A stretch of 64,000 nt of DNA from Balanoglossus misakiensis (Eukaryota; Animalia; Hemichordata), in contig CM082589.2 of NCBI GenBank assembly GCA_040954595.2, positions 7,003,186-7,067,185 of the forward strand. Direction: 5' to 3'. A program made the position numbers and the translations under genes. Numbering within the stretch: position 1 is the first letter of the stretch; every line of letters begins with the position of its first letter. The notes below the pieces were generated by a model. That model worked only from the letters and a program-made list of their open reading frames with translations. It was not told the origin of the DNA and did no database searches. Positions 1-64,000 of the stretch are shown here, piece by piece.

Positions 1-3000
1 TCTGGTTCCGGAGCGGCGTCGACATTTGGCGCATCGCCGTCGTTTTGCTGGCTGTCTTTCGCGGTGGAATCTTTAGGACTCGGTGCAGACGCACCGTCTG
101 CGCTTTCGGAGTCCTTCCCACTCTCGCTTTTCTCTCGGGATTTCTCCGCGGCCATTTCCCGGTCCAGCATGCTGAACTTGATGTGGGCCGTTTCCACAGT
201 CCGGATGATGGCCTTGAGTTCCGGCATCATTTCCCCCTTCTCTCCGGCCTTCGCCTGATCCGGCTTCGGTTCCGCGACGTTCTTGGCGACGCTCTTTTCC
301 GGATCCGAGTTCCTCTTCTCGTCTTCCACCTCCTTGATCATCTGCACTAAGAGATCGCTGCACTTCGACTGCATGTTTTCCGTTTTCCCAGACTCTTGCT
401 CTTGCTCCGCCATGTTCTCAAGCAAACGTGAAGGCACAGTTGGTGGTGACTCCCTTTTCTCGCTGGCAGCGTCACAACCGCCATCTTGGATCGCAGCTCC
501 TTCCTCAGTCTGCTCGGCAACCGACGCCGTATCCTCCCGCCCTTCGACACCCTCCGAGCCGACAACCTTTTCTGGCTGTTTCTCTTCTACAACAGTCGGG
601 GAACTCCTCGCAGGTTCCTGAGACGCGACGTCTCCCGTGTCTTTATCTTCTCTCTCATCCGTTTCCACGGCAACAGCATCGGCAGAACCGGAGGAGCCTC
701 CGTCCTCTTCCAAACTTACTGCAATGGCCGACTCCAGCCCTTCCAACTCTGTCTCTGATTTTGAATTTTCTGCGGCGACCGGACTGATCTTACTGGAGTC
801 TGCAGATTTCTCACTTGCATTGTCTTCAAGTTTTGTCTCCACAGTTTCCGTCACACTGTCAATCTCTTTGACTTCACCAGTCGCGTCCACATTTCCATCA
901 GGCACTTTCTCTTTCTGTAAAACTTCAGTGTGCTTCGCATCAGTTCCTGATGAACTAGCCACATCTTGTTTATCTGTTGTTTCACTTTCCATTGGTTTCT
1001 CAGCCTCTTTTTCAACACTGGTTACCGTTGACGACGCGTCTTTTTCGGCTGCCGTTTCTTCAGAATTCTCACTTGGTCCACTTTTTACATTGCTCATTGC
1101 CTTGTCATCTTCGTCCTTGCTTAGCTCCATGGCAACGATTTCATCAATTCTACTACCATAACTGGCATCTTCTGGTTTAGCGGTTGGCTCACTCTCATAA
1201 ACTTCCTTAACACTTTCCCCGTCATCTTTGGTGTCTGTGTGTATTTCGGTTTGTATGGTATCTTCTGTTTTTGTCTCCAACTCTTTGTCAGCAGAGCCAG
1301 CATCTGGGAGACTTTCCTTTACCTCCTCCTTGCTTATCTGTGCCTCTTGCTTGGGGCTATCAGCGTTAGGAACAAGGTCTTCAGCAACGCTGCTCACTGG
1401 AGCTACGTCTTTTGATTGAATTGTTTCTTTTGTTACTTCCTCTAACGGCTGGGCTTGGTCTTGATCTATCTTCTGCTCGCATGGGTCCTCCTCAGCTGAG
1501 ACATTCTCTCCTTTTTCTTGTGGCGCCCCCTTTTCTTGTGGCGCCTCAGGTTGGGGAGTGTGAGCTTGTGTGTGTTCTGATTCACTCGGCGGTCGTGTCG
1601 GTGACTTCTGTACGTCGGGCACACCCGGTGAATGCCCCACATTGGGTAACGGGGGTGACTGCCCCACCTCGGGCAAGGGTGGGGACTGGTGACCGATCTG
1701 GGATGTGGGAGGTGGTGACTCTCCTGCTTGGGTGAACGGCGGCGACTGTCTCATTCGCGGTAGTGGCGGCGAGTGCCCAGCTGTGGGCAATGTGGGCGAC
1801 TGTCCTGTACAGGGTGGCGACGACCGTCCGTCGTTGGATAGTTGCGATGTCTTTCCCGAATTATTCAGCTGTGGGGATAACCGTCCTGAGTGGGGTGGTG
1901 ACGGGGGTGACTGCCCTGTGTGTCGCAGCGGAGATCGCTTCCTCGTGGGGGGTGACTGTCCGGGCATGGGCAGCTGGGGTGCCTGTCCAAGTATGGGCAG
2001 CGGAGCCAACGGCCCTATGTTCGGCAGAAGGGGCGACTGGGCTGTCGGCAGTACTGGCGAGGTCTGCCCCGTCTGGGGGAACAGCCCGGAGCTTGTCATG
2101 GGCACCGGCTGGTTCTGTCCGTCGCCGGACATCAGGATGCCAGTCGGTAGCAGCGGAGGGGACTCCCTAGCCTGGGAGAACGAGGGGGACTTCCTGACCG
2201 GGTTCAGAAGGGGCGACTTTCTGGAGTGGGACACGGGAGGCGACTTCTTCATCTGGTACGCCGGAGGAGACCTTCCCGCAAAGGCTCCAGGCGGCGATCT
2301 TCCGGCTTTGCTGGACGGCGGTGACTTTCCCACTTGGGGTAAAAAGGGGGGTTTTCCAGTATGGGAAGGAGGTGATTTCCCAGCCTGGGACATCAGAGGT
2401 ACATGAGTAGACGACTGTTGAGTTTGCTCAAACGGCTGCAGTTTCAGAGGGTTTCCTCCTTGTTCGTTCTGCGGATCTTGGCGTTGTCTGGGTCTGGGTT
2501 GAGAATTCTGCAAGACCGACTCCCGGGCGGCTGCTCCTTTCATCTCCCAAGCTCTGAAGGACAGCAGCTTTTCTCGCTGCCGCTCAAAATCCGCCTCCGA
2601 GAACTTGGACGGCAGCTGCGGCATTTGTTGCTGGACGCCTTCGGCGAGTTGTCGGACAAACTGCGATAGGTTGAGTTGATCTGTCGGCATGGAGAACATT
2701 CCGGAGAGACTGTCGAGGTTCCCACCCGATCCCTGTTTCCCGGTCATCCACGGATTAGGCGGCAGCCTGGTGCCTTGTCCCTGTGGTTTTTGGAGTTGTT
2801 TCTGTTGATATTTGGTCTGCTTTTGCTGCTGCTGTTTCTGCTGCTGCTGCTGTTGTTGTTGTTGGGGTCTGTGTGGTGGCAAAAGTGGCTGTCGAATTTG
2901 CTGCATAGTTTCCTTAATGATGTGCTGGTCTGCTTGTCTCAACAGCTCCTCCGCCTGGATACTTTGCTGCGGGTTCTGCGGCAGTTTCGGCGGAAAGGGT

Positions 3001-4966
3001 TCTTTCTTCGGAGATTCATCCGGCAACTGCAGCTCGGCCTTCTGCATCTGTGAGATATTTTGGCTTTTCGGCAACGGCACCTGCTGTGCGAACGGTTCTT
3101 CCTGCCCCGGCTTCTGTGCCTGGCTGTCCGGGGTTGATTTCTTCCTTCTTTCGGACTGCTTTGGGGGACCGAGTTGTTGCTGCTCTTGCTGCAGTGCAGT
3201 CGGCTTCAGTTGTTCGGTTTGCTGTTGGTGTTGCGGAGACTTCATGTCATGCTGCTGACCGGCCGGCAGCTGCTGCTGCGATGGCATTTCACTGCCTGGT
3301 AATGGTGGAGTATTGGTTTTTATCTGTTCTTTGGACTGTTGTGGTTGTTGTTGTCCTACCTCGGGTATGTCTTGCTGCATGTGTTGCTGTTCTTGAGTTT
3401 TCTTCTGTTCAGTTGTGGATGCTTGTTCTCTTTCTCTGAGAAGCTGCTGTGTCATTGGGTTAAAGAGTTGTTCATCTTGCAGCGGCGGTCTGAATGGGCC
3501 AAAAGGCTCTTTGGACAGTTGCTGTGCTATCGATTGGATTTGTTGTTCCTTAGTAGGCTGTCTCATGGGTGGCATTTGCTCTTTCGGCAGCTGCTGACCC
3601 ATTGGGGGAAACGGTTGCTGTGGAGGGTGCTGCAGTTGACCGAAGTGCTGCTGCATTGCATGGTGCTGCTGCTGTTGGTGTTGTTGCTGCTGTTGTTGTT
3701 GCTGTTGCTGTTGCATGGCATGATGCTGCATCTGCTGCTGCAAACCATGATGATGCATTTGCGCCTCGTGCATTTGCTGCTGTGGGTGTTGCTGCATGTG
3801 GGGGTGTTGCTGCTGCTGCTGCATACGGATATTGTTTTGCTGCTGCTGTTGTTGTTGCTGTTGTTGTTGATGCTGCTGCTGAAGTAACTGCTGCTGGAAG
3901 GCCTGCTGGAACTGCGACTGCCTTGGTGGTTGCGGTAATTGTTGCTGCTGTTGGTGTTGCTGCTGCTGATGTTGTTGCTGCTGCTGTTGCTGTTCTTGAG
4001 ATTGCTGCTGCTGTTGTCTTCTGAAATCCATCATCTGTAGTTGTTGAATAAGCTGCATGTGTTGCGGATCTTGATTCGGGAACTGGGTCATCCCAAACGG
4101 CGGCTGGTCCTGGTTTTGCTGTTGATGATCTTGCTGCTGTTGTTGTTGTAGCTGCATGATGTGTTCTTGAATCTGAGCTGAAGTGATTTCGCCCTCATCG
4201 GCTTTCGTTACCGGCGGTGTACTCTTCCCCGTGAGCGCAGAGAACGGAAACTGCGTCGCCGAAATATCACTTTGTAGGAGATTGACCAACAGTGGGCTTG
4301 TTAGCGTGACATCGTGCCTGAGCTTCAAAGAACTGTTGTTTGCGGCGTTGTTATTGTTGTTTGGCTTGTTTGTTGGATCCACAAACGGGAACCGGTTCCC
4401 GGCCGGCAGGCCGAAGTTCTCGCCAGACAGACCAGCAAGATTCAAATTGGGCGGCCTGTTCCTTTCGGGTATATTGCCACCAGACAGCAGCTGGTCCTGT
4501 GTCATTTGCTCGGCAGAAAACTGCGCCATATCCTGCGCGGACATTCCCGGTTTTCCGGCCCTGGCTGTCGGATCCTCGGCGGGCGGGGCAGCCGCTTTCT
4601 TTCGCCGTACCCTCTTCTTCTTGGGGGGCTTAGCAGCCAGCTGCGACAGCTGAGTTGGGAGCTGGGGGCCCAGAGGAAGCTGCGCCAGGCTGGTGGGCGG
4701 CGGACCACTGAACTGCGGCGGTTGGCTCAGGGGCGGGAGCGGGGCCGTACGAAACGTGATTTCGTGGGTCCTGTTGTCCTTGGACATGGTGAGATGGATG
4801 ACATCGTCACCTTCAATCTGCACAGACAGTATTCCCAGATCTCGGAGCGTCTGGTGACCGCTTCGTGCCAGCTCCTGAAGGCGGTGGGCAGCTTCTCTGG
4901 GAATGTTAAACGTGACTCGGATGCTGTTCCATGGCTCTATTTTCTTGATACACAACTCTTCTTTCT
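1..4966 (-). CDS. NCOA6: Nuclear receptor coactivator 6, giant coding exon (continues beyond left edge)
   Basis: ttacag acceptor (AG at 4968-4967), then KEELCIKKIEPWNSIRVTFNIPREAAHRLQELARSGHQTLRDLGILSVQIEGD, matching the NCOA6 N-terminal domain. In-frame DVTLTSPLLVNLLQSDISA near 4260-4312 is the NCOA6 LxxLL-1 box. Q-rich, SP-rich and acidic regions follow. Frame spot-checked as consistent at position 1; not every codon was checked. Confidence 0.92.
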
Positions 4967-5418
4967 CTGTAAGTGTAAGAAAGCCAAGATGTTGCAGTGT
5001 TAGCATCAGATATCTCAACTGCCAATCAGATTTCCATTTATCCACCCTAACTTCGTTGGCATTGAATATTGTGGCGGAAAAGTTGAGTCATAAACATTTT
5101 TTTGCGAAGGGCCATAAATGACATTAGCAGGCTGGGTTATAATCCTCAACTGATAACTGATAACTTAAGTCGCACATCATTTGTAAACTCTGCTAAAACT
5201 TATGACAATATTACTGGTGTGAGCTACAGTTCATCTTGTTCTGTGAAATATAGCACAATTCTGAAGCAGTGTTTTTTGGCATATTTTTTTATGTTAATGA
5301 GTAACTTCGAAACACTTCAAATATGCTTTAAAACAATCAGCAGTACATGTAAACAGTAATTAATTTATTCGCACCATTATATAGTAAAACATTTTTTTTG
5401 GTTTAATTAAAGTCTCAC

Positions 5419-5542
5419 CTTCATCTAACAGACGGCTCAATGTGAGTTTAATGCTCTGCAGATGACTTGATAAGTTCGGATCATCAATATCACCTTGACA
5501 TGTCATCACCAACTCCATACTTGTGGACTTTGGTGGCTCCAT
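5419..5542 (-). CDS. NCOA6: NCOA6 first coding exon
   Basis: MEPPKSTSMELVMTCQGDIDDPNLSSHLQSIKLTLSRLLDE, resembling vertebrate FKGNIDDKDF. 124 nt with a gtgag donor; phase 1 joins 4966 in frame (G+AG=Glu). An upstream ttgcag acceptor implies a further 5' exon. Confidence 0.85.
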
Positions 5543-6579
5543 TTCTGCTGACAGCTGTGTCTGGTGAATCTGCAATAGAGTAACAGAACATGTTTAAAAC
5601 TTCTTGTACCACAGGATTACAAAACTCGCATTCAAAGGAGGGACTGTCACACAAATGAATATTTAACAAAAGGAAAGACAAAAGCTTTATGTAATCCAAT
5701 GCTTGTCCACATTTTGGTCTCAATACTAGTAGCAGTAATTTAAAGCAACGTTAGTGCAGTCTTCATCGTTGGTTTGAACATAATGTAGTTGAGGGGAATC
5801 TTTTGAAAGCAGTAATTTTAGATCCAGGCACATATTTTTCCGGATCAGTGCAGATGCTTACATAAACAACAAATACATAGAAAATAAATGAGTAAATAAA
5901 TAAATAAATTTTAAAAATAAATAAGTCAGTAAATGTGTTAATCACAGAAGATCCGTGTGCAAGTTGCACATACAGTACATGTAAATGCCAAAATGAGTAA
6001 TAGATGTACTGTAGCTAGAACTGTAGAATGAACAAAACACTTGCAGTATCTGAATGACAATGGACATTCACACATCAGCCATATCATGTAATGGTAAAAG
6101 GGTTATGTGCTTATCAGATATTGTCTGGTGGAAGGGAAAGGTTGTGCACTGATCTACTATGGTTTCATAACGGGTACACTGGGATCGAACTGTTCTGGTC
6201 TAAAGGAAATCAAGCGGCTGGCTTGAGTGCCCCGCATTGGCCACAAAACAATCACACAGTACCTCCATGGTTTGGTCAAGTTTGTGCAGTGGTGGTGCAG
6301 CGCTCAACATAAACAATGGGTTCTTGCAAATGTTCAATGCGATTACAGACAACTTTAATCGAATTGCACATCGTTATTTATAGTCTGAGTGACCTGGGGC
6401 TTTTGATTGCACGTAAAATATACCAGTCTGGGAAATAGAGTTCACGGATTATACCGGAAGAGGCATTCATTTTACTGCGGCATGCCACAATGTATTTTGT
6501 ATGGCGTTCGAAAAAAAATCATATAATTCTTCATTTTCGGAACAACCGATGTGCATAAAAATAGAAAAAATGTGTCACC

Positions 6580-7836
6580 TTTACCTCTTAAGTTTTAAAA
6601 GTCTGAAGGAGCGTCACATCGAACAACGAGCAGCTTTGGAACAATGCATTGTTGGTATCCGCTCCGTATTTTCAATTTTTCCGACGCGTCCGCCATTTGC
6701 AAAAGTTATACCGCACATGCGCAAAATCGCATATCGGGAGACGCTCAGCTTCGCTTAAGATTCAACTGCAGATTATTTCGGATAACGTGTACATCATTTG
6801 AAGAAACGGGGACTTTCGGTGTCATCCTCAAAAATTTGCAGAAAGCTGTTTTTGTTGTTGTTGCAAAAATCACTGTTCTCCCAATACATGGCTCTGGGAA
6901 TGCCGCATAGTCAGGAATCACACAATTAATAAGAAACTATCCCTGAATTTCTCCTACAGCTTTTTGACCTATTCAAAATAGCTGGTTTCTTCAGTGAATA
7001 GTACTTTTTCATGACGTTTTAATAAGAATCCAAGTAATGCGACCTACTGGAAACTAGATTATTTATTGATATTTTGTGTATTGTATTTTTAAAAAGATCA
7101 ATGCAATGTGGCATCATTTATCAAACTGGTAAATTTCTATCTCATCTTCATACTTTCATCCCGTTTGGTGACGTGAACAAGGTGGAATTGCAACGTAAAG
7201 CTGGTTCAAATCAGTATTGTAACAGTGAACCTATGTAATAGGCCGATCGCATGTGTCCATTCCTCGACCTGCTGTCCCTCCTATTAAATGTTGAGAACAA
7301 TGTGAAGTGTTTTGTAATTTGTTCCCTTCCTCTATATCCCCTCCCCTGTCCATCCACATATTCTCTCGCAGAGCGCACTCAGCGGTAGAAATGGGACACG
7401 GAACCTGGCTGTATCAGACTATTGATTATCAGTATCACATAACTTTCTGAACGGGTAGACGTAGTATAGGTAAATTTATATTTTAGACACCGACATCACT
7501 ACATTTTGCACGAATAAAAGTTTCGCTATTGTGTGTGTGTGTGTGTGTGTGTGTGTTTGTTTGTTTACATGTATTTGCCCTGCTGTGTCGTGGTTTTCCC
7601 CATTCCAGCGACAGGACTTCAAATCCGAATAAGAATGTGAATCCGAATATATTCGAAGATACCCGATCGACCGGTCGTCGTGCTCTAGCTGTTACCGTTG
7701 TATTCGGTGCAGAGGGACAACACGATATATAGCACTGTGTCAGCTGTGTTCAAAAATACATAAAATTGAGTGCGTGGCGTGTACGTGATTCCAGACTCAC
7801 TGCTGGAGTATCACTGGGAGAGCCAGGCCCGTCAGT
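6580..7836. promoter_or_regulatory. Probable shared divergent promoter and 5'UTR region of NCOA6 and NRBP
   Basis: Head-to-head start codons at 5542(-) and 7837(+). CpG-richer patches; candidate non-coding exon donors near 6586(-) and 7469(+). Transcription starts cannot be determined. Confidence 0.45.
7530..7556. repeat. (TG)n microsatellite
   Basis: About 13 TG units read directly. Confidence 0.95.
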
Positions 7837-10800
7837 ATGTCCAGTGAACCCGAAGACAAGACGGCCAAGGACAGCGGGGACGAAAGTGAAGATGAGAGCG
7901 AAGTTCTGGAAGAAAGTCCGTGTGGGCGCTGGCAGAAGCGACGGGAAGAGGTATGGTAACGATTACAAAATGGGACGTTGCATGTTCTTGTCTGGCCCCT
8001 CCCCGCGACACTTCACTCTTTCGGAGACTGTCGCATCTGAGCTCGATTCTGTAATGACGCAGGACCTTCGCGACCCCACATTTCAATCAGTTTCGCGATA
8101 GAAGTAAATGATGAAGAGAAGAGAAGATAACACAGGAGTATCGTGCGCTTGTTAACATATTGTCAGAGGGGCTGCACTGCACGACTTGTAATTAATTGAG
8201 CATGTTTTGATTTCATTAGCACATTTCCTCGAAGTGTTTGTCAATTACATGTCTTTAAAATACAACGGTTCTCTGTTAACTCACAACGTGTGTGGAAATG
8301 TACAAGATTGTGAAAGACACCATCGCCTGTTCGTCAGAAACTACGCTGTCATATCAACACCTGGCAGACTTTCAATCATGTTCATAGCCATTTGATGGCT
8401 TCTCTCGTGTCTGCAGTGTAATCGACATTTTTTCGGTACATCTGAGATGTCTGTATTGTAGAAATCGAACTACCTGTATCACAGTTTTTCAGCAAACACT
8501 AAGGGTCTAAAATATATGAACAAAGGAACACTGAACATGCCCCGTGCAACTCAATTCACTGCAGCCAACGAGTCTCCTCCGCCATCTTGATTGCAACCCT
8601 CCCATAGTCTATTCACAACATTGAATGACACCCAGTCAGACAGCTTGGCCTGTGTGTTGGCTGAATGAATGACTGCTTTGTTGTGTTTTTTGAGTCCAGT
8701 TCTTAACGTCCGTTGGTTTGAACATCGACACCACAGATACATCAATTAAATTTGCTATTCTCCAAAATAAAATGTTTTCAACTAGGATTTTTATGAGTGA
8801 TTCATACTACCGAAGGCAAAAGATTTTCAAGAAACAACTTTAAAAATTGTCTTGAGCGTTGGACAACTTTTGTTTTTTCCGTGCATTATAATTGTCAGCG
8901 TCTACAAAGAGCTCGCAGCCCAAACAGCATTTATAATACAATAAAAGACTAAGTACACATAATTATAGCCTAGGCTAGAAATAGCCTGAACCAAATTGTT
9001 GGTTATAAGGAATTTTAAAACTAACTAGTCAACATTCCTTTAATTAAGTAATTAAACATGCAAATTAAGAGCTACATTTGGAGATATTTGAAAATAAAGT
9101 AATAAATTATGCCACAGTTCACCTGCTGGTCAAGTGACCTATTTTGTACATCTACTATCAGCATAAAACTTTGCTGGCAAATTTCCAGCCTTGAAAACTT
9201 TGATCAGTAAGGGTACGGTCTTGTTAAAGTAATGCAATATGCCTATATATGGTTAAAAGGGCATGTCCAAGTCTTCCAGTAACTGTGTGATGGCACACTC
9301 AGTTTTATTTGGATGGCCACTCAATTAAAAATCTGTGAGTGGCCAAGACTGTAAGTTCCATGGTAACATTGGTTAATTATAATTGCACAGGTGACTGACT
9401 GTATGCCTGTAATTAATTAATTAATTAAATGTTTTCTTTTCTCTGGTTGAACATCAATTCATGCTTGGCCTTGGTTCAGTGAGCGTAGACCAAATTATTT
9501 AATTAAATGTATTTTCTCAACCATTTGATGAAATGTATGGACTAATTGATATCCACTCCAGACAAAACATAAAATAATCAATATTTCATTTTAATCTATG
9601 TTTTTACAGATTTACTGTATTGGTTTATAAGCCATAGTTTTGTATCCAGACAATTAGTTTATTGTCTAGCTTCTCTTATTTGGAACTTAAAATAAGGTTA
9701 GAATATTTTGACAAGTTGAAGCAAGTTTTCAAAGAATTATTTTTGTAAAAGATAAAGCTTTGTCCACATTTAGACTGGAAAAAAATAGTCAGATATGATT
9801 TTGTCAAGGACATCTTTACATGTCACCTTTGTAATTATTTATAAGTATTTTCATCACGTCCAGTTTCAATGTAAGATTGTTTGTGAAACCCTTCATTACA
9901 GACATCTCTCTATTATCATGAGGACAGATATTTCACAAAGGTCACGGCTTGAATAGAATATTACACGTATTACTATTAAGGACATCTCTAGATTTTCTGA
10001 TCCCAGCGGTGTCCGTAATTACTAGACAGGTTAACACTGTACATGCAATGTGGAAAGAAAATTCATGTTTCATGGAGATTTTATGTCAGTAATGTATCAC
10101 ATTAGCCCCTGTGCCCTCTAACGGGGATGGTTTTAAAAAAAAGCTTAATGAGTCAATTTGAGAATGTCTAGAGAAATTTGCATGAGTCAGCCTTATATCC
10201 TTGCATGTATTACAGATAATTTTCTTGCATCACCAGAGAGTGTGTCGAGTCAGTGTAGCTTAGAGGGCACTCTGATATTGGCTCGGCCACAGACTGTCAT
10301 ACTCCCCTACCCCCCCCCCCCCCTACCCCCAGCCCCTGCTAGCTCAAATATCTTATTCTTCTGACTATAAAGCCAAGCCTAACTATTAAGCTAGGCAATC
10401 TTGGTTCTCAATGCTATATGCTGGAGGGCATTGATGTACTGCAGGGAACAAGTTCAGAATGGCACACTGGAGACTGTGAGAGAGTCTTAAGGTCTGAGTA
10501 AGATATTCATTTATTAAACCTGTCAAATTAGTCTAGTGCCTAGCTGGACGTTCTTTAGTGTTCGCTCCTGAAACTACCTCAGGAGAGATGGAAAAGTAAT
10601 GTACGGCCGCACTAGACTTGTCTACGGTATATCGAATTCCTTTTGATATGAAATAAAACAAGGAGGTTGAACACAACACAGTGAAATAATACAAATTGGT
10701 CTGGGAACAGGTTTATCACTGTCAAATTTCTATCATTGTGTACTGAGACATTCATAGTGCATTTTAATAATAATCACACAAAATTTGTTCTCACTTGCAC

Positions 10801-13800
10801 CACTATGATGTGATACAAACCCTATTTTTCTGGTAGTTTTGGAAGCAAAGTTGATAAAATACGGCTAGATACTAGACTAAGGCCCAGTTCTCTTATCCCT
10901 GATTGTATCCACACAGAAAGTTTTTTGAAGGCAGTCGATGTGTTATTCATCACCACTGGCTGTGTCGTTGACATCATTAGTGGTAGTATAACTTAAACTT
11001 TAAGTATAACTGTGCTGTAGCAATTAAAACGGAGTACAGCAGAGAGAAATACACAAGCCTCTTAAGTCGCGCCTTATTGTTGACAGGAAACTGAGAGAAA
11101 GAAAGACAAGCACACTACAATGATAGCAGTCTCACATCATGACAATGTGTTATGTGTGGGCACACACGTATCAAGGTGTGTACAGTGACGTACCAACCTG
11201 GGTCGTGGGTGTCTGTACAATGTATATGAATTTAGTTGTCTCATATCATGGGACTACATTGAGACTTGATAAAAACTCGCTTCTACTGCTGTCATTTAAA
11301 AAAAAATTGCAAATACATACAAGTACAACTTGGACGAATTAAATTCAATCGTCAAAGAATATGAACTGAAATGTTTGTACATGCTGAACTCTTGATGATG
11401 GATTGTACTCTAAGACTTGTTTATAGACATGCATGGCATGTAAATACCCCTATTTAGCAATAGAACAACCTTTATAACCCATCTATTGAATTTGATGATG
11501 ACCGAAATAGTGTCAAAATTTGCATGTAGTAACTTAGTGACCGTAAAATAAAGTGCGTGAAAGGAAGTTGAAGCATGATAAAGTGGGTCAGTCACATGAG
11601 GACCCGGTTTTTAAACCACCTGCCACGCCGTACATCATTCAGCCTTTCTGCCCTTGACACTGTCACAGTCATGTGATTAACAGCCAGTGACCAATAAAAA
11701 TATCCGACCATTGTGTTTGAATGGTTTTACTACCAGTGCTTTCACAAAGCTGGTTAGTTACACGGCATGTGATTGGTCCATTCAAATACTCTTTACTGAT
11801 GGGTATGCACAGATGTAATATTGATGTAGTTACTGATCAAAGTCTTAGAATAGTCAACAGAGTGGCTGGGTAATAGGCTAGTTTGCTGTCTGGTCAACAA
11901 GGGGGTTACTTGTATTATGGTGTGCAGAACTCGAAAAATGCTGGCTAGATTCTAGACTTCCATATACATGTATGTTGTAAGGCATAACATCAATGTTCAG
12001 GTCAGAGCTGTTCACATAAACTCTATCACAGACTGTCCACACACAGATCTTAGATCAGCCAAAAAAATGAAGTTGCGGGCCAAAGTTGGTAAAAATTGCT
12101 CAGTGTGAACTGTACTAAATCCAGTGTGTGGTATGAAACTTGTCAGATCTTCTGTGTTCACATTTCTGTGAATAGACCCAGTGGACCACTAAACATTGAA
12201 CACTCCCCAGTGACTCACGCAATGTATTCTAGTCACTGTACCAATTGAATGGCTTTTATCATTGTTCACAAAATGTTATTGTCAGATCAGGATTACATGT
12301 TTCGGCTCTGATGAGTTGTACTGATACATATAGCAATACTGTCATCCATCTGACGAAACGGTTTTCGGAGATAATGTACATTTAATAAAGATTAACTAGA
12401 GAAAGTTTGGCTTCAGTCCGAAAGAAAAAATATAAAAAAGTTGAGAAAGTTTGATGTGGTTTAAATTAAGGCGTTCAAACAAAAACATAGCCTGGTCTTT
12501 CCAAAGTTGGGAAATTGTTTTGTAGATGAAAGCTGGTCATTCAAATACCCAACGTGATCATGCAAAGCTGCAGTGACAGTAAAAGCTATTGAAAAGTTGA
12601 ATATCCTTTAAGAGATTAACTGTGTTTTTTCAAAGTAGTCTTAATTAGGCTTTTTACACCATTTAGTAAGTGGAGAGAATTTAGTTGAGAAGTACAATGT
12701 ACTATCATTGTTTTCCTACAAAGCGGTACGAAGATCTTGTGTTGCAAGGCTTGGGAAAGAGTCCAAGAATCTTAAGTCACCTTTCAAAAACCCTGCACAA
12801 GATTATGGCCCACAGCCAGGTGTGTTTGTGAGCAGAAAAAAGACGTTATGATGAACCCTTTTATTTCAGCCGAGCTTACACAAACTTGGCTAGTTTTGCT
12901 CTCCTTAATACAATAGTGGTCCAGGCAGTGGGGAAGTGTTCGTGTTGGCCACTGACGTACACCATCCAATGTCCTTTTCCATCTGGGCATGTTGGCAGCC
13001 CACGTTCTTGCCAAGGCAGTAGTGAGCCATAATATTTCCATCAACTTGACAATATATCTTATAGATAGGAATGTAATGTACTTGTGTTAGCTCAGGAGTT
13101 AATTTGATCACCTCTAAAACCCTAATCCTGGTATGTCATATTGGCCTTGGCTGGATATGGTACAATGTATACAGACATTCTGACTTGGCAGGATAATGAC
13201 CCCTGAATACCAGCTTTTGGTCACCCTTGAAATCATGCAATTTCCGCTGATTTGGCAGGAAGAGGGTTCTGGCATGCTGTGGGTCTGACCACTGTCATTA
13301 TAGCACACTCAAGCATGTATGCACATGATGAATAAATATTCCTCAATATTGAGTACAGAGACTGTTTTGTTAATCCCAAACTATTCATGATCAGATGTTG
13401 GCGTTTCCGGAAGACCGATCCAAGTTTTCCTGCGTGTTTTAGTTGAGTTGATCGCAGACAAAAAATCATCTCGTATTTTTTTCTACTAGATTACCCAGAG
13501 GGAATGCTAATGTCTCTGTGTCCATGCAGTCACCCAGTGCTAATGTGTGGATACACCCAAGCAAATTGAAAGATAGCGAGATTATTGCGGCTGGCACGAT
13601 CGGTTACACACATTAGTGCATTCACACACACACGGCAGTCATAGCCACATTAGTATCAAGATCAGAGAGCCAGACACAATGCTGTCACAGGCCACACTTA
13701 CTGTAAAACACTTTTTTTTTCGCGAGTTAGAATTTTCACGATATCCAGAGAGGCAACTGTTTCGCGAGTATTAATTTTCACATTCTCTTATTTCATTCAC

Positions 13801-16800
13801 TGCATCGTTATCTCCAAAAAACATTTACGCGACTTTTTATTTTCACGCTATTTTGGCTCTCGCGTATTTGGCGAAAATTAATTGCTCGCAAAAATAAAGT
13901 GTCTCGATATCGCGAAAATTTCATCTCGTGAAAATAAAGTGTTTTTCAGTATGCAGCTTTGTAGCATAATTACATGGGGGGGGGGGCATAACTATAGTTG
14001 AACCATCTCAACTCAACCCTTATTTGGAAAGCTATCTGTACAGTACTTGACGGCTTTTTTCAGTTCTTTGTACACAGGGTGACATGTCATGTTAAGCGAA
14101 CCCCTTTAAACCGGACTCCTTTGTAAACTGAACATATTTGGCGTCCGGTTTGTAGTACTTTTCGGAAATGTTGATGATACACATTGTCAAGTTCACCCTC
14201 TGTAAAGTGTAAACCAGCTGCAGCATTGATATTATTTTAGGATGACTATCGGTATCACACATAACAGGCAGATAAATCATTAGAGTTGATTCCAAATCGT
14301 AATCATTTCCATGTCAGGGCCATAGATTATGCTCATTTGGATGTGAGAACTACGAAAGGAAAAATACCATTTTAATTATACAGTTTATATAGGATTCCCA
14401 GGGACTTAAAATCAACACACGTCAAAAACAACAACACAGTGCTGACAGTTTAATTAGTGTTGACAGTTCAGTAAAATGGTTATATAAGAAGCTATTACCA
14501 AGACTAATAACTGTCTGTGCCAACCATGAAGTGAAACGCTTGTTTTCGTGGCGTGGGATAACAAAAACAAGACCATTTTCAGTGCATTACAGTAAACTTT
14601 CACACCAAACTGCTCTGTAGTGTGAACAGCTAGCTGTGTGTGAAGAGAGCGCTGTATTTCTTTCAGGAGGAAGTAGTTTTATTTCGGTGAGAAACTCGTT
14701 AAAAACCTGAAAAGAGTAGACAGGTTTATGAACACAGTTTTATGGAAGCCAATCATAGGTCAAACAATATGATCTCAAAAAAAGGGCAGCAATTTAACAA
14801 TGTGTGATTTTAAGTAAACAATGTCATTCACTTGTATAGAATGGAGAGAGAGTTCGCCTTGTGGCCAAAAGAGAAAAATACGGAAGGGCTAGGCTGTTTG
14901 TCCAACCCCTTGCAATGATGACCATGTAATTAACTTTTAGATTTATTGACTCTTCTGTTGTGTGTGCGAAAGGCACTTCCCTCAATGCCTGTCACTGTCG
15001 GGTACCTTTGGGGTTTGGAAAGATCCAGTCCTCTGGATGTGGGTCATTAGTTGTTTGAAATTAACTGAGGTTGTGAATATACAGTCGATGAAAATACTGA
15101 TAATATTAGGCAAGTTGGAGTTCCGAATAAAGTTTGAGTTTTGAAAAAATTGAAAATGTGGCATATGAGTGAAAATTACTGTAAAACACTTTATTTTCGC
15201 GAGCAATAAATGTTCGCGCGAGCCAAAATAGCGTGAAAATAAAAAGTTGCATAATTTTTTTTAAAGATAACGATGCAGTGAATCAAATAAGAGAACGCGA
15301 AAATGAATACTCGCTAAACAGTGGCCTCTCTCGATATCGCAAAAATTTTAACTCACGAAAATAAAGTGTTTTTAATCTTAAACGTGTGAATGCGATAATG
15401 CACACTGACATGTTTAACCCTTTCAAGCCTGGCTTTCTGGGAACGTATCCGAATTTCTCCTATATATAGTGTATCCGGCCAGAAAGGGTTAAAATGGCAA
15501 CCGTACGTTTTGCCATAAAACTGAAAAGTTATCATAGTCAGAATTCTATTAAATGTGTAGTCAGCTTACACATAGCTGCTTCGGAGCGCAGGGACATGTA
15601 TATTGTAATTGTGTTTAGGAGTTCAGGTGACCTATATAGACTTACATTCGAAACATCACAGTCGTTCCAATAACAACATGGAGTTGTTACATAGTTACAG
15701 CAGATGATCCTGTGCCTCGCAGGATGCCTGTTTCATTTGATCAAGCGAACTGATATCCTGACTCTAAGGACGGAAGCATTGGCCGCAAGGTACCCACAGA
15801 GGAAGTTATTCCTCGAAAAGCATTGACTCGTTTTGTAATTAAAAACCTGCGATATAGCCGTCTGGTTTCGGTGCGTGTTCAGTTCAGGTCAAATAAAAAC
15901 TGCTTGATCATGCAGCAGACTTATGACAAGCAAGCAGGTGATCAAATGAAGAGATACCGTATTTATCAAGTGTATAATTTTACCATAATTTCAATTTATG
16001 CAGTCATTGCCTGGCTCAAAGCCAGTGTAAAGTGAATCCCGTCATTACAGGCACCTCTCTAATCAGGACACCTCAATTCCAGATCCAACTGGGTCCCTAT
16101 GGTGTCCTCACTACAGTACCATTATTTTACTTCCTCATTCAGTAGTACCAGTCCATTGTACGGTAAAACCTCTCTAAACTGAACACCAAAGGGACTGAAG
16201 AAATTATCTGGTTTGCAGAGGTGTACAATTTACATGTATAGAGGTTCAGTACTGAAATATACTGTAAAACACTTTATTTTCGCGAGCATTTAATTTTCGC
16301 CAAATACGCGAGAGCCAAAATAGCGTGAAAATAAAAAGTCGCGTAAATTGTTTGTGAAGATAACGCTGCAGTGAATGAAATAATAGACCGCGAAAATTAA
16401 TACTCGCGAATCAGTGGCCTCTCTCGATATCGCGAAAAATTTAACTCGCGAAAATAAAGTGTTTTACAGTACATGCATGTCAGCCTCTATACTATGCTTG
16501 GGACAAAACGTGCTTACCACAACCCCAGAAGTCTGCCCGCCATGACCCCACCCCTACACTCTACTGACTCTGTGTAATGTGACCCGCCAATAAATATTAG
16601 CCCAGCAAATAATTGTCTAACATCAATTCACAAAAAGTTGGCCTCAACCATTATAACAACGACCTGTACTTTACTTCGGGTCAAGGCGAGTCTGCAATGT
16701 CTACGCGTGACAGATGACGTCCTTGGGTCTCCGTGACTTTGTGAATGGGCCATGAAAATGCACGTAGCTTGAGAAAGAATAACTTCCGGGATTATTTTGT

Positions 16801-19800
16801 GCTCTGTCAGATTATAATGGATGCTCGCATTCGAAACCACTAATAAATGCAAAGCATATTGACAAATAAAACCGCGCATACAAAACATGATCGGTACATC
16901 AACCTGTTACTAGCATACATGGAAAGTATTACTATCCTTTGCGTGTCAGCTTGAATGAAAATTTCATTGTATATGCGACAGAATTTCAAATATTAGTAAA
17001 ATTAAATGTTGCGGAATATTTTTCTCCTATTCTGAAATTTGTGCAGTGACCTCTGGTTCTAGTATTTTTGATGAAATTCTTCCGTTGTCATCCTCAAATA
17101 ATTTACAATCCTGTCCTTGGACTTTCTGTTAGAACATGTCTGTAGTGAGACGAAATCTGCCCTTGGGGGTGTACACGCATATAGTTTTATGACTGATCAG
17201 ATTGATACCAGTAAGAATCTGGGAGATAAATTACGGAGAGATCACATGTAAGTCAGTGATAAAACCAGAAAATGAGAAAGTGTGAGAAAACTGAGTGCAA
17301 TTTCAGCAGTGAAAAAACTGATTAAAAGAGCGGTGTTGTCGATGGTCAAAAAACACAGTCAAGATGTAACTAGAAGGGTAAAATTTACTTTCCAGGGAAA
17401 CTATATTTCTAGTTCTGCATGTCCATTTCATTTCCTTTGAAACAGATAATGCAGCGAGATGTTACCAGTATCAGTGTGGCCTATCTGGCTATCATTCTCC
17501 TTGGTCAAAATGAGACCAGAATGTGTAAAACTTCCTGGTGAAACTTCGATTTCTAAATCTGTCCATTTCATTTCTCATTTCCTTTGAAACAGGTAACGCA
17601 GCGAGATGTTCCCGGTATCGATGTGGCCTATCTGGCCATGGACACAGAGGAAGGAGTTGAAGTTGTGTGGAACGAAGTTCAGTTTTCAGAAAGACGCAAT
17701 TTCAAGGCGCAAGAAGTGAGTATTCATTCAAACCACAATTTGTCTTGCTGGCTGTACCCATACTGGATACTGTAAAACGGATAATTTTCGCGAGCAATAA
17801 ATTTTTCGCGATATACGCGAGAGCCAAAAAACATGAAAATACAAAGTCGCGTAAAATGTTTTTCGGAGATAACGATGCAGTCAGTGAAATACGAGAACGC
17901 GAAAAATCAATCCTCGCGTAACATTTGCCGCTTTTGATATCGCGAAAATTTCCTGTCGCGAAAATAACCCGTTTTACAGTACATGCTGACTGTGACAACC
18001 TTGTTCGTTCTAAGCTGTGAACAGCTGGCTCCCATTCTAAAAGTCACTTACGGTGTTAAGGAATCAATAGCACCGTCGCCAATGTTAATTCGATTTGATT
18101 TCAACTGTCTGCCGCCAAAATGATTTACAGACTCGAGCTTACCGGGGCAGGTAGTGAGTGAGCGTTTATCAGATTTTGCCCTGGAGTGTTTGAAGATCTT
18201 GCGCCACAATTGCGTCCTGTCGGACTTCTACAATGTCGCAGTAAACGTGCAATGGTGACTTTATGTACCAAAAGTTATCTGGATTTGACCCAAAGTTTAT
18301 GTAAGCACAACAGTTGCACATGCAGATCTGGATTAGTCATGATTGAAATAGTATACCCAGTGCTTTGGTTAAGTATTGATCTTTAGATATAAAAGGTTAA
18401 TTGTGTCATCATCATTAGAACAAACTCACTGCAATTGCTATGTAAACAATAGGAAAATGTATACATGTACTTTGTATAACCAGAAAAGATAAAAATGTGT
18501 GACATTTTGAATTCAGAGTACAAGCTATGGGCTAGTGTTATTTTTAATCCTTCACCCCCCGTTTCCCTGTATAGGGGTCCAACACTGCTATAGATGGGAA
18601 CTGGTTGGACCAAACCATGGTGGTGAAAGAGGTGAAATAATTTACTCATTCCCTTGTTATGTACAGTGTACATCTTTCTTGATCATTCTTTTGAAAATGA
18701 CATTTTTTTTCTGTTTCCTTTTCAGGATAAAATTAAGCTGGTTTTCGATAATCTCATACAACTTGAGCATGTAAATATTGTAAAGTTTCACAAATACTGG
18801 ACTGACGTCAAGTCAGAAAAGCCTCGGGTAAGTTGGAGATGATTCTATTATTAGACTGAAATGATTTTGGTAACTTTACCCATTCTAATCTCCCTGTGGA
18901 CTCTAGAACTGAAAAATATGTGGGCATAAACAAGCTTGTAACTTGCACAAGCAATGGTGCAAAATTTAAAAGTTCAAAATCATATAGGATGTAGATGGTG
19001 CGATGTACTTTGATCATGTCATGTTTAGAAAAGAGCTGATCATACCTATTATGACCATAGAGGGCGCTGTGTGCCAGGAAATTGGAGTCGGTCGGAAGTT
19101 GAGAAATATTTCCAAAGTTAGGGGGAAAAGTAATAAATATTTTTACGTTGTATAATGTAATCAAGATGCGATAATTGATGAAGAAAAACACAAGGCATTT
19201 CTGAATGAGCGTTTGAAAATGGGTATTGCATACCGGCATGTAGGATTGATCACCTTCAAGATTGATACTATGTCGCTGTCGCAGCTTAAACAAGGCGTCG
19301 TGCGTCAGAGCTGTTTCATGTATTGTTCATTGCATAAAACCCTTAGGCACTACCAATTCATCATCTGTAATAGTTCATATTTTTTTAGTTCAACCATAAT
19401 AGCTCACGTATGGTAATTATGAATCCAGGTTTTTCACTGTGATGCAAGTCTGTTTTGTACCGTACTGACTACTGTACTACTAGTATATATACTGCATTGA
19501 ATTGTATTATGTACACTTATTGTACTGTACTGTACTGTACTGTACTGTACTGTACTGTACTGTACTGTACCAAACGTCAGATTTTTTAGATACAAAAATA
19601 TAGTATGGCAGAATAAAATCTCCCGCATAGCCATATGCCTCAATTAATTCCCTAACCACATTGCCACGTACATACTCGGTATTAAAGATCATGTGATTAG
19701 TCACATGACCTGTGACCATTGCATCACATGCAGGCATTGACAGCGTGGCACAATTTTGTTACTCAGTTTTCAATTGTTCACATATTTTTTCTATTCGATC

Positions 19801-22800
19801 ACAAACAGTGACAAATTGAGGCGTTATTTGCAAGTAATAGGAATCTACCAGCACACTCACCATCCCGCCAGCAAAACTTGCAAGCACGACTCAAAAAAAC
19901 CCCAAAAAAACGTGCATTTCAATTCAATTGTTCATTCATCATTTGTAGTATACAAACCACCGTCAGGTAAAACCTGACAAATAAAACTACCCACGGTTAA
20001 TCTAAATTCTCACATTTCCAAAAAGTGTGACGGTATATATTGCAACATGTTGTGAATCATATAATTTGCATCGTGGTCTCCATTCACACTGTGCTTGGGG
20101 GACTTTTAGCTAGACATTTAGTACTGCTGAAGAATTCACAATTTACTCGTGCTTTAGTCACTGTTTTGTACAATGGCAATAATCATGAAAATAATGTTGA
20201 AATGATTCAAACTGACTTAACAACTTTTTTCCCCCGAACCTACAGGTTATTTTCATTACAGAATATATGTCATCAGGCTCCCTCAAGCAATTTCTCAAGA
20301 GAACCAAGAAGAACAAGAAAACGATCAACGAGAAATCTTGGAAGAGATGGTGTACGCAGATTTTATCTGCTCTGAGGTGAGTGCAGTGGTGTGCTGGGGT
20401 CGACAAATTATACGAGTTGAAATATATTCTTATCTACAGCTGGGAATTTGATGGTTTTCTGTAATATGGATCTTAAAGATATGGATAATTCTCGTTGCAT
20501 GGAGATTGATACTTAGCCCTACCTAGCGATTGATTCTGGGAAATACTTTGGTATGACCAAATGATTTTCATTGTATGGTTATTGAAAAATATCATTGTCT
20601 AGGGTCTGAGTGTGAATAATTTTTCATAGTGCAGAAATTGAAAAATTAGCCTTGCCTAGATATTTAGATTTGTCAAATTGGTGATGTTTATCGTATGGCT
20701 TTTGAAAAACGTCCTTGTGTTGTGTCTGAGTGGATAACATTTCATGAAACGGAAATTGAAAATTACACTTGCCAAGGGATTTGGAGTTTAGTGATTTCCA
20801 GGAATGATATTGAAAATTATCCTTACTTTAAGGGGGCCTAGGTTTGGTTGATTTTCACAGCGAGACTTTTGACAGTTCACAAAAATTCATTTCTGTTCCA
20901 TTTTCGGGAGAAAAGTTTGATGAGCTATGAAATTCCAAGTAGTTTTCGTTGTCATGGTTACATGTCTAGTCTGGTGTGTAGTACAGAAAATGACGTTATT
21001 GGTTATCGTCAGACAAAATTTATCATTCTGAGTCTGTAACCTTGCTAATGGGTATTGTGCAGAATAAAATATGGTGATTTGTTTTGACATGGACTGCTCC
21101 GTGGTTATTTTATTAATGAGTTTTGTCATAGCCTTGTCCTAGAAAATTCTTAGTTGTTTGTTACAGAAATAGATGTTTTCGTCCCATGGTACACTTTGAG
21201 CAGAATACTAATTAACCACTTATGTTTATTTTAATTAAAAAGACTACAGATGTCCGAACCAGTGGTGATGTATTGTTTTTTACTGCCACCAGAAAATTCC
21301 CAAGTTGGAAACTAGGCTTTAATATAGAAATCTGACCAGTTAGTCAATTCTCTGGGGTCTGTGTGAGGCTTTGTAACCTCTTCACCACAATGGTTTAGCC
21401 CGACTCTGTGGTTTTCAGTGATAGTGCCGGACCTCTGTGCAGAGAAATGGGGATGGTACATAAAATTCCTGTTCATGTCCCAGGAACTGTTTGGAATCTT
21501 GAATTTGCAAATTGAACCTTGCGAGGTCACAGACAGTAATGAGTCACCTACACTGTTGGTTAGATTACAGATATTGAATAGATGATATGATACTGATATA
21601 AGCCTGACTGGTGACACTGTGTCATATAAAACAAATTTTCTACCAATTTGAATATTTATTTCAGTTAGCGAAATACACAATAACTTTTCCAAATGAGCTC
21701 ATCCCCCCCCCCCAAAAAAAAAGATTATTCCTCCTAACTAGTTGCCGCTATTTCACATTTTCATGCATTTTTTTTTCATGCAATTTTACTGTACAGGACA
21801 TAATTCAATTTCGCTCTCACTTTGTTAATTTGGACCGTGTAACTCACTGTGTCTGATCAGTTCTGTCTAATGTACTTATTCAAATTGTGTGACACTGCAT
21901 AGGTGACTCATCACTGTCTGTAACAGACCGACAAGTAGAACAAAAATGGTGAAACAGTTAAATAAAGAATGTCACATAAAAAGATATACCCCCAAAAAAT
22001 ATAAAGTACCTACCTAGTATTTGATACAAAAATTAGAAGTCTTATTTCAGTGTGTTGACAGTAATTACTATAGCCCCCATAAATTAAAGGGACATTAGTT
22101 GTAACTTGATAATTTATTGTTTATTTTCACCAGTTATTTACATTCCTGTCAGCCACCCATCATCCATGGAAATCTGACCTGTGATACAATCTTTATTCAG
22201 CACAACGGACTTATAAAAATAGGATCAGGTGAGAAAAATTTCCCTTTGTGTTTTTGCACATTTTCACTAGTTTCGTAATATTTAGGTAATTTATCTTATA
22301 TTGTGGTAGGTATCAAGTATTGTGATATTGTAGATGTAACACTAACAATGTATTCTGTCAGAGTAAGTTAGTCGTAGCATCCATAGGGTAGTATTTGCCT
22401 TGCCTAGATTCCCCTCTCTCCACACAATTCCTATGTATTATGTGTCGTCTTTGAAGGAGACAGTTGGAACTAATACTGGGGTCAAAGGTCGTGTGATAAC
22501 CAAGCATATGTCAGAATGCGACGAAAAAGTGACAACTTTTTGTTTCACATTGTGGAGATTGTCACAGTTATTCGAGACGTTGTTTCGTCTCTGCTACATT
22601 TGAACGCTGTGGTGTTAGTAAATAACCACGAAGGGTGCGGTTCCAACAACTGGGTCACCCATCGCATGGGTATATCCAATTATCAGTGAAGCAAGACCCA
22701 GCAATGTCAAAGTGGCTATGTGTGAAGAATGCAAGGAAACTTTTTCCCCCAAGAGGCATAAATGCAGTGCCCACAATACCAGGCTTGCTATTTGAGGATG

Positions 22801-25800
22801 GCCAGATCAAAATCCAGAGCAAGGTGTTATGTATTGTACTTGTAGTGCCCTTGAGTGTGACAATATACTTCTTCTCTGCTGCCCAGGAGGTGGTGGGTAC
22901 CTGTGTCTGTAGAATGGGCTTTTCTCCCATTGCTAAATTATCACTTGATTTCCAGCAAAATAAAACTACAAAGACTAGCTATGAAAAATTTACCCATAGT
23001 ATATAACATACAATGACGTTGACTTGACAAATTGCTTGACAATTGTCAGTTATTGTATATATTTATTTTGTTAATATAAAGCATCACCATAATTGAATTG
23101 CTAGAATATATCCATTGCTTTGTTGAAAGTAGTGTGTCACACACAACTTCTTATTTGCAATGTCCTGTTGTGCCGGATACTAAAATTATCTGAAATGACA
23201 GACATATTTCGCACTTGGCAGCATCCTGTGTGCGACCGTGATACAACACAAAGCAGAGATGGTATCACACAGTTTGGACTGTCACATTATCTGGGCTTCA
23301 GCGATGTACGGCCCTCAAAATACATCCGACAGAAATTTGGAACATGTGGGGCATGATGTGTGGAAGTATGCCAGTCATGTGCTGGTCACAGTTGACCTCC
23401 GTACCCGGGCCTCCCGAATGGAATCATTTTTGTGTTCTCCAAATATCACAGTGCTGAAATGGCTCCTCCTGTACGTGGCACTTTGCATGCATGATTTGCA
23501 TATGACATATTTAAACAATTTGCATTTCTTGTCACATGACCCATTCTGGCCAATCATGGTACAGCAGGAGGATGAAGTCCGTTATAATTAAATTTCCCGG
23601 TGGTAGAAATCTGTAATACCATTATACATCATAGTATATGTGTATGGTAGACTCTTTATACTTAATGTTCTGTGATGTATTTTCAATTGTTGCATGTTTA
23701 CCACAGCATGTAACTCATTCACCCCAACCATCATTCCTTCTAAAATCCCCCCCCCCCAAAAAAAAAATTTTTTTGAACAAATCTTTTGAAAGTAGTGACT
23801 TAAATAGGCAGGCTTTTGGTTATTTGAACTGAGATACAGAAATTCAGTATTTTTATCCTATCTCTGTCAAGTACCAACTATCTACACGTAGTTCAGTGTC
23901 TAGTCGTCTTGTCTTCCACTTTTCATGAAGCTATCCTTAAAACTTTTCTGCTTTTACATAATCTATACTTAGGTGTGCTTAGTTGGTGTACAATATTAAC
24001 CCTTTCACCCCCCCCCCCCATTCTCTTTAAATGGGCCCTCCTATGCCACTGGAAACAATGGGTGCCACCAATATGCGGTGGTGACAGGGTTGAAGACTCA
24101 CAGTCTGTAACTGAATAGTTTTGGTTGCAAAGGCCAGTTGTGTTTGTTCTTGCGGACACAAGTACAATCACAGATGTGAGAAATGATTTACGAGGACGGA
24201 TTTTTCGAGCTAAATTTTTTTTCGTCAGATGGTGCATGGCTGCCCGCATGCAATGTCACAACCGGGTCAAAAACCGTTAACAGTTGCGAATTCTTCAAAG
24301 GGAAAAAATACAATTGCAGACTGTTTGTCTTCACACACCAATTTCTGTATCAGTGGCAACACAGTAACTTTCCATTGAACCAGACAAGGCATCTAACGTC
24401 ACTCTCCTTTCTGTTTATCTTCACTTTTTTTTCATCCTTTCTTTCCTTTCTTGTGCATTTTTTGATTTCGATTGATAGTTGGTTACTTCGAGCGGAAGCT
24501 AATAACGGGTGAGCACCTCGATCACCAATGTATCTTTTAAGGTGGGCATGGGTCAGATTGAGAAGAGAAAAAAATTCACTTTGGATGTACCACACTTATG
24601 CTTGAAATGCATCACAGTAAAATCAACCAAATTCTAGAGAGAGAGAAATCTATAGGATGCTTGTTTTGGAGACGATCTCACAGAAACTTCTGAACATTCG
24701 TATGTTTACAACTTGCCTAACATACCACTGGCGTAATGCGCTGCATTTCAGTTATTTCATTTTGAATTTGAATCCTCTTTCCTTTTATTTATTAGAAACC
24801 TATATATCAGTTTTCCACCGCTAGTTTTTTCAACTCAACATTCTGACAAACTTTTGTTTCATTTGACCCCCACCCCCCTTAAATGTAGTTTCCTTAATTC
24901 TTAACACATACAAAAATCACGGTTGAATAAAAATTAAAGTTACCTGGAGATGGCTCATGATGAGTAAGCTAAGCTTGGGCCATAGGGTCACATCTCATAT
25001 ATTTGTCATGCCGTTTGCGAAGCATTAAAGGGACAAAGTCCCTCTCTCGCTGCCCTTTTTCCGTTAATTAGGTTTGATACAAGACACTGTTTATGTTATT
25101 CTACGTGTGGACATGTAGTGAATGAACGTTCAACCACACACAACTTCCATCCCACTTGTATGATATGAGAGTAAAAACTTGCCCAAAATGAATAAATGGT
25201 ACAGACCGATTATTCATTTTGGCGAGTTTTTCACTCTAGTGTCGACAAATGGGATGGAAGGTGTGTGTGGTTGAACGTTGATTCACTATATATCCACATA
25301 TACATTAACATAAACAATGTCTTGTATCAAACGTAATTAATGGAAAAGGGGCAGCGAGAGAGAGACTTTGTCCTTTTAAAAAAAGATGTCGTGGTTTGCT
25401 CATTATGCTGTAACCAAAGATCACTATGTCACCAGCTTTGTCGCGAATACTTAAGTATTCACTCCAGCAACTACTTTCAATTCATGCAGAAACTGTTTTA
25501 TGGATAGCCCAAGTGATTCCTGGCAAATTCTGATAAAAAAATATATGTATCAAAACCAAGCATTTTTCGTAAAAATCAAGAAACACTTTGAAAGTAGTTC
25601 TCAGACAAAGATGGTAACGTTTTAAAAACTTGGTGAAATATAAAATGCCATCCTCTACATTTTACATTGCACTACTTTTGTTAATTTTCACCTCCCTAGT
25701 TATGCCATGTTTGCAGTTTTTATAGCCAATGTTTCCAAAGTATCCTCCCTATAGCAGAGATGAAAATGTTCACTTTGATTTGTTGTTTTCTTTGACAGTT

Positions 25801-28800
25801 GCACCTGACACCATCCATAACCATGTCAAAACCTTCCGCGAAGAACAGAAAAACATGCATTACATTGCCCCAGAGTATGGCGGTAAGTGAATTAGACTTC
25901 TGCAGATGAATCGACTTGAGAAGGTGCTGATTCAATGCTAGATTAAAATGGGCATTAACTTGTAACTTTTGATGATTTGTTGTTCTGGATATTGACGGTA
26001 GTATGTAGACATACTCAATAAAAAATGCAGAACCCCCTCAAAAATGAACACTAGGTTTGGTGGAATTAGTGGAAGATGAAACATTGCAGCTTCTATCGAC
26101 ATCAAATGGGCCATAGCGGATGTCTTTTGATGTATGACAGTTTCGGAAAAATCAAGAATCTTCAGAAAGGTCAACAGCTTTTATTTGTCTGTATTCACAT
26201 GAAGAGAGGGTTCTGTCAAAAAATAATTTTTACTCGTAAAAGATCAACAACTTTACATTTATAGGATAGAGCTCTCCTCCCATGTCATAGAAATTAATTC
26301 AGATTTAAATCATAATCTTTGATGTGCGTGCTTTTGTAGGTATGACAGGAGAAGTGACCACTGCGGTGGATATCTATGCATTTGGTGTGTGCGCATTGGA
26401 GATGGCTGTGCTGGGACTACAAAGTAATGGAGACGGCTCGTTCATTCCCAGAGAGACCATTGAGGCAGCGATGGCTAAAATTGAAAACAGAAAGCAGTCG
26501 GTAAGTCGCTACAAATTGAAGTAAATTCACGAGTCAAATTCATCGTGCAGCTGCGCCCTTCACTGGTGCAGTGCAGTGCGCCCTGTAAATCAAATATGGC
26601 TGCCAAGTCCCAATAATCCAAGATGGCCGCTGTTTGCAGTGCCCCTTATCAACCAATATGGCCGCCAATCATTCTGTTTTCCCCTGAAATGTGAGCATTC
26701 TTTGAGAGTGGGCTGACTTTGACCTCAGGATTTGGCTACTTATTCTTGGGCTGACTGAAAACCACAGCCAGAATTTATTCTGTTTTTTTTTTACTGTCAA
26801 TCAGGATTTCATCCGGACCTGCCTGACCAAAGATGTTACAAAGAGACCGACAGCGAGAATCCTGTTGTTTCATCAAATATTGTTTGAAGTTCATTCACTT
26901 AAACTCCTAGCTGCTCATAATTTTGTAAACAATGAAAGTAAGTAACTGCCACAATCCTCTGCCATTGACTATATATTGAAACGTTGTTACTACTACCAGA
27001 TAACTTTATTGAAAACTTTACTGACTAAATTTCCTATTGATTAGGATTACTGCCAGATAACTTATCAGATGATGCCGTAGATAAAAAGAAAGACGATGCA
27101 GAAGATAAAATTATCGCTGACATCAGGCATACAGATGGTCGGGAAGGCGTGCAATGGAAGTAAGTGCAGTGGTTGAACATACGACTCCCTAGGTCATATC
27201 CAGTGGGAATTGGACTCCCTGAGTGAGCACAGAGAATGTTCTAGCTGCCTGATTTATACTGCTGAATGTTTTTATGCCCAAGTTTAGTCAAGTTATCATA
27301 ATCTGAGTATGAGCAGTGTTCAAAACGTCCAAGTCATCTGAAATCAAGTATTAAAGTAAGCACCATTCTGAAATCTTAACTGTGGGTTGTGTTACAGATA
27401 TTCCCAGGTTCCTACATTACAGTTAGAGAAGTTCCTAGAAGATGTCAAGTAAGTATGCTTCGGCCCACCAGCTATCATTTGTTCTCGCTGAGAATAGGGT
27501 ATGCTATAAGACAATCTGAAATCATCTGGCACCTCCTTATAAAATCCCGTTTGTTAAACATGACAAAAATCTGCCATCTTGATTGTCATCACTGACCTAA
27601 GCATCAAAATCCTATTTAAGGACAGAAATCTGCCATCTTGATTTTCATCGCTGACCTAAGCATCAAAATCCTATTTAAGGACAGAAATCTGCCATCTTGA
27701 TTTTCATCACTGACCTAAGCAGCAAAATCCTATTTCAGGACAGAAATATGCCATCTTGATTCTCATCACTGACCTAAGCAGCAAAAACCCTATTTAAAGG
27801 TAGTGAGAATTGTAATATGTAAATCCTGTGCGTTATTTTCGCCTGTCTTTCAGGAACGGCATCTATCCCTTGACAGCATTTGCATTGCCAGAGCCTCAGC
27901 CGGTCAAGCCCCGCCCTCCCACACCGGAGGTGGCGGAGTCGGTCAAAAGCACCACACCGGAGCCAGGGGATGTCGAACAGAGACAAATCTTGCAGATCAT
28001 GCAGTGCAATGTCACCAAGCAACTGCCTGAGGACAGTCAAGAAAAACAGCTACATGTAAGTGATCGTGCAAATAAGTCACTTCAAGGTATACGGTCACCT
28101 ATGGAAAATTAGCTATAGTTACCATGGCAAATTGAGATCAAGCCAATCACATATTTTCAGTAGGTGGCACACGCAAAAAAAGAGCGCCACCATATGTTCT
28201 TTAGAACCCTCAAATACGCCATTTCTGCCATATATGGACGTATGTAAATTGGAGGTGACTGTATACCTTAACGTGTCAAACTGTAATCTCTCATTTTAAT
28301 ACTTCCTTGTAACCATTCCTATTTTTGAAGAAAAAAAATCCATCTTTCTATTGAGGACAGAAAATAATCTGTGCACAGATACTGAAAGGGTCTGTTTTGA
28401 ATGTATTCCGTGATTATTTCACACAGAAACTGACCATTATTTTACGGATGGACGACAAAATGAACCGCCACCTGACCTGTGATTTCACACCAGAAGACAA
28501 TGCTTTTTTGCTGGCCGAAGAATTAGTGCATTACGGTTTCATCAATATGGTAAGTTTTTGAATGACTAGTGAAGAACGCTGTTGTCATTTTCATCATTAA
28601 GAATGATTGGCGGCCATATTGGTTGATAAGGGGCACTGCAAACGGCGGCCATGTTGGATTATTGGGACTTGGCAGCCATATTTGATTTACAGGGCGCACT
28701 GCACTACACCAGTGAAGGGCACAGTTCATACAAAATGTGGCTGTCATTAAAAATCTCAAAATAATTTTGAAAAAAAAAAAATTGATCGTTTTATTGTTCT

Positions 28801-28900
28801 GTGTTACACCTCGCAGAACGATCGTGACAAAGTAGCCAATCAGATAGAAGAACACATGAAGCATATATCCTCCCCGCAGTCGTCGATTGGACTGTCATAG
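7837..28900 (+). CDS. NRBP1: Nuclear receptor-binding protein (NRBP/Madm pseudokinase), 13 coding exons, 505 aa
   Basis: Exons: 7837-7950, 17593-17715, 18726-18827, 20246-20376, 22134-22228, 25799-25882, 26340-26500, 26805-26937, 27045-27159, 27398-27448, 27854-28055, 28427-28549, 28817-28900. All GT-AG, phases compatible, total 1518 nt. Motifs: ESEDESEVLEESPCGRWQKRREE, LAMDTEEGVEVVWNEVQFSERR, VIFITEYMSSGSLKQFL, PPIIHGNLTCDTIFIQHNGLIKIGSVAPD, LEKFLEDVKNGIYPLTAF, DDKMNRHLTCD. Confidence 0.96.
13701..13949. mobile_element. MITE family A (TA-flanked, Tc1/mariner-type), with duplicated terminus
   Basis: TA|ctgtaaaacacttt...aaagtgtttttcag|TA; internal sequence shared with the 16262 copy in opposite orientation; right end duplicated. 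Confidence 0.85.
15179..15373. mobile_element. MITE family A, degenerate copy
   Basis: ctgtaaaacactttattttcgcgag start, same internal sequence, eroded right TIR. Confidence 0.8.
15418..15488. mobile_element. Tiny piggyBac-like relic
   Basis: TTAA|ccctttc...gaaaggg|TTAA; only a short TIR is visible. Confidence 0.45.
16262..16469. mobile_element. MITE family A, intact copy
   Basis: Perfect 25-bp TIR ctgtaaaacactttattttcgcgag with TA on both sides. Confidence 0.92.
17420..17492 (+). repeat. Degenerate local duplicate of NRBP exon 2 acceptor and first ~45 nt
   Basis: tttcctttgaaacag|ataatgcagcgagatgttaccagtatcagtgtggcctatctggc versus the true tttcctttgaaacag|gtaacgcagcgagatgttcccggtatcgatgtggcctatctggc. 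Confidence 0.85.
17770..17979. mobile_element. MITE family A, divergent subfamily
   Basis: TA|ctgtaaaacgg...ccgttttacag|TA; internal sequence aligns with the 16262 copy. Confidence 0.85.
19521..19570. repeat. (TACTG)n microsatellite
   Basis: About 10 units read directly. Confidence 0.95.
25029..25375. mobile_element. MITE family B: near-fully palindromic, TTAA-flanked (Kolobok-like)
   Basis: TTAA|agggacaaagtc...gactttgtcctt|TTAA; the two arms are complementary over most of the length. Confidence 0.85.
26551..26675 (+). repeat. Left arm of 125-bp inverted repeat (NRBP intron 7)
   Basis: Reverse complement of 28600-28724 with 4 differences. Confidence 0.93.
27567..27800. repeat. 59-bp minisatellite, about 4 copies (NRBP intron 10)
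   Basis: Unit aaatctgccatcttgattttcatcactgacctaagcatcaaaatcctatttaaggacag. Confidence 0.92.
28085..28268. mobile_element. MITE family C (Kolobok-like)
   Basis: TIR aggtatacggtcacct / aggtgactgtatacct; inverted homologue at 62945-63129. Confidence 0.85.
28600..28724 (-). repeat. Right arm of 125-bp inverted repeat (NRBP intron 12)
   Basis: Reverse complement of 26551-26675. Confidence 0.93.
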
Positions 28901-29452
28901 CAACAAGTCACCTTGGAAACGGAAACCTGCCCTGCCCGACTGCGAGCTGCAATGCCTGGTGCAGAGTGCAACAGCAAAACGAAACAAATATGACTGTATC
29001 TGTGTCGTCTTGTATTATCCCGGATACTCAGTGGTGCTTTCTTCTGCACAGTGTTTAAACTGTGTCAGTTTAAAAAAAAATTATATAACTAACTGCCGTC
29101 ACAGTATTTGTGCTTGAACTGTAATTCCAAATGGCTGCTATTGAGAATCGTTACCGATAGGATCTCCGTGGCACTTGCTGTGTTCCGAGAAAACGTCGTC
29201 GATATTTAAGCACTTGCCATGTTCAGAGAAAATAAAATGTTGTCTTTGACCAGAGATGTTGGTACAGTAAACTAACGTAACTTGTTATTATTTTTTTAAC
29301 AGTTTTTGCCCAATAGATGTAGTTTTTGTCGATGGAGAAACGTCTGCCTTGGTTTGACAATCTCAAACCCTCTGCTTGTTTGTTTTCTCAATTCATGGGT
29401 GTGTCTAGTGGACACAATGCGGTCGATCAAAGCATGTTAGCGCAGGGTTTAA

Positions 29453-29800
29453 AGGGACAAAGTCTCTCTCTTCCTACCCTTTTTACATTAATTATGTTTG
29501 ATACGAGATACCATTTAAGCTAATGTACATGTGGATATGTAGTGAATCAACGTTCAACCACACACACCTGCCATCCAGCTTGTAGACACAAGAGTGAAAA
29601 AACTCGCCAAAATGAATAATCAGTCTCTACCATTTATTCATTTGGGGCGAGTTTTTACTCTCATATCCTACAAACGGAATGGAAGTTGTGTGTGGTTCAA
29701 CGTTGATTCACTATATATCCACATTTACATTAACATAAACGGTGTCTTGTATCAAACATAATTAATGGAAAAGAGGCAGTAAGAGAGAGACTTTGTCCCT
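29453..29800. mobile_element. MITE family B, second copy downstream of the NRBP stop
   Basis: TTAA|agggacaaagtctctctctt...aagagagagactttgtccct|TTAA; homologous to 25029-25375. Confidence 0.87.
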
Positions 29801-30395
29801 TTAAGATACCAGACAGTGAGATTGTTTTTGAAAGAATTCTATTTTTTTTTTTTTGAAAATTACACTGAACCAGCCAGTGCAAGGATTTAAATTTTGTAAG
29901 CAGACGTTTATATCTGTATATATTTTACATTCATACTAACACAAGGGCATCCTAACTATTAAAAATGTGTAACAATATAAAAATGTAATATTGTAGTATA
30001 CTTCCAGTGCAAATTGTAGAAAACTAACGATGATATTTAGAGTAGAGAAAGAGTCTATTATTGTATTTGGCATTAACACGAACCATCATTTTGTTAGAGT
30101 AAGAATGTTTGGGAAGAAGGGGGGGGGGGGTTCTCGTGAAGGTGCTTAGCAGTGATGTTTCTATTAGTTGAATTCTACCATCTGGAAATACCAATTAATG
30201 GAATAATCCAGTTACTTTATTCTGATGAGGTGGACCATACCACTGATAATGTAGGGGTGAACAAGGAGAAAATCTTGCACCCTCAAGTGCCAGCTTGTGA
30301 CCTTATATGCATCGTCTATACCTGCTTGACTACCACAGCACTCTACTGAAACAATTGCCCACCCTTGTGTTGTGTATGCAGTGCCTAAGAATATA

Positions 30396-30608
30396 CTGTT
30401 AAACACTTTATTTTCGTGAGTTGAAATTTTCGCGATATCGAGAGAGGCCACTGTTTCGCGAGCATTAAGTTTCACGTTCTCATATTTCATTCACTTCATC
30501 GTTATCTTCAAAAAATATTTAGTACGCAACTTTTTATTTTCACGCTATTTTGGCTCTCGCGTATTTCGCGAAAATTTATTGCTCGCGAAAATAAAGTATT
30601 TGGCACAG
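30396..30608. mobile_element. MITE family A copy
   Basis: ctgttaaacactttattttcgtgag...ctcgcgaaaataaagtatttggcacag. Confidence 0.82.
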
Positions 30609-32583
30609 TGTGCGTGTGTGTGTTTACATGTACCGGTATATGTGTATTATATGTATGTTTAGTTGGTCCAGGACACTGAATTTTTTCCATCAAAATACAC
30701 ACGCACTCCGTGTACCACGATCTGTTGCTACCCGTCTTGGCCAGGGCATCATGGGTAAAGTGCTACCAAATGCCAGACTGAGGTAGAACAATGCAAATCT
30801 GCTCTAGAGGTTTACTAGTGTGTGTGATTTATTGAAAATGAGGGAAAGGCTATTTTGAAGCACTGTAAATGCTGCTCAGTATAACTGAATTGCTTCCAGG
30901 TTTCATGTAAGTCTTGTTTTCTGCATTTTTTGTGTTCTTTTTGAAGGCTATACATATGTATAGATGCGTTATTGTAGATGTTGTGAAAAGTTTTGAATGC
31001 TGTTTCCAATTAATACCAACAAGATCTCAATCAGGAAACTTCAATCCTACACAGAAATACTTCACATGTGATTTCACCATTTGCCCTTTCATTGTCTGTG
31101 AATGTATCCAAAAATAGTTATTGTAGAAAGTTGAGTTGTACAGAAGCATATTGTTGCAAATTAATATCTTTGACTTTGTAATATATGTGATGTTGGTCAC
31201 ACAAGTATGGGCCATGTAAAGAATGGTGAATCAAAATCTGCCCGTTGCCAAGTGAATGAGTTGTAAACCAATGCTTACAGTAGGCCCCATTTGTTGCTAG
31301 TTGAGTGCCTTCAGTTGTATTTAATTTTACATAACTGCCTGAAGCCGAAACAAATTGATGGGTGGCCAGCTTCTTATTGTGTTTTGAATTGTTTTTTCTT
31401 CAGAATTTGGGGTTCATTTTTGCAAGCCAGCAGTTTTCGTTTGGGAACAAAATATGTTTCAGAAGAATTTTTCCGGTCAAGTTCACATATACTGAAGATG
31501 TTGATCTGTTTATCGTATGTAGGTTCGCCCATACCACTGAAAATGGCTTAAACCAAAATGTGGGGGAGGGGTGATAAGTTTAGAGAGATCTTTTAAGACA
31601 ACTCGCATTCAAATTATTCACTGTTTTCCTGAACAAACGTTTATTTTTTACTTGTCCAATATACAGTTGTAAATATCTGAACGTATTCACATGAATTAAC
31701 CTCGATCAAAATTGGCTGTAAACAAACAGGTTGTTCCAAAATTTCGTATTGATATGAGCTCAAACTACTTCAAATTCAGACTTTCACATTTAGTCTACAA
31801 ATTTTTGGGGGCGGGAAAAATTTGTGAAAAGTTCGACAGTTACCGACTTCCTGTTGTGTTAAGCATGGCTTGCCAGTTGTACAGTTAATAATGCAGAGTC
31901 TAACATGTTCACACCCTTTCCGTTCTGTGTAAATCTGATGTATTCCTTGTCGTGTGAGACTCTGAACAGTTTAATTTGAAATCATTCCACATTCTCAGTC
32001 TGAAATGAATTGTCAACGATGAAAATGCAATGTAGTTGTCCATTTGAATTGGTGCTAGTAATATTTGATTGTTGAATTTCTGATCAATTTGCCGGATTTT
32101 TTTGGCAGCTGCAGTATGCCTGGTAGGGACTGCAGATTTGCAAGTGTCTTGTTGGCCTCTTCATTAGAAGAGATTGAATATTTTGACAGATTGATTTTTT
32201 TATGTGCTGTCATTTTAGATAAAATGTACCTGAGGGCTTGTCTAATCATTTTACAGGTTTATTTAGGTATGCATTAAAATGGCGTAATGAGCATAATTCT
32301 GACTGCCATTTTTAAGTCGTTTCACAGAGCAATTAATGTTTTTTTCCCGTATGAACAAATGTTAAAATCCACTATGAAGTTTTAAACAAAATACAATTAA
32401 AAAGGGGTATACAGAGATTTTGTTTGTTTTTACTAAGAGAGTGCAGTTGACTTCTGTGTGATAGATCCCCTGCTATTTCTTGTCCCTCCCCCTCTCCCTC
32501 TCTTGGCCCCTTCCTGGTGCCCTCCGATCCCCTTCTCAACAACTCACACGCTGCATTGGTGAAATAAAAAGCCATATTTAATG

Positions 32584-32734
32584 TAGACTCTCTCACAGCC
32601 CACGGTTCGCTACAACAAGCTCTTCACTGACGCGCCCTCAACCGTTTGGCAAGGGAGAAGCACCGTTTGGTGTTGTGTAGCGCAATCAGACGATAAGCCT
32701 GCATGGCCGGCGAGAGGGGTTGTGAGAGAGTCTA
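32584..32734. mobile_element. TAG...CTA MITE with 9-bp target duplication
   Basis: 18-bp TIR tagactctctcacagccc (1 mismatch); flanks tatttaatg / tgtttaatg. Confidence 0.75.
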
Positions 32735-34208
32735 TGTTTAATGGCGCCTGGGGACCCATATTAAACCGCTGGGAAAAACTGATTCCCGTTTCTGTCTTCA
32801 TTTGACTGATCCAGTAGCGGGTCCAACTCATGCCAGTGGACAAGTGGAAGTTGAAATCTATAAAGCGCCGCCTAGTGGTGACTTTATGTTGGCCTGTATC
32901 GATGCTTTATTTCCATACATTTTATCATCCATTGTTTATAATGTGTAGTGTATGAGCAGAGAAGCCTCAGTGTTCCGGTTAGAACCGTATCGGTAAGACA
33001 AAGACAGAAGAGTTGACAGACAACAAATTTATTCAGTTTATATCATAAATTCTTACTAAAACGTTCCCTGAATAAATCCCTGTGGTTCAACCAATGAGAG
33101 CGCTGAAGTGGCGTTCGATTTGAGGGAAGGTAACTGATTCGTCAATGGCGTTCCACTGGAAGTATCACCATAGTTACCTACTTACTTCACAATTTCATTT
33201 TTATAGATCGATTGCCAAAAATTGAGATAATCAGAATTATTTTACACGTAATCATAATTTACGCGTACAAGTGTACAGATTGGTACCAAGTTCGTTCTCT
33301 GTGATATTTTCGGCTCGCTTGACGTTTTTAACCGTCTATTCGGATCGATGTACTGGCCGCGGGGCTATGCGCATACGTCGACGGGGCGTAGCTGCATGAT
33401 GGCCGCCGAGCGTGAAATTCAATATGTCCCCTAACGTGACAAAAGTAAGAAAATAAAATTGACATTTTCAATGATAAGAAGTAAAAAAAAAATAGTTTGA
33501 TAATTCAGTAATCTTAATGTTAAATTGCGCAACTTTATTCAATTTCCCATAATCTACTCCCCTGTCTTACAAGGATTTAAACTCGCCGGTTGATCTCTTA
33601 TAAAAAAATATATACCTGGTTTCAAGTAAATTTTAAATAAAAAAAGTCAATGTTTTTGTAATTAAACTTAAGTTACGCCTTTTTTATTAAAAAAAATTTA
33701 GTAACGTTTAAATGTTGTCCAATTTGGTATGACGGTTAAAAATACCGTATTCATCAATTAAATTAAGCACCCAAGCAAGTATTTTTTTCTTTACTGATAT
33801 AGACTTGCATATCACCTGCTAATGAGAAAAAACATGTTTTTATTGATGAGGATACTGTTGAAGTGCAATATTAGTTAGTTTATAGTGTCAATAGTAATAC
33901 ATAGCGCAGAAAGTATACGTATTGTATGCAGTTGAAATTCGCAAACTGTTTTCAGTTGTTTTTTCAAGAAAAAAATACTTGGTCAGATTACCAGGTCGAT
34001 CAGCTAATTGACAAGTATAATATATGGATGCTGTTGCCATAATAACCACCAAATATTTATGCATTGATCGGATAAAGATCGAATTGTTGATCGGCTACTT
34101 AGGCGGCTGCACATGCGCAGCCGCTGTTTTATACGCGCAACTATAGTTGCCAGTCAATCGCCCCGTGTAACGTAACTGTTCGATGTAGCGTCACACAGGC
34201 AAGGGATA

Positions 34209-35322
34209 ATGGAAAAATAAAAAAATAAAAACAATTATATGGAAGTGATTGATAACCGAAAGAAAACTGGCGCCGAAAGGAAAACGTGTCGACATTTCAA
34301 TGAGTTTGATAAGTTCGATGAGGAGACAAGCGTCGGGTTTCATAAAAAAGTTTTATTGTTAAAAACTTGTTTTACCAACGTTTCGATCCTTCACTGAGGA
34401 TCTTCTTCAGGGATCTAAAAATAGCAAAATGCAAGTGGAAAATAAAAATGAGCTGTACGGTCAAAAATCTCATTGAGTACTGTATTAATAAAGTCGGAAA
34501 CGGAGACAAAATAAAAACAGTCGGAACTGCAGTGGGACATGCGGACTAAAAATGAGACTTGAGTAAAATAGATGATGAGCGAACAACATCTTGTAAAACG
34601 GAATGATAAAAATAAATATAAAGAGACAAGACAAGAGAAACTTACTCAGCAGTGATGGTCAGAATGTGGTCTGAATAAAGACAAAGAGGACTCCCTAGTA
34701 TGGGAGGAAAAACCAAACGGACTGCCTAGCAGTAAACAAAGACTACAGGTGGTGAGAAAAATATGAATGAAAGAAAAAAGTTCTACCAGTCCTTTTTGTT
34801 GATACCAGTGGGTGAAAGGGTGCCAAGTGAATTAATAATTTTCAGTTCCAGTTGCTTTCTTATTTTGTCATGTCTCGAATATACCTTGCACAGACCAGTG
34901 AATTGGAAATGGTCAATGTTTGATCATTTATATAGGATGAAGGAATCGACACAGCCCATGCACATGTACGATAGATTCGCTTGACTTGACGACCGACAAA
35001 AGTAAAAATAACACAGACACAGTGATAGGAACAACAACAGAAATGACGACTAAAGAAACTACAGAGATATAACACCAAGCACGTCTGACACACATGCAAC
35101 ACCACGTGCATATCTGACATAAATGCAACACCACGTACACACAGAAAAAGAAACAAAATATCCGACAGAGTGTCCCCACAAGATAAATTGATGGCTGCAA
35201 TTTCACAAATGGAAAAGAAAAATGATGATTTGTTTGGTTTGATGGAAAAACAACATACAGAGAAAATGAGAAGAATGGATAGAATATTGGATTTGTACGA
35301 ACAGTCTATCAATAAGAACTAA
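34209..35322 (+). pseudogene. Harbinger-type Myb/SANT-like (trihelix) accessory gene, disrupted
   Basis: 5' piece reads NNYMEVIDNRKKTGAERKTCRHFNEFDKF. It resumes near 34938 (MKESTQPMHMYD), then a T-rich linker with stops/frameshifts and a coiled-coil tail QDKLMAAISQMEKKNDDLFGLMEKQHTEKMRRMDRILDLYEQSINKN*. Convergent with the transposase. Confidence 0.65.
34372..34413 (-). ncRNA. Minimal hammerhead-ribozyme-like motif within a probable Penelope-like insertion (~34318-34935)
   Basis: Minus strand: cc CUGAAGA a gauccu cagtga aggauc GAAAC GUU gg. Core boxes present, 6-bp stem II, palindromic AACGUU stem III. Confidence 0.55.
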
Positions 35323-35939
35323 AAATTATCATATAATAAATTTGACAAAATTCAGAAATGTTTTATCTAAATGAAATATTTCATAAAGTTTATTGTTACT
35401 AAACGTTTTCATTGATACTGTTATAGTTATAGAAGTATCTGAATTTCTGGACAATTGTTAAAATTTTATTGGAGTGTTATATGTTCATACTACATGTTCG
35501 TGATGATTTTTTTTATTTGACAAACTCAATTTTTAATCAGAATTATTCCATGTACACATGATAACCTTAAAAATATTTTGAAAATCTCAAACAATTTATT
35601 AGCATTGCTGTTTGCATTTATGTATGTATGGTATGTATGTATTATATGTATGAAGACGTTGAACTTTAAAAACAAATGTAAAAATTCAAAAGTCATAACC
35701 AATGTTTATAGTTAAGAATATATGATACTTTTCATTTATTAAGTAATTATTACGCCATAACTTATGAAAAACAAATGTAAAAATTCAAAAGTCATTACCA
35801 ATGTTTATAGTTAATAATATGAGGTTATTACACGAATTTTGGTCGATAACGCGTCGTATTCGAGTGATGTCCGTATTTTGACGAGTTGCGAAGCAACGAG
35901 TTGCAAAGCAACGAGTCAAAATACGAACATCACGAGAAT

Positions 35940-36378
35940 TAGTCTCGGTTACCCAGACGCCTTTGCTTCTTCCGATGCTCTCCAGAAAAGGGTCTGGGGA
36001 AATGCTATTGAAAGCTTTGTAAAACAAAATGGCCGATGTCAGGATTTTGATCATCGCCTGATTGGCTGAGCTGTCAGTATGACCCGGGTCACTGACTCTC
36101 GACAATCTTCATATCAAGAGACCGGTACTTGTTGGTTGATGCGAAAGGCAAAAGGCGTCCTCTGTTAGCATTGTTGGAGAAATTATATGAAATATCTTTG
36201 GTAGACGATTGTCGAAACTATTGCAGTGACTCGGGTCATACTGACAGCTCAGCCAATCAGGCGATGATCAAAATCCTGACATCGGCCATTTTGTTTTACA
36301 AAGCTTTCAATAGCATTTCCCCAGACCCCTTTCTGGAGAGCATCGGAAGAAGCAAAGGCGTCTGGGTAACCGAGACTA
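35940..36378. mobile_element. Foldback MITE with ~155-bp TIRs and perfect 9-bp TSD CACGAGAAT (MULE- or AcademH-type)
   Basis: tagtctcggttacccagacg...cgtctgggtaaccgagacta; cacgagaat at 35931-35939 and 36379-36387. Confidence 0.92.
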
Positions 36379-36458
36379 CACGAGAATGCGTCAAGAAAAC
36401 GGTTTCATTTTCATGTGTGAAAGGCAATCCATTAAGATACCTAATGATGTTGACACTC

Positions 36459-38061
36459 TTAATGATTCATGAGTTGATGTCTTCTGGCAATAACCCCAGG
36501 TGCATTCACATGAACATTTGGGTATTGGTTGGGATCATCAATATGCTGTGGATCTAAATCAATATAGTTTTCCACATCATCATGATGGATAATACAGAGA
36601 TTGTGGAGAATACAACCAGAAATAATAGTCTCACACACATCTTCAGGACTATGCATAGGCAATTCTCTGAGCCTCCTAACACGACCAATTGATCGTTCAA
36701 CATTTTGACGGCAGGATGAAAAGACACGATTGAGCCTGCGCTGCTGAATGGTTAAAAAAATCCATTGTCTCTGAAGGGAGTACATGTAATAAGCCATTCC
36801 TATGGCGCGTAATCGTGTCAGCTCAAAGCGAATGCGGTGCACGTTCTCCGATTCAAAAGTGTCGACCTTCAAAGTTTATGCGGCGGAGTCCAATTCAAAT
36901 GCGTGTCAGCTCAAAACGAATGCTGTGTTGTCCGATTCAAAAGTGTCGACCTTTTAAGCTTATGCGGGGGAGTCCGATTCAAATGCGTGTCAGCTCAAAG
37001 CGAATGCGGTGTTGTCCGATTCAAAAGTGTCGACCTTCAAAGCTTATGCGGGGGAGTCCGATTCAAATGCGTGTCAGCTCAAAGCGAATGCGGTGTTGTC
37101 CGATTCAAAAGTGTCGACCTTCAAATCAAATGTGGTGCCTCAAAACGAATGCGTTTCACTCAAAAAGTGAGGTGTTAATTTTGGCCTCGATTACGCGCCA
37201 TAAATGCCCACTATACCTGGTAAACCACAATCAAGCTGAAAACTCTGTGAAATCTCCATCTGCCGCTCTTGTGCTGGCCACCTGATAACCTACAAATATT
37301 GATAATTCATTTGTCAACAATAATTTTTACACATAGCTGCAATTATGGCAAACATAAAATTGGACATTTCAGCTTGCTATACAGAGTGCAGTAGAAAAAA
37401 AATTGACACAGAGAACCATAATACTAAAAGAAAATGCTAAATGATAATTTTTAATTGTCCCCTTTATGTTCTTTGATAGCAATAATTAAACAGAGCTTGA
37501 AATTATGCATTACCAACTGTATTTTATTGAAATGTTAAAATATCTTTGTATATTCAAAAATAATCCATGAAGATAATCTAGAAAATGTACTTTACAATGT
37601 ACTTACATCTTTCATCACAGCAACGATAGTTTTTGTAACACGCTTTACTGATGAATGGACTGTCGATTTGGAGAGATTGAAAATGTGACCAACTTCTCTG
37701 ATGGATTCCTGGTTTACCATGTACCAAATCCATACCAATAATTGTTTTCTGGAGACACTTGAGGGCGGCCACCGCATTGTTCTGTTGTCAGTTTGTGGGC
37801 GATGCGACCCAGAACAAACGTGAAGATATCTTTGCAAATACGAAAATGGATGCAAAAATCTTGCAAAGAATACTGTGGTACGATATCTTCGGCAAATTTT
37901 TTTTATCTTCGGAACGTATTTTCGGCGCAAAAATAAACAGCTCAGAGAGGCAATGATGGCAGTATTTATCTGAAGTTGCAAAACCGCCGCAGAATCCAAA
38001 GATTCATCAAAATCCTCCAAAAAGTACGCAAAAACAAGAAATCTTCAAACTCAGACGCCAT
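36459..38061 (-). pseudogene. PIF/Harbinger (HARBI1-like, DDE_Tnp_4) transposase, frameshifted and core-deleted
   Basis: Exon 1 38061-37607: VPKIK/FAEDIVPQYSLQDFCIHFRICKDIF...QLLVWIWYMVNQESIREVGHIFNLSKSTVHSSVKRV, with a polyA frameshift. GT-AG intron 37606-37290. Exon 2 reads VIRWPAQERQMEISQSFQLDCGLPGIVG. C-terminus: PFRDNG/LTIQQRRLNRVFSSCRQNVERSIG...IISGCILHNLC. Confidence 0.88.
36801..37202. mobile_element. Short-TIR element carrying an 84-bp tandem array (~4 units)
   Basis: tatggcgcgtaatcg...cgattacgcgccata; units start at 36815, 36903, 36987 and 37071. Confidence 0.85.
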
Positions 38062-38258
38062 ATTTGTTTACATGGGTTGCTAGGTCTATACTTGTATCGT
38101 TCGTTTGAACTTCCAGCTCCCGGGTTACGCATGACTGGGATTACGTCAGCGCCAGCTACACTCGGGTAACTCGACTTAAGATAGACTGACCTTGTTTTTT
38201 TTTGGCAGCCATTTTTGTCCGCTACCTGTATAGGTGGTGACAGAGAGAAAGTGCTACG
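38062..38258. promoter_or_regulatory. Divergent transposase/sulfotransferase spacer with CRE-like and YY1-like motifs, repeated upstream of other copies
   Basis: TTACGTCA at 38141. Perfect TGACGTCA in homologous spacers at 41453, 49486, 50077, 53647, 58321 and 58909. GCCATTTT is also present. Function is inferred. Confidence 0.5.
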
Positions 38259-39503
38259 ATGAAAAGACAACATAAATATATCGCTCTCGTTGGTGTGGTT
38301 ACAGCGATTTTCGTGGTCACCGCCAAATTCAACATTTTTCAAGATTTACACGATGTGTTTAAACACAGCTCTAAGTCAGAAGGGACGGTTGGCGCGGACG
38401 ATCTCTTCGCAATGAAGAACAAAGAAGGCGCCACGCGAAAGAAGAATGTTTCAGATGTACAAAATATGGACGAAGGCAAAGGTAACGAATCAAGAATGGA
38501 GGCTCACCTACTACCGAAGCATTTAGAGAACGCTTATGGCGGCGTCCGCGCCGAAAATGTTACTTGTGAGATAAATAAGACAACGACCTGTGAAACGGTC
38601 TACGTACGACTTCACGGATGCCTGGCGGGAAAGCTCCTCGGCCGAGAACCGCTGCCGAATTTCTATCTGCTTGATGAGATAGACAAGGCGACCACGCAGC
38701 GCATTTATCGTCAATCCAGCGTCGGGTTCGTGCACGTGCCGAAAGCAGGGGGTACGTCCGTGGAAGCGCTTTTGAAACGAATTGCCAAACGTTATCGGTG
38801 GAATCGTATGCACATTATGCACTGTGCCGAGTTTTTCAACGCAGCAACCAAATTCCACGACTGGAATAAAAGGGTGCTTTTAACTTCGAAACGTACGTTT
38901 GGACTCCATAACTTCATGAATCCCTCTGTTCCTTTCTTCTACCTGACGTGGTTTAGACACCCCATCTCTCGTAGTATATCTGCCTATTTTTACGTCAAGA
39001 AAATGCGTCGAAAATCTCACAGCCTTTATCCAAAATACATATTTGACTCGAAAAATCTCACTGACTGTCTAGAAAAGTCGAAAGGCATCCAATTCCAAGA
39101 GTTTGACAACTACGCGGTGCGTTTGATGCAGTTTGGGGACTACCCGGTCATCGACACGACATTCGAAGACTGTTGCGGAGCCTACAAGGATGGTGTCACT
39201 CAAATAGCGGAAGTGACCGAGGAACACTACCTGGTTGCTAAGCAGAATCTGGAAACCAAGATGGCGTTCGTCGGTCTCTTGGAAGATTTCAAGACATCAC
39301 AGGACATGTTGTGCTTCATTTTAAAAACCCCTTGCCCGAAAGAAGACGTGCACGTGAACTCCAATAAACACCAACATGAACTGACCGACTTTGAGAGGAC
39401 GGAACTTGAGCGAAGAAACCACTGGGACATCAAATTGTACGAAGATGCAAAACGGATTTATGAAAAACAGAAAGCAAAATATTTGGAACTTATCCGTCAA
39501 TGA
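38259..39503 (+). CDS. Type II Golgi sulfotransferase (Sulfotransfer_2 / HS6ST-like), copy 1, catalytic type A
   Basis: 414 aa single-exon ORF. Basic N-tail plus signal anchor; 5'-PSB FVHVPKAGGTS; 3'-PB FRHPISRSISAYFY; AKQNL..MAFVGLLE and N.WDIKLYEDAK C-terminal motifs. Confidence 0.9.
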   Translation: MKRQHKYIALVGVVTAIFVVTAKFNIFQDLHDVFKHSSKSEGTVGADDLFAMKNKEGATRKKNVSDVQNMDEGKGNESRMEAHLLPKHLENAYGGVRAENVTCEINKTTTCETVYVRLHGCLAGKLLGREPLPNFYLLDEIDKATTQRIYRQSSVGFVHVPKAGGTSVEALLKRIAKRYRWNRMHIMHCAEFFNAATKFHDWNKRVLLTSKRTFGLHNFMNPSVPFFYLTWFRHPISRSISAYFYVKKMRRKSHSLYPKYIFDSKNLTDCLEKSKGIQFQEFDNYAVRLMQFGDYPVIDTTFEDCCGAYKDGVTQIAEVTEEHYLVAKQNLETKMAFVGLLEDFKTSQDMLCFILKTPCPKEDVHVNSNKHQHELTDFERTELERRNHWDIKLYEDAKRIYEKQKAKYLELIRQ

Positions 39504-40957
39504 AAAATTTCACAACAACGTTTTGATATTCAAATGTATACAAATCTTGAAATGTAGGGACTGATGGACTACTCAACAGTTAGAATATCGTCCTTTTCCT
39601 GAGTTTTATATAGGCCTACATGTTTTGGCTTACTCTTAATCAATAATGTTAAACAGAGAGATAAAACAGGATTTTGTTCTAGTATAATACTTAAAGACTG
39701 TGTGATGGTGTTACTTTTTCAGTTAGGGGGTCTAAAATATTGTGGAAATTGCCGAGTCGGCACTTTTCTTGCACTTCTAATGCTATGAGTTTTCCTATGG
39801 TGAAAATATCTGAACAATTCTATCAAAAAATCAAGCACGATGAGATTGACATAGTGTTTCTTTATTCTAATTTTTAATAATACTTCTCAACAGGGAAGGC
39901 GAGATTTAGATATCAGGAAGAACATTTCTGTCTCTTCAAAATATCGTTCCCATGACAATGTGACTTGAGGCCTTATAGTTGTGATTGTCTCCATATTTGG
40001 AGTGCGTGAGTATTTCTGCATAGAGTTAAAATGCTAAGCTTCAGTGTTGTTTGGGGGTCCATTGCATTTAACCACAGTTACAAGGAGACACTGTTCTTTG
40101 AATGTGGGGAGGGGCACTCTTATTAATTGCAATGTCTAGAAAGTAAATAAATGACAGAACTTCATGATCTCTACAGGCGATCTGTGCCGTACAGAATTTA
40201 TTTTCATGAGTGATGTGGTGTATTCTGCGGCAGAATTCTTTACTATCATCACTGACCTTGATTTGCCGCGCTGCTCAAGATGAAGGGTCGTAAAATTTAT
40301 AAGACGCAGTGTTCAGCGAACCCAGATATGGCCGTGGACAAACTGACGCAACCTTTGTTATGCAAAGTAGGGTCAAATCGGGTGATTCACCTGAGGTCGC
40401 GAGATCGCACAGGTAAATTTTGAAAATACTGCTGGCGATAACGAGAGTTTTTTCGCAATTTTTGTGGGTTCCAAAACATACTGACAATCAAATGGTGTGT
40501 TACTCTGACAATAGTTGGGAAAGATAGAAAAAGAACGTGCAAGAAAGTTGAAAAATGTACACGTTTCGGCGACCATATTTCGTCATTCATCAGTGGTTTA
40601 CCTGAGGTCGCGAGATCGCAGTAATAAATTGTGAAACACTGGCGATAGCGAGGGATACTGACAACTAAATGTTTTATTAGTCTGATAAAATGTGGGAAGG
40701 ATTATAAAATGACGTGCAAGAATGTTTTAAAATCCCCGCGTTTCGGCGATCATAAGTTAGCTCTAGCGTTCTTGGCTTTAGATGTTTACAAACAGAACGT
40801 AGTCCCACTTGCTTACTCATTTGCATAAATAGCCATGAAATACCGACAAAAATTATTTAATGGACACGTGACTGTATTTTATTGAAATGTTTAAATATCT
40901 TTGTATTCAAAAATAATCCATGAAGATAATCTAGAAAATGTACTTTACAATGTACTT

Positions 40958-41406
40958 ACATCTTCATCACAGCAATGTGACACGCTTTACTGATGAATGG
41001 ACTGTCGATTTGGAGAGATTGAAAATGTGACCAACTTCTCTGATGGATTCCTGGTTTACCATGTACCAAACCCATACCTATAATTGTTTTTTCTGGAGAC
41101 ACTTGAGGGCGGCCACCGCATTGTTCTATTGCCAGTTTGTGGGCGATGCGACCCAGAACAAACGTGAAGATATCTTTGCAAATACGAAAATGGATGCAAA
41201 AATCTTGCAAAGAATACTGTGGTACGATATCTTGGGCAAATTTTTTTTATCTTCGGAACGTATTTTCGGCGCAAAAATAAACAGCTCAGAGAGGCAATGA
41301 TGGCAGTATTTATCCGAAGTTGCAAAACTGCCGCAGAATCTAAAGATTCATCAAAATCCTCAAAAAAAGTACGCAAAAACAAGAAATCTTCAAACTCAGT
41401 CGCCAT
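40958..41406 (-). pseudogene. Harbinger transposase exon-1 fragment, copy 2
   Basis: Near-identical to 37607-38061, with frameshifts. Confidence 0.88.
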
Positions 41407-41606
41407 ATTTGTTTACATGGGTTGCTATACTACGCACGCTAACTAGATGGGATGACGTCAGCGCCAGCTACTCGAGTTCCCCACCAGTTGCCTCGTGTAA
41501 CTCGGACTTTAGACCTTGTGTTTATTTGCCAAGCGCAGCCATTTTTGTCCGCTACCTGTATAGGTGGTGGCAGGGCCAGTTCATGTGACAGAGAGAAAGT
41601 ACTACG

Positions 41607-42848
41607 ATGAAAAGACAACATAAATATATCGCTCTCGTTGGTGTGGTTACAGCGATTTTCGTGGTCACCGCCAAATTCAACATTTTTCAAGATTTACATG
41701 ATGTGTTTAAACACAGCTCTAAGTCAGAAGGGACGGGCGGCGCGGACGATCTCTTCGCAATGAGGAACGAAGAAGGCGCCACGCGAAAGAAGAATGTTTC
41801 AGATGTACAAAATATGGACGAAGGCAAAGGTAACGAATCAAGAATGGAGGCTCACCTACTACCGAAGCATTTAGAGAACGCTTATGGCGGCGTCCGCGCC
41901 GAAAATGTTACTTGTGAGATAAGTAAGACAACGGCCTGTGAAACGGTCTACGTACGACTTCACGGATGCCTTGCGGGAAAGCTCCTCGGCCGAGAACCGC
42001 TGCCGAATTTCTATCTGCTTGACGAGCTAGACAACGCGACCATGTACACTTATCGTCAATCCAGCGTCGGGTTCGTGCACCTGCCGAAAGCAGGGGGTAC
42101 GTCCGTGGAAGCGATTTTGAAACGAATTGCCAAACGTTATCGGTGGAATCGTATGCACATTCTGCACTGTGCCCAGTTTTTCAACGCAGCAACCAAAATC
42201 CACGACTGGGATAGAAATGTGCTATTAACTTCGAAACGTACGTTTGGACTCCATAACTTCATGAATCCCTCTGTTCCTTTCTTCTACCTGACGTGGTTTA
42301 GACACCCCATCTCTCGTATTGTATCTGCCTATTTTTACATCAAGAAAATGCGGCGCAAATCTCACAACCTTTATGCAAAATACATATTGGACTCGAAAAA
42401 TCTCACTGACTGTCTAGAAAAGTCGAAAGACTCCCACTTCCAAGAGTTCGACAACTTTGCGGTGCGTTTGATGCAGTTTGGGGACTACCCGGTCATCGAC
42501 ACGACATTCGAAGACTGTTGCGGAGCCTACACGGATGGTGTCACTCAAATAGCGGAAGTGACCGAGGAACACTACCTGGTTGCTAAGCAGAATCTGGAAA
42601 CCAAGATGGCGTTCGTCGGTCTCTTGGAAGATTTCAAGACATCACAGGACATGTTGTGTTTCATGTTACAAACCCCCTGCCTAAAAGAAGAGGTGCACGT
42701 GAACTCAAATAAACACCAACATGAACTGACCGACTTTGAGAGGACGGAACTTGAGCGAAGAAACCACTGGGACATCAAATTGTACGAAGATGCAAAACGG
42801 ATTTATGAAAAACAGAAAGCAAAATATTTGGAAATTATCCGTCAATGA
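41607..42848 (+). CDS. Sulfotransferase copy 2 (short stem, catalytic type B)
   Basis: 413 aa; HLPKAGGTS, FRHPISRIVSAYFY, KDSHFQEFDNFAVR. Confidence 0.9.
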   Translation: MKRQHKYIALVGVVTAIFVVTAKFNIFQDLHDVFKHSSKSEGTGGADDLFAMRNEEGATRKKNVSDVQNMDEGKGNESRMEAHLLPKHLENAYGGVRAENVTCEISKTTACETVYVRLHGCLAGKLLGREPLPNFYLLDELDNATMYTYRQSSVGFVHLPKAGGTSVEAILKRIAKRYRWNRMHILHCAQFFNAATKIHDWDRNVLLTSKRTFGLHNFMNPSVPFFYLTWFRHPISRIVSAYFYIKKMRRKSHNLYAKYILDSKNLTDCLEKSKDSHFQEFDNFAVRLMQFGDYPVIDTTFEDCCGAYTDGVTQIAEVTEEHYLVAKQNLETKMAFVGLLEDFKTSQDMLCFMLQTPCLKEEVHVNSNKHQHELTDFERTELERRNHWDIKLYEDAKRIYEKQKAKYLEIIRQ

Positions 42849-44825
42849 AAAATTTCACAACAACGTTTGGATATTCAAATTTATACAAATCTTGAAATGT
42901 AGGGACTGATGTTAAGCTGGTGGACTACTCAACAGTTAGAATATCGTCCTTTTCCAGTGTTATATAGGCCTACATGTTTTGGCTTACTCTTAATCAATAA
43001 TGTTAAACAGAGAGAGAGAAAACAGGTTTTTTCAGTTACACACGCGATTGTGCAGTACCTTGGACAAAGCTTGGAACAATGTTGCAATAAGCTTTGTGCT
43101 GAAGCTTGCTACAAGAGTTTGCGTGCCGACCGGCCTTTGCTGAAGGGGTCGTGTGCCAACCTTCGCTGAAGCTTCTGAACCTAAGCTGTACTGACCTTTG
43201 TGAAACCTTATAATTCCAATCTTTGGCCAAGGTTGGGGTTGCAAAGCGTCTTCAAAGCTTGGTGAAAAAACCTTCAACAATGCTTTACTAAACAAACCTT
43301 TAAACAAGCTTAATTTTTTAAGCTTTGTCGAAGATGTTTATTATTACTACAACTTCATTTAATTTTTGTCGGAATTAAATGAATACAAATGAGAAATTAC
43401 CCACCTCTGAAATATTTGTAGCCGTACAGCCCGTACTAGTCTTGCTCCAAGACTGTGTGATACTGAAAATGAAATTCACTCCATATATGCGCTCACCTGC
43501 GCCTCATGCCTGTAATGTCGTGAATTCTGCTATATCTCGCGGTATACCCGCCCTCAGCGGGGGTTATTGCTTAAAAATCATCCACGGGGGATAAGGCCTA
43601 ATCCATACACCAAAAATGATTTCGTAGTCAGCTGACTCCGCGAATGATTATCCCGTGGGGGTCAAAGGTAGCTAACAATCCGATCCCAGGAACTGCTCAC
43701 TGTAAGCCGTGATTACGTTTTCCCGGGTTACTATTACAGTAATTAAACTACATTTTCGGTGAACACTCGCATTTCTTGTGTTGTTTAGGTGCGGGTGCTC
43801 AGCCGCAGCGAAAAAAATGGCACATGTGCGCTTTGTATAGTTTAATACGTTTGGGATAAATTAGCATAATTATATATGTTGACAGCAAAAGCAATTAAAG
43901 AGTAGAGGCGCCATCATTTATATTTAGTTTGGACTAATTTTTCAGGTGTTTTTAAATATAATAGGGTCTCGTCATTTTAGGCCTAATACCATACAAATGC
44001 CATATGGCAAGATCGCAACGAAGACGTTGATTATATACACATTGCATTATGCGCGTCAGGTGTCTCTGACGGTGGGATTTAATTTTAGTACAAATTCGCC
44101 AAAAAAATTATTTTCAGTTTGTGAATTAGCATATGCCACTTAAGATTCAGCCATACGTTATTCTTTAATTATTGGTCACAAAAGTGTCCACGTCATAGTA
44201 ATTTTCCATCATTTTTTGTACTTTCCCACGACGACTCTTTTTTCTGTATAATCTTGCGTGAGAAAAAAGAATTCCGTATGGCATTTATCTACCCGGTAAT
44301 TCGGGCTAGAGTAATATTTCCAGGAAGGTGATGCGGCTAGGCTCACTTTTAAGTGTTATTTTCTACAGCAAATCAGAATCCAAATATTAATTGTCAACGC
44401 GGTAAAAATGATTTGCCTGTATAATAAATCATTGTCAAACTTCTTCAACTTATGTTTTCTTTTTCGTGACCGTGTATACTCCTCAGACCCCCCCCAATGA
44501 TACTAATATTATACTAACTCTACCTAAATCACAGCTCGTTTCGGTGAATGTATCCGTCTATACTGACGCCCATCTGTGCGCAGACTAACATCAACAGCAA
44601 CCGTATTGTTGCCATAGTACACTTGTCATTAAACGAGTTTCCCTAATTATCTGTTGCGCGTCTGCTGTACGGATTGATGTGTGTTTAGTCCACCGAACCT
44701 GTGGGTTGCCAAAACGAGTGGTGAGTGCATACGACAGCGTAAATATAACGATCAATTATTATCAAGAATCGAAAAATCAATTTGACGCGAGATAATCAGC
44801 GAGTTGATAGAGAGAAAGTACTACG

Positions 44826-46169
44826 ATGAAAAGACCACGGAAATATATCGCTCTCGTTGGCGTGGTTATAGCGATTTTCGTGCTCACCGCCAAATTTGAC
44901 ATTTTCCGAGATTTACATGCAGTTAAATACAGCCCTACGGATGGGATGCGTGGTGCGGACAATCTCTTGACAATGAGAAACAAGGAAGGCGACACGCGAA
45001 AGGAGGGGAATGTTACAAATCTGTCACAGAAAGACGGTATTCTCGATCAAATCGGCGGTGGTATTCTCCAAACTGGGGATGTTTTGAGAGCAAACGAGAT
45101 CGCAGCGAACAATATATCAACAACGAATGTTTATAGTACGGAGGCAGGGAAAGTTAAGGAAACGAGAATCGAGACTGGTCTACCGAAGCATTTAGAGAAT
45201 GCTTATGGCGGCGTCCGCGCTGAAAACGTTCCTTGTAACGTAGAAAAGACAACGACCTGTGAAGCGGTCTACGTACGACTTCACGGATGCCTCGCTGGAA
45301 AGCTCCTCGGCCGAGAACCGCTGCCGAACTTCTACCTGCTTGATGAGATAGACAACGCTACCATGCACACTTACAGCCAATCCAGCGTCGGGTTCGTGCA
45401 CCTGCCGAAAGCAGGCGGTACGTCCGTGGAAGCGATTTTGAAAGAACTTGCTAAACGTCATCAATGGAAACATATGCACATTCTGCACTGTGCCCAGTTT
45501 TTCAGCGCTGCAACAACACTCCACGACTGGAACAGAAATGTGCTTTTAACTTCGAAACGTACGTTTGGACTCCATAACTTCATGAATCCATCAGTTCCTT
45601 TCTTCTACCTGACGTGGTTTAGACACCCCATCTCTCGTATTATATCTGCCTATTTTTACGTCAAGAAAATGCGGCACAAATCTCACAGCCTTTATGCAAA
45701 ATACATATTGGACTCGAAAAATCTCACTGACTGTCTAGAAAAGTCGAAAGACTCCCACTTCCAAGAGTTCGACAACTTTGCGGTGCGTTTGATGCAGTTT
45801 GGGGACTACCCGGTCATCGACACGACATTCGAAGACTGTTGCGGAGCCTACAAGGATGGTGTCACTCAAATAGCGGAAGTGACCGAGGAACACTACCTGG
45901 TTGCTAAGCAGAACCTGGAAACCAAGATGGCGTTCGTCGGTCTCTTGGAAGATTTCAAGACATCACAGGACATGTTGTGCTTCATGTTACAAACCCCCTG
46001 TCCGAAAGAAGAGGTGCACGTGAACTCCAATAAACACCAACATGAACTGACCGACTTTGAGAGGACGGAACTTGAGCGAAGAAACCACTGGGACATCAAA
46101 TTGTACGAAGATGCAAAACGGATTTATGAAAAACAGAAAGCAAAATATTTGGAAATTATCCGTCAATGA
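44826..46169 (+). CDS. Sulfotransferase copy 3 (long stem, catalytic type B, unique upstream)
   Basis: 447 aa; about 33 extra stem residues; same PAPS-binding motifs; no transposase fragment upstream. Confidence 0.9.
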   Translation: MKRPRKYIALVGVVIAIFVLTAKFDIFRDLHAVKYSPTDGMRGADNLLTMRNKEGDTRKEGNVTNLSQKDGILDQIGGGILQTGDVLRANEIAANNISTTNVYSTEAGKVKETRIETGLPKHLENAYGGVRAENVPCNVEKTTTCEAVYVRLHGCLAGKLLGREPLPNFYLLDEIDNATMHTYSQSSVGFVHLPKAGGTSVEAILKELAKRHQWKHMHILHCAQFFSAATTLHDWNRNVLLTSKRTFGLHNFMNPSVPFFYLTWFRHPISRIISAYFYVKKMRHKSHSLYAKYILDSKNLTDCLEKSKDSHFQEFDNFAVRLMQFGDYPVIDTTFEDCCGAYKDGVTQIAEVTEEHYLVAKQNLETKMAFVGLLEDFKTSQDMLCFMLQTPCPKEEVHVNSNKHQHELTDFERTELERRNHWDIKLYEDAKRIYEKQKAKYLEIIRQ

Positions 46170-46609
46170 AAAATTTCACAACAACGTTTTGATATTCAAA
46201 TTTATACAAATCTTGAAATGTAGGGACTGATGTTAAGCTGGTGGACTACTCAACAGTTAGAATATCGTCTTTTTCCTGAGTTTTATATAGGCCTACATGT
46301 TTTGGCTTACTCTTAATCAATAATGTTAAACAGAGAGAGAAAACAGTTTTTTTTTCTAGTATAATACTTAAAGACTGTGTGATGGTGTTACTTTTTCAGT
46401 TAGGGGGTCTCAAATATTGTGGAAATTGCTGAGTCGGCACTTTTCTTGCACTTCTAATGCTATGAGTTTTCCTATGGTGAAAATATCTGAACAATTCTAT
46501 CAAAAAATCAAGCACGATGAGATTGACAAAGTGTTTCTTTATTATAATTTAATAATACTCCTCAACAGGGAAGGCGAGATTTAGATACCAGGAAAAATAT
46601 TTCTGTCTC

Positions 46610-46842
46610 GCGGGAAAGCTCCTCGGCCGAGAACCGCTGCCGAATTTCTATCTGCTTGACGCGCTAGACAACGCAACCACGCAGACGTGCACGCGAACTC
46701 AAATAAACACCAACATGAACTGACCGACTTTGAGAGGACGGAACTTGAGCGAAGAAACCACTGGGACATCAAACTATATGAAGATGCAAAACGGACTTAT
46801 GAAAAACAGAAAGCAAAATATGTGGAAATTATCCGTCAATGA
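46610..46842 (+). pseudogene. Internally deleted sulfotransferase fragment
   Basis: AGKLLGREPLPNFYLLD segment joined directly to the NSNKHQHEL...IRQ* end. Confidence 0.88.
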
Positions 46843-46922
46843 AAAACTTCATAGCGATATTTGGATATTGAATTGAACACGGGTGAAACACCATCAACCC
46901 GAAACTTTCACTGTCCGTTTTA

Positions 46923-47028
46923 GGGACCGTTCAGTTTTTACGGCTGGGAGGGGGGGGGGGGCGGCCTGATTTTGAAAACCGATGACACAAACTTGCCGCC
47001 CCCCCGGCCGTAAAAACTGAACGGTCCC
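46923..47028. mobile_element. Tourist/Harbinger-type MITE
   Basis: TTA|gggaccgttcagtttttacggc...gccgtaaaaactgaacggtccc|TTA. Confidence 0.85.
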
Positions 47029-48131
47029 TTAGTTCAATGTTCTGAACATGCTCACGTTGCCATTCAGTTCAGTTCTGCAGTCAACCTGTTATGCTTCTTC
47101 TCTGGAAGGATTATATAGAAATTTCATCTAGTTCTGTATTATAAAAACTTGATTCAGAGAAAATAAATACTTGAATAAATGACATCAAAACTTCAGGCAA
47201 CGATCTCGTCATGTACACGCTCTCCCCCCCCCCCCCCGTCATTCGTTGTTTCGTAGTCACGCCATACATCGACAGTGATAAGCTCTGTCCGTTCATTACA
47301 CTAGAAATTACACGCATAGTTCTGTCTGTCCGAAGAAAGAGTCTCATATATGGTAGTCCGTTTTAAAGGCACGTAAGCTGCAACTGGATAAAAAATCAAT
47401 GTTTTACATAATCTCATATATGCTTTTAATTATATCTATTAAATGCTATTTCATGATAATATATCAAGCCCAACACTTATTTATGACAAAATGGCCAAAA
47501 ATTAAAGAAAAACGAAAATTCCTGAAATTTTTTAAAAAGTGCAATATTGCAATGAAAAATGAAAATCTGATGTCTCAGTGGTGTACATTTACTTCCATGA
47601 GCTATAGTGGATGAGATCTTGTTTTGTTTATGAAGTTTCACAACCCGAAATGCGACATTTTCATTGTTTCTTTCATTTTCCCACGGTGGCGGCCATAATC
47701 GCTTGCGGCAAAGCTTTATTATTTATCTGGTTAAAACTTGCATATGCACTCATATTTAGGGTTTATAATGCTTGTGTATAGTTCACTGCCTTTATCTGCA
47801 TGGACTAATGGTAGTACAGTTTGAAACAAAAATTATGGGTCCAGATAGGACTTATGCTCGTAGATGGTCTCACTGGAAACTGCCTGGGATAACTGACTTT
47901 TGTTTTCCGGATGTATGGCCCCCTTATCCCAAATGGCCTCGCATGCTATTTCTGACTCCCCTCCCTGGGATTGGGTTCGATCCCTTGTATTCTTTTCCAT
48001 GGAGGTGGCGCTATTCTCCCATGGGTCGGCAATGGCACATGGAGACCCCAGTGCTGGGCATGGCATTATACGTTTCCTTGCCTCCCCCCTTGGACTGTTC
48101 TAAATGGTCAGTGAAAATAACTGTTTCCTCC

Positions 48132-48791
48132 TCAGACCGTGAGTGCACTTTTCCAACTACCCCATAATTGTAATCTCCCCCTAGTGAGAGCGATTGTGGG
48201 CATGTATAGACTATGGCTATGAGGTGGTAGTTCATACTGTGTGTTGTATGGACTAGCTGGGTTTGGCATATGCCTCACTGAATATGGGGGTGGTGGCGTA
48301 TAATGTCTGGTAAACCCTTCCAGTTCATGTTGAGGGACTGTTCCTGCGAACTCTTCAGGATAATGGTTCTGATCCCACCCCCTTGGTGCTGTGACATAAG
48401 TGTCAACACTATCCCTATCCCATGGCTCCCCATAATTGAAAACACCCCGTCCCCAAGGCCCTCCCTCACCCAGACTTGGATCATGCCTTGGGTTTTCGTT
48501 CATTTGTGAGAAACCACTTGAATTCTGGGGCTTGTGATCTCCATTCGGGGCACCCCTATGTTCTTCATTTGGGTCTGAAAATTGAACTTCGTGTCTGAAA
48601 GTGTTTCTGGGCATGGGTTCATGGGCGTCATTTCCCCAACACCAATAAGAAAGTGTGGGTTGACTCCCTTCCCTGCCACGAACACTATGGGATCTGCTGT
48701 TGTCATGAACACTATGTGATCTGCTGTTGTCATATTCGCCTACCCTAGGAGGGCAACTTCTTTTGGCATTTACACCAGGGCTCCTATTCAT
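48132..48791 (-). CDS. Unknown 219-aa P/G/H-rich ORF (frameshifted duplicate at 56964-57622)
   Basis: Long open frame in a GC-richer patch; no recognisable domain. Confidence 0.3.
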   Translation of the reverse strand: MNRSPGVNAKRSCPPRVGEYDNSRSHSVHDNSRSHSVRGREGSQPTLSYWCWGNDAHEPMPRNTFRHEVQFSDPNEEHRGAPNGDHKPQNSSGFSQMNENPRHDPSLGEGGPWGRGVFNYGEPWDRDSVDTYVTAPRGWDQNHYPEEFAGTVPQHELEGFTRHYTPPPPYSVRHMPNPASPYNTQYELPPHSHSLYMPTIALTRGRLQLWGSWKSALTV

Positions 48792-49623
48792 GTAACTGTC
48801 TGATGAATAGTCAGTACGGGGGGAATTTCCCGTTTTTGTTACCCCAGAGATTCAACTTCAATTCAAAAGGCAGGAAAAGTTTCTGCGCATGCGCGGAACG
48901 ATTGTCCGAAACACGTTTTTCTGGAGTGAGGGTCGCTAAAAATAGAACCACAGACAAATTAGGCGGTCATCTTTTGGAATCAGGAGCCAGGGCACGATTA
49001 GTTGACCTCTAACCTCAGTGACCGCGCGTACATCCTTATGCGCATAAATCAGCGTTTGCGTCGGGGTTCAGAGGTGGCCTGTAAATACCGAGAGAGTCAT
49101 TCTTCAGACCCCACACTAGGCCATTTTTCTTCGACATGAGCCCCCTTTCACGCGAATAAAAATCTCCAATATCACCATCATTATCATAAACATGAGAACC
49201 ATATTACGGCTATGCGCTACCCGCAAACCATCATCAGTATTCACTGACCTTGATTTGCCGCGTTGCTCAAGATGAAGGGTCGTAAAATTTATAAGACGCA
49301 GTGTTCAGCGAACGTTAACCCAGACATGGCCGCTCATTGGACAAACTGACGCAACCTTTGTTATGCAAAGTAGGGTCAAATCGGGTGACTTGTTAAAGAA
49401 ACTTTCAACTAATTAAACTTCATTAAAGATTTTAATGTCGTCTTTAACTCTCAGCTCCCGGGTTACGCATGCTAACTAGATGGGATGACGTCAGCACCAG
49501 CTACTCGAGTTCCCCACCAGTTGCTTAAGACCTTGTGTTTATTTGCCAAGCGCAGCCATTTTTGTCCGCTACCTGTATAGGTGGTGGCAGGGCCAGTTCA
49601 TGTGACAGAGAGAAAGTGCTACG

Positions 49624-49995
49624 ATGAAAAGACAACATAAATATATCGCTCTCGTTGGTGTGGTTACAGCGATTTTCGTGGTCACCGCCAAATTCAACAT
49701 TTTTCAAGATTTACATGATGTGTTTAAACGCGATGCGACCCAGAACAAACGTGAAGATATCTTTGCAAATACGAAAATGGATGCAAAAATCTTGCAAAGA
49801 ATGTATTGTGGTACGATATCTTCGGCATTTTTTTTTTATCTTCGGAACGTATTTTCGGCGCAAAAATAAACAGCTCAGAGAGGCAATGATGGCAGTATTT
49901 ATCCGAAGTTGCAAAACTGCCGCAGAATCTAAAGATTCATCAAAATCCTCAAAAAAAGTACGCAAAAACAAGAAATCTTCAAACTCAGACGCCAT
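49624..49995. pseudogene. Sulfotransferase 5' stub (35 codons, +) fused to a transposase fragment (-)
   Basis: Junction gatgtgtttaaac|gcgatgcgacccag near 49730. Confidence 0.88.
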
Positions 49996-50209
49996 ATTTG
50001 TTGGGTTGCTAGGCCTATACTTGTATCGTTCGTTTTAACTCCCAGCTCCCGGGTTACGCATGCTAACTAGATGGGATGACGTCAGCGCCAGCTACTCGAG
50101 TTCCCCACCAGTTGCTTTAGACCTTTATTTGCCAAGCGCAGCCATTTTTGTCCGCTACCTGTATAGGTGGTGGCAGGGCCAGTTCATGTGACAGAGAGAA
50201 AGTACTACG

Positions 50210-51454
50210 ATGAAAAGACAACATAAATATATCGCTCTCGTTGGTGTGGTTACAGCGATTTTCGTGGTCACCGCCAAATTCAACATTTTTCAAGATTTAC
50301 ATGATGTGTTTAAACACAGCTCTAAGTCAGAAGGGACGGGCGGCGCGGACGATCTCTTCGCAATGAAGAACAAAGAAGGCGCCACGCGAAAGAAGAATGT
50401 TTCAGATGTACAATATATGGACGAAGGCAAAGGTAACGAATCAAGAATGGAGGCTCACCTACTACCGAAGCATTTAGAGAACGCTTATGGCGGCGTCCGC
50501 GCCGAAAATGTTACTTGTGAGATAAATAAGACAACGACCTGTGAAACGGTCTACGTACGACTTCACGGATGCCTGGCGGGAAAGCTCCTCGGCCGAGAAC
50601 CGCTGCCGAATTTCTATCTGCTTGATGAGATAGACAAGGCGACCACGCAGCGCATTTATCGTCAATCCAGCGTCGGGTTCGTGCACGTGCCGAAAGCAGG
50701 GGGTACGTCCGTGGAAGCGCTTTTGAAACGAATTGCCAAACGTTATCGGTGGAATCGTATGCACATTATGCACTGTGCCGAGTTTTTCAACGCAGCAACC
50801 AAATTCCACGACTGGAATAAAAGTGTGCTTTTAACTTCGAAACGTACGTTTGGACTCCATAACTTCATGAATCCCTCTGTTCCTTTCTTCTACCTGACGT
50901 GGTTTAGACACCCCATCTCTCGTAGTATATCTGCCTATTTTTACGTCAAGAAAATGCGTCGAAAATCTCACAGCCTTTATCCAAAATACATATTTGACTC
51001 GAAAAATCTCACTGACTGTCTAGAAAAGTCGAAAGGCATCCAATTCCAAGAGTTTGACAACTACGCGGTGCGTTTGATGCAGTTTGGGGACTACCCTGTC
51101 ATCGACACGACATTCGAAGACTGTTGCGGAGCCTACACGGATGGTGTCACTCAAATAGCGGAAGTGACCGAGGAACACTACCTGGTTGCTAAGCAGAATC
51201 TGGAAACCAAGATGGCGTTCGTCGGTCTCTTGGAAGATTTCAAGACATCACAGGACATGTTGTGCTTCATTTTAAAAACCCCTTGCCCGAAAGAAGACGT
51301 GCACGTGAACTCCAATAAACACCAACATGAACTGACCGACTTTGAGAGGACGGAACTTGAGCGAAGAAACCACTGGGACATCAAATTGTACGAAGATGCA
51401 AAACGGATTTATGAAAAACAGAAAGCAAAATATTTGGAACTTATCCGTCAATGA
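50210..51454 (+). CDS. Sulfotransferase copy 4, type A
   Basis: 414 aa, intact motifs. Confidence 0.9.
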   Translation: MKRQHKYIALVGVVTAIFVVTAKFNIFQDLHDVFKHSSKSEGTGGADDLFAMKNKEGATRKKNVSDVQYMDEGKGNESRMEAHLLPKHLENAYGGVRAENVTCEINKTTTCETVYVRLHGCLAGKLLGREPLPNFYLLDEIDKATTQRIYRQSSVGFVHVPKAGGTSVEALLKRIAKRYRWNRMHIMHCAEFFNAATKFHDWNKSVLLTSKRTFGLHNFMNPSVPFFYLTWFRHPISRSISAYFYVKKMRRKSHSLYPKYIFDSKNLTDCLEKSKGIQFQEFDNYAVRLMQFGDYPVIDTTFEDCCGAYTDGVTQIAEVTEEHYLVAKQNLETKMAFVGLLEDFKTSQDMLCFILKTPCPKEDVHVNSNKHQHELTDFERTELERRNHWDIKLYEDAKRIYEKQKAKYLELIRQ

Positions 51455-52509
51455 AAAATTTCACAACAACGTTTTGATATTCAAATGTATACAAATCTTG
51501 AAATGTAGGGACTGATGTTAAGCTGGTGGACTACTCAACAGTTAGAATATCGTCCTTTTCCTGAGTTTTATATAGGCCTACATGTTTTGGCTTACTCTTA
51601 ATCAATAATGTTAAACAGAGAGATAAAACAGGATTTTGTTCTAGTATAATACTTAAAGACTGTGTGATGGTGTTACTTTTTCAGTTAGGGGGTCTAAAAT
51701 ATTGTGGAAATTGCTGAGTCGGCACTTTTCTTGCACTTCTAATGCTATGAGTTTTCCTGTGGTGAAAATATCTGAACAATTCTATCAAAAAATCAAGCAC
51801 GATGAGATTGACATAGTGTTTCTTTATTATAATTTAATAATACTCCTCAACAGGGAAGGTGAGATTTAGATATCAGGAAGAACATTTCTGTCTCTTCAAA
51901 ATATCGTTCCCATGACAATGTGACTTGAGGCCTTATAGTTGTGATTGTCTCCATATTTGGAGTGCGTGAGTATTTCTGCATAGAGTTAAAATGCTAAGCT
52001 TCAGTGTTGTTTGGGGTCCATTGCATTTAACCACTGTTACAAGGAGACACTGTTCTTCGAATGTGGGGAGGGGCACTCTTATTAATTGCAATGTCTAGAA
52101 AGTAAATAAATATGACAGAACATCATGATCTCTACAGGCGATCTGTGCCGTACAGAATTTATTTTCATGAGTGATGTGGTGTATTCTGCGGCAGAATTAT
52201 TTACTATCTATCACGTGATCTGGCCATGTGACCCATAGCGTTGTCATTTCCAGGTGACGGGCAAGCAATATTTCGGCATTCAGTAAAAGTTTTTCCGAGT
52301 ATGTTTTTACTTTAGAACTGCCAGACACGTAACATGTATCAGGTATGGTGTCTCGTTCAGCCTCATGGTGTTTCGTCTGTACAGTCTTTGGCTGCACCAC
52401 CATGTTGAAGTTGCCCGTCATCTGGAAATTTGAATGCGAACGTAACTGCCGCCTGAGCGCATCTGACGTCATTTGATATCGAAGAAATACCTTCGTGACG
52501 CGTCTTGCT

Positions 52510-52644
52510 TAGTCAATTTTCGCGTTCTCTTATTTCATTCACTGCATCGTATCTTCAAAAACAATTTACGCGACTCTTTATTTTCACGCTATTTTGGCGT
52601 ATTTGGCGAAAATTAATTGCTCGCGAAAATAAAGTGTTTTACAG
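52510..52644. mobile_element. MITE family A, one-ended fragment
   Basis: Ends ctcgcgaaaataaagtgttttacag|TA. Confidence 0.78.
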
Positions 52645-53102
52645 TATGCACGTGACCTTTCACCTTCACCACTATTCACAGTGCATATATAGCATGTATA
52701 GGTTTGTTCATTTCCTTTCACGGTGTTATTGTAATGTTTGACAATGGTTTGTCGGTGTGGGTGTGAATACAGCGCCTACCCAGCGATTCAAATCACAATA
52801 GTAGCTATTTGCTGTACTTCTCATATTTTCTTGTGGGCTGTGTGAAAAAGACCCCGCTAGCGACGCGACGGTGCAACATATGACCTAAAGATGTACGGTC
52901 AGTAAAATTTGAAAGTATTGTCATTTTTTTAATTGTGGATTTTTGGATTCTCCTTTGTATGTATAATGAAAATCCGTAATAAAATATAGGGGTCACCGAG
53001 CTTGTTTTTGAAATACAGAGCCATGAATTTAGTCGATAATAGAAGAAAACTGCTGACTCAGCATGAAGATAATCTAGAAAATGTACTTTACAATGTACTT
53101 AC

Positions 53103-53560
53103 ATCTTTCATCACAGCAATGATAGTTTTTGTGACACGCTTTACTGATGAATGGACTGTCGATTTGGAGAGATTGAAAATGTGACCAACTTCTCTGATGG
53201 ATTCCTGGTTTACCATGTACCAAACCCATACCTATAATTGTTTTTTCTGGAGACACTTGAGGGCGGCCACCGCATTGTTCTATTGCCAGTTTGTGGGCGA
53301 TGCGACCCAGAACAAACGTGAAGATATCTTTGCAAATACGAAAATGGATGCAAAAATCTTGCAAAGAATACTGTGGTACGATATCTTGGGCAAATTTTTT
53401 TTATCTTCGGAACGTATTTTCGGCGCAAAAATAAACAGCTCAGAGAGGCAATGATGGCAGTATTTATCCGAAGTTGCAAAACTGCCGCAGAATCTAAAGA
53501 TTCATCAAAATCCTCAAAAAAAGTACGCAAAAACAAGAAATCTTCAAACTCAGACGCCAT
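53103..53560 (-). pseudogene. Harbinger transposase exon-1 fragment upstream of sulfotransferase copy 5
   Basis: MASEFEDFLFLRTFF...; includes the gtaagt donor. Confidence 0.88.
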
Positions 53561-53766
53561 ATTTGTTTACATGGGTTGCTAGGCCTATACATTGTACTTG
53601 TATCGTTCGTTTGACCTTCAAGTTCCCGGGTTACGCATGACTGGGATGACGTCAGCGCCAGCTACTCGGCCGGGTAACTCGACTTGAGATAGACTGACCT
53701 TGTTTTTTTTTGGCAGCCATTTTTGTCCGCTACCTGTATAGGTGGTGACAGAGAGAAAGTGCTACG

Positions 53767-55011
53767 ATGAAAAGACAACATAAATATATCGCTCTCGTTG
53801 GTGTGGTTACAGCGATTTTCGTGGTCACCGCCAAATTCAACATTTTTCAAGATTTACATGATGTGTTTAAACACAGCTCTAAGTCAGAAGGGACCGTCGG
53901 CGCGGACGATCTCTTCGCAATGAAGAACAAAGAAGGCGCCAGGCGAAAGAAGAATGTTTCAGATGTACAAAATATGGACGAAGGCAAAGGTAACGAATCA
54001 AGAATGGAGGCTCACCTACTACCGAAGCATTTAGAGAACGCTTATGGCGGCGTCCTCGCCGAAAATGTTACTTGTGAGATAAATAAGACAACGACCTGTG
54101 AAACGGTCTACGTACGACTTCACGGATGCCTGGCGGGAAAGCTCCTCGGCCGAGAACCGCTGCCGAATTTCTATCTGCTTGATGAGATAGACAAGGCGAC
54201 CACGCAGCGCATTTATCGTCAATCCAGCGTCGGGTTCGTGCACGTGCCGAAAGCAGGGGGTACGTCCGTGGAAGCGCTTTTGAAACGAATTGCCAAACGT
54301 TATCGGTGGAATCGTATGCACATTATGCACTGTGCCGAGTTTTTCAACGCAGCAACCAAATTCCACGACTGGAATAAAAGTGTGCTTTTAACTTCGAAAC
54401 GTACGTTTGGACTCCATAACTTCATGAATCCCTCTGTTCCTTTCTTCTACCTGACGTGGTTTAGACACCCCATCTCTCGTAGTATATCTGCCTATTTTTA
54501 CGTCAAGAAAATGCGTCGAAAATCTCACAGCCTTTATCCAAAATACATATTTGACTCGAAAAATCTCACTGACTGTCTAGAAAAGTCGAAAGGCATCCAA
54601 TTCCAAGAGTTTGACAACTACGCGGTGCGTTTGATGCAGTTTGGGGACTACCCGGTCATCGACACGACATTCGAAGACTGTTGCGGAGCCTACACGGATG
54701 GTGTCACTCAAATAGCGGAAGTGACCGAGGAACACTACCTGGTTGCTAAGCAGAATCTGGAAACCAAGATGGCGTTCGTCGGTCTCTTGGAAGATTTCAA
54801 GACATCACAGGACATGTTGTGCTTCATTTTAAAAACCCCTTGCCCGAAAGAAGACGTGCACGTGAACTCCAATAAACACCAACATGAACTGACCGACTTT
54901 GAGAGGACGGAACTTGAGCGAAGAAACCACTGGGACATCAAATTGTACGAAGATGCAAAACGGATTTATGAAAAACAGAAAGCAAAATATTTGGAACTTA
55001 TCCGTCAATGA
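53767..55011 (+). CDS. Sulfotransferase copy 5, type A
   Basis: 414 aa, intact motifs. Confidence 0.9.
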   Translation: MKRQHKYIALVGVVTAIFVVTAKFNIFQDLHDVFKHSSKSEGTVGADDLFAMKNKEGARRKKNVSDVQNMDEGKGNESRMEAHLLPKHLENAYGGVLAENVTCEINKTTTCETVYVRLHGCLAGKLLGREPLPNFYLLDEIDKATTQRIYRQSSVGFVHVPKAGGTSVEALLKRIAKRYRWNRMHIMHCAEFFNAATKFHDWNKSVLLTSKRTFGLHNFMNPSVPFFYLTWFRHPISRSISAYFYVKKMRRKSHSLYPKYIFDSKNLTDCLEKSKGIQFQEFDNYAVRLMQFGDYPVIDTTFEDCCGAYTDGVTQIAEVTEEHYLVAKQNLETKMAFVGLLEDFKTSQDMLCFILKTPCPKEDVHVNSNKHQHELTDFERTELERRNHWDIKLYEDAKRIYEKQKAKYLELIRQ

Positions 55012-58000
55012 AAAATTTCACAACAACGTTTTGATATTCAAATGTATACAAATCTTGAAATGTAGGGACTGATGTTAAGCTGGTGGACTACTCAACAGTT
55101 AGAATATCGTCCTTTTCCTGAGTTTTATATAGGCCTACATGTTTTGGCTTACTCTTAATCAATAATGTTAAACAGAGAGATAAAACAGGATTTTGTTCTA
55201 GTATAATACTTAAAGACTGTGTGATGGTGTTACTTTTTCAGTTAGGGGGTCTAAAATATTGTGGAAATTGCTGAGTCGGCACTTTTCTTGCACTTCTAAT
55301 GCTATGAGTTTTCCTATGGTGAAAATATCTGAACAATTCTATCAAAAAATCAAGCACGATGAGATTGACATAGTGTTTCTTTATTATAATTTAATAATAC
55401 TCCTCAACAGGGAAGGCGAGATTTAGATACCAGGAAAAACATTTCTGTCTCGCGGGAAAGCTCCTCGGCCGAGAACCGCTGCCGAATTTCTATCTGCTTG
55501 ACGCGTTAGACAACGCAACCACGCAGACGTGCACGCGAACTCAAATAAACACCAACATGAACTGACCGACTTTGAGAGGACGGAACTTGAGCGAAGAAAC
55601 CACTGGGACATCAAACTATATGAAGATGCAAAACGGACTTATGAAAAACAGAAAGCAAAATATGTGGAAATTATCCGTCAATGAAAAACTTCATAGCGAT
55701 ATTTGGATATTGAATTGAACACGGGTGAAACACCATCAACCGGAAACTTTCACTGTCCGTTTTAGGGACCGTTCAGTTTTTACGGCTGGGGGGTGGCCTG
55801 ATTTTGAAAACCGATGACACAAACTTGCCGCCCCCCCCCAGCCGTAAAAAACTGAACGGTCCCTTAGTTCAATGTTCTGAACATGCTCACGTTGCCATTC
55901 AGTTCAGTTCTGCAGTCAACCTGTTATGCTTCTTCTCTGGAGGGATTATATAGAAATTTCATCTAGTTCTGTATTATAAAAACTTGATTCAGAGAAAATA
56001 AATACTTGAATAAATGACATCAAAACTTCAGGCAACGATCTCGTCATGTACACGCTCCCCCCCCCCCCCGTCATTCGTTGTTTCGTAGTCACGCCATACA
56101 TCGACAGTGATAAGCTCTGTCCGTTCATTACACTAGAAATTACACGCATAGTTCTGTCTGTCCGAAGAAAGAGTCTCATATATGGTAGTCCGTTTTAAAG
56201 GCACGTAAGCTGCAACTGGATAAAAAATCAATGTTTTAAATAATCTCATATATGCTTTTAATTATATCTATTAAATGCTATTTCATGATAATATATCAAG
56301 CCCAACACTTATTTATGACAAAATGGCCAAAAATTAAAGAAAAACGAAAATTCCTGAAATTTTTTAAAAAGTGCAATATTGCAATGAAAAATGAAAATCT
56401 GATGTCTCAGTGGTGTACATTTACTTCCATGAGCTATAGTGGATGAGATCATGTTTTGTTTATGAAGTTTCACAACCCGAAATGCGACATTTTCATTGTT
56501 TCTTTCATTTTCCCACGGTGGCGGCCATAATCGCTTGCGGCAAAGCTTTATTATTTATCTGGTTAAAACTTGCATATGCACTCATATTTAGGGTTTATAA
56601 TGCTTGTGTATAGTTCACTGCCTTTATCTGCATGGACTAATGGTAGTACAGTTTGAAACAAAAATTATGGGTCCAGATAGGACTTATGCTCGTAGATGGT
56701 CTCACTGGAAACTGCCTGGGATAACTGACTTTTGTTTTCCGGATGTATGGCCCCCTTATCCCAAATGGCCTCGCATGCTATTTCTGACTCCCCTCCCTGG
56801 GATTGGGTTCGATCCCTTGTATTCTTTTCCATGGAGGTGGCGCTATTCTCCCATGGGTCGGCAATGGCACATGGAGACCCCAGTGCTGGGCATGGCATTA
56901 TACGTTTCCTTGCCTCCCCCCTTGGACTGTTCTAAATGGTCAGTGAAAATAACTGTTTCCTCCTCAGACCGTGAGTGCACTTTTCCAACTTCCCCATAAT
57001 TGTAATCTCCCCCTAGTGAGAGCGATTGTGGGCATGTATAGACTATGGCTATGAGGTGGTAGTTCATACTGTGTGTTGTATGGACTAGCTGGGTTTGGCA
57101 TATGCCTCACTGAATATGGGGGTGGTGGCGTATAATGTCTGGTAAACCCTTCCAGTTCATGTTGAGGGACTGTTCCTGCGAACTCTTCAGGATAATGGTT
57201 CTGATCCCACCCCCTTGGTGCTGTGACATAAGTGTCAACACTATCCCTATCCCATGGCTCCCCATAATTGAAAACACCCCGTCCCCAAGGCCCTCCCTCA
57301 CCCAGACTTGGATCATGCCTTGGGTTTTCGTTCATTTGTGAGAAACCACTTGAATTCTGGGGCTTGTGATCTCCATTCGGGCACCCCTATGTTCTTCATT
57401 TGGGTCTGAAAATTGAACTTCGTGTCTGAAAGTGTTTCTGGGCATGGGTTCATGGGCGTCATTTCCCCAACACCAATAAGAAAGTGTGGGTTGACTCCCT
57501 TCCCTGCCACGAACACTATGGGATCTGCTGTTGTCATGAACACTATGTGATCTGCTGTTGTCATATTCGCCTACCCTAGGAGGGCAACTTCTTTTGGCAT
57601 TTACACCAGGGCTCCTATTCATGTAACTGTCTGATGAATAGTCAGTACGGGGGGAATTTCCCGTTTTTGTTACCCCAGAGATTCAACTTCAATTCAAAAG
57701 GCAGGAAAAGTTTCTGCGCATGCGCGGAACGCTTGTCCGAAACACGTTTTTCTGGAGTGAGGGTCGCTAAAAATAGAACCACAGACAAATTAGGCGGTCA
57801 TCTTTTGGAATCAGGAGCCAGGGCACGATTAGTTGACCTCTAACCTCAGTGACCGCGCGTACATCCTTATGCGCATAAATCAGCGTTTGCGTCGGGGTTC
57901 AGAGGTGGCCTGTAAATACCGAGAGAGTCATTCTTCAGACCCCCACCCCACCAGGCCATTTTTCTTCGACATGAGCCCCCTTTCAAACGAATAAAAATCT

Positions 58001-60286
58001 CCAATATCACCATCATTATCATAAACATGAGAACCATATTACGGCTATGCGCTACCCGCAAACCATCATCAGTATTCACTGACCTTGATTTGCCGCGCTG
58101 CTCAAGATGAAGGGTCGTAAAATTTATAAGACGCAGTGTTCAGCGAACGTTAACCCAGACATGGCCGCTCATTGGACAAACTGACGCAACCTTTGTTATG
58201 CAAAGTAGGGTCAAATCGGGTGACTTGTTAAAGAAACTTTCAACTAATTAAACTTCATTAAAGATTTTAATGTCGTCTTTAACTCTCAGCTCCCGGGTTA
58301 CGCATGCTAACTAGATGGGATGACGTCAGCACCAGCTACTCGAGTTCCCCACCAGTTGCTTAAGACCTTGTGTTTATTTGCCAAGCGCAGCCATTTTTGT
58401 CCGCTACCTGTATAGGTGTGGCAGGGCCAGTTCATGTGACAGAGAGAAAGTGCTACGATGAAAAGACAACATAAATATATCGCTCTCGTTGGTGTGGTTA
58501 CAGCGATTTTCGTGGTCACCGCCAAATTCAACATTTTTCAAGATTTACATGATGTGTTTAAACGCGATGCGACCCAGAACAAACGTGAAGATATCTTTGC
58601 AAATACGAAAATGGATGCAAAAATCTTGCAAAGAATGTATTGTGGTACGATATCTTCGGCATTTTTTTTATCTTCGGAACGTATTTTCGGCGCAAAAATA
58701 AACAGCTCAGAGAGGCAATGATGGCAGTATTTATCCGAAGTTGCAAAACTGCCGCAGAATCTAAAGATTCATCAAAATCCTCAAAAAAAGTACGCAAAAA
58801 CAAGAAATCTTCAAACTCAGACGCCATATTTGTTGGGTTGCTAGGCCTATACTTGTATCGTTCGTTTTAACTCCCAGCTCCCGGGTTACGCATGCTAACT
58901 AGATGGGATGACGTCAGCGCCAGCTACTCGAGTTCCCCACCAGTTGCTTTAGACCTTTATTTGCCAAGCGCAGCCATTTTTGTCCGCTACCTGTATAGGT
59001 GGTGGCAGGGCCAGTTCATGTGACAGAGAGAAAGTACTACGATGAAAAGACAACATAAATATATCGCTCTCGTTGGTGTGGTTACAGCGATTTTCGTGGT
59101 CACCGCCAAATTCAACATTTTTCAAGATTTACATGATGTGTTTAAACACAGCTCTAAGTCAGAAGGGACGGGCGGCGCGGACGATCTCTTCGCAATGAAG
59201 AACAAAGAAGGCGCCACGCGAAAGAAGAATGTTTCAGATGTACAATATATGGACGAAGGCAAAGGTAACGAATCAAGAATGGAGGCTCACCTACTACCGA
59301 AGCATTTAGAGAACGCTTATGGCGGCGTCCGCGCCGAAAATGTTACTTGTGAGATAAATAAGACAACGACCTGTGAAACGGTCTACGTACGACTTCACGG
59401 ATGCCTGGCGGGAAAGCTCCTCGGCCGAGAACCGCTGCCGAATTTCTATCTGCTTGATGAGATAGACAAGGCGACCACGCAGCGCATTTATCGTCAATCC
59501 AGCGTCGGGTTCGTGCACGTGCCGAAAGCAGGGGGTACGTCCGTGGAAGCGCTTTTGAAACGAATTGCCAAACGTTATCGGTGGAATCGTATGCACATTA
59601 TGCACTGTGCCGAGTTTTTCAACGCAGCAACCAAATTCCACGACTGGAATAAAAGTGTGCTTTTAACTTCGAAGCGTACGTTTGGACTCCATAACTTCAT
59701 GAATCCCTCTGTTCCTTTCTTCTACCTGACGTGGTTTAGACACCCCATCTCTCGTAGTATATCTGCCTATTTTTACGTCAAGAAAATGCGTCGAAAATCT
59801 CACAGCCTTTATCCAAAATACATATTTGACTCGAAAAATCTCACTGACTGTCTAGAAAAGTCGAAAGGCATCCAATTCCAAGAGTTTGACAACTACGCGG
59901 TGCGTTTGATGCAGTTTGGGGACTACCCGGTCATCGACACGACATTCGAAGACTGTTGCGGAGCCTACAAGGATGGTGTCACTCAAATAGCGGAAGTGAC
60001 CGAGGAACACTACCTGGTTGCTAAGCAGAATCTGGAAACCAAGATGGCGTTCGTCGGTCTCTTGGAAGATTTCAAGACATCACAGGACATGTTGTGCTTC
60101 ATTTTAAAAACCCCTTGCCCGAAAGAAGACGTGCACGTGAACTCCAATAAACACCAACATGAACTGACCGACTTTGAGAGGACGGAACTTGAGCGAAGAA
60201 ACCACTGGGACATCAAATTGTACGAAGATGCAAAACGGATTTATGAAAAACAGAAAGCAAAATATTTGGAACTTATCCGTCAATGA
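55012..60286 (+). repeat. Segmental duplication, copy 2
   Basis: Matches 46170-51454. Includes deleted fragment 55452-55684, MITE 55765-55863 and stub/transposase fusion 58458-58827. Confidence 0.93.
59042..60286 (+). CDS. Sulfotransferase copy 6, type A
   Basis: 414 aa, intact motifs. Confidence 0.9.
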   Translation: MKRQHKYIALVGVVTAIFVVTAKFNIFQDLHDVFKHSSKSEGTGGADDLFAMKNKEGATRKKNVSDVQYMDEGKGNESRMEAHLLPKHLENAYGGVRAENVTCEINKTTTCETVYVRLHGCLAGKLLGREPLPNFYLLDEIDKATTQRIYRQSSVGFVHVPKAGGTSVEALLKRIAKRYRWNRMHIMHCAEFFNAATKFHDWNKSVLLTSKRTFGLHNFMNPSVPFFYLTWFRHPISRSISAYFYVKKMRRKSHSLYPKYIFDSKNLTDCLEKSKGIQFQEFDNYAVRLMQFGDYPVIDTTFEDCCGAYKDGVTQIAEVTEEHYLVAKQNLETKMAFVGLLEDFKTSQDMLCFILKTPCPKEDVHVNSNKHQHELTDFERTELERRNHWDIKLYEDAKRIYEKQKAKYLELIRQ

Positions 60287-61270
60287 AAAATTTCACAACA
60301 ACGTTTTGATATTCAAATGTATACAAATCTTGAAATGTAGGGACTGATGGACTACTCAACAGTTAGAATATCGTCCTTTTCCTGAGTTTTATGTAGGCCT
60401 ACATGTTTTGGCTTACTCTTAATCAATAATGTTAAACAGAGAGATAAAACAGGATTTTGTTCTAGTATAATACTTAAAGACTGTGTGATGGTGTTACTTT
60501 TTCAGTTAGGGGGTCTAAAATATTGTGGAAATTGCCGAGTCGGCACTTTTCTTGCACTTCTAATGCTATGAGTTTTCCTATGGTGAAAATATCTGAACAA
60601 TTCTATCAAAAAATCAAGCACGATGAGATTGACATAGTGTTTCTTTATTATAATTTTTAATAATACTTCTCAACAGGGAAGGCGAGATTTAGATATCAGG
60701 AAGAACATTTCTGTCTCTTCAAAATATCGTTCCCATGACAATGTGACTTGAGGCCTTATAGTTGTGATTGTCTCCATATTTGGAGTGCGTGAGTATTTCT
60801 GCATAGAGTTAAAATGCTAAGCTTCAGTGTTGTTTGGGGGTCCATTGCATTTAACCACAGTTACAAGGAGACACTGTTCTTTGAATGTGGGGAGGGGCAC
60901 TCTTATTAATTGCAATGTCTAGAAAGTAAATAAATGACAGAACTTCATGATCTCTACAGGCGATCTGTGCCGTACAGAATTTATTTTCATGAGTGATGTG
61001 GTGTATTCTGCGGCAGAATTCTTTACTATCATCACTGACCTTGATTTGCCGCGCTGCTCAAGATGAAGGGTCGTAAAATTTATAAGACGCAGTGTTCAGC
61101 GAACCCAGATATGGCCGTGGACAAACTGACGCAACCTTTGTTATGCAAAGTAGGGTCAAATCGGGTGATTCACCTGAGGTCGCGAGATCGCACAGGTAAA
61201 TTTTGAAAATACTGCTGGCGATAACGAGAGTTTTTTCGCAATTTTTGAGGTTCCAAAACACACTGACAAT
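60287..61270 (+). repeat. Duplicate of copy-1 3' flank (39504-~40490)
   Basis: Shares the ggactgatggactactc deletion form and the downstream sequence with copy 1. Confidence 0.88.
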
Positions 61271-61290
61271 CATTTTTAGTAACAATGCAT

Positions 61291-62094
61291 ATTTATCGTC
61301 AATCCAGCGTCGGGTTCGTGCACCTGCCGAAAGCAGGTGGTACGTCCGTGTAAGCGGTTCTGAGAAAACTCGACAAAAGTCAATGGAAAAATTTGAGCGT
61401 CGTGCACTGTGCCCAGTTTTTCAACGCAGCAACCAAATTCCACAACTGGAATAAAAGTGTGCTTTTAACTTCGAAACGTACGTTTGGACTCCATAACTTC
61501 ATGAATCCCTCTGTTCCTTTCTTCTACCTGACGTGGTTTAGACACCCCGTCTCCCGTAGTATATCTGCCTATTTTTACGTCAAGAAAATGCGTCGAAAAT
61601 CTCACAGCCTTTATCCAAAATACATATTTGACTCGAAAAATCTCACTGACTGTCTAGAAAAGTCGAAAGGCATCCAATTCCAAGAGTTTGACAACTACGC
61701 GGTGCGTTTGATGCAGTTTGGGGACTACCCGGTCATCGACACGACATTCGAAGACTGTTGCGGAGCCTACACGGATGGTGTCACTCAAATACCGGAAGTG
61801 ACCGAGGAACACTACCTGGTTGCTAAGCAGAATCTGGAATCCAAGATGGCGTTCGTCGGTCTCTTGGAAGATTTCAAGACATCACAGGACATGTTGTGCT
61901 TCATGTTACAAATCCCCTGTCCGAAAGAAGAGGTGCACGTGAACTCCAATAAACACCAACATGAACTGACCGACTTTGAGAGGACGGAACTTGAGCGAAG
62001 AAACCACTGGGACATCAAATTGTACGAAGATGCAAAACGGATTTATGAAAAACAGAAAGCAAAATATTTGGAAGAAGTAGACAAAGACAACTAG
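61291..62094 (+). pseudogene. Sulfotransferase copy 7: 5'-truncated, with in-frame stop
   Basis: RQSSVGFVHLPKAGGTSV*AVLRKLDKSQWKNLSVVHCAQFF (TAA at 61351-61353); no signal anchor; unique tail EEVDKDN. Confidence 0.87.
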
Positions 62095-62944
62095 AAATTT
62101 GATGAATGTTTTGTTGATGTTTTTCCGTTTATAGTGTATCGTGTATGTTAACCCTTTCACCACCATGATTCGGTCCAAATCCATTGCTTTGTTTTTTGTA
62201 AGGGGTGGGTCATTGGATATCTTGTTTCAAACAATGGTGATAAAAATTTGACTCCATACACATTTCCAGCTCTCCCCCAAAATAATATTCGTTATCCCTA
62301 AAGATAAAATTGCTCCATTGACACAAAATGTATTTTATACGCGGGGGGGGGGGGGGGGGCTCTCAAGAGGTTATCTCACCCCCCCCCCCCGTGGTGAGTA
62401 ATATAATCTTCCTATATTCAATCATATTCATAGGCAGTCTCTCTGGGGCACGCCTTAACCAAATACCTTAGAAGTTGCTTCTAAAAAGTGTATTTACATA
62501 GAACTGTATATGTGATTCTTTCTGATGAAGATACTGGTAATAAAATAACCTGTTTAAAGACTGTTACCATCAGAAAACGAGATTTCGGTCACGCTGAATC
62601 GAATATTTATTTTTACCCTGCAGGGTCAACCTACAATGTGTCCCATGTTGATATGCAGTGCTATATACAGGTTGGTCTGTTGAACGATGCTACGTCATAG
62701 ACCCTATTTTCTATTACATGTATTTCAAATGTTTAATAGTAGGCCAGTCAAATTAAATCACCCAGTAATATTGGTAAAAAAAACGAAAAATGAGTATCAG
62801 TATATTTTATTATGAAAAGCAAACTAAGCATAATTTCAAATTCGAATGCGTGGATTTCGTCTTGTTATTCGGCGATTTAATTGGTGGCCGCAATCTGCCA
62901 AAGTGACGGATTGCAATATACCTTAATTAATATAGCTTTATTAA

Positions 62945-63129
62945 AGGTATACAGTCACCTCCAATTTACATACGCCCGTATAAGGCTGAAATGGCGTATT
63001 TGAGTGTTCTAAAGAACATATGGTGGCGCTCTTTTTTTCGCGTGTGCCACCCACTGAAAATCTGTGATTGGCTAGATCTCAATTTGCCATGGTAACTATA
63101 GCTATTTTTCCATAGGTGACCGTATACCT
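62945..63129. mobile_element. MITE family C, second copy
   Basis: TTAA|aggtatacagtcacct...aggtgaccgtatacct|TTAA; inverted relative to 28085. Confidence 0.88.
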
Positions 63130-64000
63130 TTAATGGTCTTGTTGTGTTTTTTAACCATATCTTGTTTCTGCAGGCCTGCAGTCTCCGTCTGCATGCGCAG
63201 TTGCACGCGTTGCACTCGAAACCAGACGCGCGGCACAGATAAAATCTAGTTTGTCGTGTGCGAAATGACACGATTTTATCAGACTGCAGACGAGCGGTCA
63301 CGTGACCCTCCATCATCGCCGGCAGGGCATTCCACTTCCACTCGCGTAGTTTCACGATGCTGGTGTTTGTATTGTTATGCATTTTGTGTTTGTTAGTTTT
63401 TTTCCCGTCGTGGTTTCTCTCTGCAGTTGTATGACAACCACAGACCCAGTTATATGACGTCTGTAGGCCTATATTTTTCTTATTCTCTGCGTATCGTCGA
63501 CACTCTATATTTCGACAAGAATTTAAGAAAATAGAAGCATATGCACTACGATCGCAATATTACGGTTTATGCCCTGTAAAATGAACGGTCAGCAGGTCGA
63601 AGAGACAGTGGGCGCTGTGTATACAATGCATGAAATTACACCTGCAATGTTGTAAAGCATAAAGGAAACAAACTCAAGTCGCCATTTTGAAAGGGAGCTT
63701 GAATCATAATCTGTCTTACGTAACATTTTCAATTGCCGTTGTCGCGACAAAAGGCAGAATAATGCAGTCGCTTTCACTTCTGTCAACACACGGAGCTTGT
63801 CACACCGCGAGATGTTGCCACGTTGACCTTCCAGAATCGCTTCGGTCAAGAAGATCGCGGTCCGGCTATCCACCTGCGCGAAATCACCACCGTTGTGAAT
63901 ATTGTTACCTAGTGACGCCTTGACCGACGCTCATTTTGTGGCTTCAAACCGTCAATCTTGGAATCTCCGGTGCGAATTCATTAGTGTGTATCAACGGCAG

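What the first reader, a model, noticed from the sequence alone, without database searches (positions are those of the whole stretch)
36459..60286. Sulfotransferase array amplified as a 'Harbinger transposase head + ~200-bp spacer + enzyme' cassette
Seen: five of six intact sulfotransferases start 197-214 bp from the divergent ATG of a dead Harbinger transposase (38061/38259, 41406/41607, 49995/50210, 53560/53767, 58827/59042). The spacer carries a CRE palindrome (TGACGTCA; TTACGTCA in copy 1) and GCCATTTT. Only the leftmost unit retains the rest of the element (transposase 3' part and Myb/SANT gene). The 447-aa copy 3 shares only ~21 nt of upstream sequence with the others. Inference: a stem-shortened daughter of copy 3 came to lie beside, or was captured within, the element end. 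It may have adopted the transposase promoter in reverse and then been tandemly amplified with it. This would be a transposon-promoter-driven expansion of glycan or metabolite sulfation enzymes.
Basis: partly seen in the sequence, partly recalled or inferred. Interest (0 to 1): 0.85.

Follow-up and report, generated by a model that had tools for sequence, protein, structure and literature searches.

The report
Dead transposon front heads enzyme array
In what is likely an acorn worm, five tandem copies of a predicted sugar-sulfating enzyme gene each start about 200 bases from the front end of one dead jumping gene, and about half of that gap matches the jumping gene's own upstream DNA, which likely serves as the copies' promoter, although expression is untested.

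Summary
The anatomy is confirmed. Five of six intact sulfotransferase ORFs start 197-214 nt from the divergent ATG of a dead Harbinger transposase. Contigs of the same organism show other, about 3.5% diverged copies of this Harbinger family. One of them matches the spacer for 103 nt upstream of the transposase ATG, through the CRE, so that half of the spacer is element DNA. All five heads share one frameshift that the family contigs lack: one insertion, later copied by unequal crossing-over and deletion, not by transposition. The short-stem gene is several times older than the element (dS about 0.39 to copy 3). Its stem has the usual length for the family, and copy 3's is the long one. The family is multi-copy in three other acorn worms. 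No enzyme-carrying family copy was seen. New here: the spacer is an indel hot spot (11 indels of 5-34 nt). Promoter use is inferred from the layout only. The distal 60 nt are of unknown origin and hold acceptor-like AGs. The closest known cases are Cyp6g1/Accord and AMY1/ERV.

The parts
33271..33417 (+). Possible left-side piece of the element (membership uncertain); holds a 9-nt stretch (33286-33294) that is inverted in the family contig's continuation on the transposase side
   Evidence: X3 record 16; X3 loose end, compared by eye
34227..35319 (+). Remnant of the Myb/SANT partner gene (residues about 160-309), broken by frameshifts and a 614-nt insertion at 34312-34925
   Evidence: Ptychodera protein P0025, Myb_DNA-bind_4 E 3e-17; tblastn 75-80% identity; joint 34311-34926
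35817..36390 (.). Nested repeats, including an element with 155-nt inverted arms (35940-36378), absent from a family contig
36459..36799 (-). Transposase 3' part (residues about 269-381 of the Ptychodera relative)
   Evidence: 80% identity
36814..37125 (.). Tandem repeat standing where the middle of the DDE domain is missing
37203..38061 (-). Transposase exon 1 (38061-37595, frameshifted), intron, and start of exon 2 (37289-37203)
38062..38258 (.). Spacer 1 (type A): about 38062-38177 element-like, with TTACGTCA at 38141; 38178-38237 of unknown origin, with the 31-nt GCCATTTT block at 38205-38235; 38238-38258 shared with copy 3
38259..39503 (+). Sulfotransferase copy 1, 414 aa, intact single ORF
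40871..41406 (-). Transposase head 2
41407..41606 (.). Spacer 2 (type B), CRE at 41453
41607..42848 (+). Copy 2, 413 aa; short-type 5' part, mosaic with copy 3 in the 3' part
44826..46169 (+). Copy 3, 447 aa, long stem, own unrelated upstream DNA (TATA-like word at 44740)
   Evidence: (X1 record 8)
45137..52214 (.). Block repeated at 53973-61035 (98.8% identical over 46610-52214); copy 5 switches from copy-4-like to copy-3-like 361-419 nt after its stop
46604..46875 (+). Internally deleted enzyme fragment (repeated at 55446-55717)
49438..49729 (+). Spacer (CRE at 49486) plus first 106 nt of the enzyme, without a transposase head; repeated at 58273-58563
49730..49995 (-). Transposase head 4
49996..50209 (.). 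Spacer 4 (type B); matches a diverged family contig to 50098, through the CRE at 50077-50084
   Evidence: X3 record 17
50210..51454 (+). Copy 4, 414 aa, intact
53062..53560 (-). Transposase head 5
53561..53766 (.). Spacer 5 (type A), CRE at 53647
53767..55011 (+). Copy 5, 414 aa, intact
58564..58827 (-). Transposase head 6
58828..59041 (.). Spacer 6 (type B, identical to spacer 4), CRE at 58909
59042..60286 (+). Copy 6, 414 aa, intact
61282..62094 (+). Copy 7: no 5' part, internal stop, altered end (pseudogene)

Best explanation
One dead Harbinger transposon lies head to head with a likely older, short-stem sulfotransferase gene; its upstream DNA, with a CRE word, fills about half of the 200-base gap and likely acts in reverse as the gene's proximal promoter, and gene plus transposon front were then likely copied together by unequal crossing-over and local deletion rather than by transposition. 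Shown: the layout, the element origin of at least 103 nt of the spacer, one shared frameshift in all five heads, internal and unequal left ends of the heads, and a crossover in the 3' flank of copy 5. Inferred: the order of events (gene first, element later), loss of the gene's earlier upstream DNA at a junction 21-80 nt before the ATG, and promoter use. The enzymes are predicted Golgi type II membrane sulfotransferases acting on glycans; the substrate is unknown. The spacer collects small deletions far faster than its neighbours, which would fit repeated breakage and end-joining in open promoter DNA or at an element end.
For: Element origin: a diverged family contig (X3 record 17) aligns from the transposase head through the spacer to 50098. 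None of its 22 placed substitutions falls between 50040 and 50098, and no base is missing over the CRE. The first 30 of its 95 further letters resemble the type A spacer by eye. Family copies elsewhere lack two of the window's nested insertions and differ by 69 of 1947 letters. Single origin: all 5 heads share a +1 frameshift near codon 55 that the family contigs lack. Not transposed: the heads end at three different places inside the transposase and copy 5 is a recombinant. Promoter by elimination: copies 2, 4, 5 and 6 share no upstream DNA beyond 264-536 nt of head plus the spacer, and the short copies keep only 21 nt of copy 3's upstream. Signs of use: 5 of 5 short ORFs are intact while their heads took at least 6 further frame-breaking indels, 2 outside base runs (p about 0.005 at an equal rate). 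The 20 residue differences between the copy-4 type and copies 2/3 are conservative (mean BLOSUM62 0.55 against -0.40; p 0.006). Precedents: outward-reading promoters of Mutator (10.1101/2023.06.05.543741, abstract) and Accord plus duplication at Cyp6g1 (PMC2891717, abstract and part of the Discussion).
Against: Transcription, start sites and strand were not observed. The distal 60 nt, including the GCCATTTT block, are of unknown origin and contain acceptor-like AGs (pyrimidine share 0.62-0.76 against 0.57-0.76 for six acceptors of the neighbouring gene), so they could be host intron or host core promoter. Survival of the two motifs is not significant: 11 random indels of these lengths miss both 8-mers with probability 0.13, and copy 1 has a substitution in the CRE. 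The same 24 codon differences are 20 nonsynonymous to 4 synonymous, no different from neutral (p 0.34). Their timing is unknown (outgroups place 7 on the copy-4 side, 3 on the other, 10 unresolved). Absence of a stop among 20 missense changes has probability 0.32 under neutrality. Copies 1, 4, 5 and 6 are about 99% identical and gene conversion is evident, so intact ORFs are weak evidence. The spacer has no TATA box. The element evidence rests on one contig of one low-depth run, probably from the sample the window came from; an insertion inside the CRE cannot be excluded because 7 of 19 indel rows were not shown.
Confidence: 0.5

Rival explanations
1. Passive passenger: the element landed at the gene's own promoter or first intron. 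The distal 60-80 nt are host DNA (core promoter or splice acceptor) and do the work. The transposon front was copied along only because it lies 200 nt from the ATG.
For: The short gene predates the element, so it had its own control region. Acceptor-like AGs lie at -25/-43 and -50/-68. The family contig gave no second aligned piece over the GCCATTTT block (weak, since the tool also missed a short piece). Two spacer fragments lack the head altogether. The family is multi-copy in other acorn worms. Two unchecked notes of this scan report Harbinger copies beside host promoters.
Against: The distal block has no counterpart upstream of copy 3 or elsewhere in the window. Copies 2, 4, 5 and 6 have no shared upstream exon or promoter beyond the head. 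The family contig runs on for 95 nt, about to where the spacer would end, so the whole spacer may be element DNA.
Confidence: 0.27
2. Young, silent or redundant duplicates: the element displaced the short gene's promoter, the cassette copies are barely expressed, and copy 3 carries the function. The array is a rearrangement hot spot decaying by birth and death.
For: Neutral-looking 20:4 ratio; five broken fragments in the array; near identity of copies 1, 4, 5 and 6. Sites where copy 3 alone differs show clear constraint (14:16, p 0.0002). Copy 3 has its own upstream with a TATA-like word.
Against: No frameshift or stop in 5 of 5 short ORFs against at least 6 in the heads; conservative replacements; both PAPS-binding motifs kept in 6 of 6 intact copies.
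Confidence: 0.17
3. Pack-TIR capture: the enzyme gene lies inside a Harbinger derivative and was spread by transposition.
For: The element's right end was not located, so the junction could lie inside the element.
Against: No inverted end downstream of four copies tested (the left end may be lost, so this is weak). All copies are adjacent. The heads break inside the transposase. No diverged enzyme 5' end accompanies the family contigs among those shown.
Confidence: 0.04
4. Part of the array (the 7-kb repeat with copies 5 and 6) is two haplotypes assembled in tandem.
For: 98.8% identity over 5.6 kb; copies 4 and 6 have identical spacers; contigs of the type A spacers have low depth in X1 (13-41 against 63 for copy 3).
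Against: Copy 5 has its own spacer, seen in contigs of X1 and X2, and a clean crossover structure. The copy 4/6 spacer contig has about twice the depth of the copy 3 contig in X1 (136 against 63), though not in X2 (304 against 304); depth is only a rough hint. Copies 1, 2 and 4 would remain in any case.
Confidence: 0.07

Closest known systems
Drosophila Cyp6g1 Accord alleles (PMC2891717; abstract and part 1 of 2 of the Discussion read)
   Same: A transposon fragment upstream of an enzyme gene is duplicated together with the gene; further insertions and copy changes follow.
   Different: Accord is an LTR fragment acting as an enhancer, with shown expression and phenotype. Here it is the transposase-side upstream DNA of a DNA transposon, in reverse, reaching to within 21-80 nt of the ATG, in five copies, with no expression data.
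Primate amylase locus, gamma-actin-ERV-AMY1 segment (PMC12363942; passages read)
   Same: An inserted element upstream of an existing paralog is duplicated with it, with later partial deletion of the element in some copies.
   Different: Retroviral element with tissue-specific expression studied; that paper argues the ERV only helped subfunctionalisation. Here a Harbinger and no tissue data.
Outward-reading promoters of maize Mutator (10.1101/2023.06.05.543741; abstract read)
   Same: A DNA transposon end can start transcripts into the adjacent gene (20 of 33 alleles in that paper).
   Different: Different superfamily, fresh single insertions, no amplification of the fusion; activity measured there, inferred here.
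Animal Pack-TIRs, Ssk-FB4 (PMC8277862; abstract and section 10 read)
   Same: [quoted passage not shown]
   Different: Pack-TIRs have transposon sequence on both sides and multicopy ones spread by transposition; here only one side, and copies are tandem recombinants.
Autonomous PIF/Harbinger elements (PMC9710019 and 10.64898/2026.05.26.728016; passages read)
   Same: DDE_Tnp_4 transposase plus Myb/SANT gene, here convergent; close Ptychodera relatives of both proteins.
   Different: Both genes are broken and no TIR pair or target duplication was found.
Heparan sulfate 6-O- and 2-O-sulfotransferases (PDB 5T03/5T05, 4NDZ, 3F5F)
   Same: Sulfotransfer_2 family, best sequence and fold matches, PAPS-binding motifs, N-terminal membrane anchor.
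   Different: Only 15-18% identity; separate clade found in acorn worms and an Oscarella sponge; acceptor-side residues differ.

Membership tests
PIF/Harbinger element (dead copy) | DDE_Tnp_4 transposase gene | tested here: met
   3' piece hits DDE_Tnp_4 below the cut-off (E 4e-4); 80% identical to a Ptychodera protein that passes it (E 2e-32); pieces map over residues 1-181 and 269-381
PIF/Harbinger element (dead copy) | Adjacent Myb/SANT gene | tested here: met
   0 of 7 window pieces hit a Myb family on their own, but two pieces are 75-80% identical to P0025, which has Myb_DNA-bind_4 at E 3e-17
PIF/Harbinger element (dead copy) | Terminal inverted repeats | tested here: inconclusive
   No inverted match above the shuffle level between 32400-33450 and five spacers or four 3' flanks; the left end may be deleted; one 9-nt inverted match is seen only through a family contig
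PIF/Harbinger element (dead copy) | 3-bp TWA target-site duplication | not testable with these tools
   Ends not located; no whole genome held
PIF/Harbinger element (dead copy) | Dispersed related copies | tested here: met
   Contigs 1.6-4.8% diverged that lack nested insertions and the shared frameshift; their places in the genome are unknown
Pack-TIR | Host sequence flanked by transposon sequence on both sides | tested here: not met
   No transposase or Myb match downstream of any enzyme copy except the next head; no inverted end in four flanks
Pack-TIR | Multicopy spread by transposition | tested here: not met
   Copies are adjacent recombinants with internal breakpoints; no diverged enzyme 5' end among the contigs shown (17 of 59 pieces shown)
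Transposon-derived promoter | Proximal upstream DNA derived from the element | tested here: met
   At least 103 nt including the CRE
Transposon-derived promoter | Transcription starts in or depends on the element DNA | not testable with these tools
   Needs RNA start-site data or a reporter assay; none could be run
Golgi Sulfotransfer_2 enzyme | Pfam PF03567 above cut-off, 5'-PSB and 3'-PB motifs | tested here: met
   34-36 bits against cut-off 22 in 3 of 3 intact copies scanned; HxPKAGGTS and RHPISRxxS in 6 of 6 (motif roles recalled)
Golgi Sulfotransfer_2 enzyme | Single N-terminal membrane anchor | tested here: met
   19-residue hydropathy peak 2.1-2.4 at residue 8, best later window 0.8-0.9 (copies 1 and 3)
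Heparan sulfate 6-O-sulfotransferase (HS6ST) | Orthology-level similarity and the Trp-x-His after the 3'-PB motif (role recalled) | tested here: not met
   17-18% identity in the fold match; the profile has Tyr where 5T03 has His
Heparan sulfate 6-O-sulfotransferase (HS6ST) | 6-O-sulfation of heparan sulfate | not testable with these tools
   Needs an enzyme assay

The most novel reading that the evidence does not exclude
The Harbinger's transposase promoter, read backwards, has wholly replaced the host promoter of a glycan sulfotransferase and puts five copies with a changed catalytic domain under CRE control. The same element end is a recurrent break site, possibly cut by transposase from related copies with an intact frame, which both reshapes the promoter (11 indels that spare the two core blocks) and seeds the duplications: a transposon end that supplies the promoter and the instability of one host gene array.
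Probability: 0.15. Interest if true: 0.72.

Novelty: new variant of a known kind. Interest (0 to 1): 0.44.

Why it matters
Transposon fragments upstream of duplicated enzyme genes are known for retroelements (Cyp6g1, AMY1). A case in which the transposase-side control region of an animal DNA transposon sits in reverse within 21-80 nt of the start codon and is copied five times would be a compact natural allelic series: five spacers that differ by small deletions, one paralog with its own upstream DNA, and free family copies as the ancestral state. It makes two questions directly testable: whether Harbinger promoters work in both directions in animals, and why this 200-nt stretch collects indels at about one per substitution or more. 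If the copies prove silent, it is an ordinary young gene array with a transposon passenger.

Tried and rejected
No whole genome is held, so TIRs, target duplication and synteny could not be looked up. No RNA holder listed; this says nothing on expression. TIR search inside the window found nothing above shuffles. A possible extension of homology between copy 3's upstream and the spacer beyond 21 nt, seen by eye, was not significant. The distal spacer block has no match elsewhere in the window above shuffles (8 shuffles each). Motif survival as evidence of selection was rejected (p 0.13). Positive selection in the catalytic domain was not shown: copy 1 against copy 2 gives dN/dS 1.17 over residues 151-300 on 5 synonymous changes, and conversion blurs the lineages. 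Contig depth was used only as a rough hint; it is inconsistent between X1 and X2. The protein atlas gave no answer. Look-ups of earlier findings by place and sequence were empty. Literature searches (listings and starts of abstracts only): hemichordate + sulfotransferase + expansion (13 listed of 19) and acorn worm + sulfotransferase (9 of 11) showed no title on this family; Harbinger + promoter + bidirectional + transposase (9 of 9) showed none on a reverse Harbinger promoter; transposon-derived promoter + tandem duplication + gene family + DNA transposon gave 0. The library lacks most subscription papers, and no supplements were read; hemichordate genome supplements may list this gene family.
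Full report
Setting. The window is animal DNA. It starts with an NCOA6-like ORF and holds exons of a kinase-like gene at about 26-29 kb that I read as NRBP from recall. No whole genome is held. Of 22 homologues of the enzyme, 19 are named from three acorn worms (10 Ptychodera flava, 6 Saccoglossus kowalevskii, 3 Glandiceps talaboti; 39-50% identity). The other 3 appear to be from Oscarella sponges (2 looked up; the third shares a transcript label). Both transposon proteins have their closest relatives in Ptychodera. The source is therefore likely another acorn worm (inference).

Six intact single-ORF genes, five divergent transposase starts, gaps of 197, 200, 214, 206 and 214 nt, the CRE in 4 of 5 spacers with a variant in copy 1, and GCCATTTT in 5 of 5 are all as described. 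Copy 3 shares 21 nt upstream and nothing significant beyond.

The element. The transposase pieces map to residues 1-181 and 269-381 of a 384-aa Ptychodera protein with DDE_Tnp_4. A tandem repeat stands where the middle is missing. The partner gene matches residues 160-309 of a Ptychodera Myb/SANT protein. This is the two-gene layout of PIF/Harbinger elements (PMC9710019, passages). No TIR pair was found. Contigs of three DNA runs of one sample show related copies that lack two of the nested insertions (24 of 4233 pieces shown). Six such pieces, picked by me as family-type, differ from the window by 69 of 1947 letters, 3.5%.

Where the spacer comes from. I laid the same runs on head 4, spacer 4 and the start of copy 4. 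One 389-nt contig of run X3 carries variants in the transposase head that it shares with deeper contigs of X1 and X2. It aligns on through the spacer to 50098, 103 nt upstream of the transposase ATG. All 22 of its placed substitutions are in the rows shown and none lies between 50040 and 50098; 2 further letters are unplaced, and 7 of 19 indel rows were not shown. So the CRE at 50077-50084 is most likely present in the family copy. The first 30 of its 95 further letters resemble the type A spacer by eye, which would extend element origin to about 116 nt in copy 1. They end in a 9-nt stretch that is inverted at 33286-33294, which could be a subterminal motif (Harbinger3_DR's Myb protein binds such a motif; PMC9710019, passage) or chance. 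The remaining 60 nt are unresolved. At the enzyme's 5' end the depth in X1 (311) equals one short-type contig plus the copy 3 contig, so no diverged enzyme start accompanies the family among what was shown.

One insertion, then recombination. All 5 heads carry the same +1 frameshift near codon 55; family contigs in X1 and X3 are one letter shorter there. The heads stop at three different internal points (equivalent to 37516, 37566 and 37799). Copy 5 is copy-4-like through its ORF and turns copy-3-like 361-419 nt after the stop. Copy 2 is short-type at the 5' end and shares many sites with copy 3 further on. These are the marks of unequal crossing-over, conversion and deletion (inference from standard models), not of cut-and-paste.

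Order of events. Over residues 1-90, where no conversion is visible, copy 1 and copy 3 differ at 17.5 of 58 synonymous sites (dS 0.39, 95% range 0.22-0.65). The element differs from its family by 3.5%. Even if all of that arose in the window's copy, the short lineage is at least three times older at the low end of the range and about five times at the point estimate. The 5'-PSB motif lies 157-158 residues from the start in the short copies, 129-185 (median 151) in 13 homologues, and 191 in copy 3 (6 of 19 acorn worm proteins dropped as partial or lacking the motif, and the 3 sponge ones not counted). Copy 3's stem has an internal 24-nt duplication. Copy 3 is therefore more likely lengthened than the others shortened. 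The tree shows separate expansions in Ptychodera (clades of 5 and 3) and Saccoglossus (3 and 2), with the window's copies as their own clade. Six Ptychodera members share one longest-contig length and three another. Expansion is thus usual for this family; I could not check those loci for transposons.

An indel hot spot. Copies 2 and 4 differ in the spacer by 1 substitution and 5 indels of 5-34 nt; copies 2 and 5 differ in 258 nt of head by 1 substitution and no gap, yet by 8 gaps of 3 nt or more in the spacer. I counted by hand 11 events of 5-34 nt among the spacers against 2 in about 880 nt of head and 3' flank (p about 3e-6 if rates were equal; conversion in the flanks could inflate this). 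The 8 clean events have summed microhomology 14 against 5.9 for random placement (p 0.008); 3 complex events were left out. This would fit end-joining at repeated breaks. That all 11 miss both motifs has chance 0.13, so it is no proof of selection.

Does it act as promoter? Not shown. For: copies 2, 4, 5 and 6 share nothing upstream but head and spacer, and all 5 short ORFs are intact while the heads took at least 6 more frame-breaking indels. The 20 residue differences between the copy-4 type and copies 2/3 are conservative (p 0.006). Against: the same sites are 20 nonsynonymous to 4 synonymous, as neutral evolution would give; the private differences among copies 1, 4, 5 and 6 (5 synonymous of 11) are not significant (p 0.08); the copies are young; the spacer has no TATA box while copy 3 has a TATA-like word at -86; and AGs at -25/-43 and -50/-68 have pyrimidine tracts like the neighbouring gene's acceptors.

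The enzyme. A hydrophobic N-terminal segment, a low-confidence stem and a confident catalytic domain (mean pLDDT 74) give a predicted type II Golgi enzyme. The best sequence and fold matches are heparan sulfate 6-O- and 2-O-sulfotransferases at 15-18% identity (7 of at least 500 fold matches at E up to 0.001). It works like a Golgi glycan sulfotransferase but is not an HS6ST member on the features tested; a glycan acceptor is more likely than a small metabolite (inference from topology).

Comparison and verdict. A transposon piece upstream of an enzyme gene, duplicated with it, is known from Cyp6g1/Accord (PMC2891717, abstract and part 1 of 2 of the Discussion) and AMY1/ERV (PMC12363942, passages). 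Outward promoters of a DNA transposon are known from Mutator (10.1101/2023.06.05.543741, abstract). Pack-TIRs (PMC8277862, abstract and section 10) differ in having element DNA on both sides. My searches (listings only) showed no report of this family's array or of a reverse Harbinger promoter, but the library is partial. This is a new variant of a known kind: the structure is real, the spacer is at least half element DNA, and its use as promoter is about even odds. Interest 0.44.

Noticed in passing
window 38062-38258, 41407-41606, 49996-50209, 53561-53766, 58828-59041: The spacers carry 11 indels of 5-34 nt, with more microhomology than chance, while the adjacent head, ORF start and 3' flank carry almost none.
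   Followed up: partly
window 38259-39503 and 50210-51454 against 41607-42848 and 44826-46169: Two catalytic-domain types coexist; where copies 2 and 3 agree against copy 4, 20 of 24 codon differences change the residue, with a cluster at residues 276-285. This could be two specificities kept apart despite conversion.
   Followed up: partly
proteins P0020-P0022, P0028: Outside acorn worms the family was found at strong scores only in what appear to be Oscarella sponges: a patchy distribution, though the word-based search is limited.
   Followed up: no
window 48132-48851 (-) and about 56964-57682 (-): A 239-codon open frame rich in Pro, Ser and Tyr with no Pfam hit, broken in its second copy; an overlapping 119-codon frame lies on the + strand. 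Possibly a piece of another repeat.
   Followed up: partly
window 35858-36378: Nested palindromic repeats with 155-nt arms and very high contig depth: an abundant MITE-like family inserted between the two Harbinger genes.
   Followed up: no
window 13676-18004, 30388-30613, 52515-52650: At least six copies of a roughly 200-nt palindromic repeat, 76-91% alike.
   Followed up: no
window 25025-25380 and 29448-29804; 26551-26675 and 28600-28724; 28081-28269 and 62944-63133: Further repeat pairs in and after the kinase-like gene, two of them inverted, 84-97% alike.
   Followed up: no
window 38259-39503, 44826-46169 against 20000-29000: CpG observed/expected is 1.2-1.3 in the enzyme ORFs and 0.5 in the neighbouring gene and the 3' flank, which suggests the enzyme genes are unmethylated in the germ line.
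   Followed up: no
window 3-5006 (-) and about 26340-28900 (+): NCOA6-like ORF of at least 1668 codons and NRBP-like exons (name recalled) flank the array on the left and could anchor a synteny check.
   Followed up: partly
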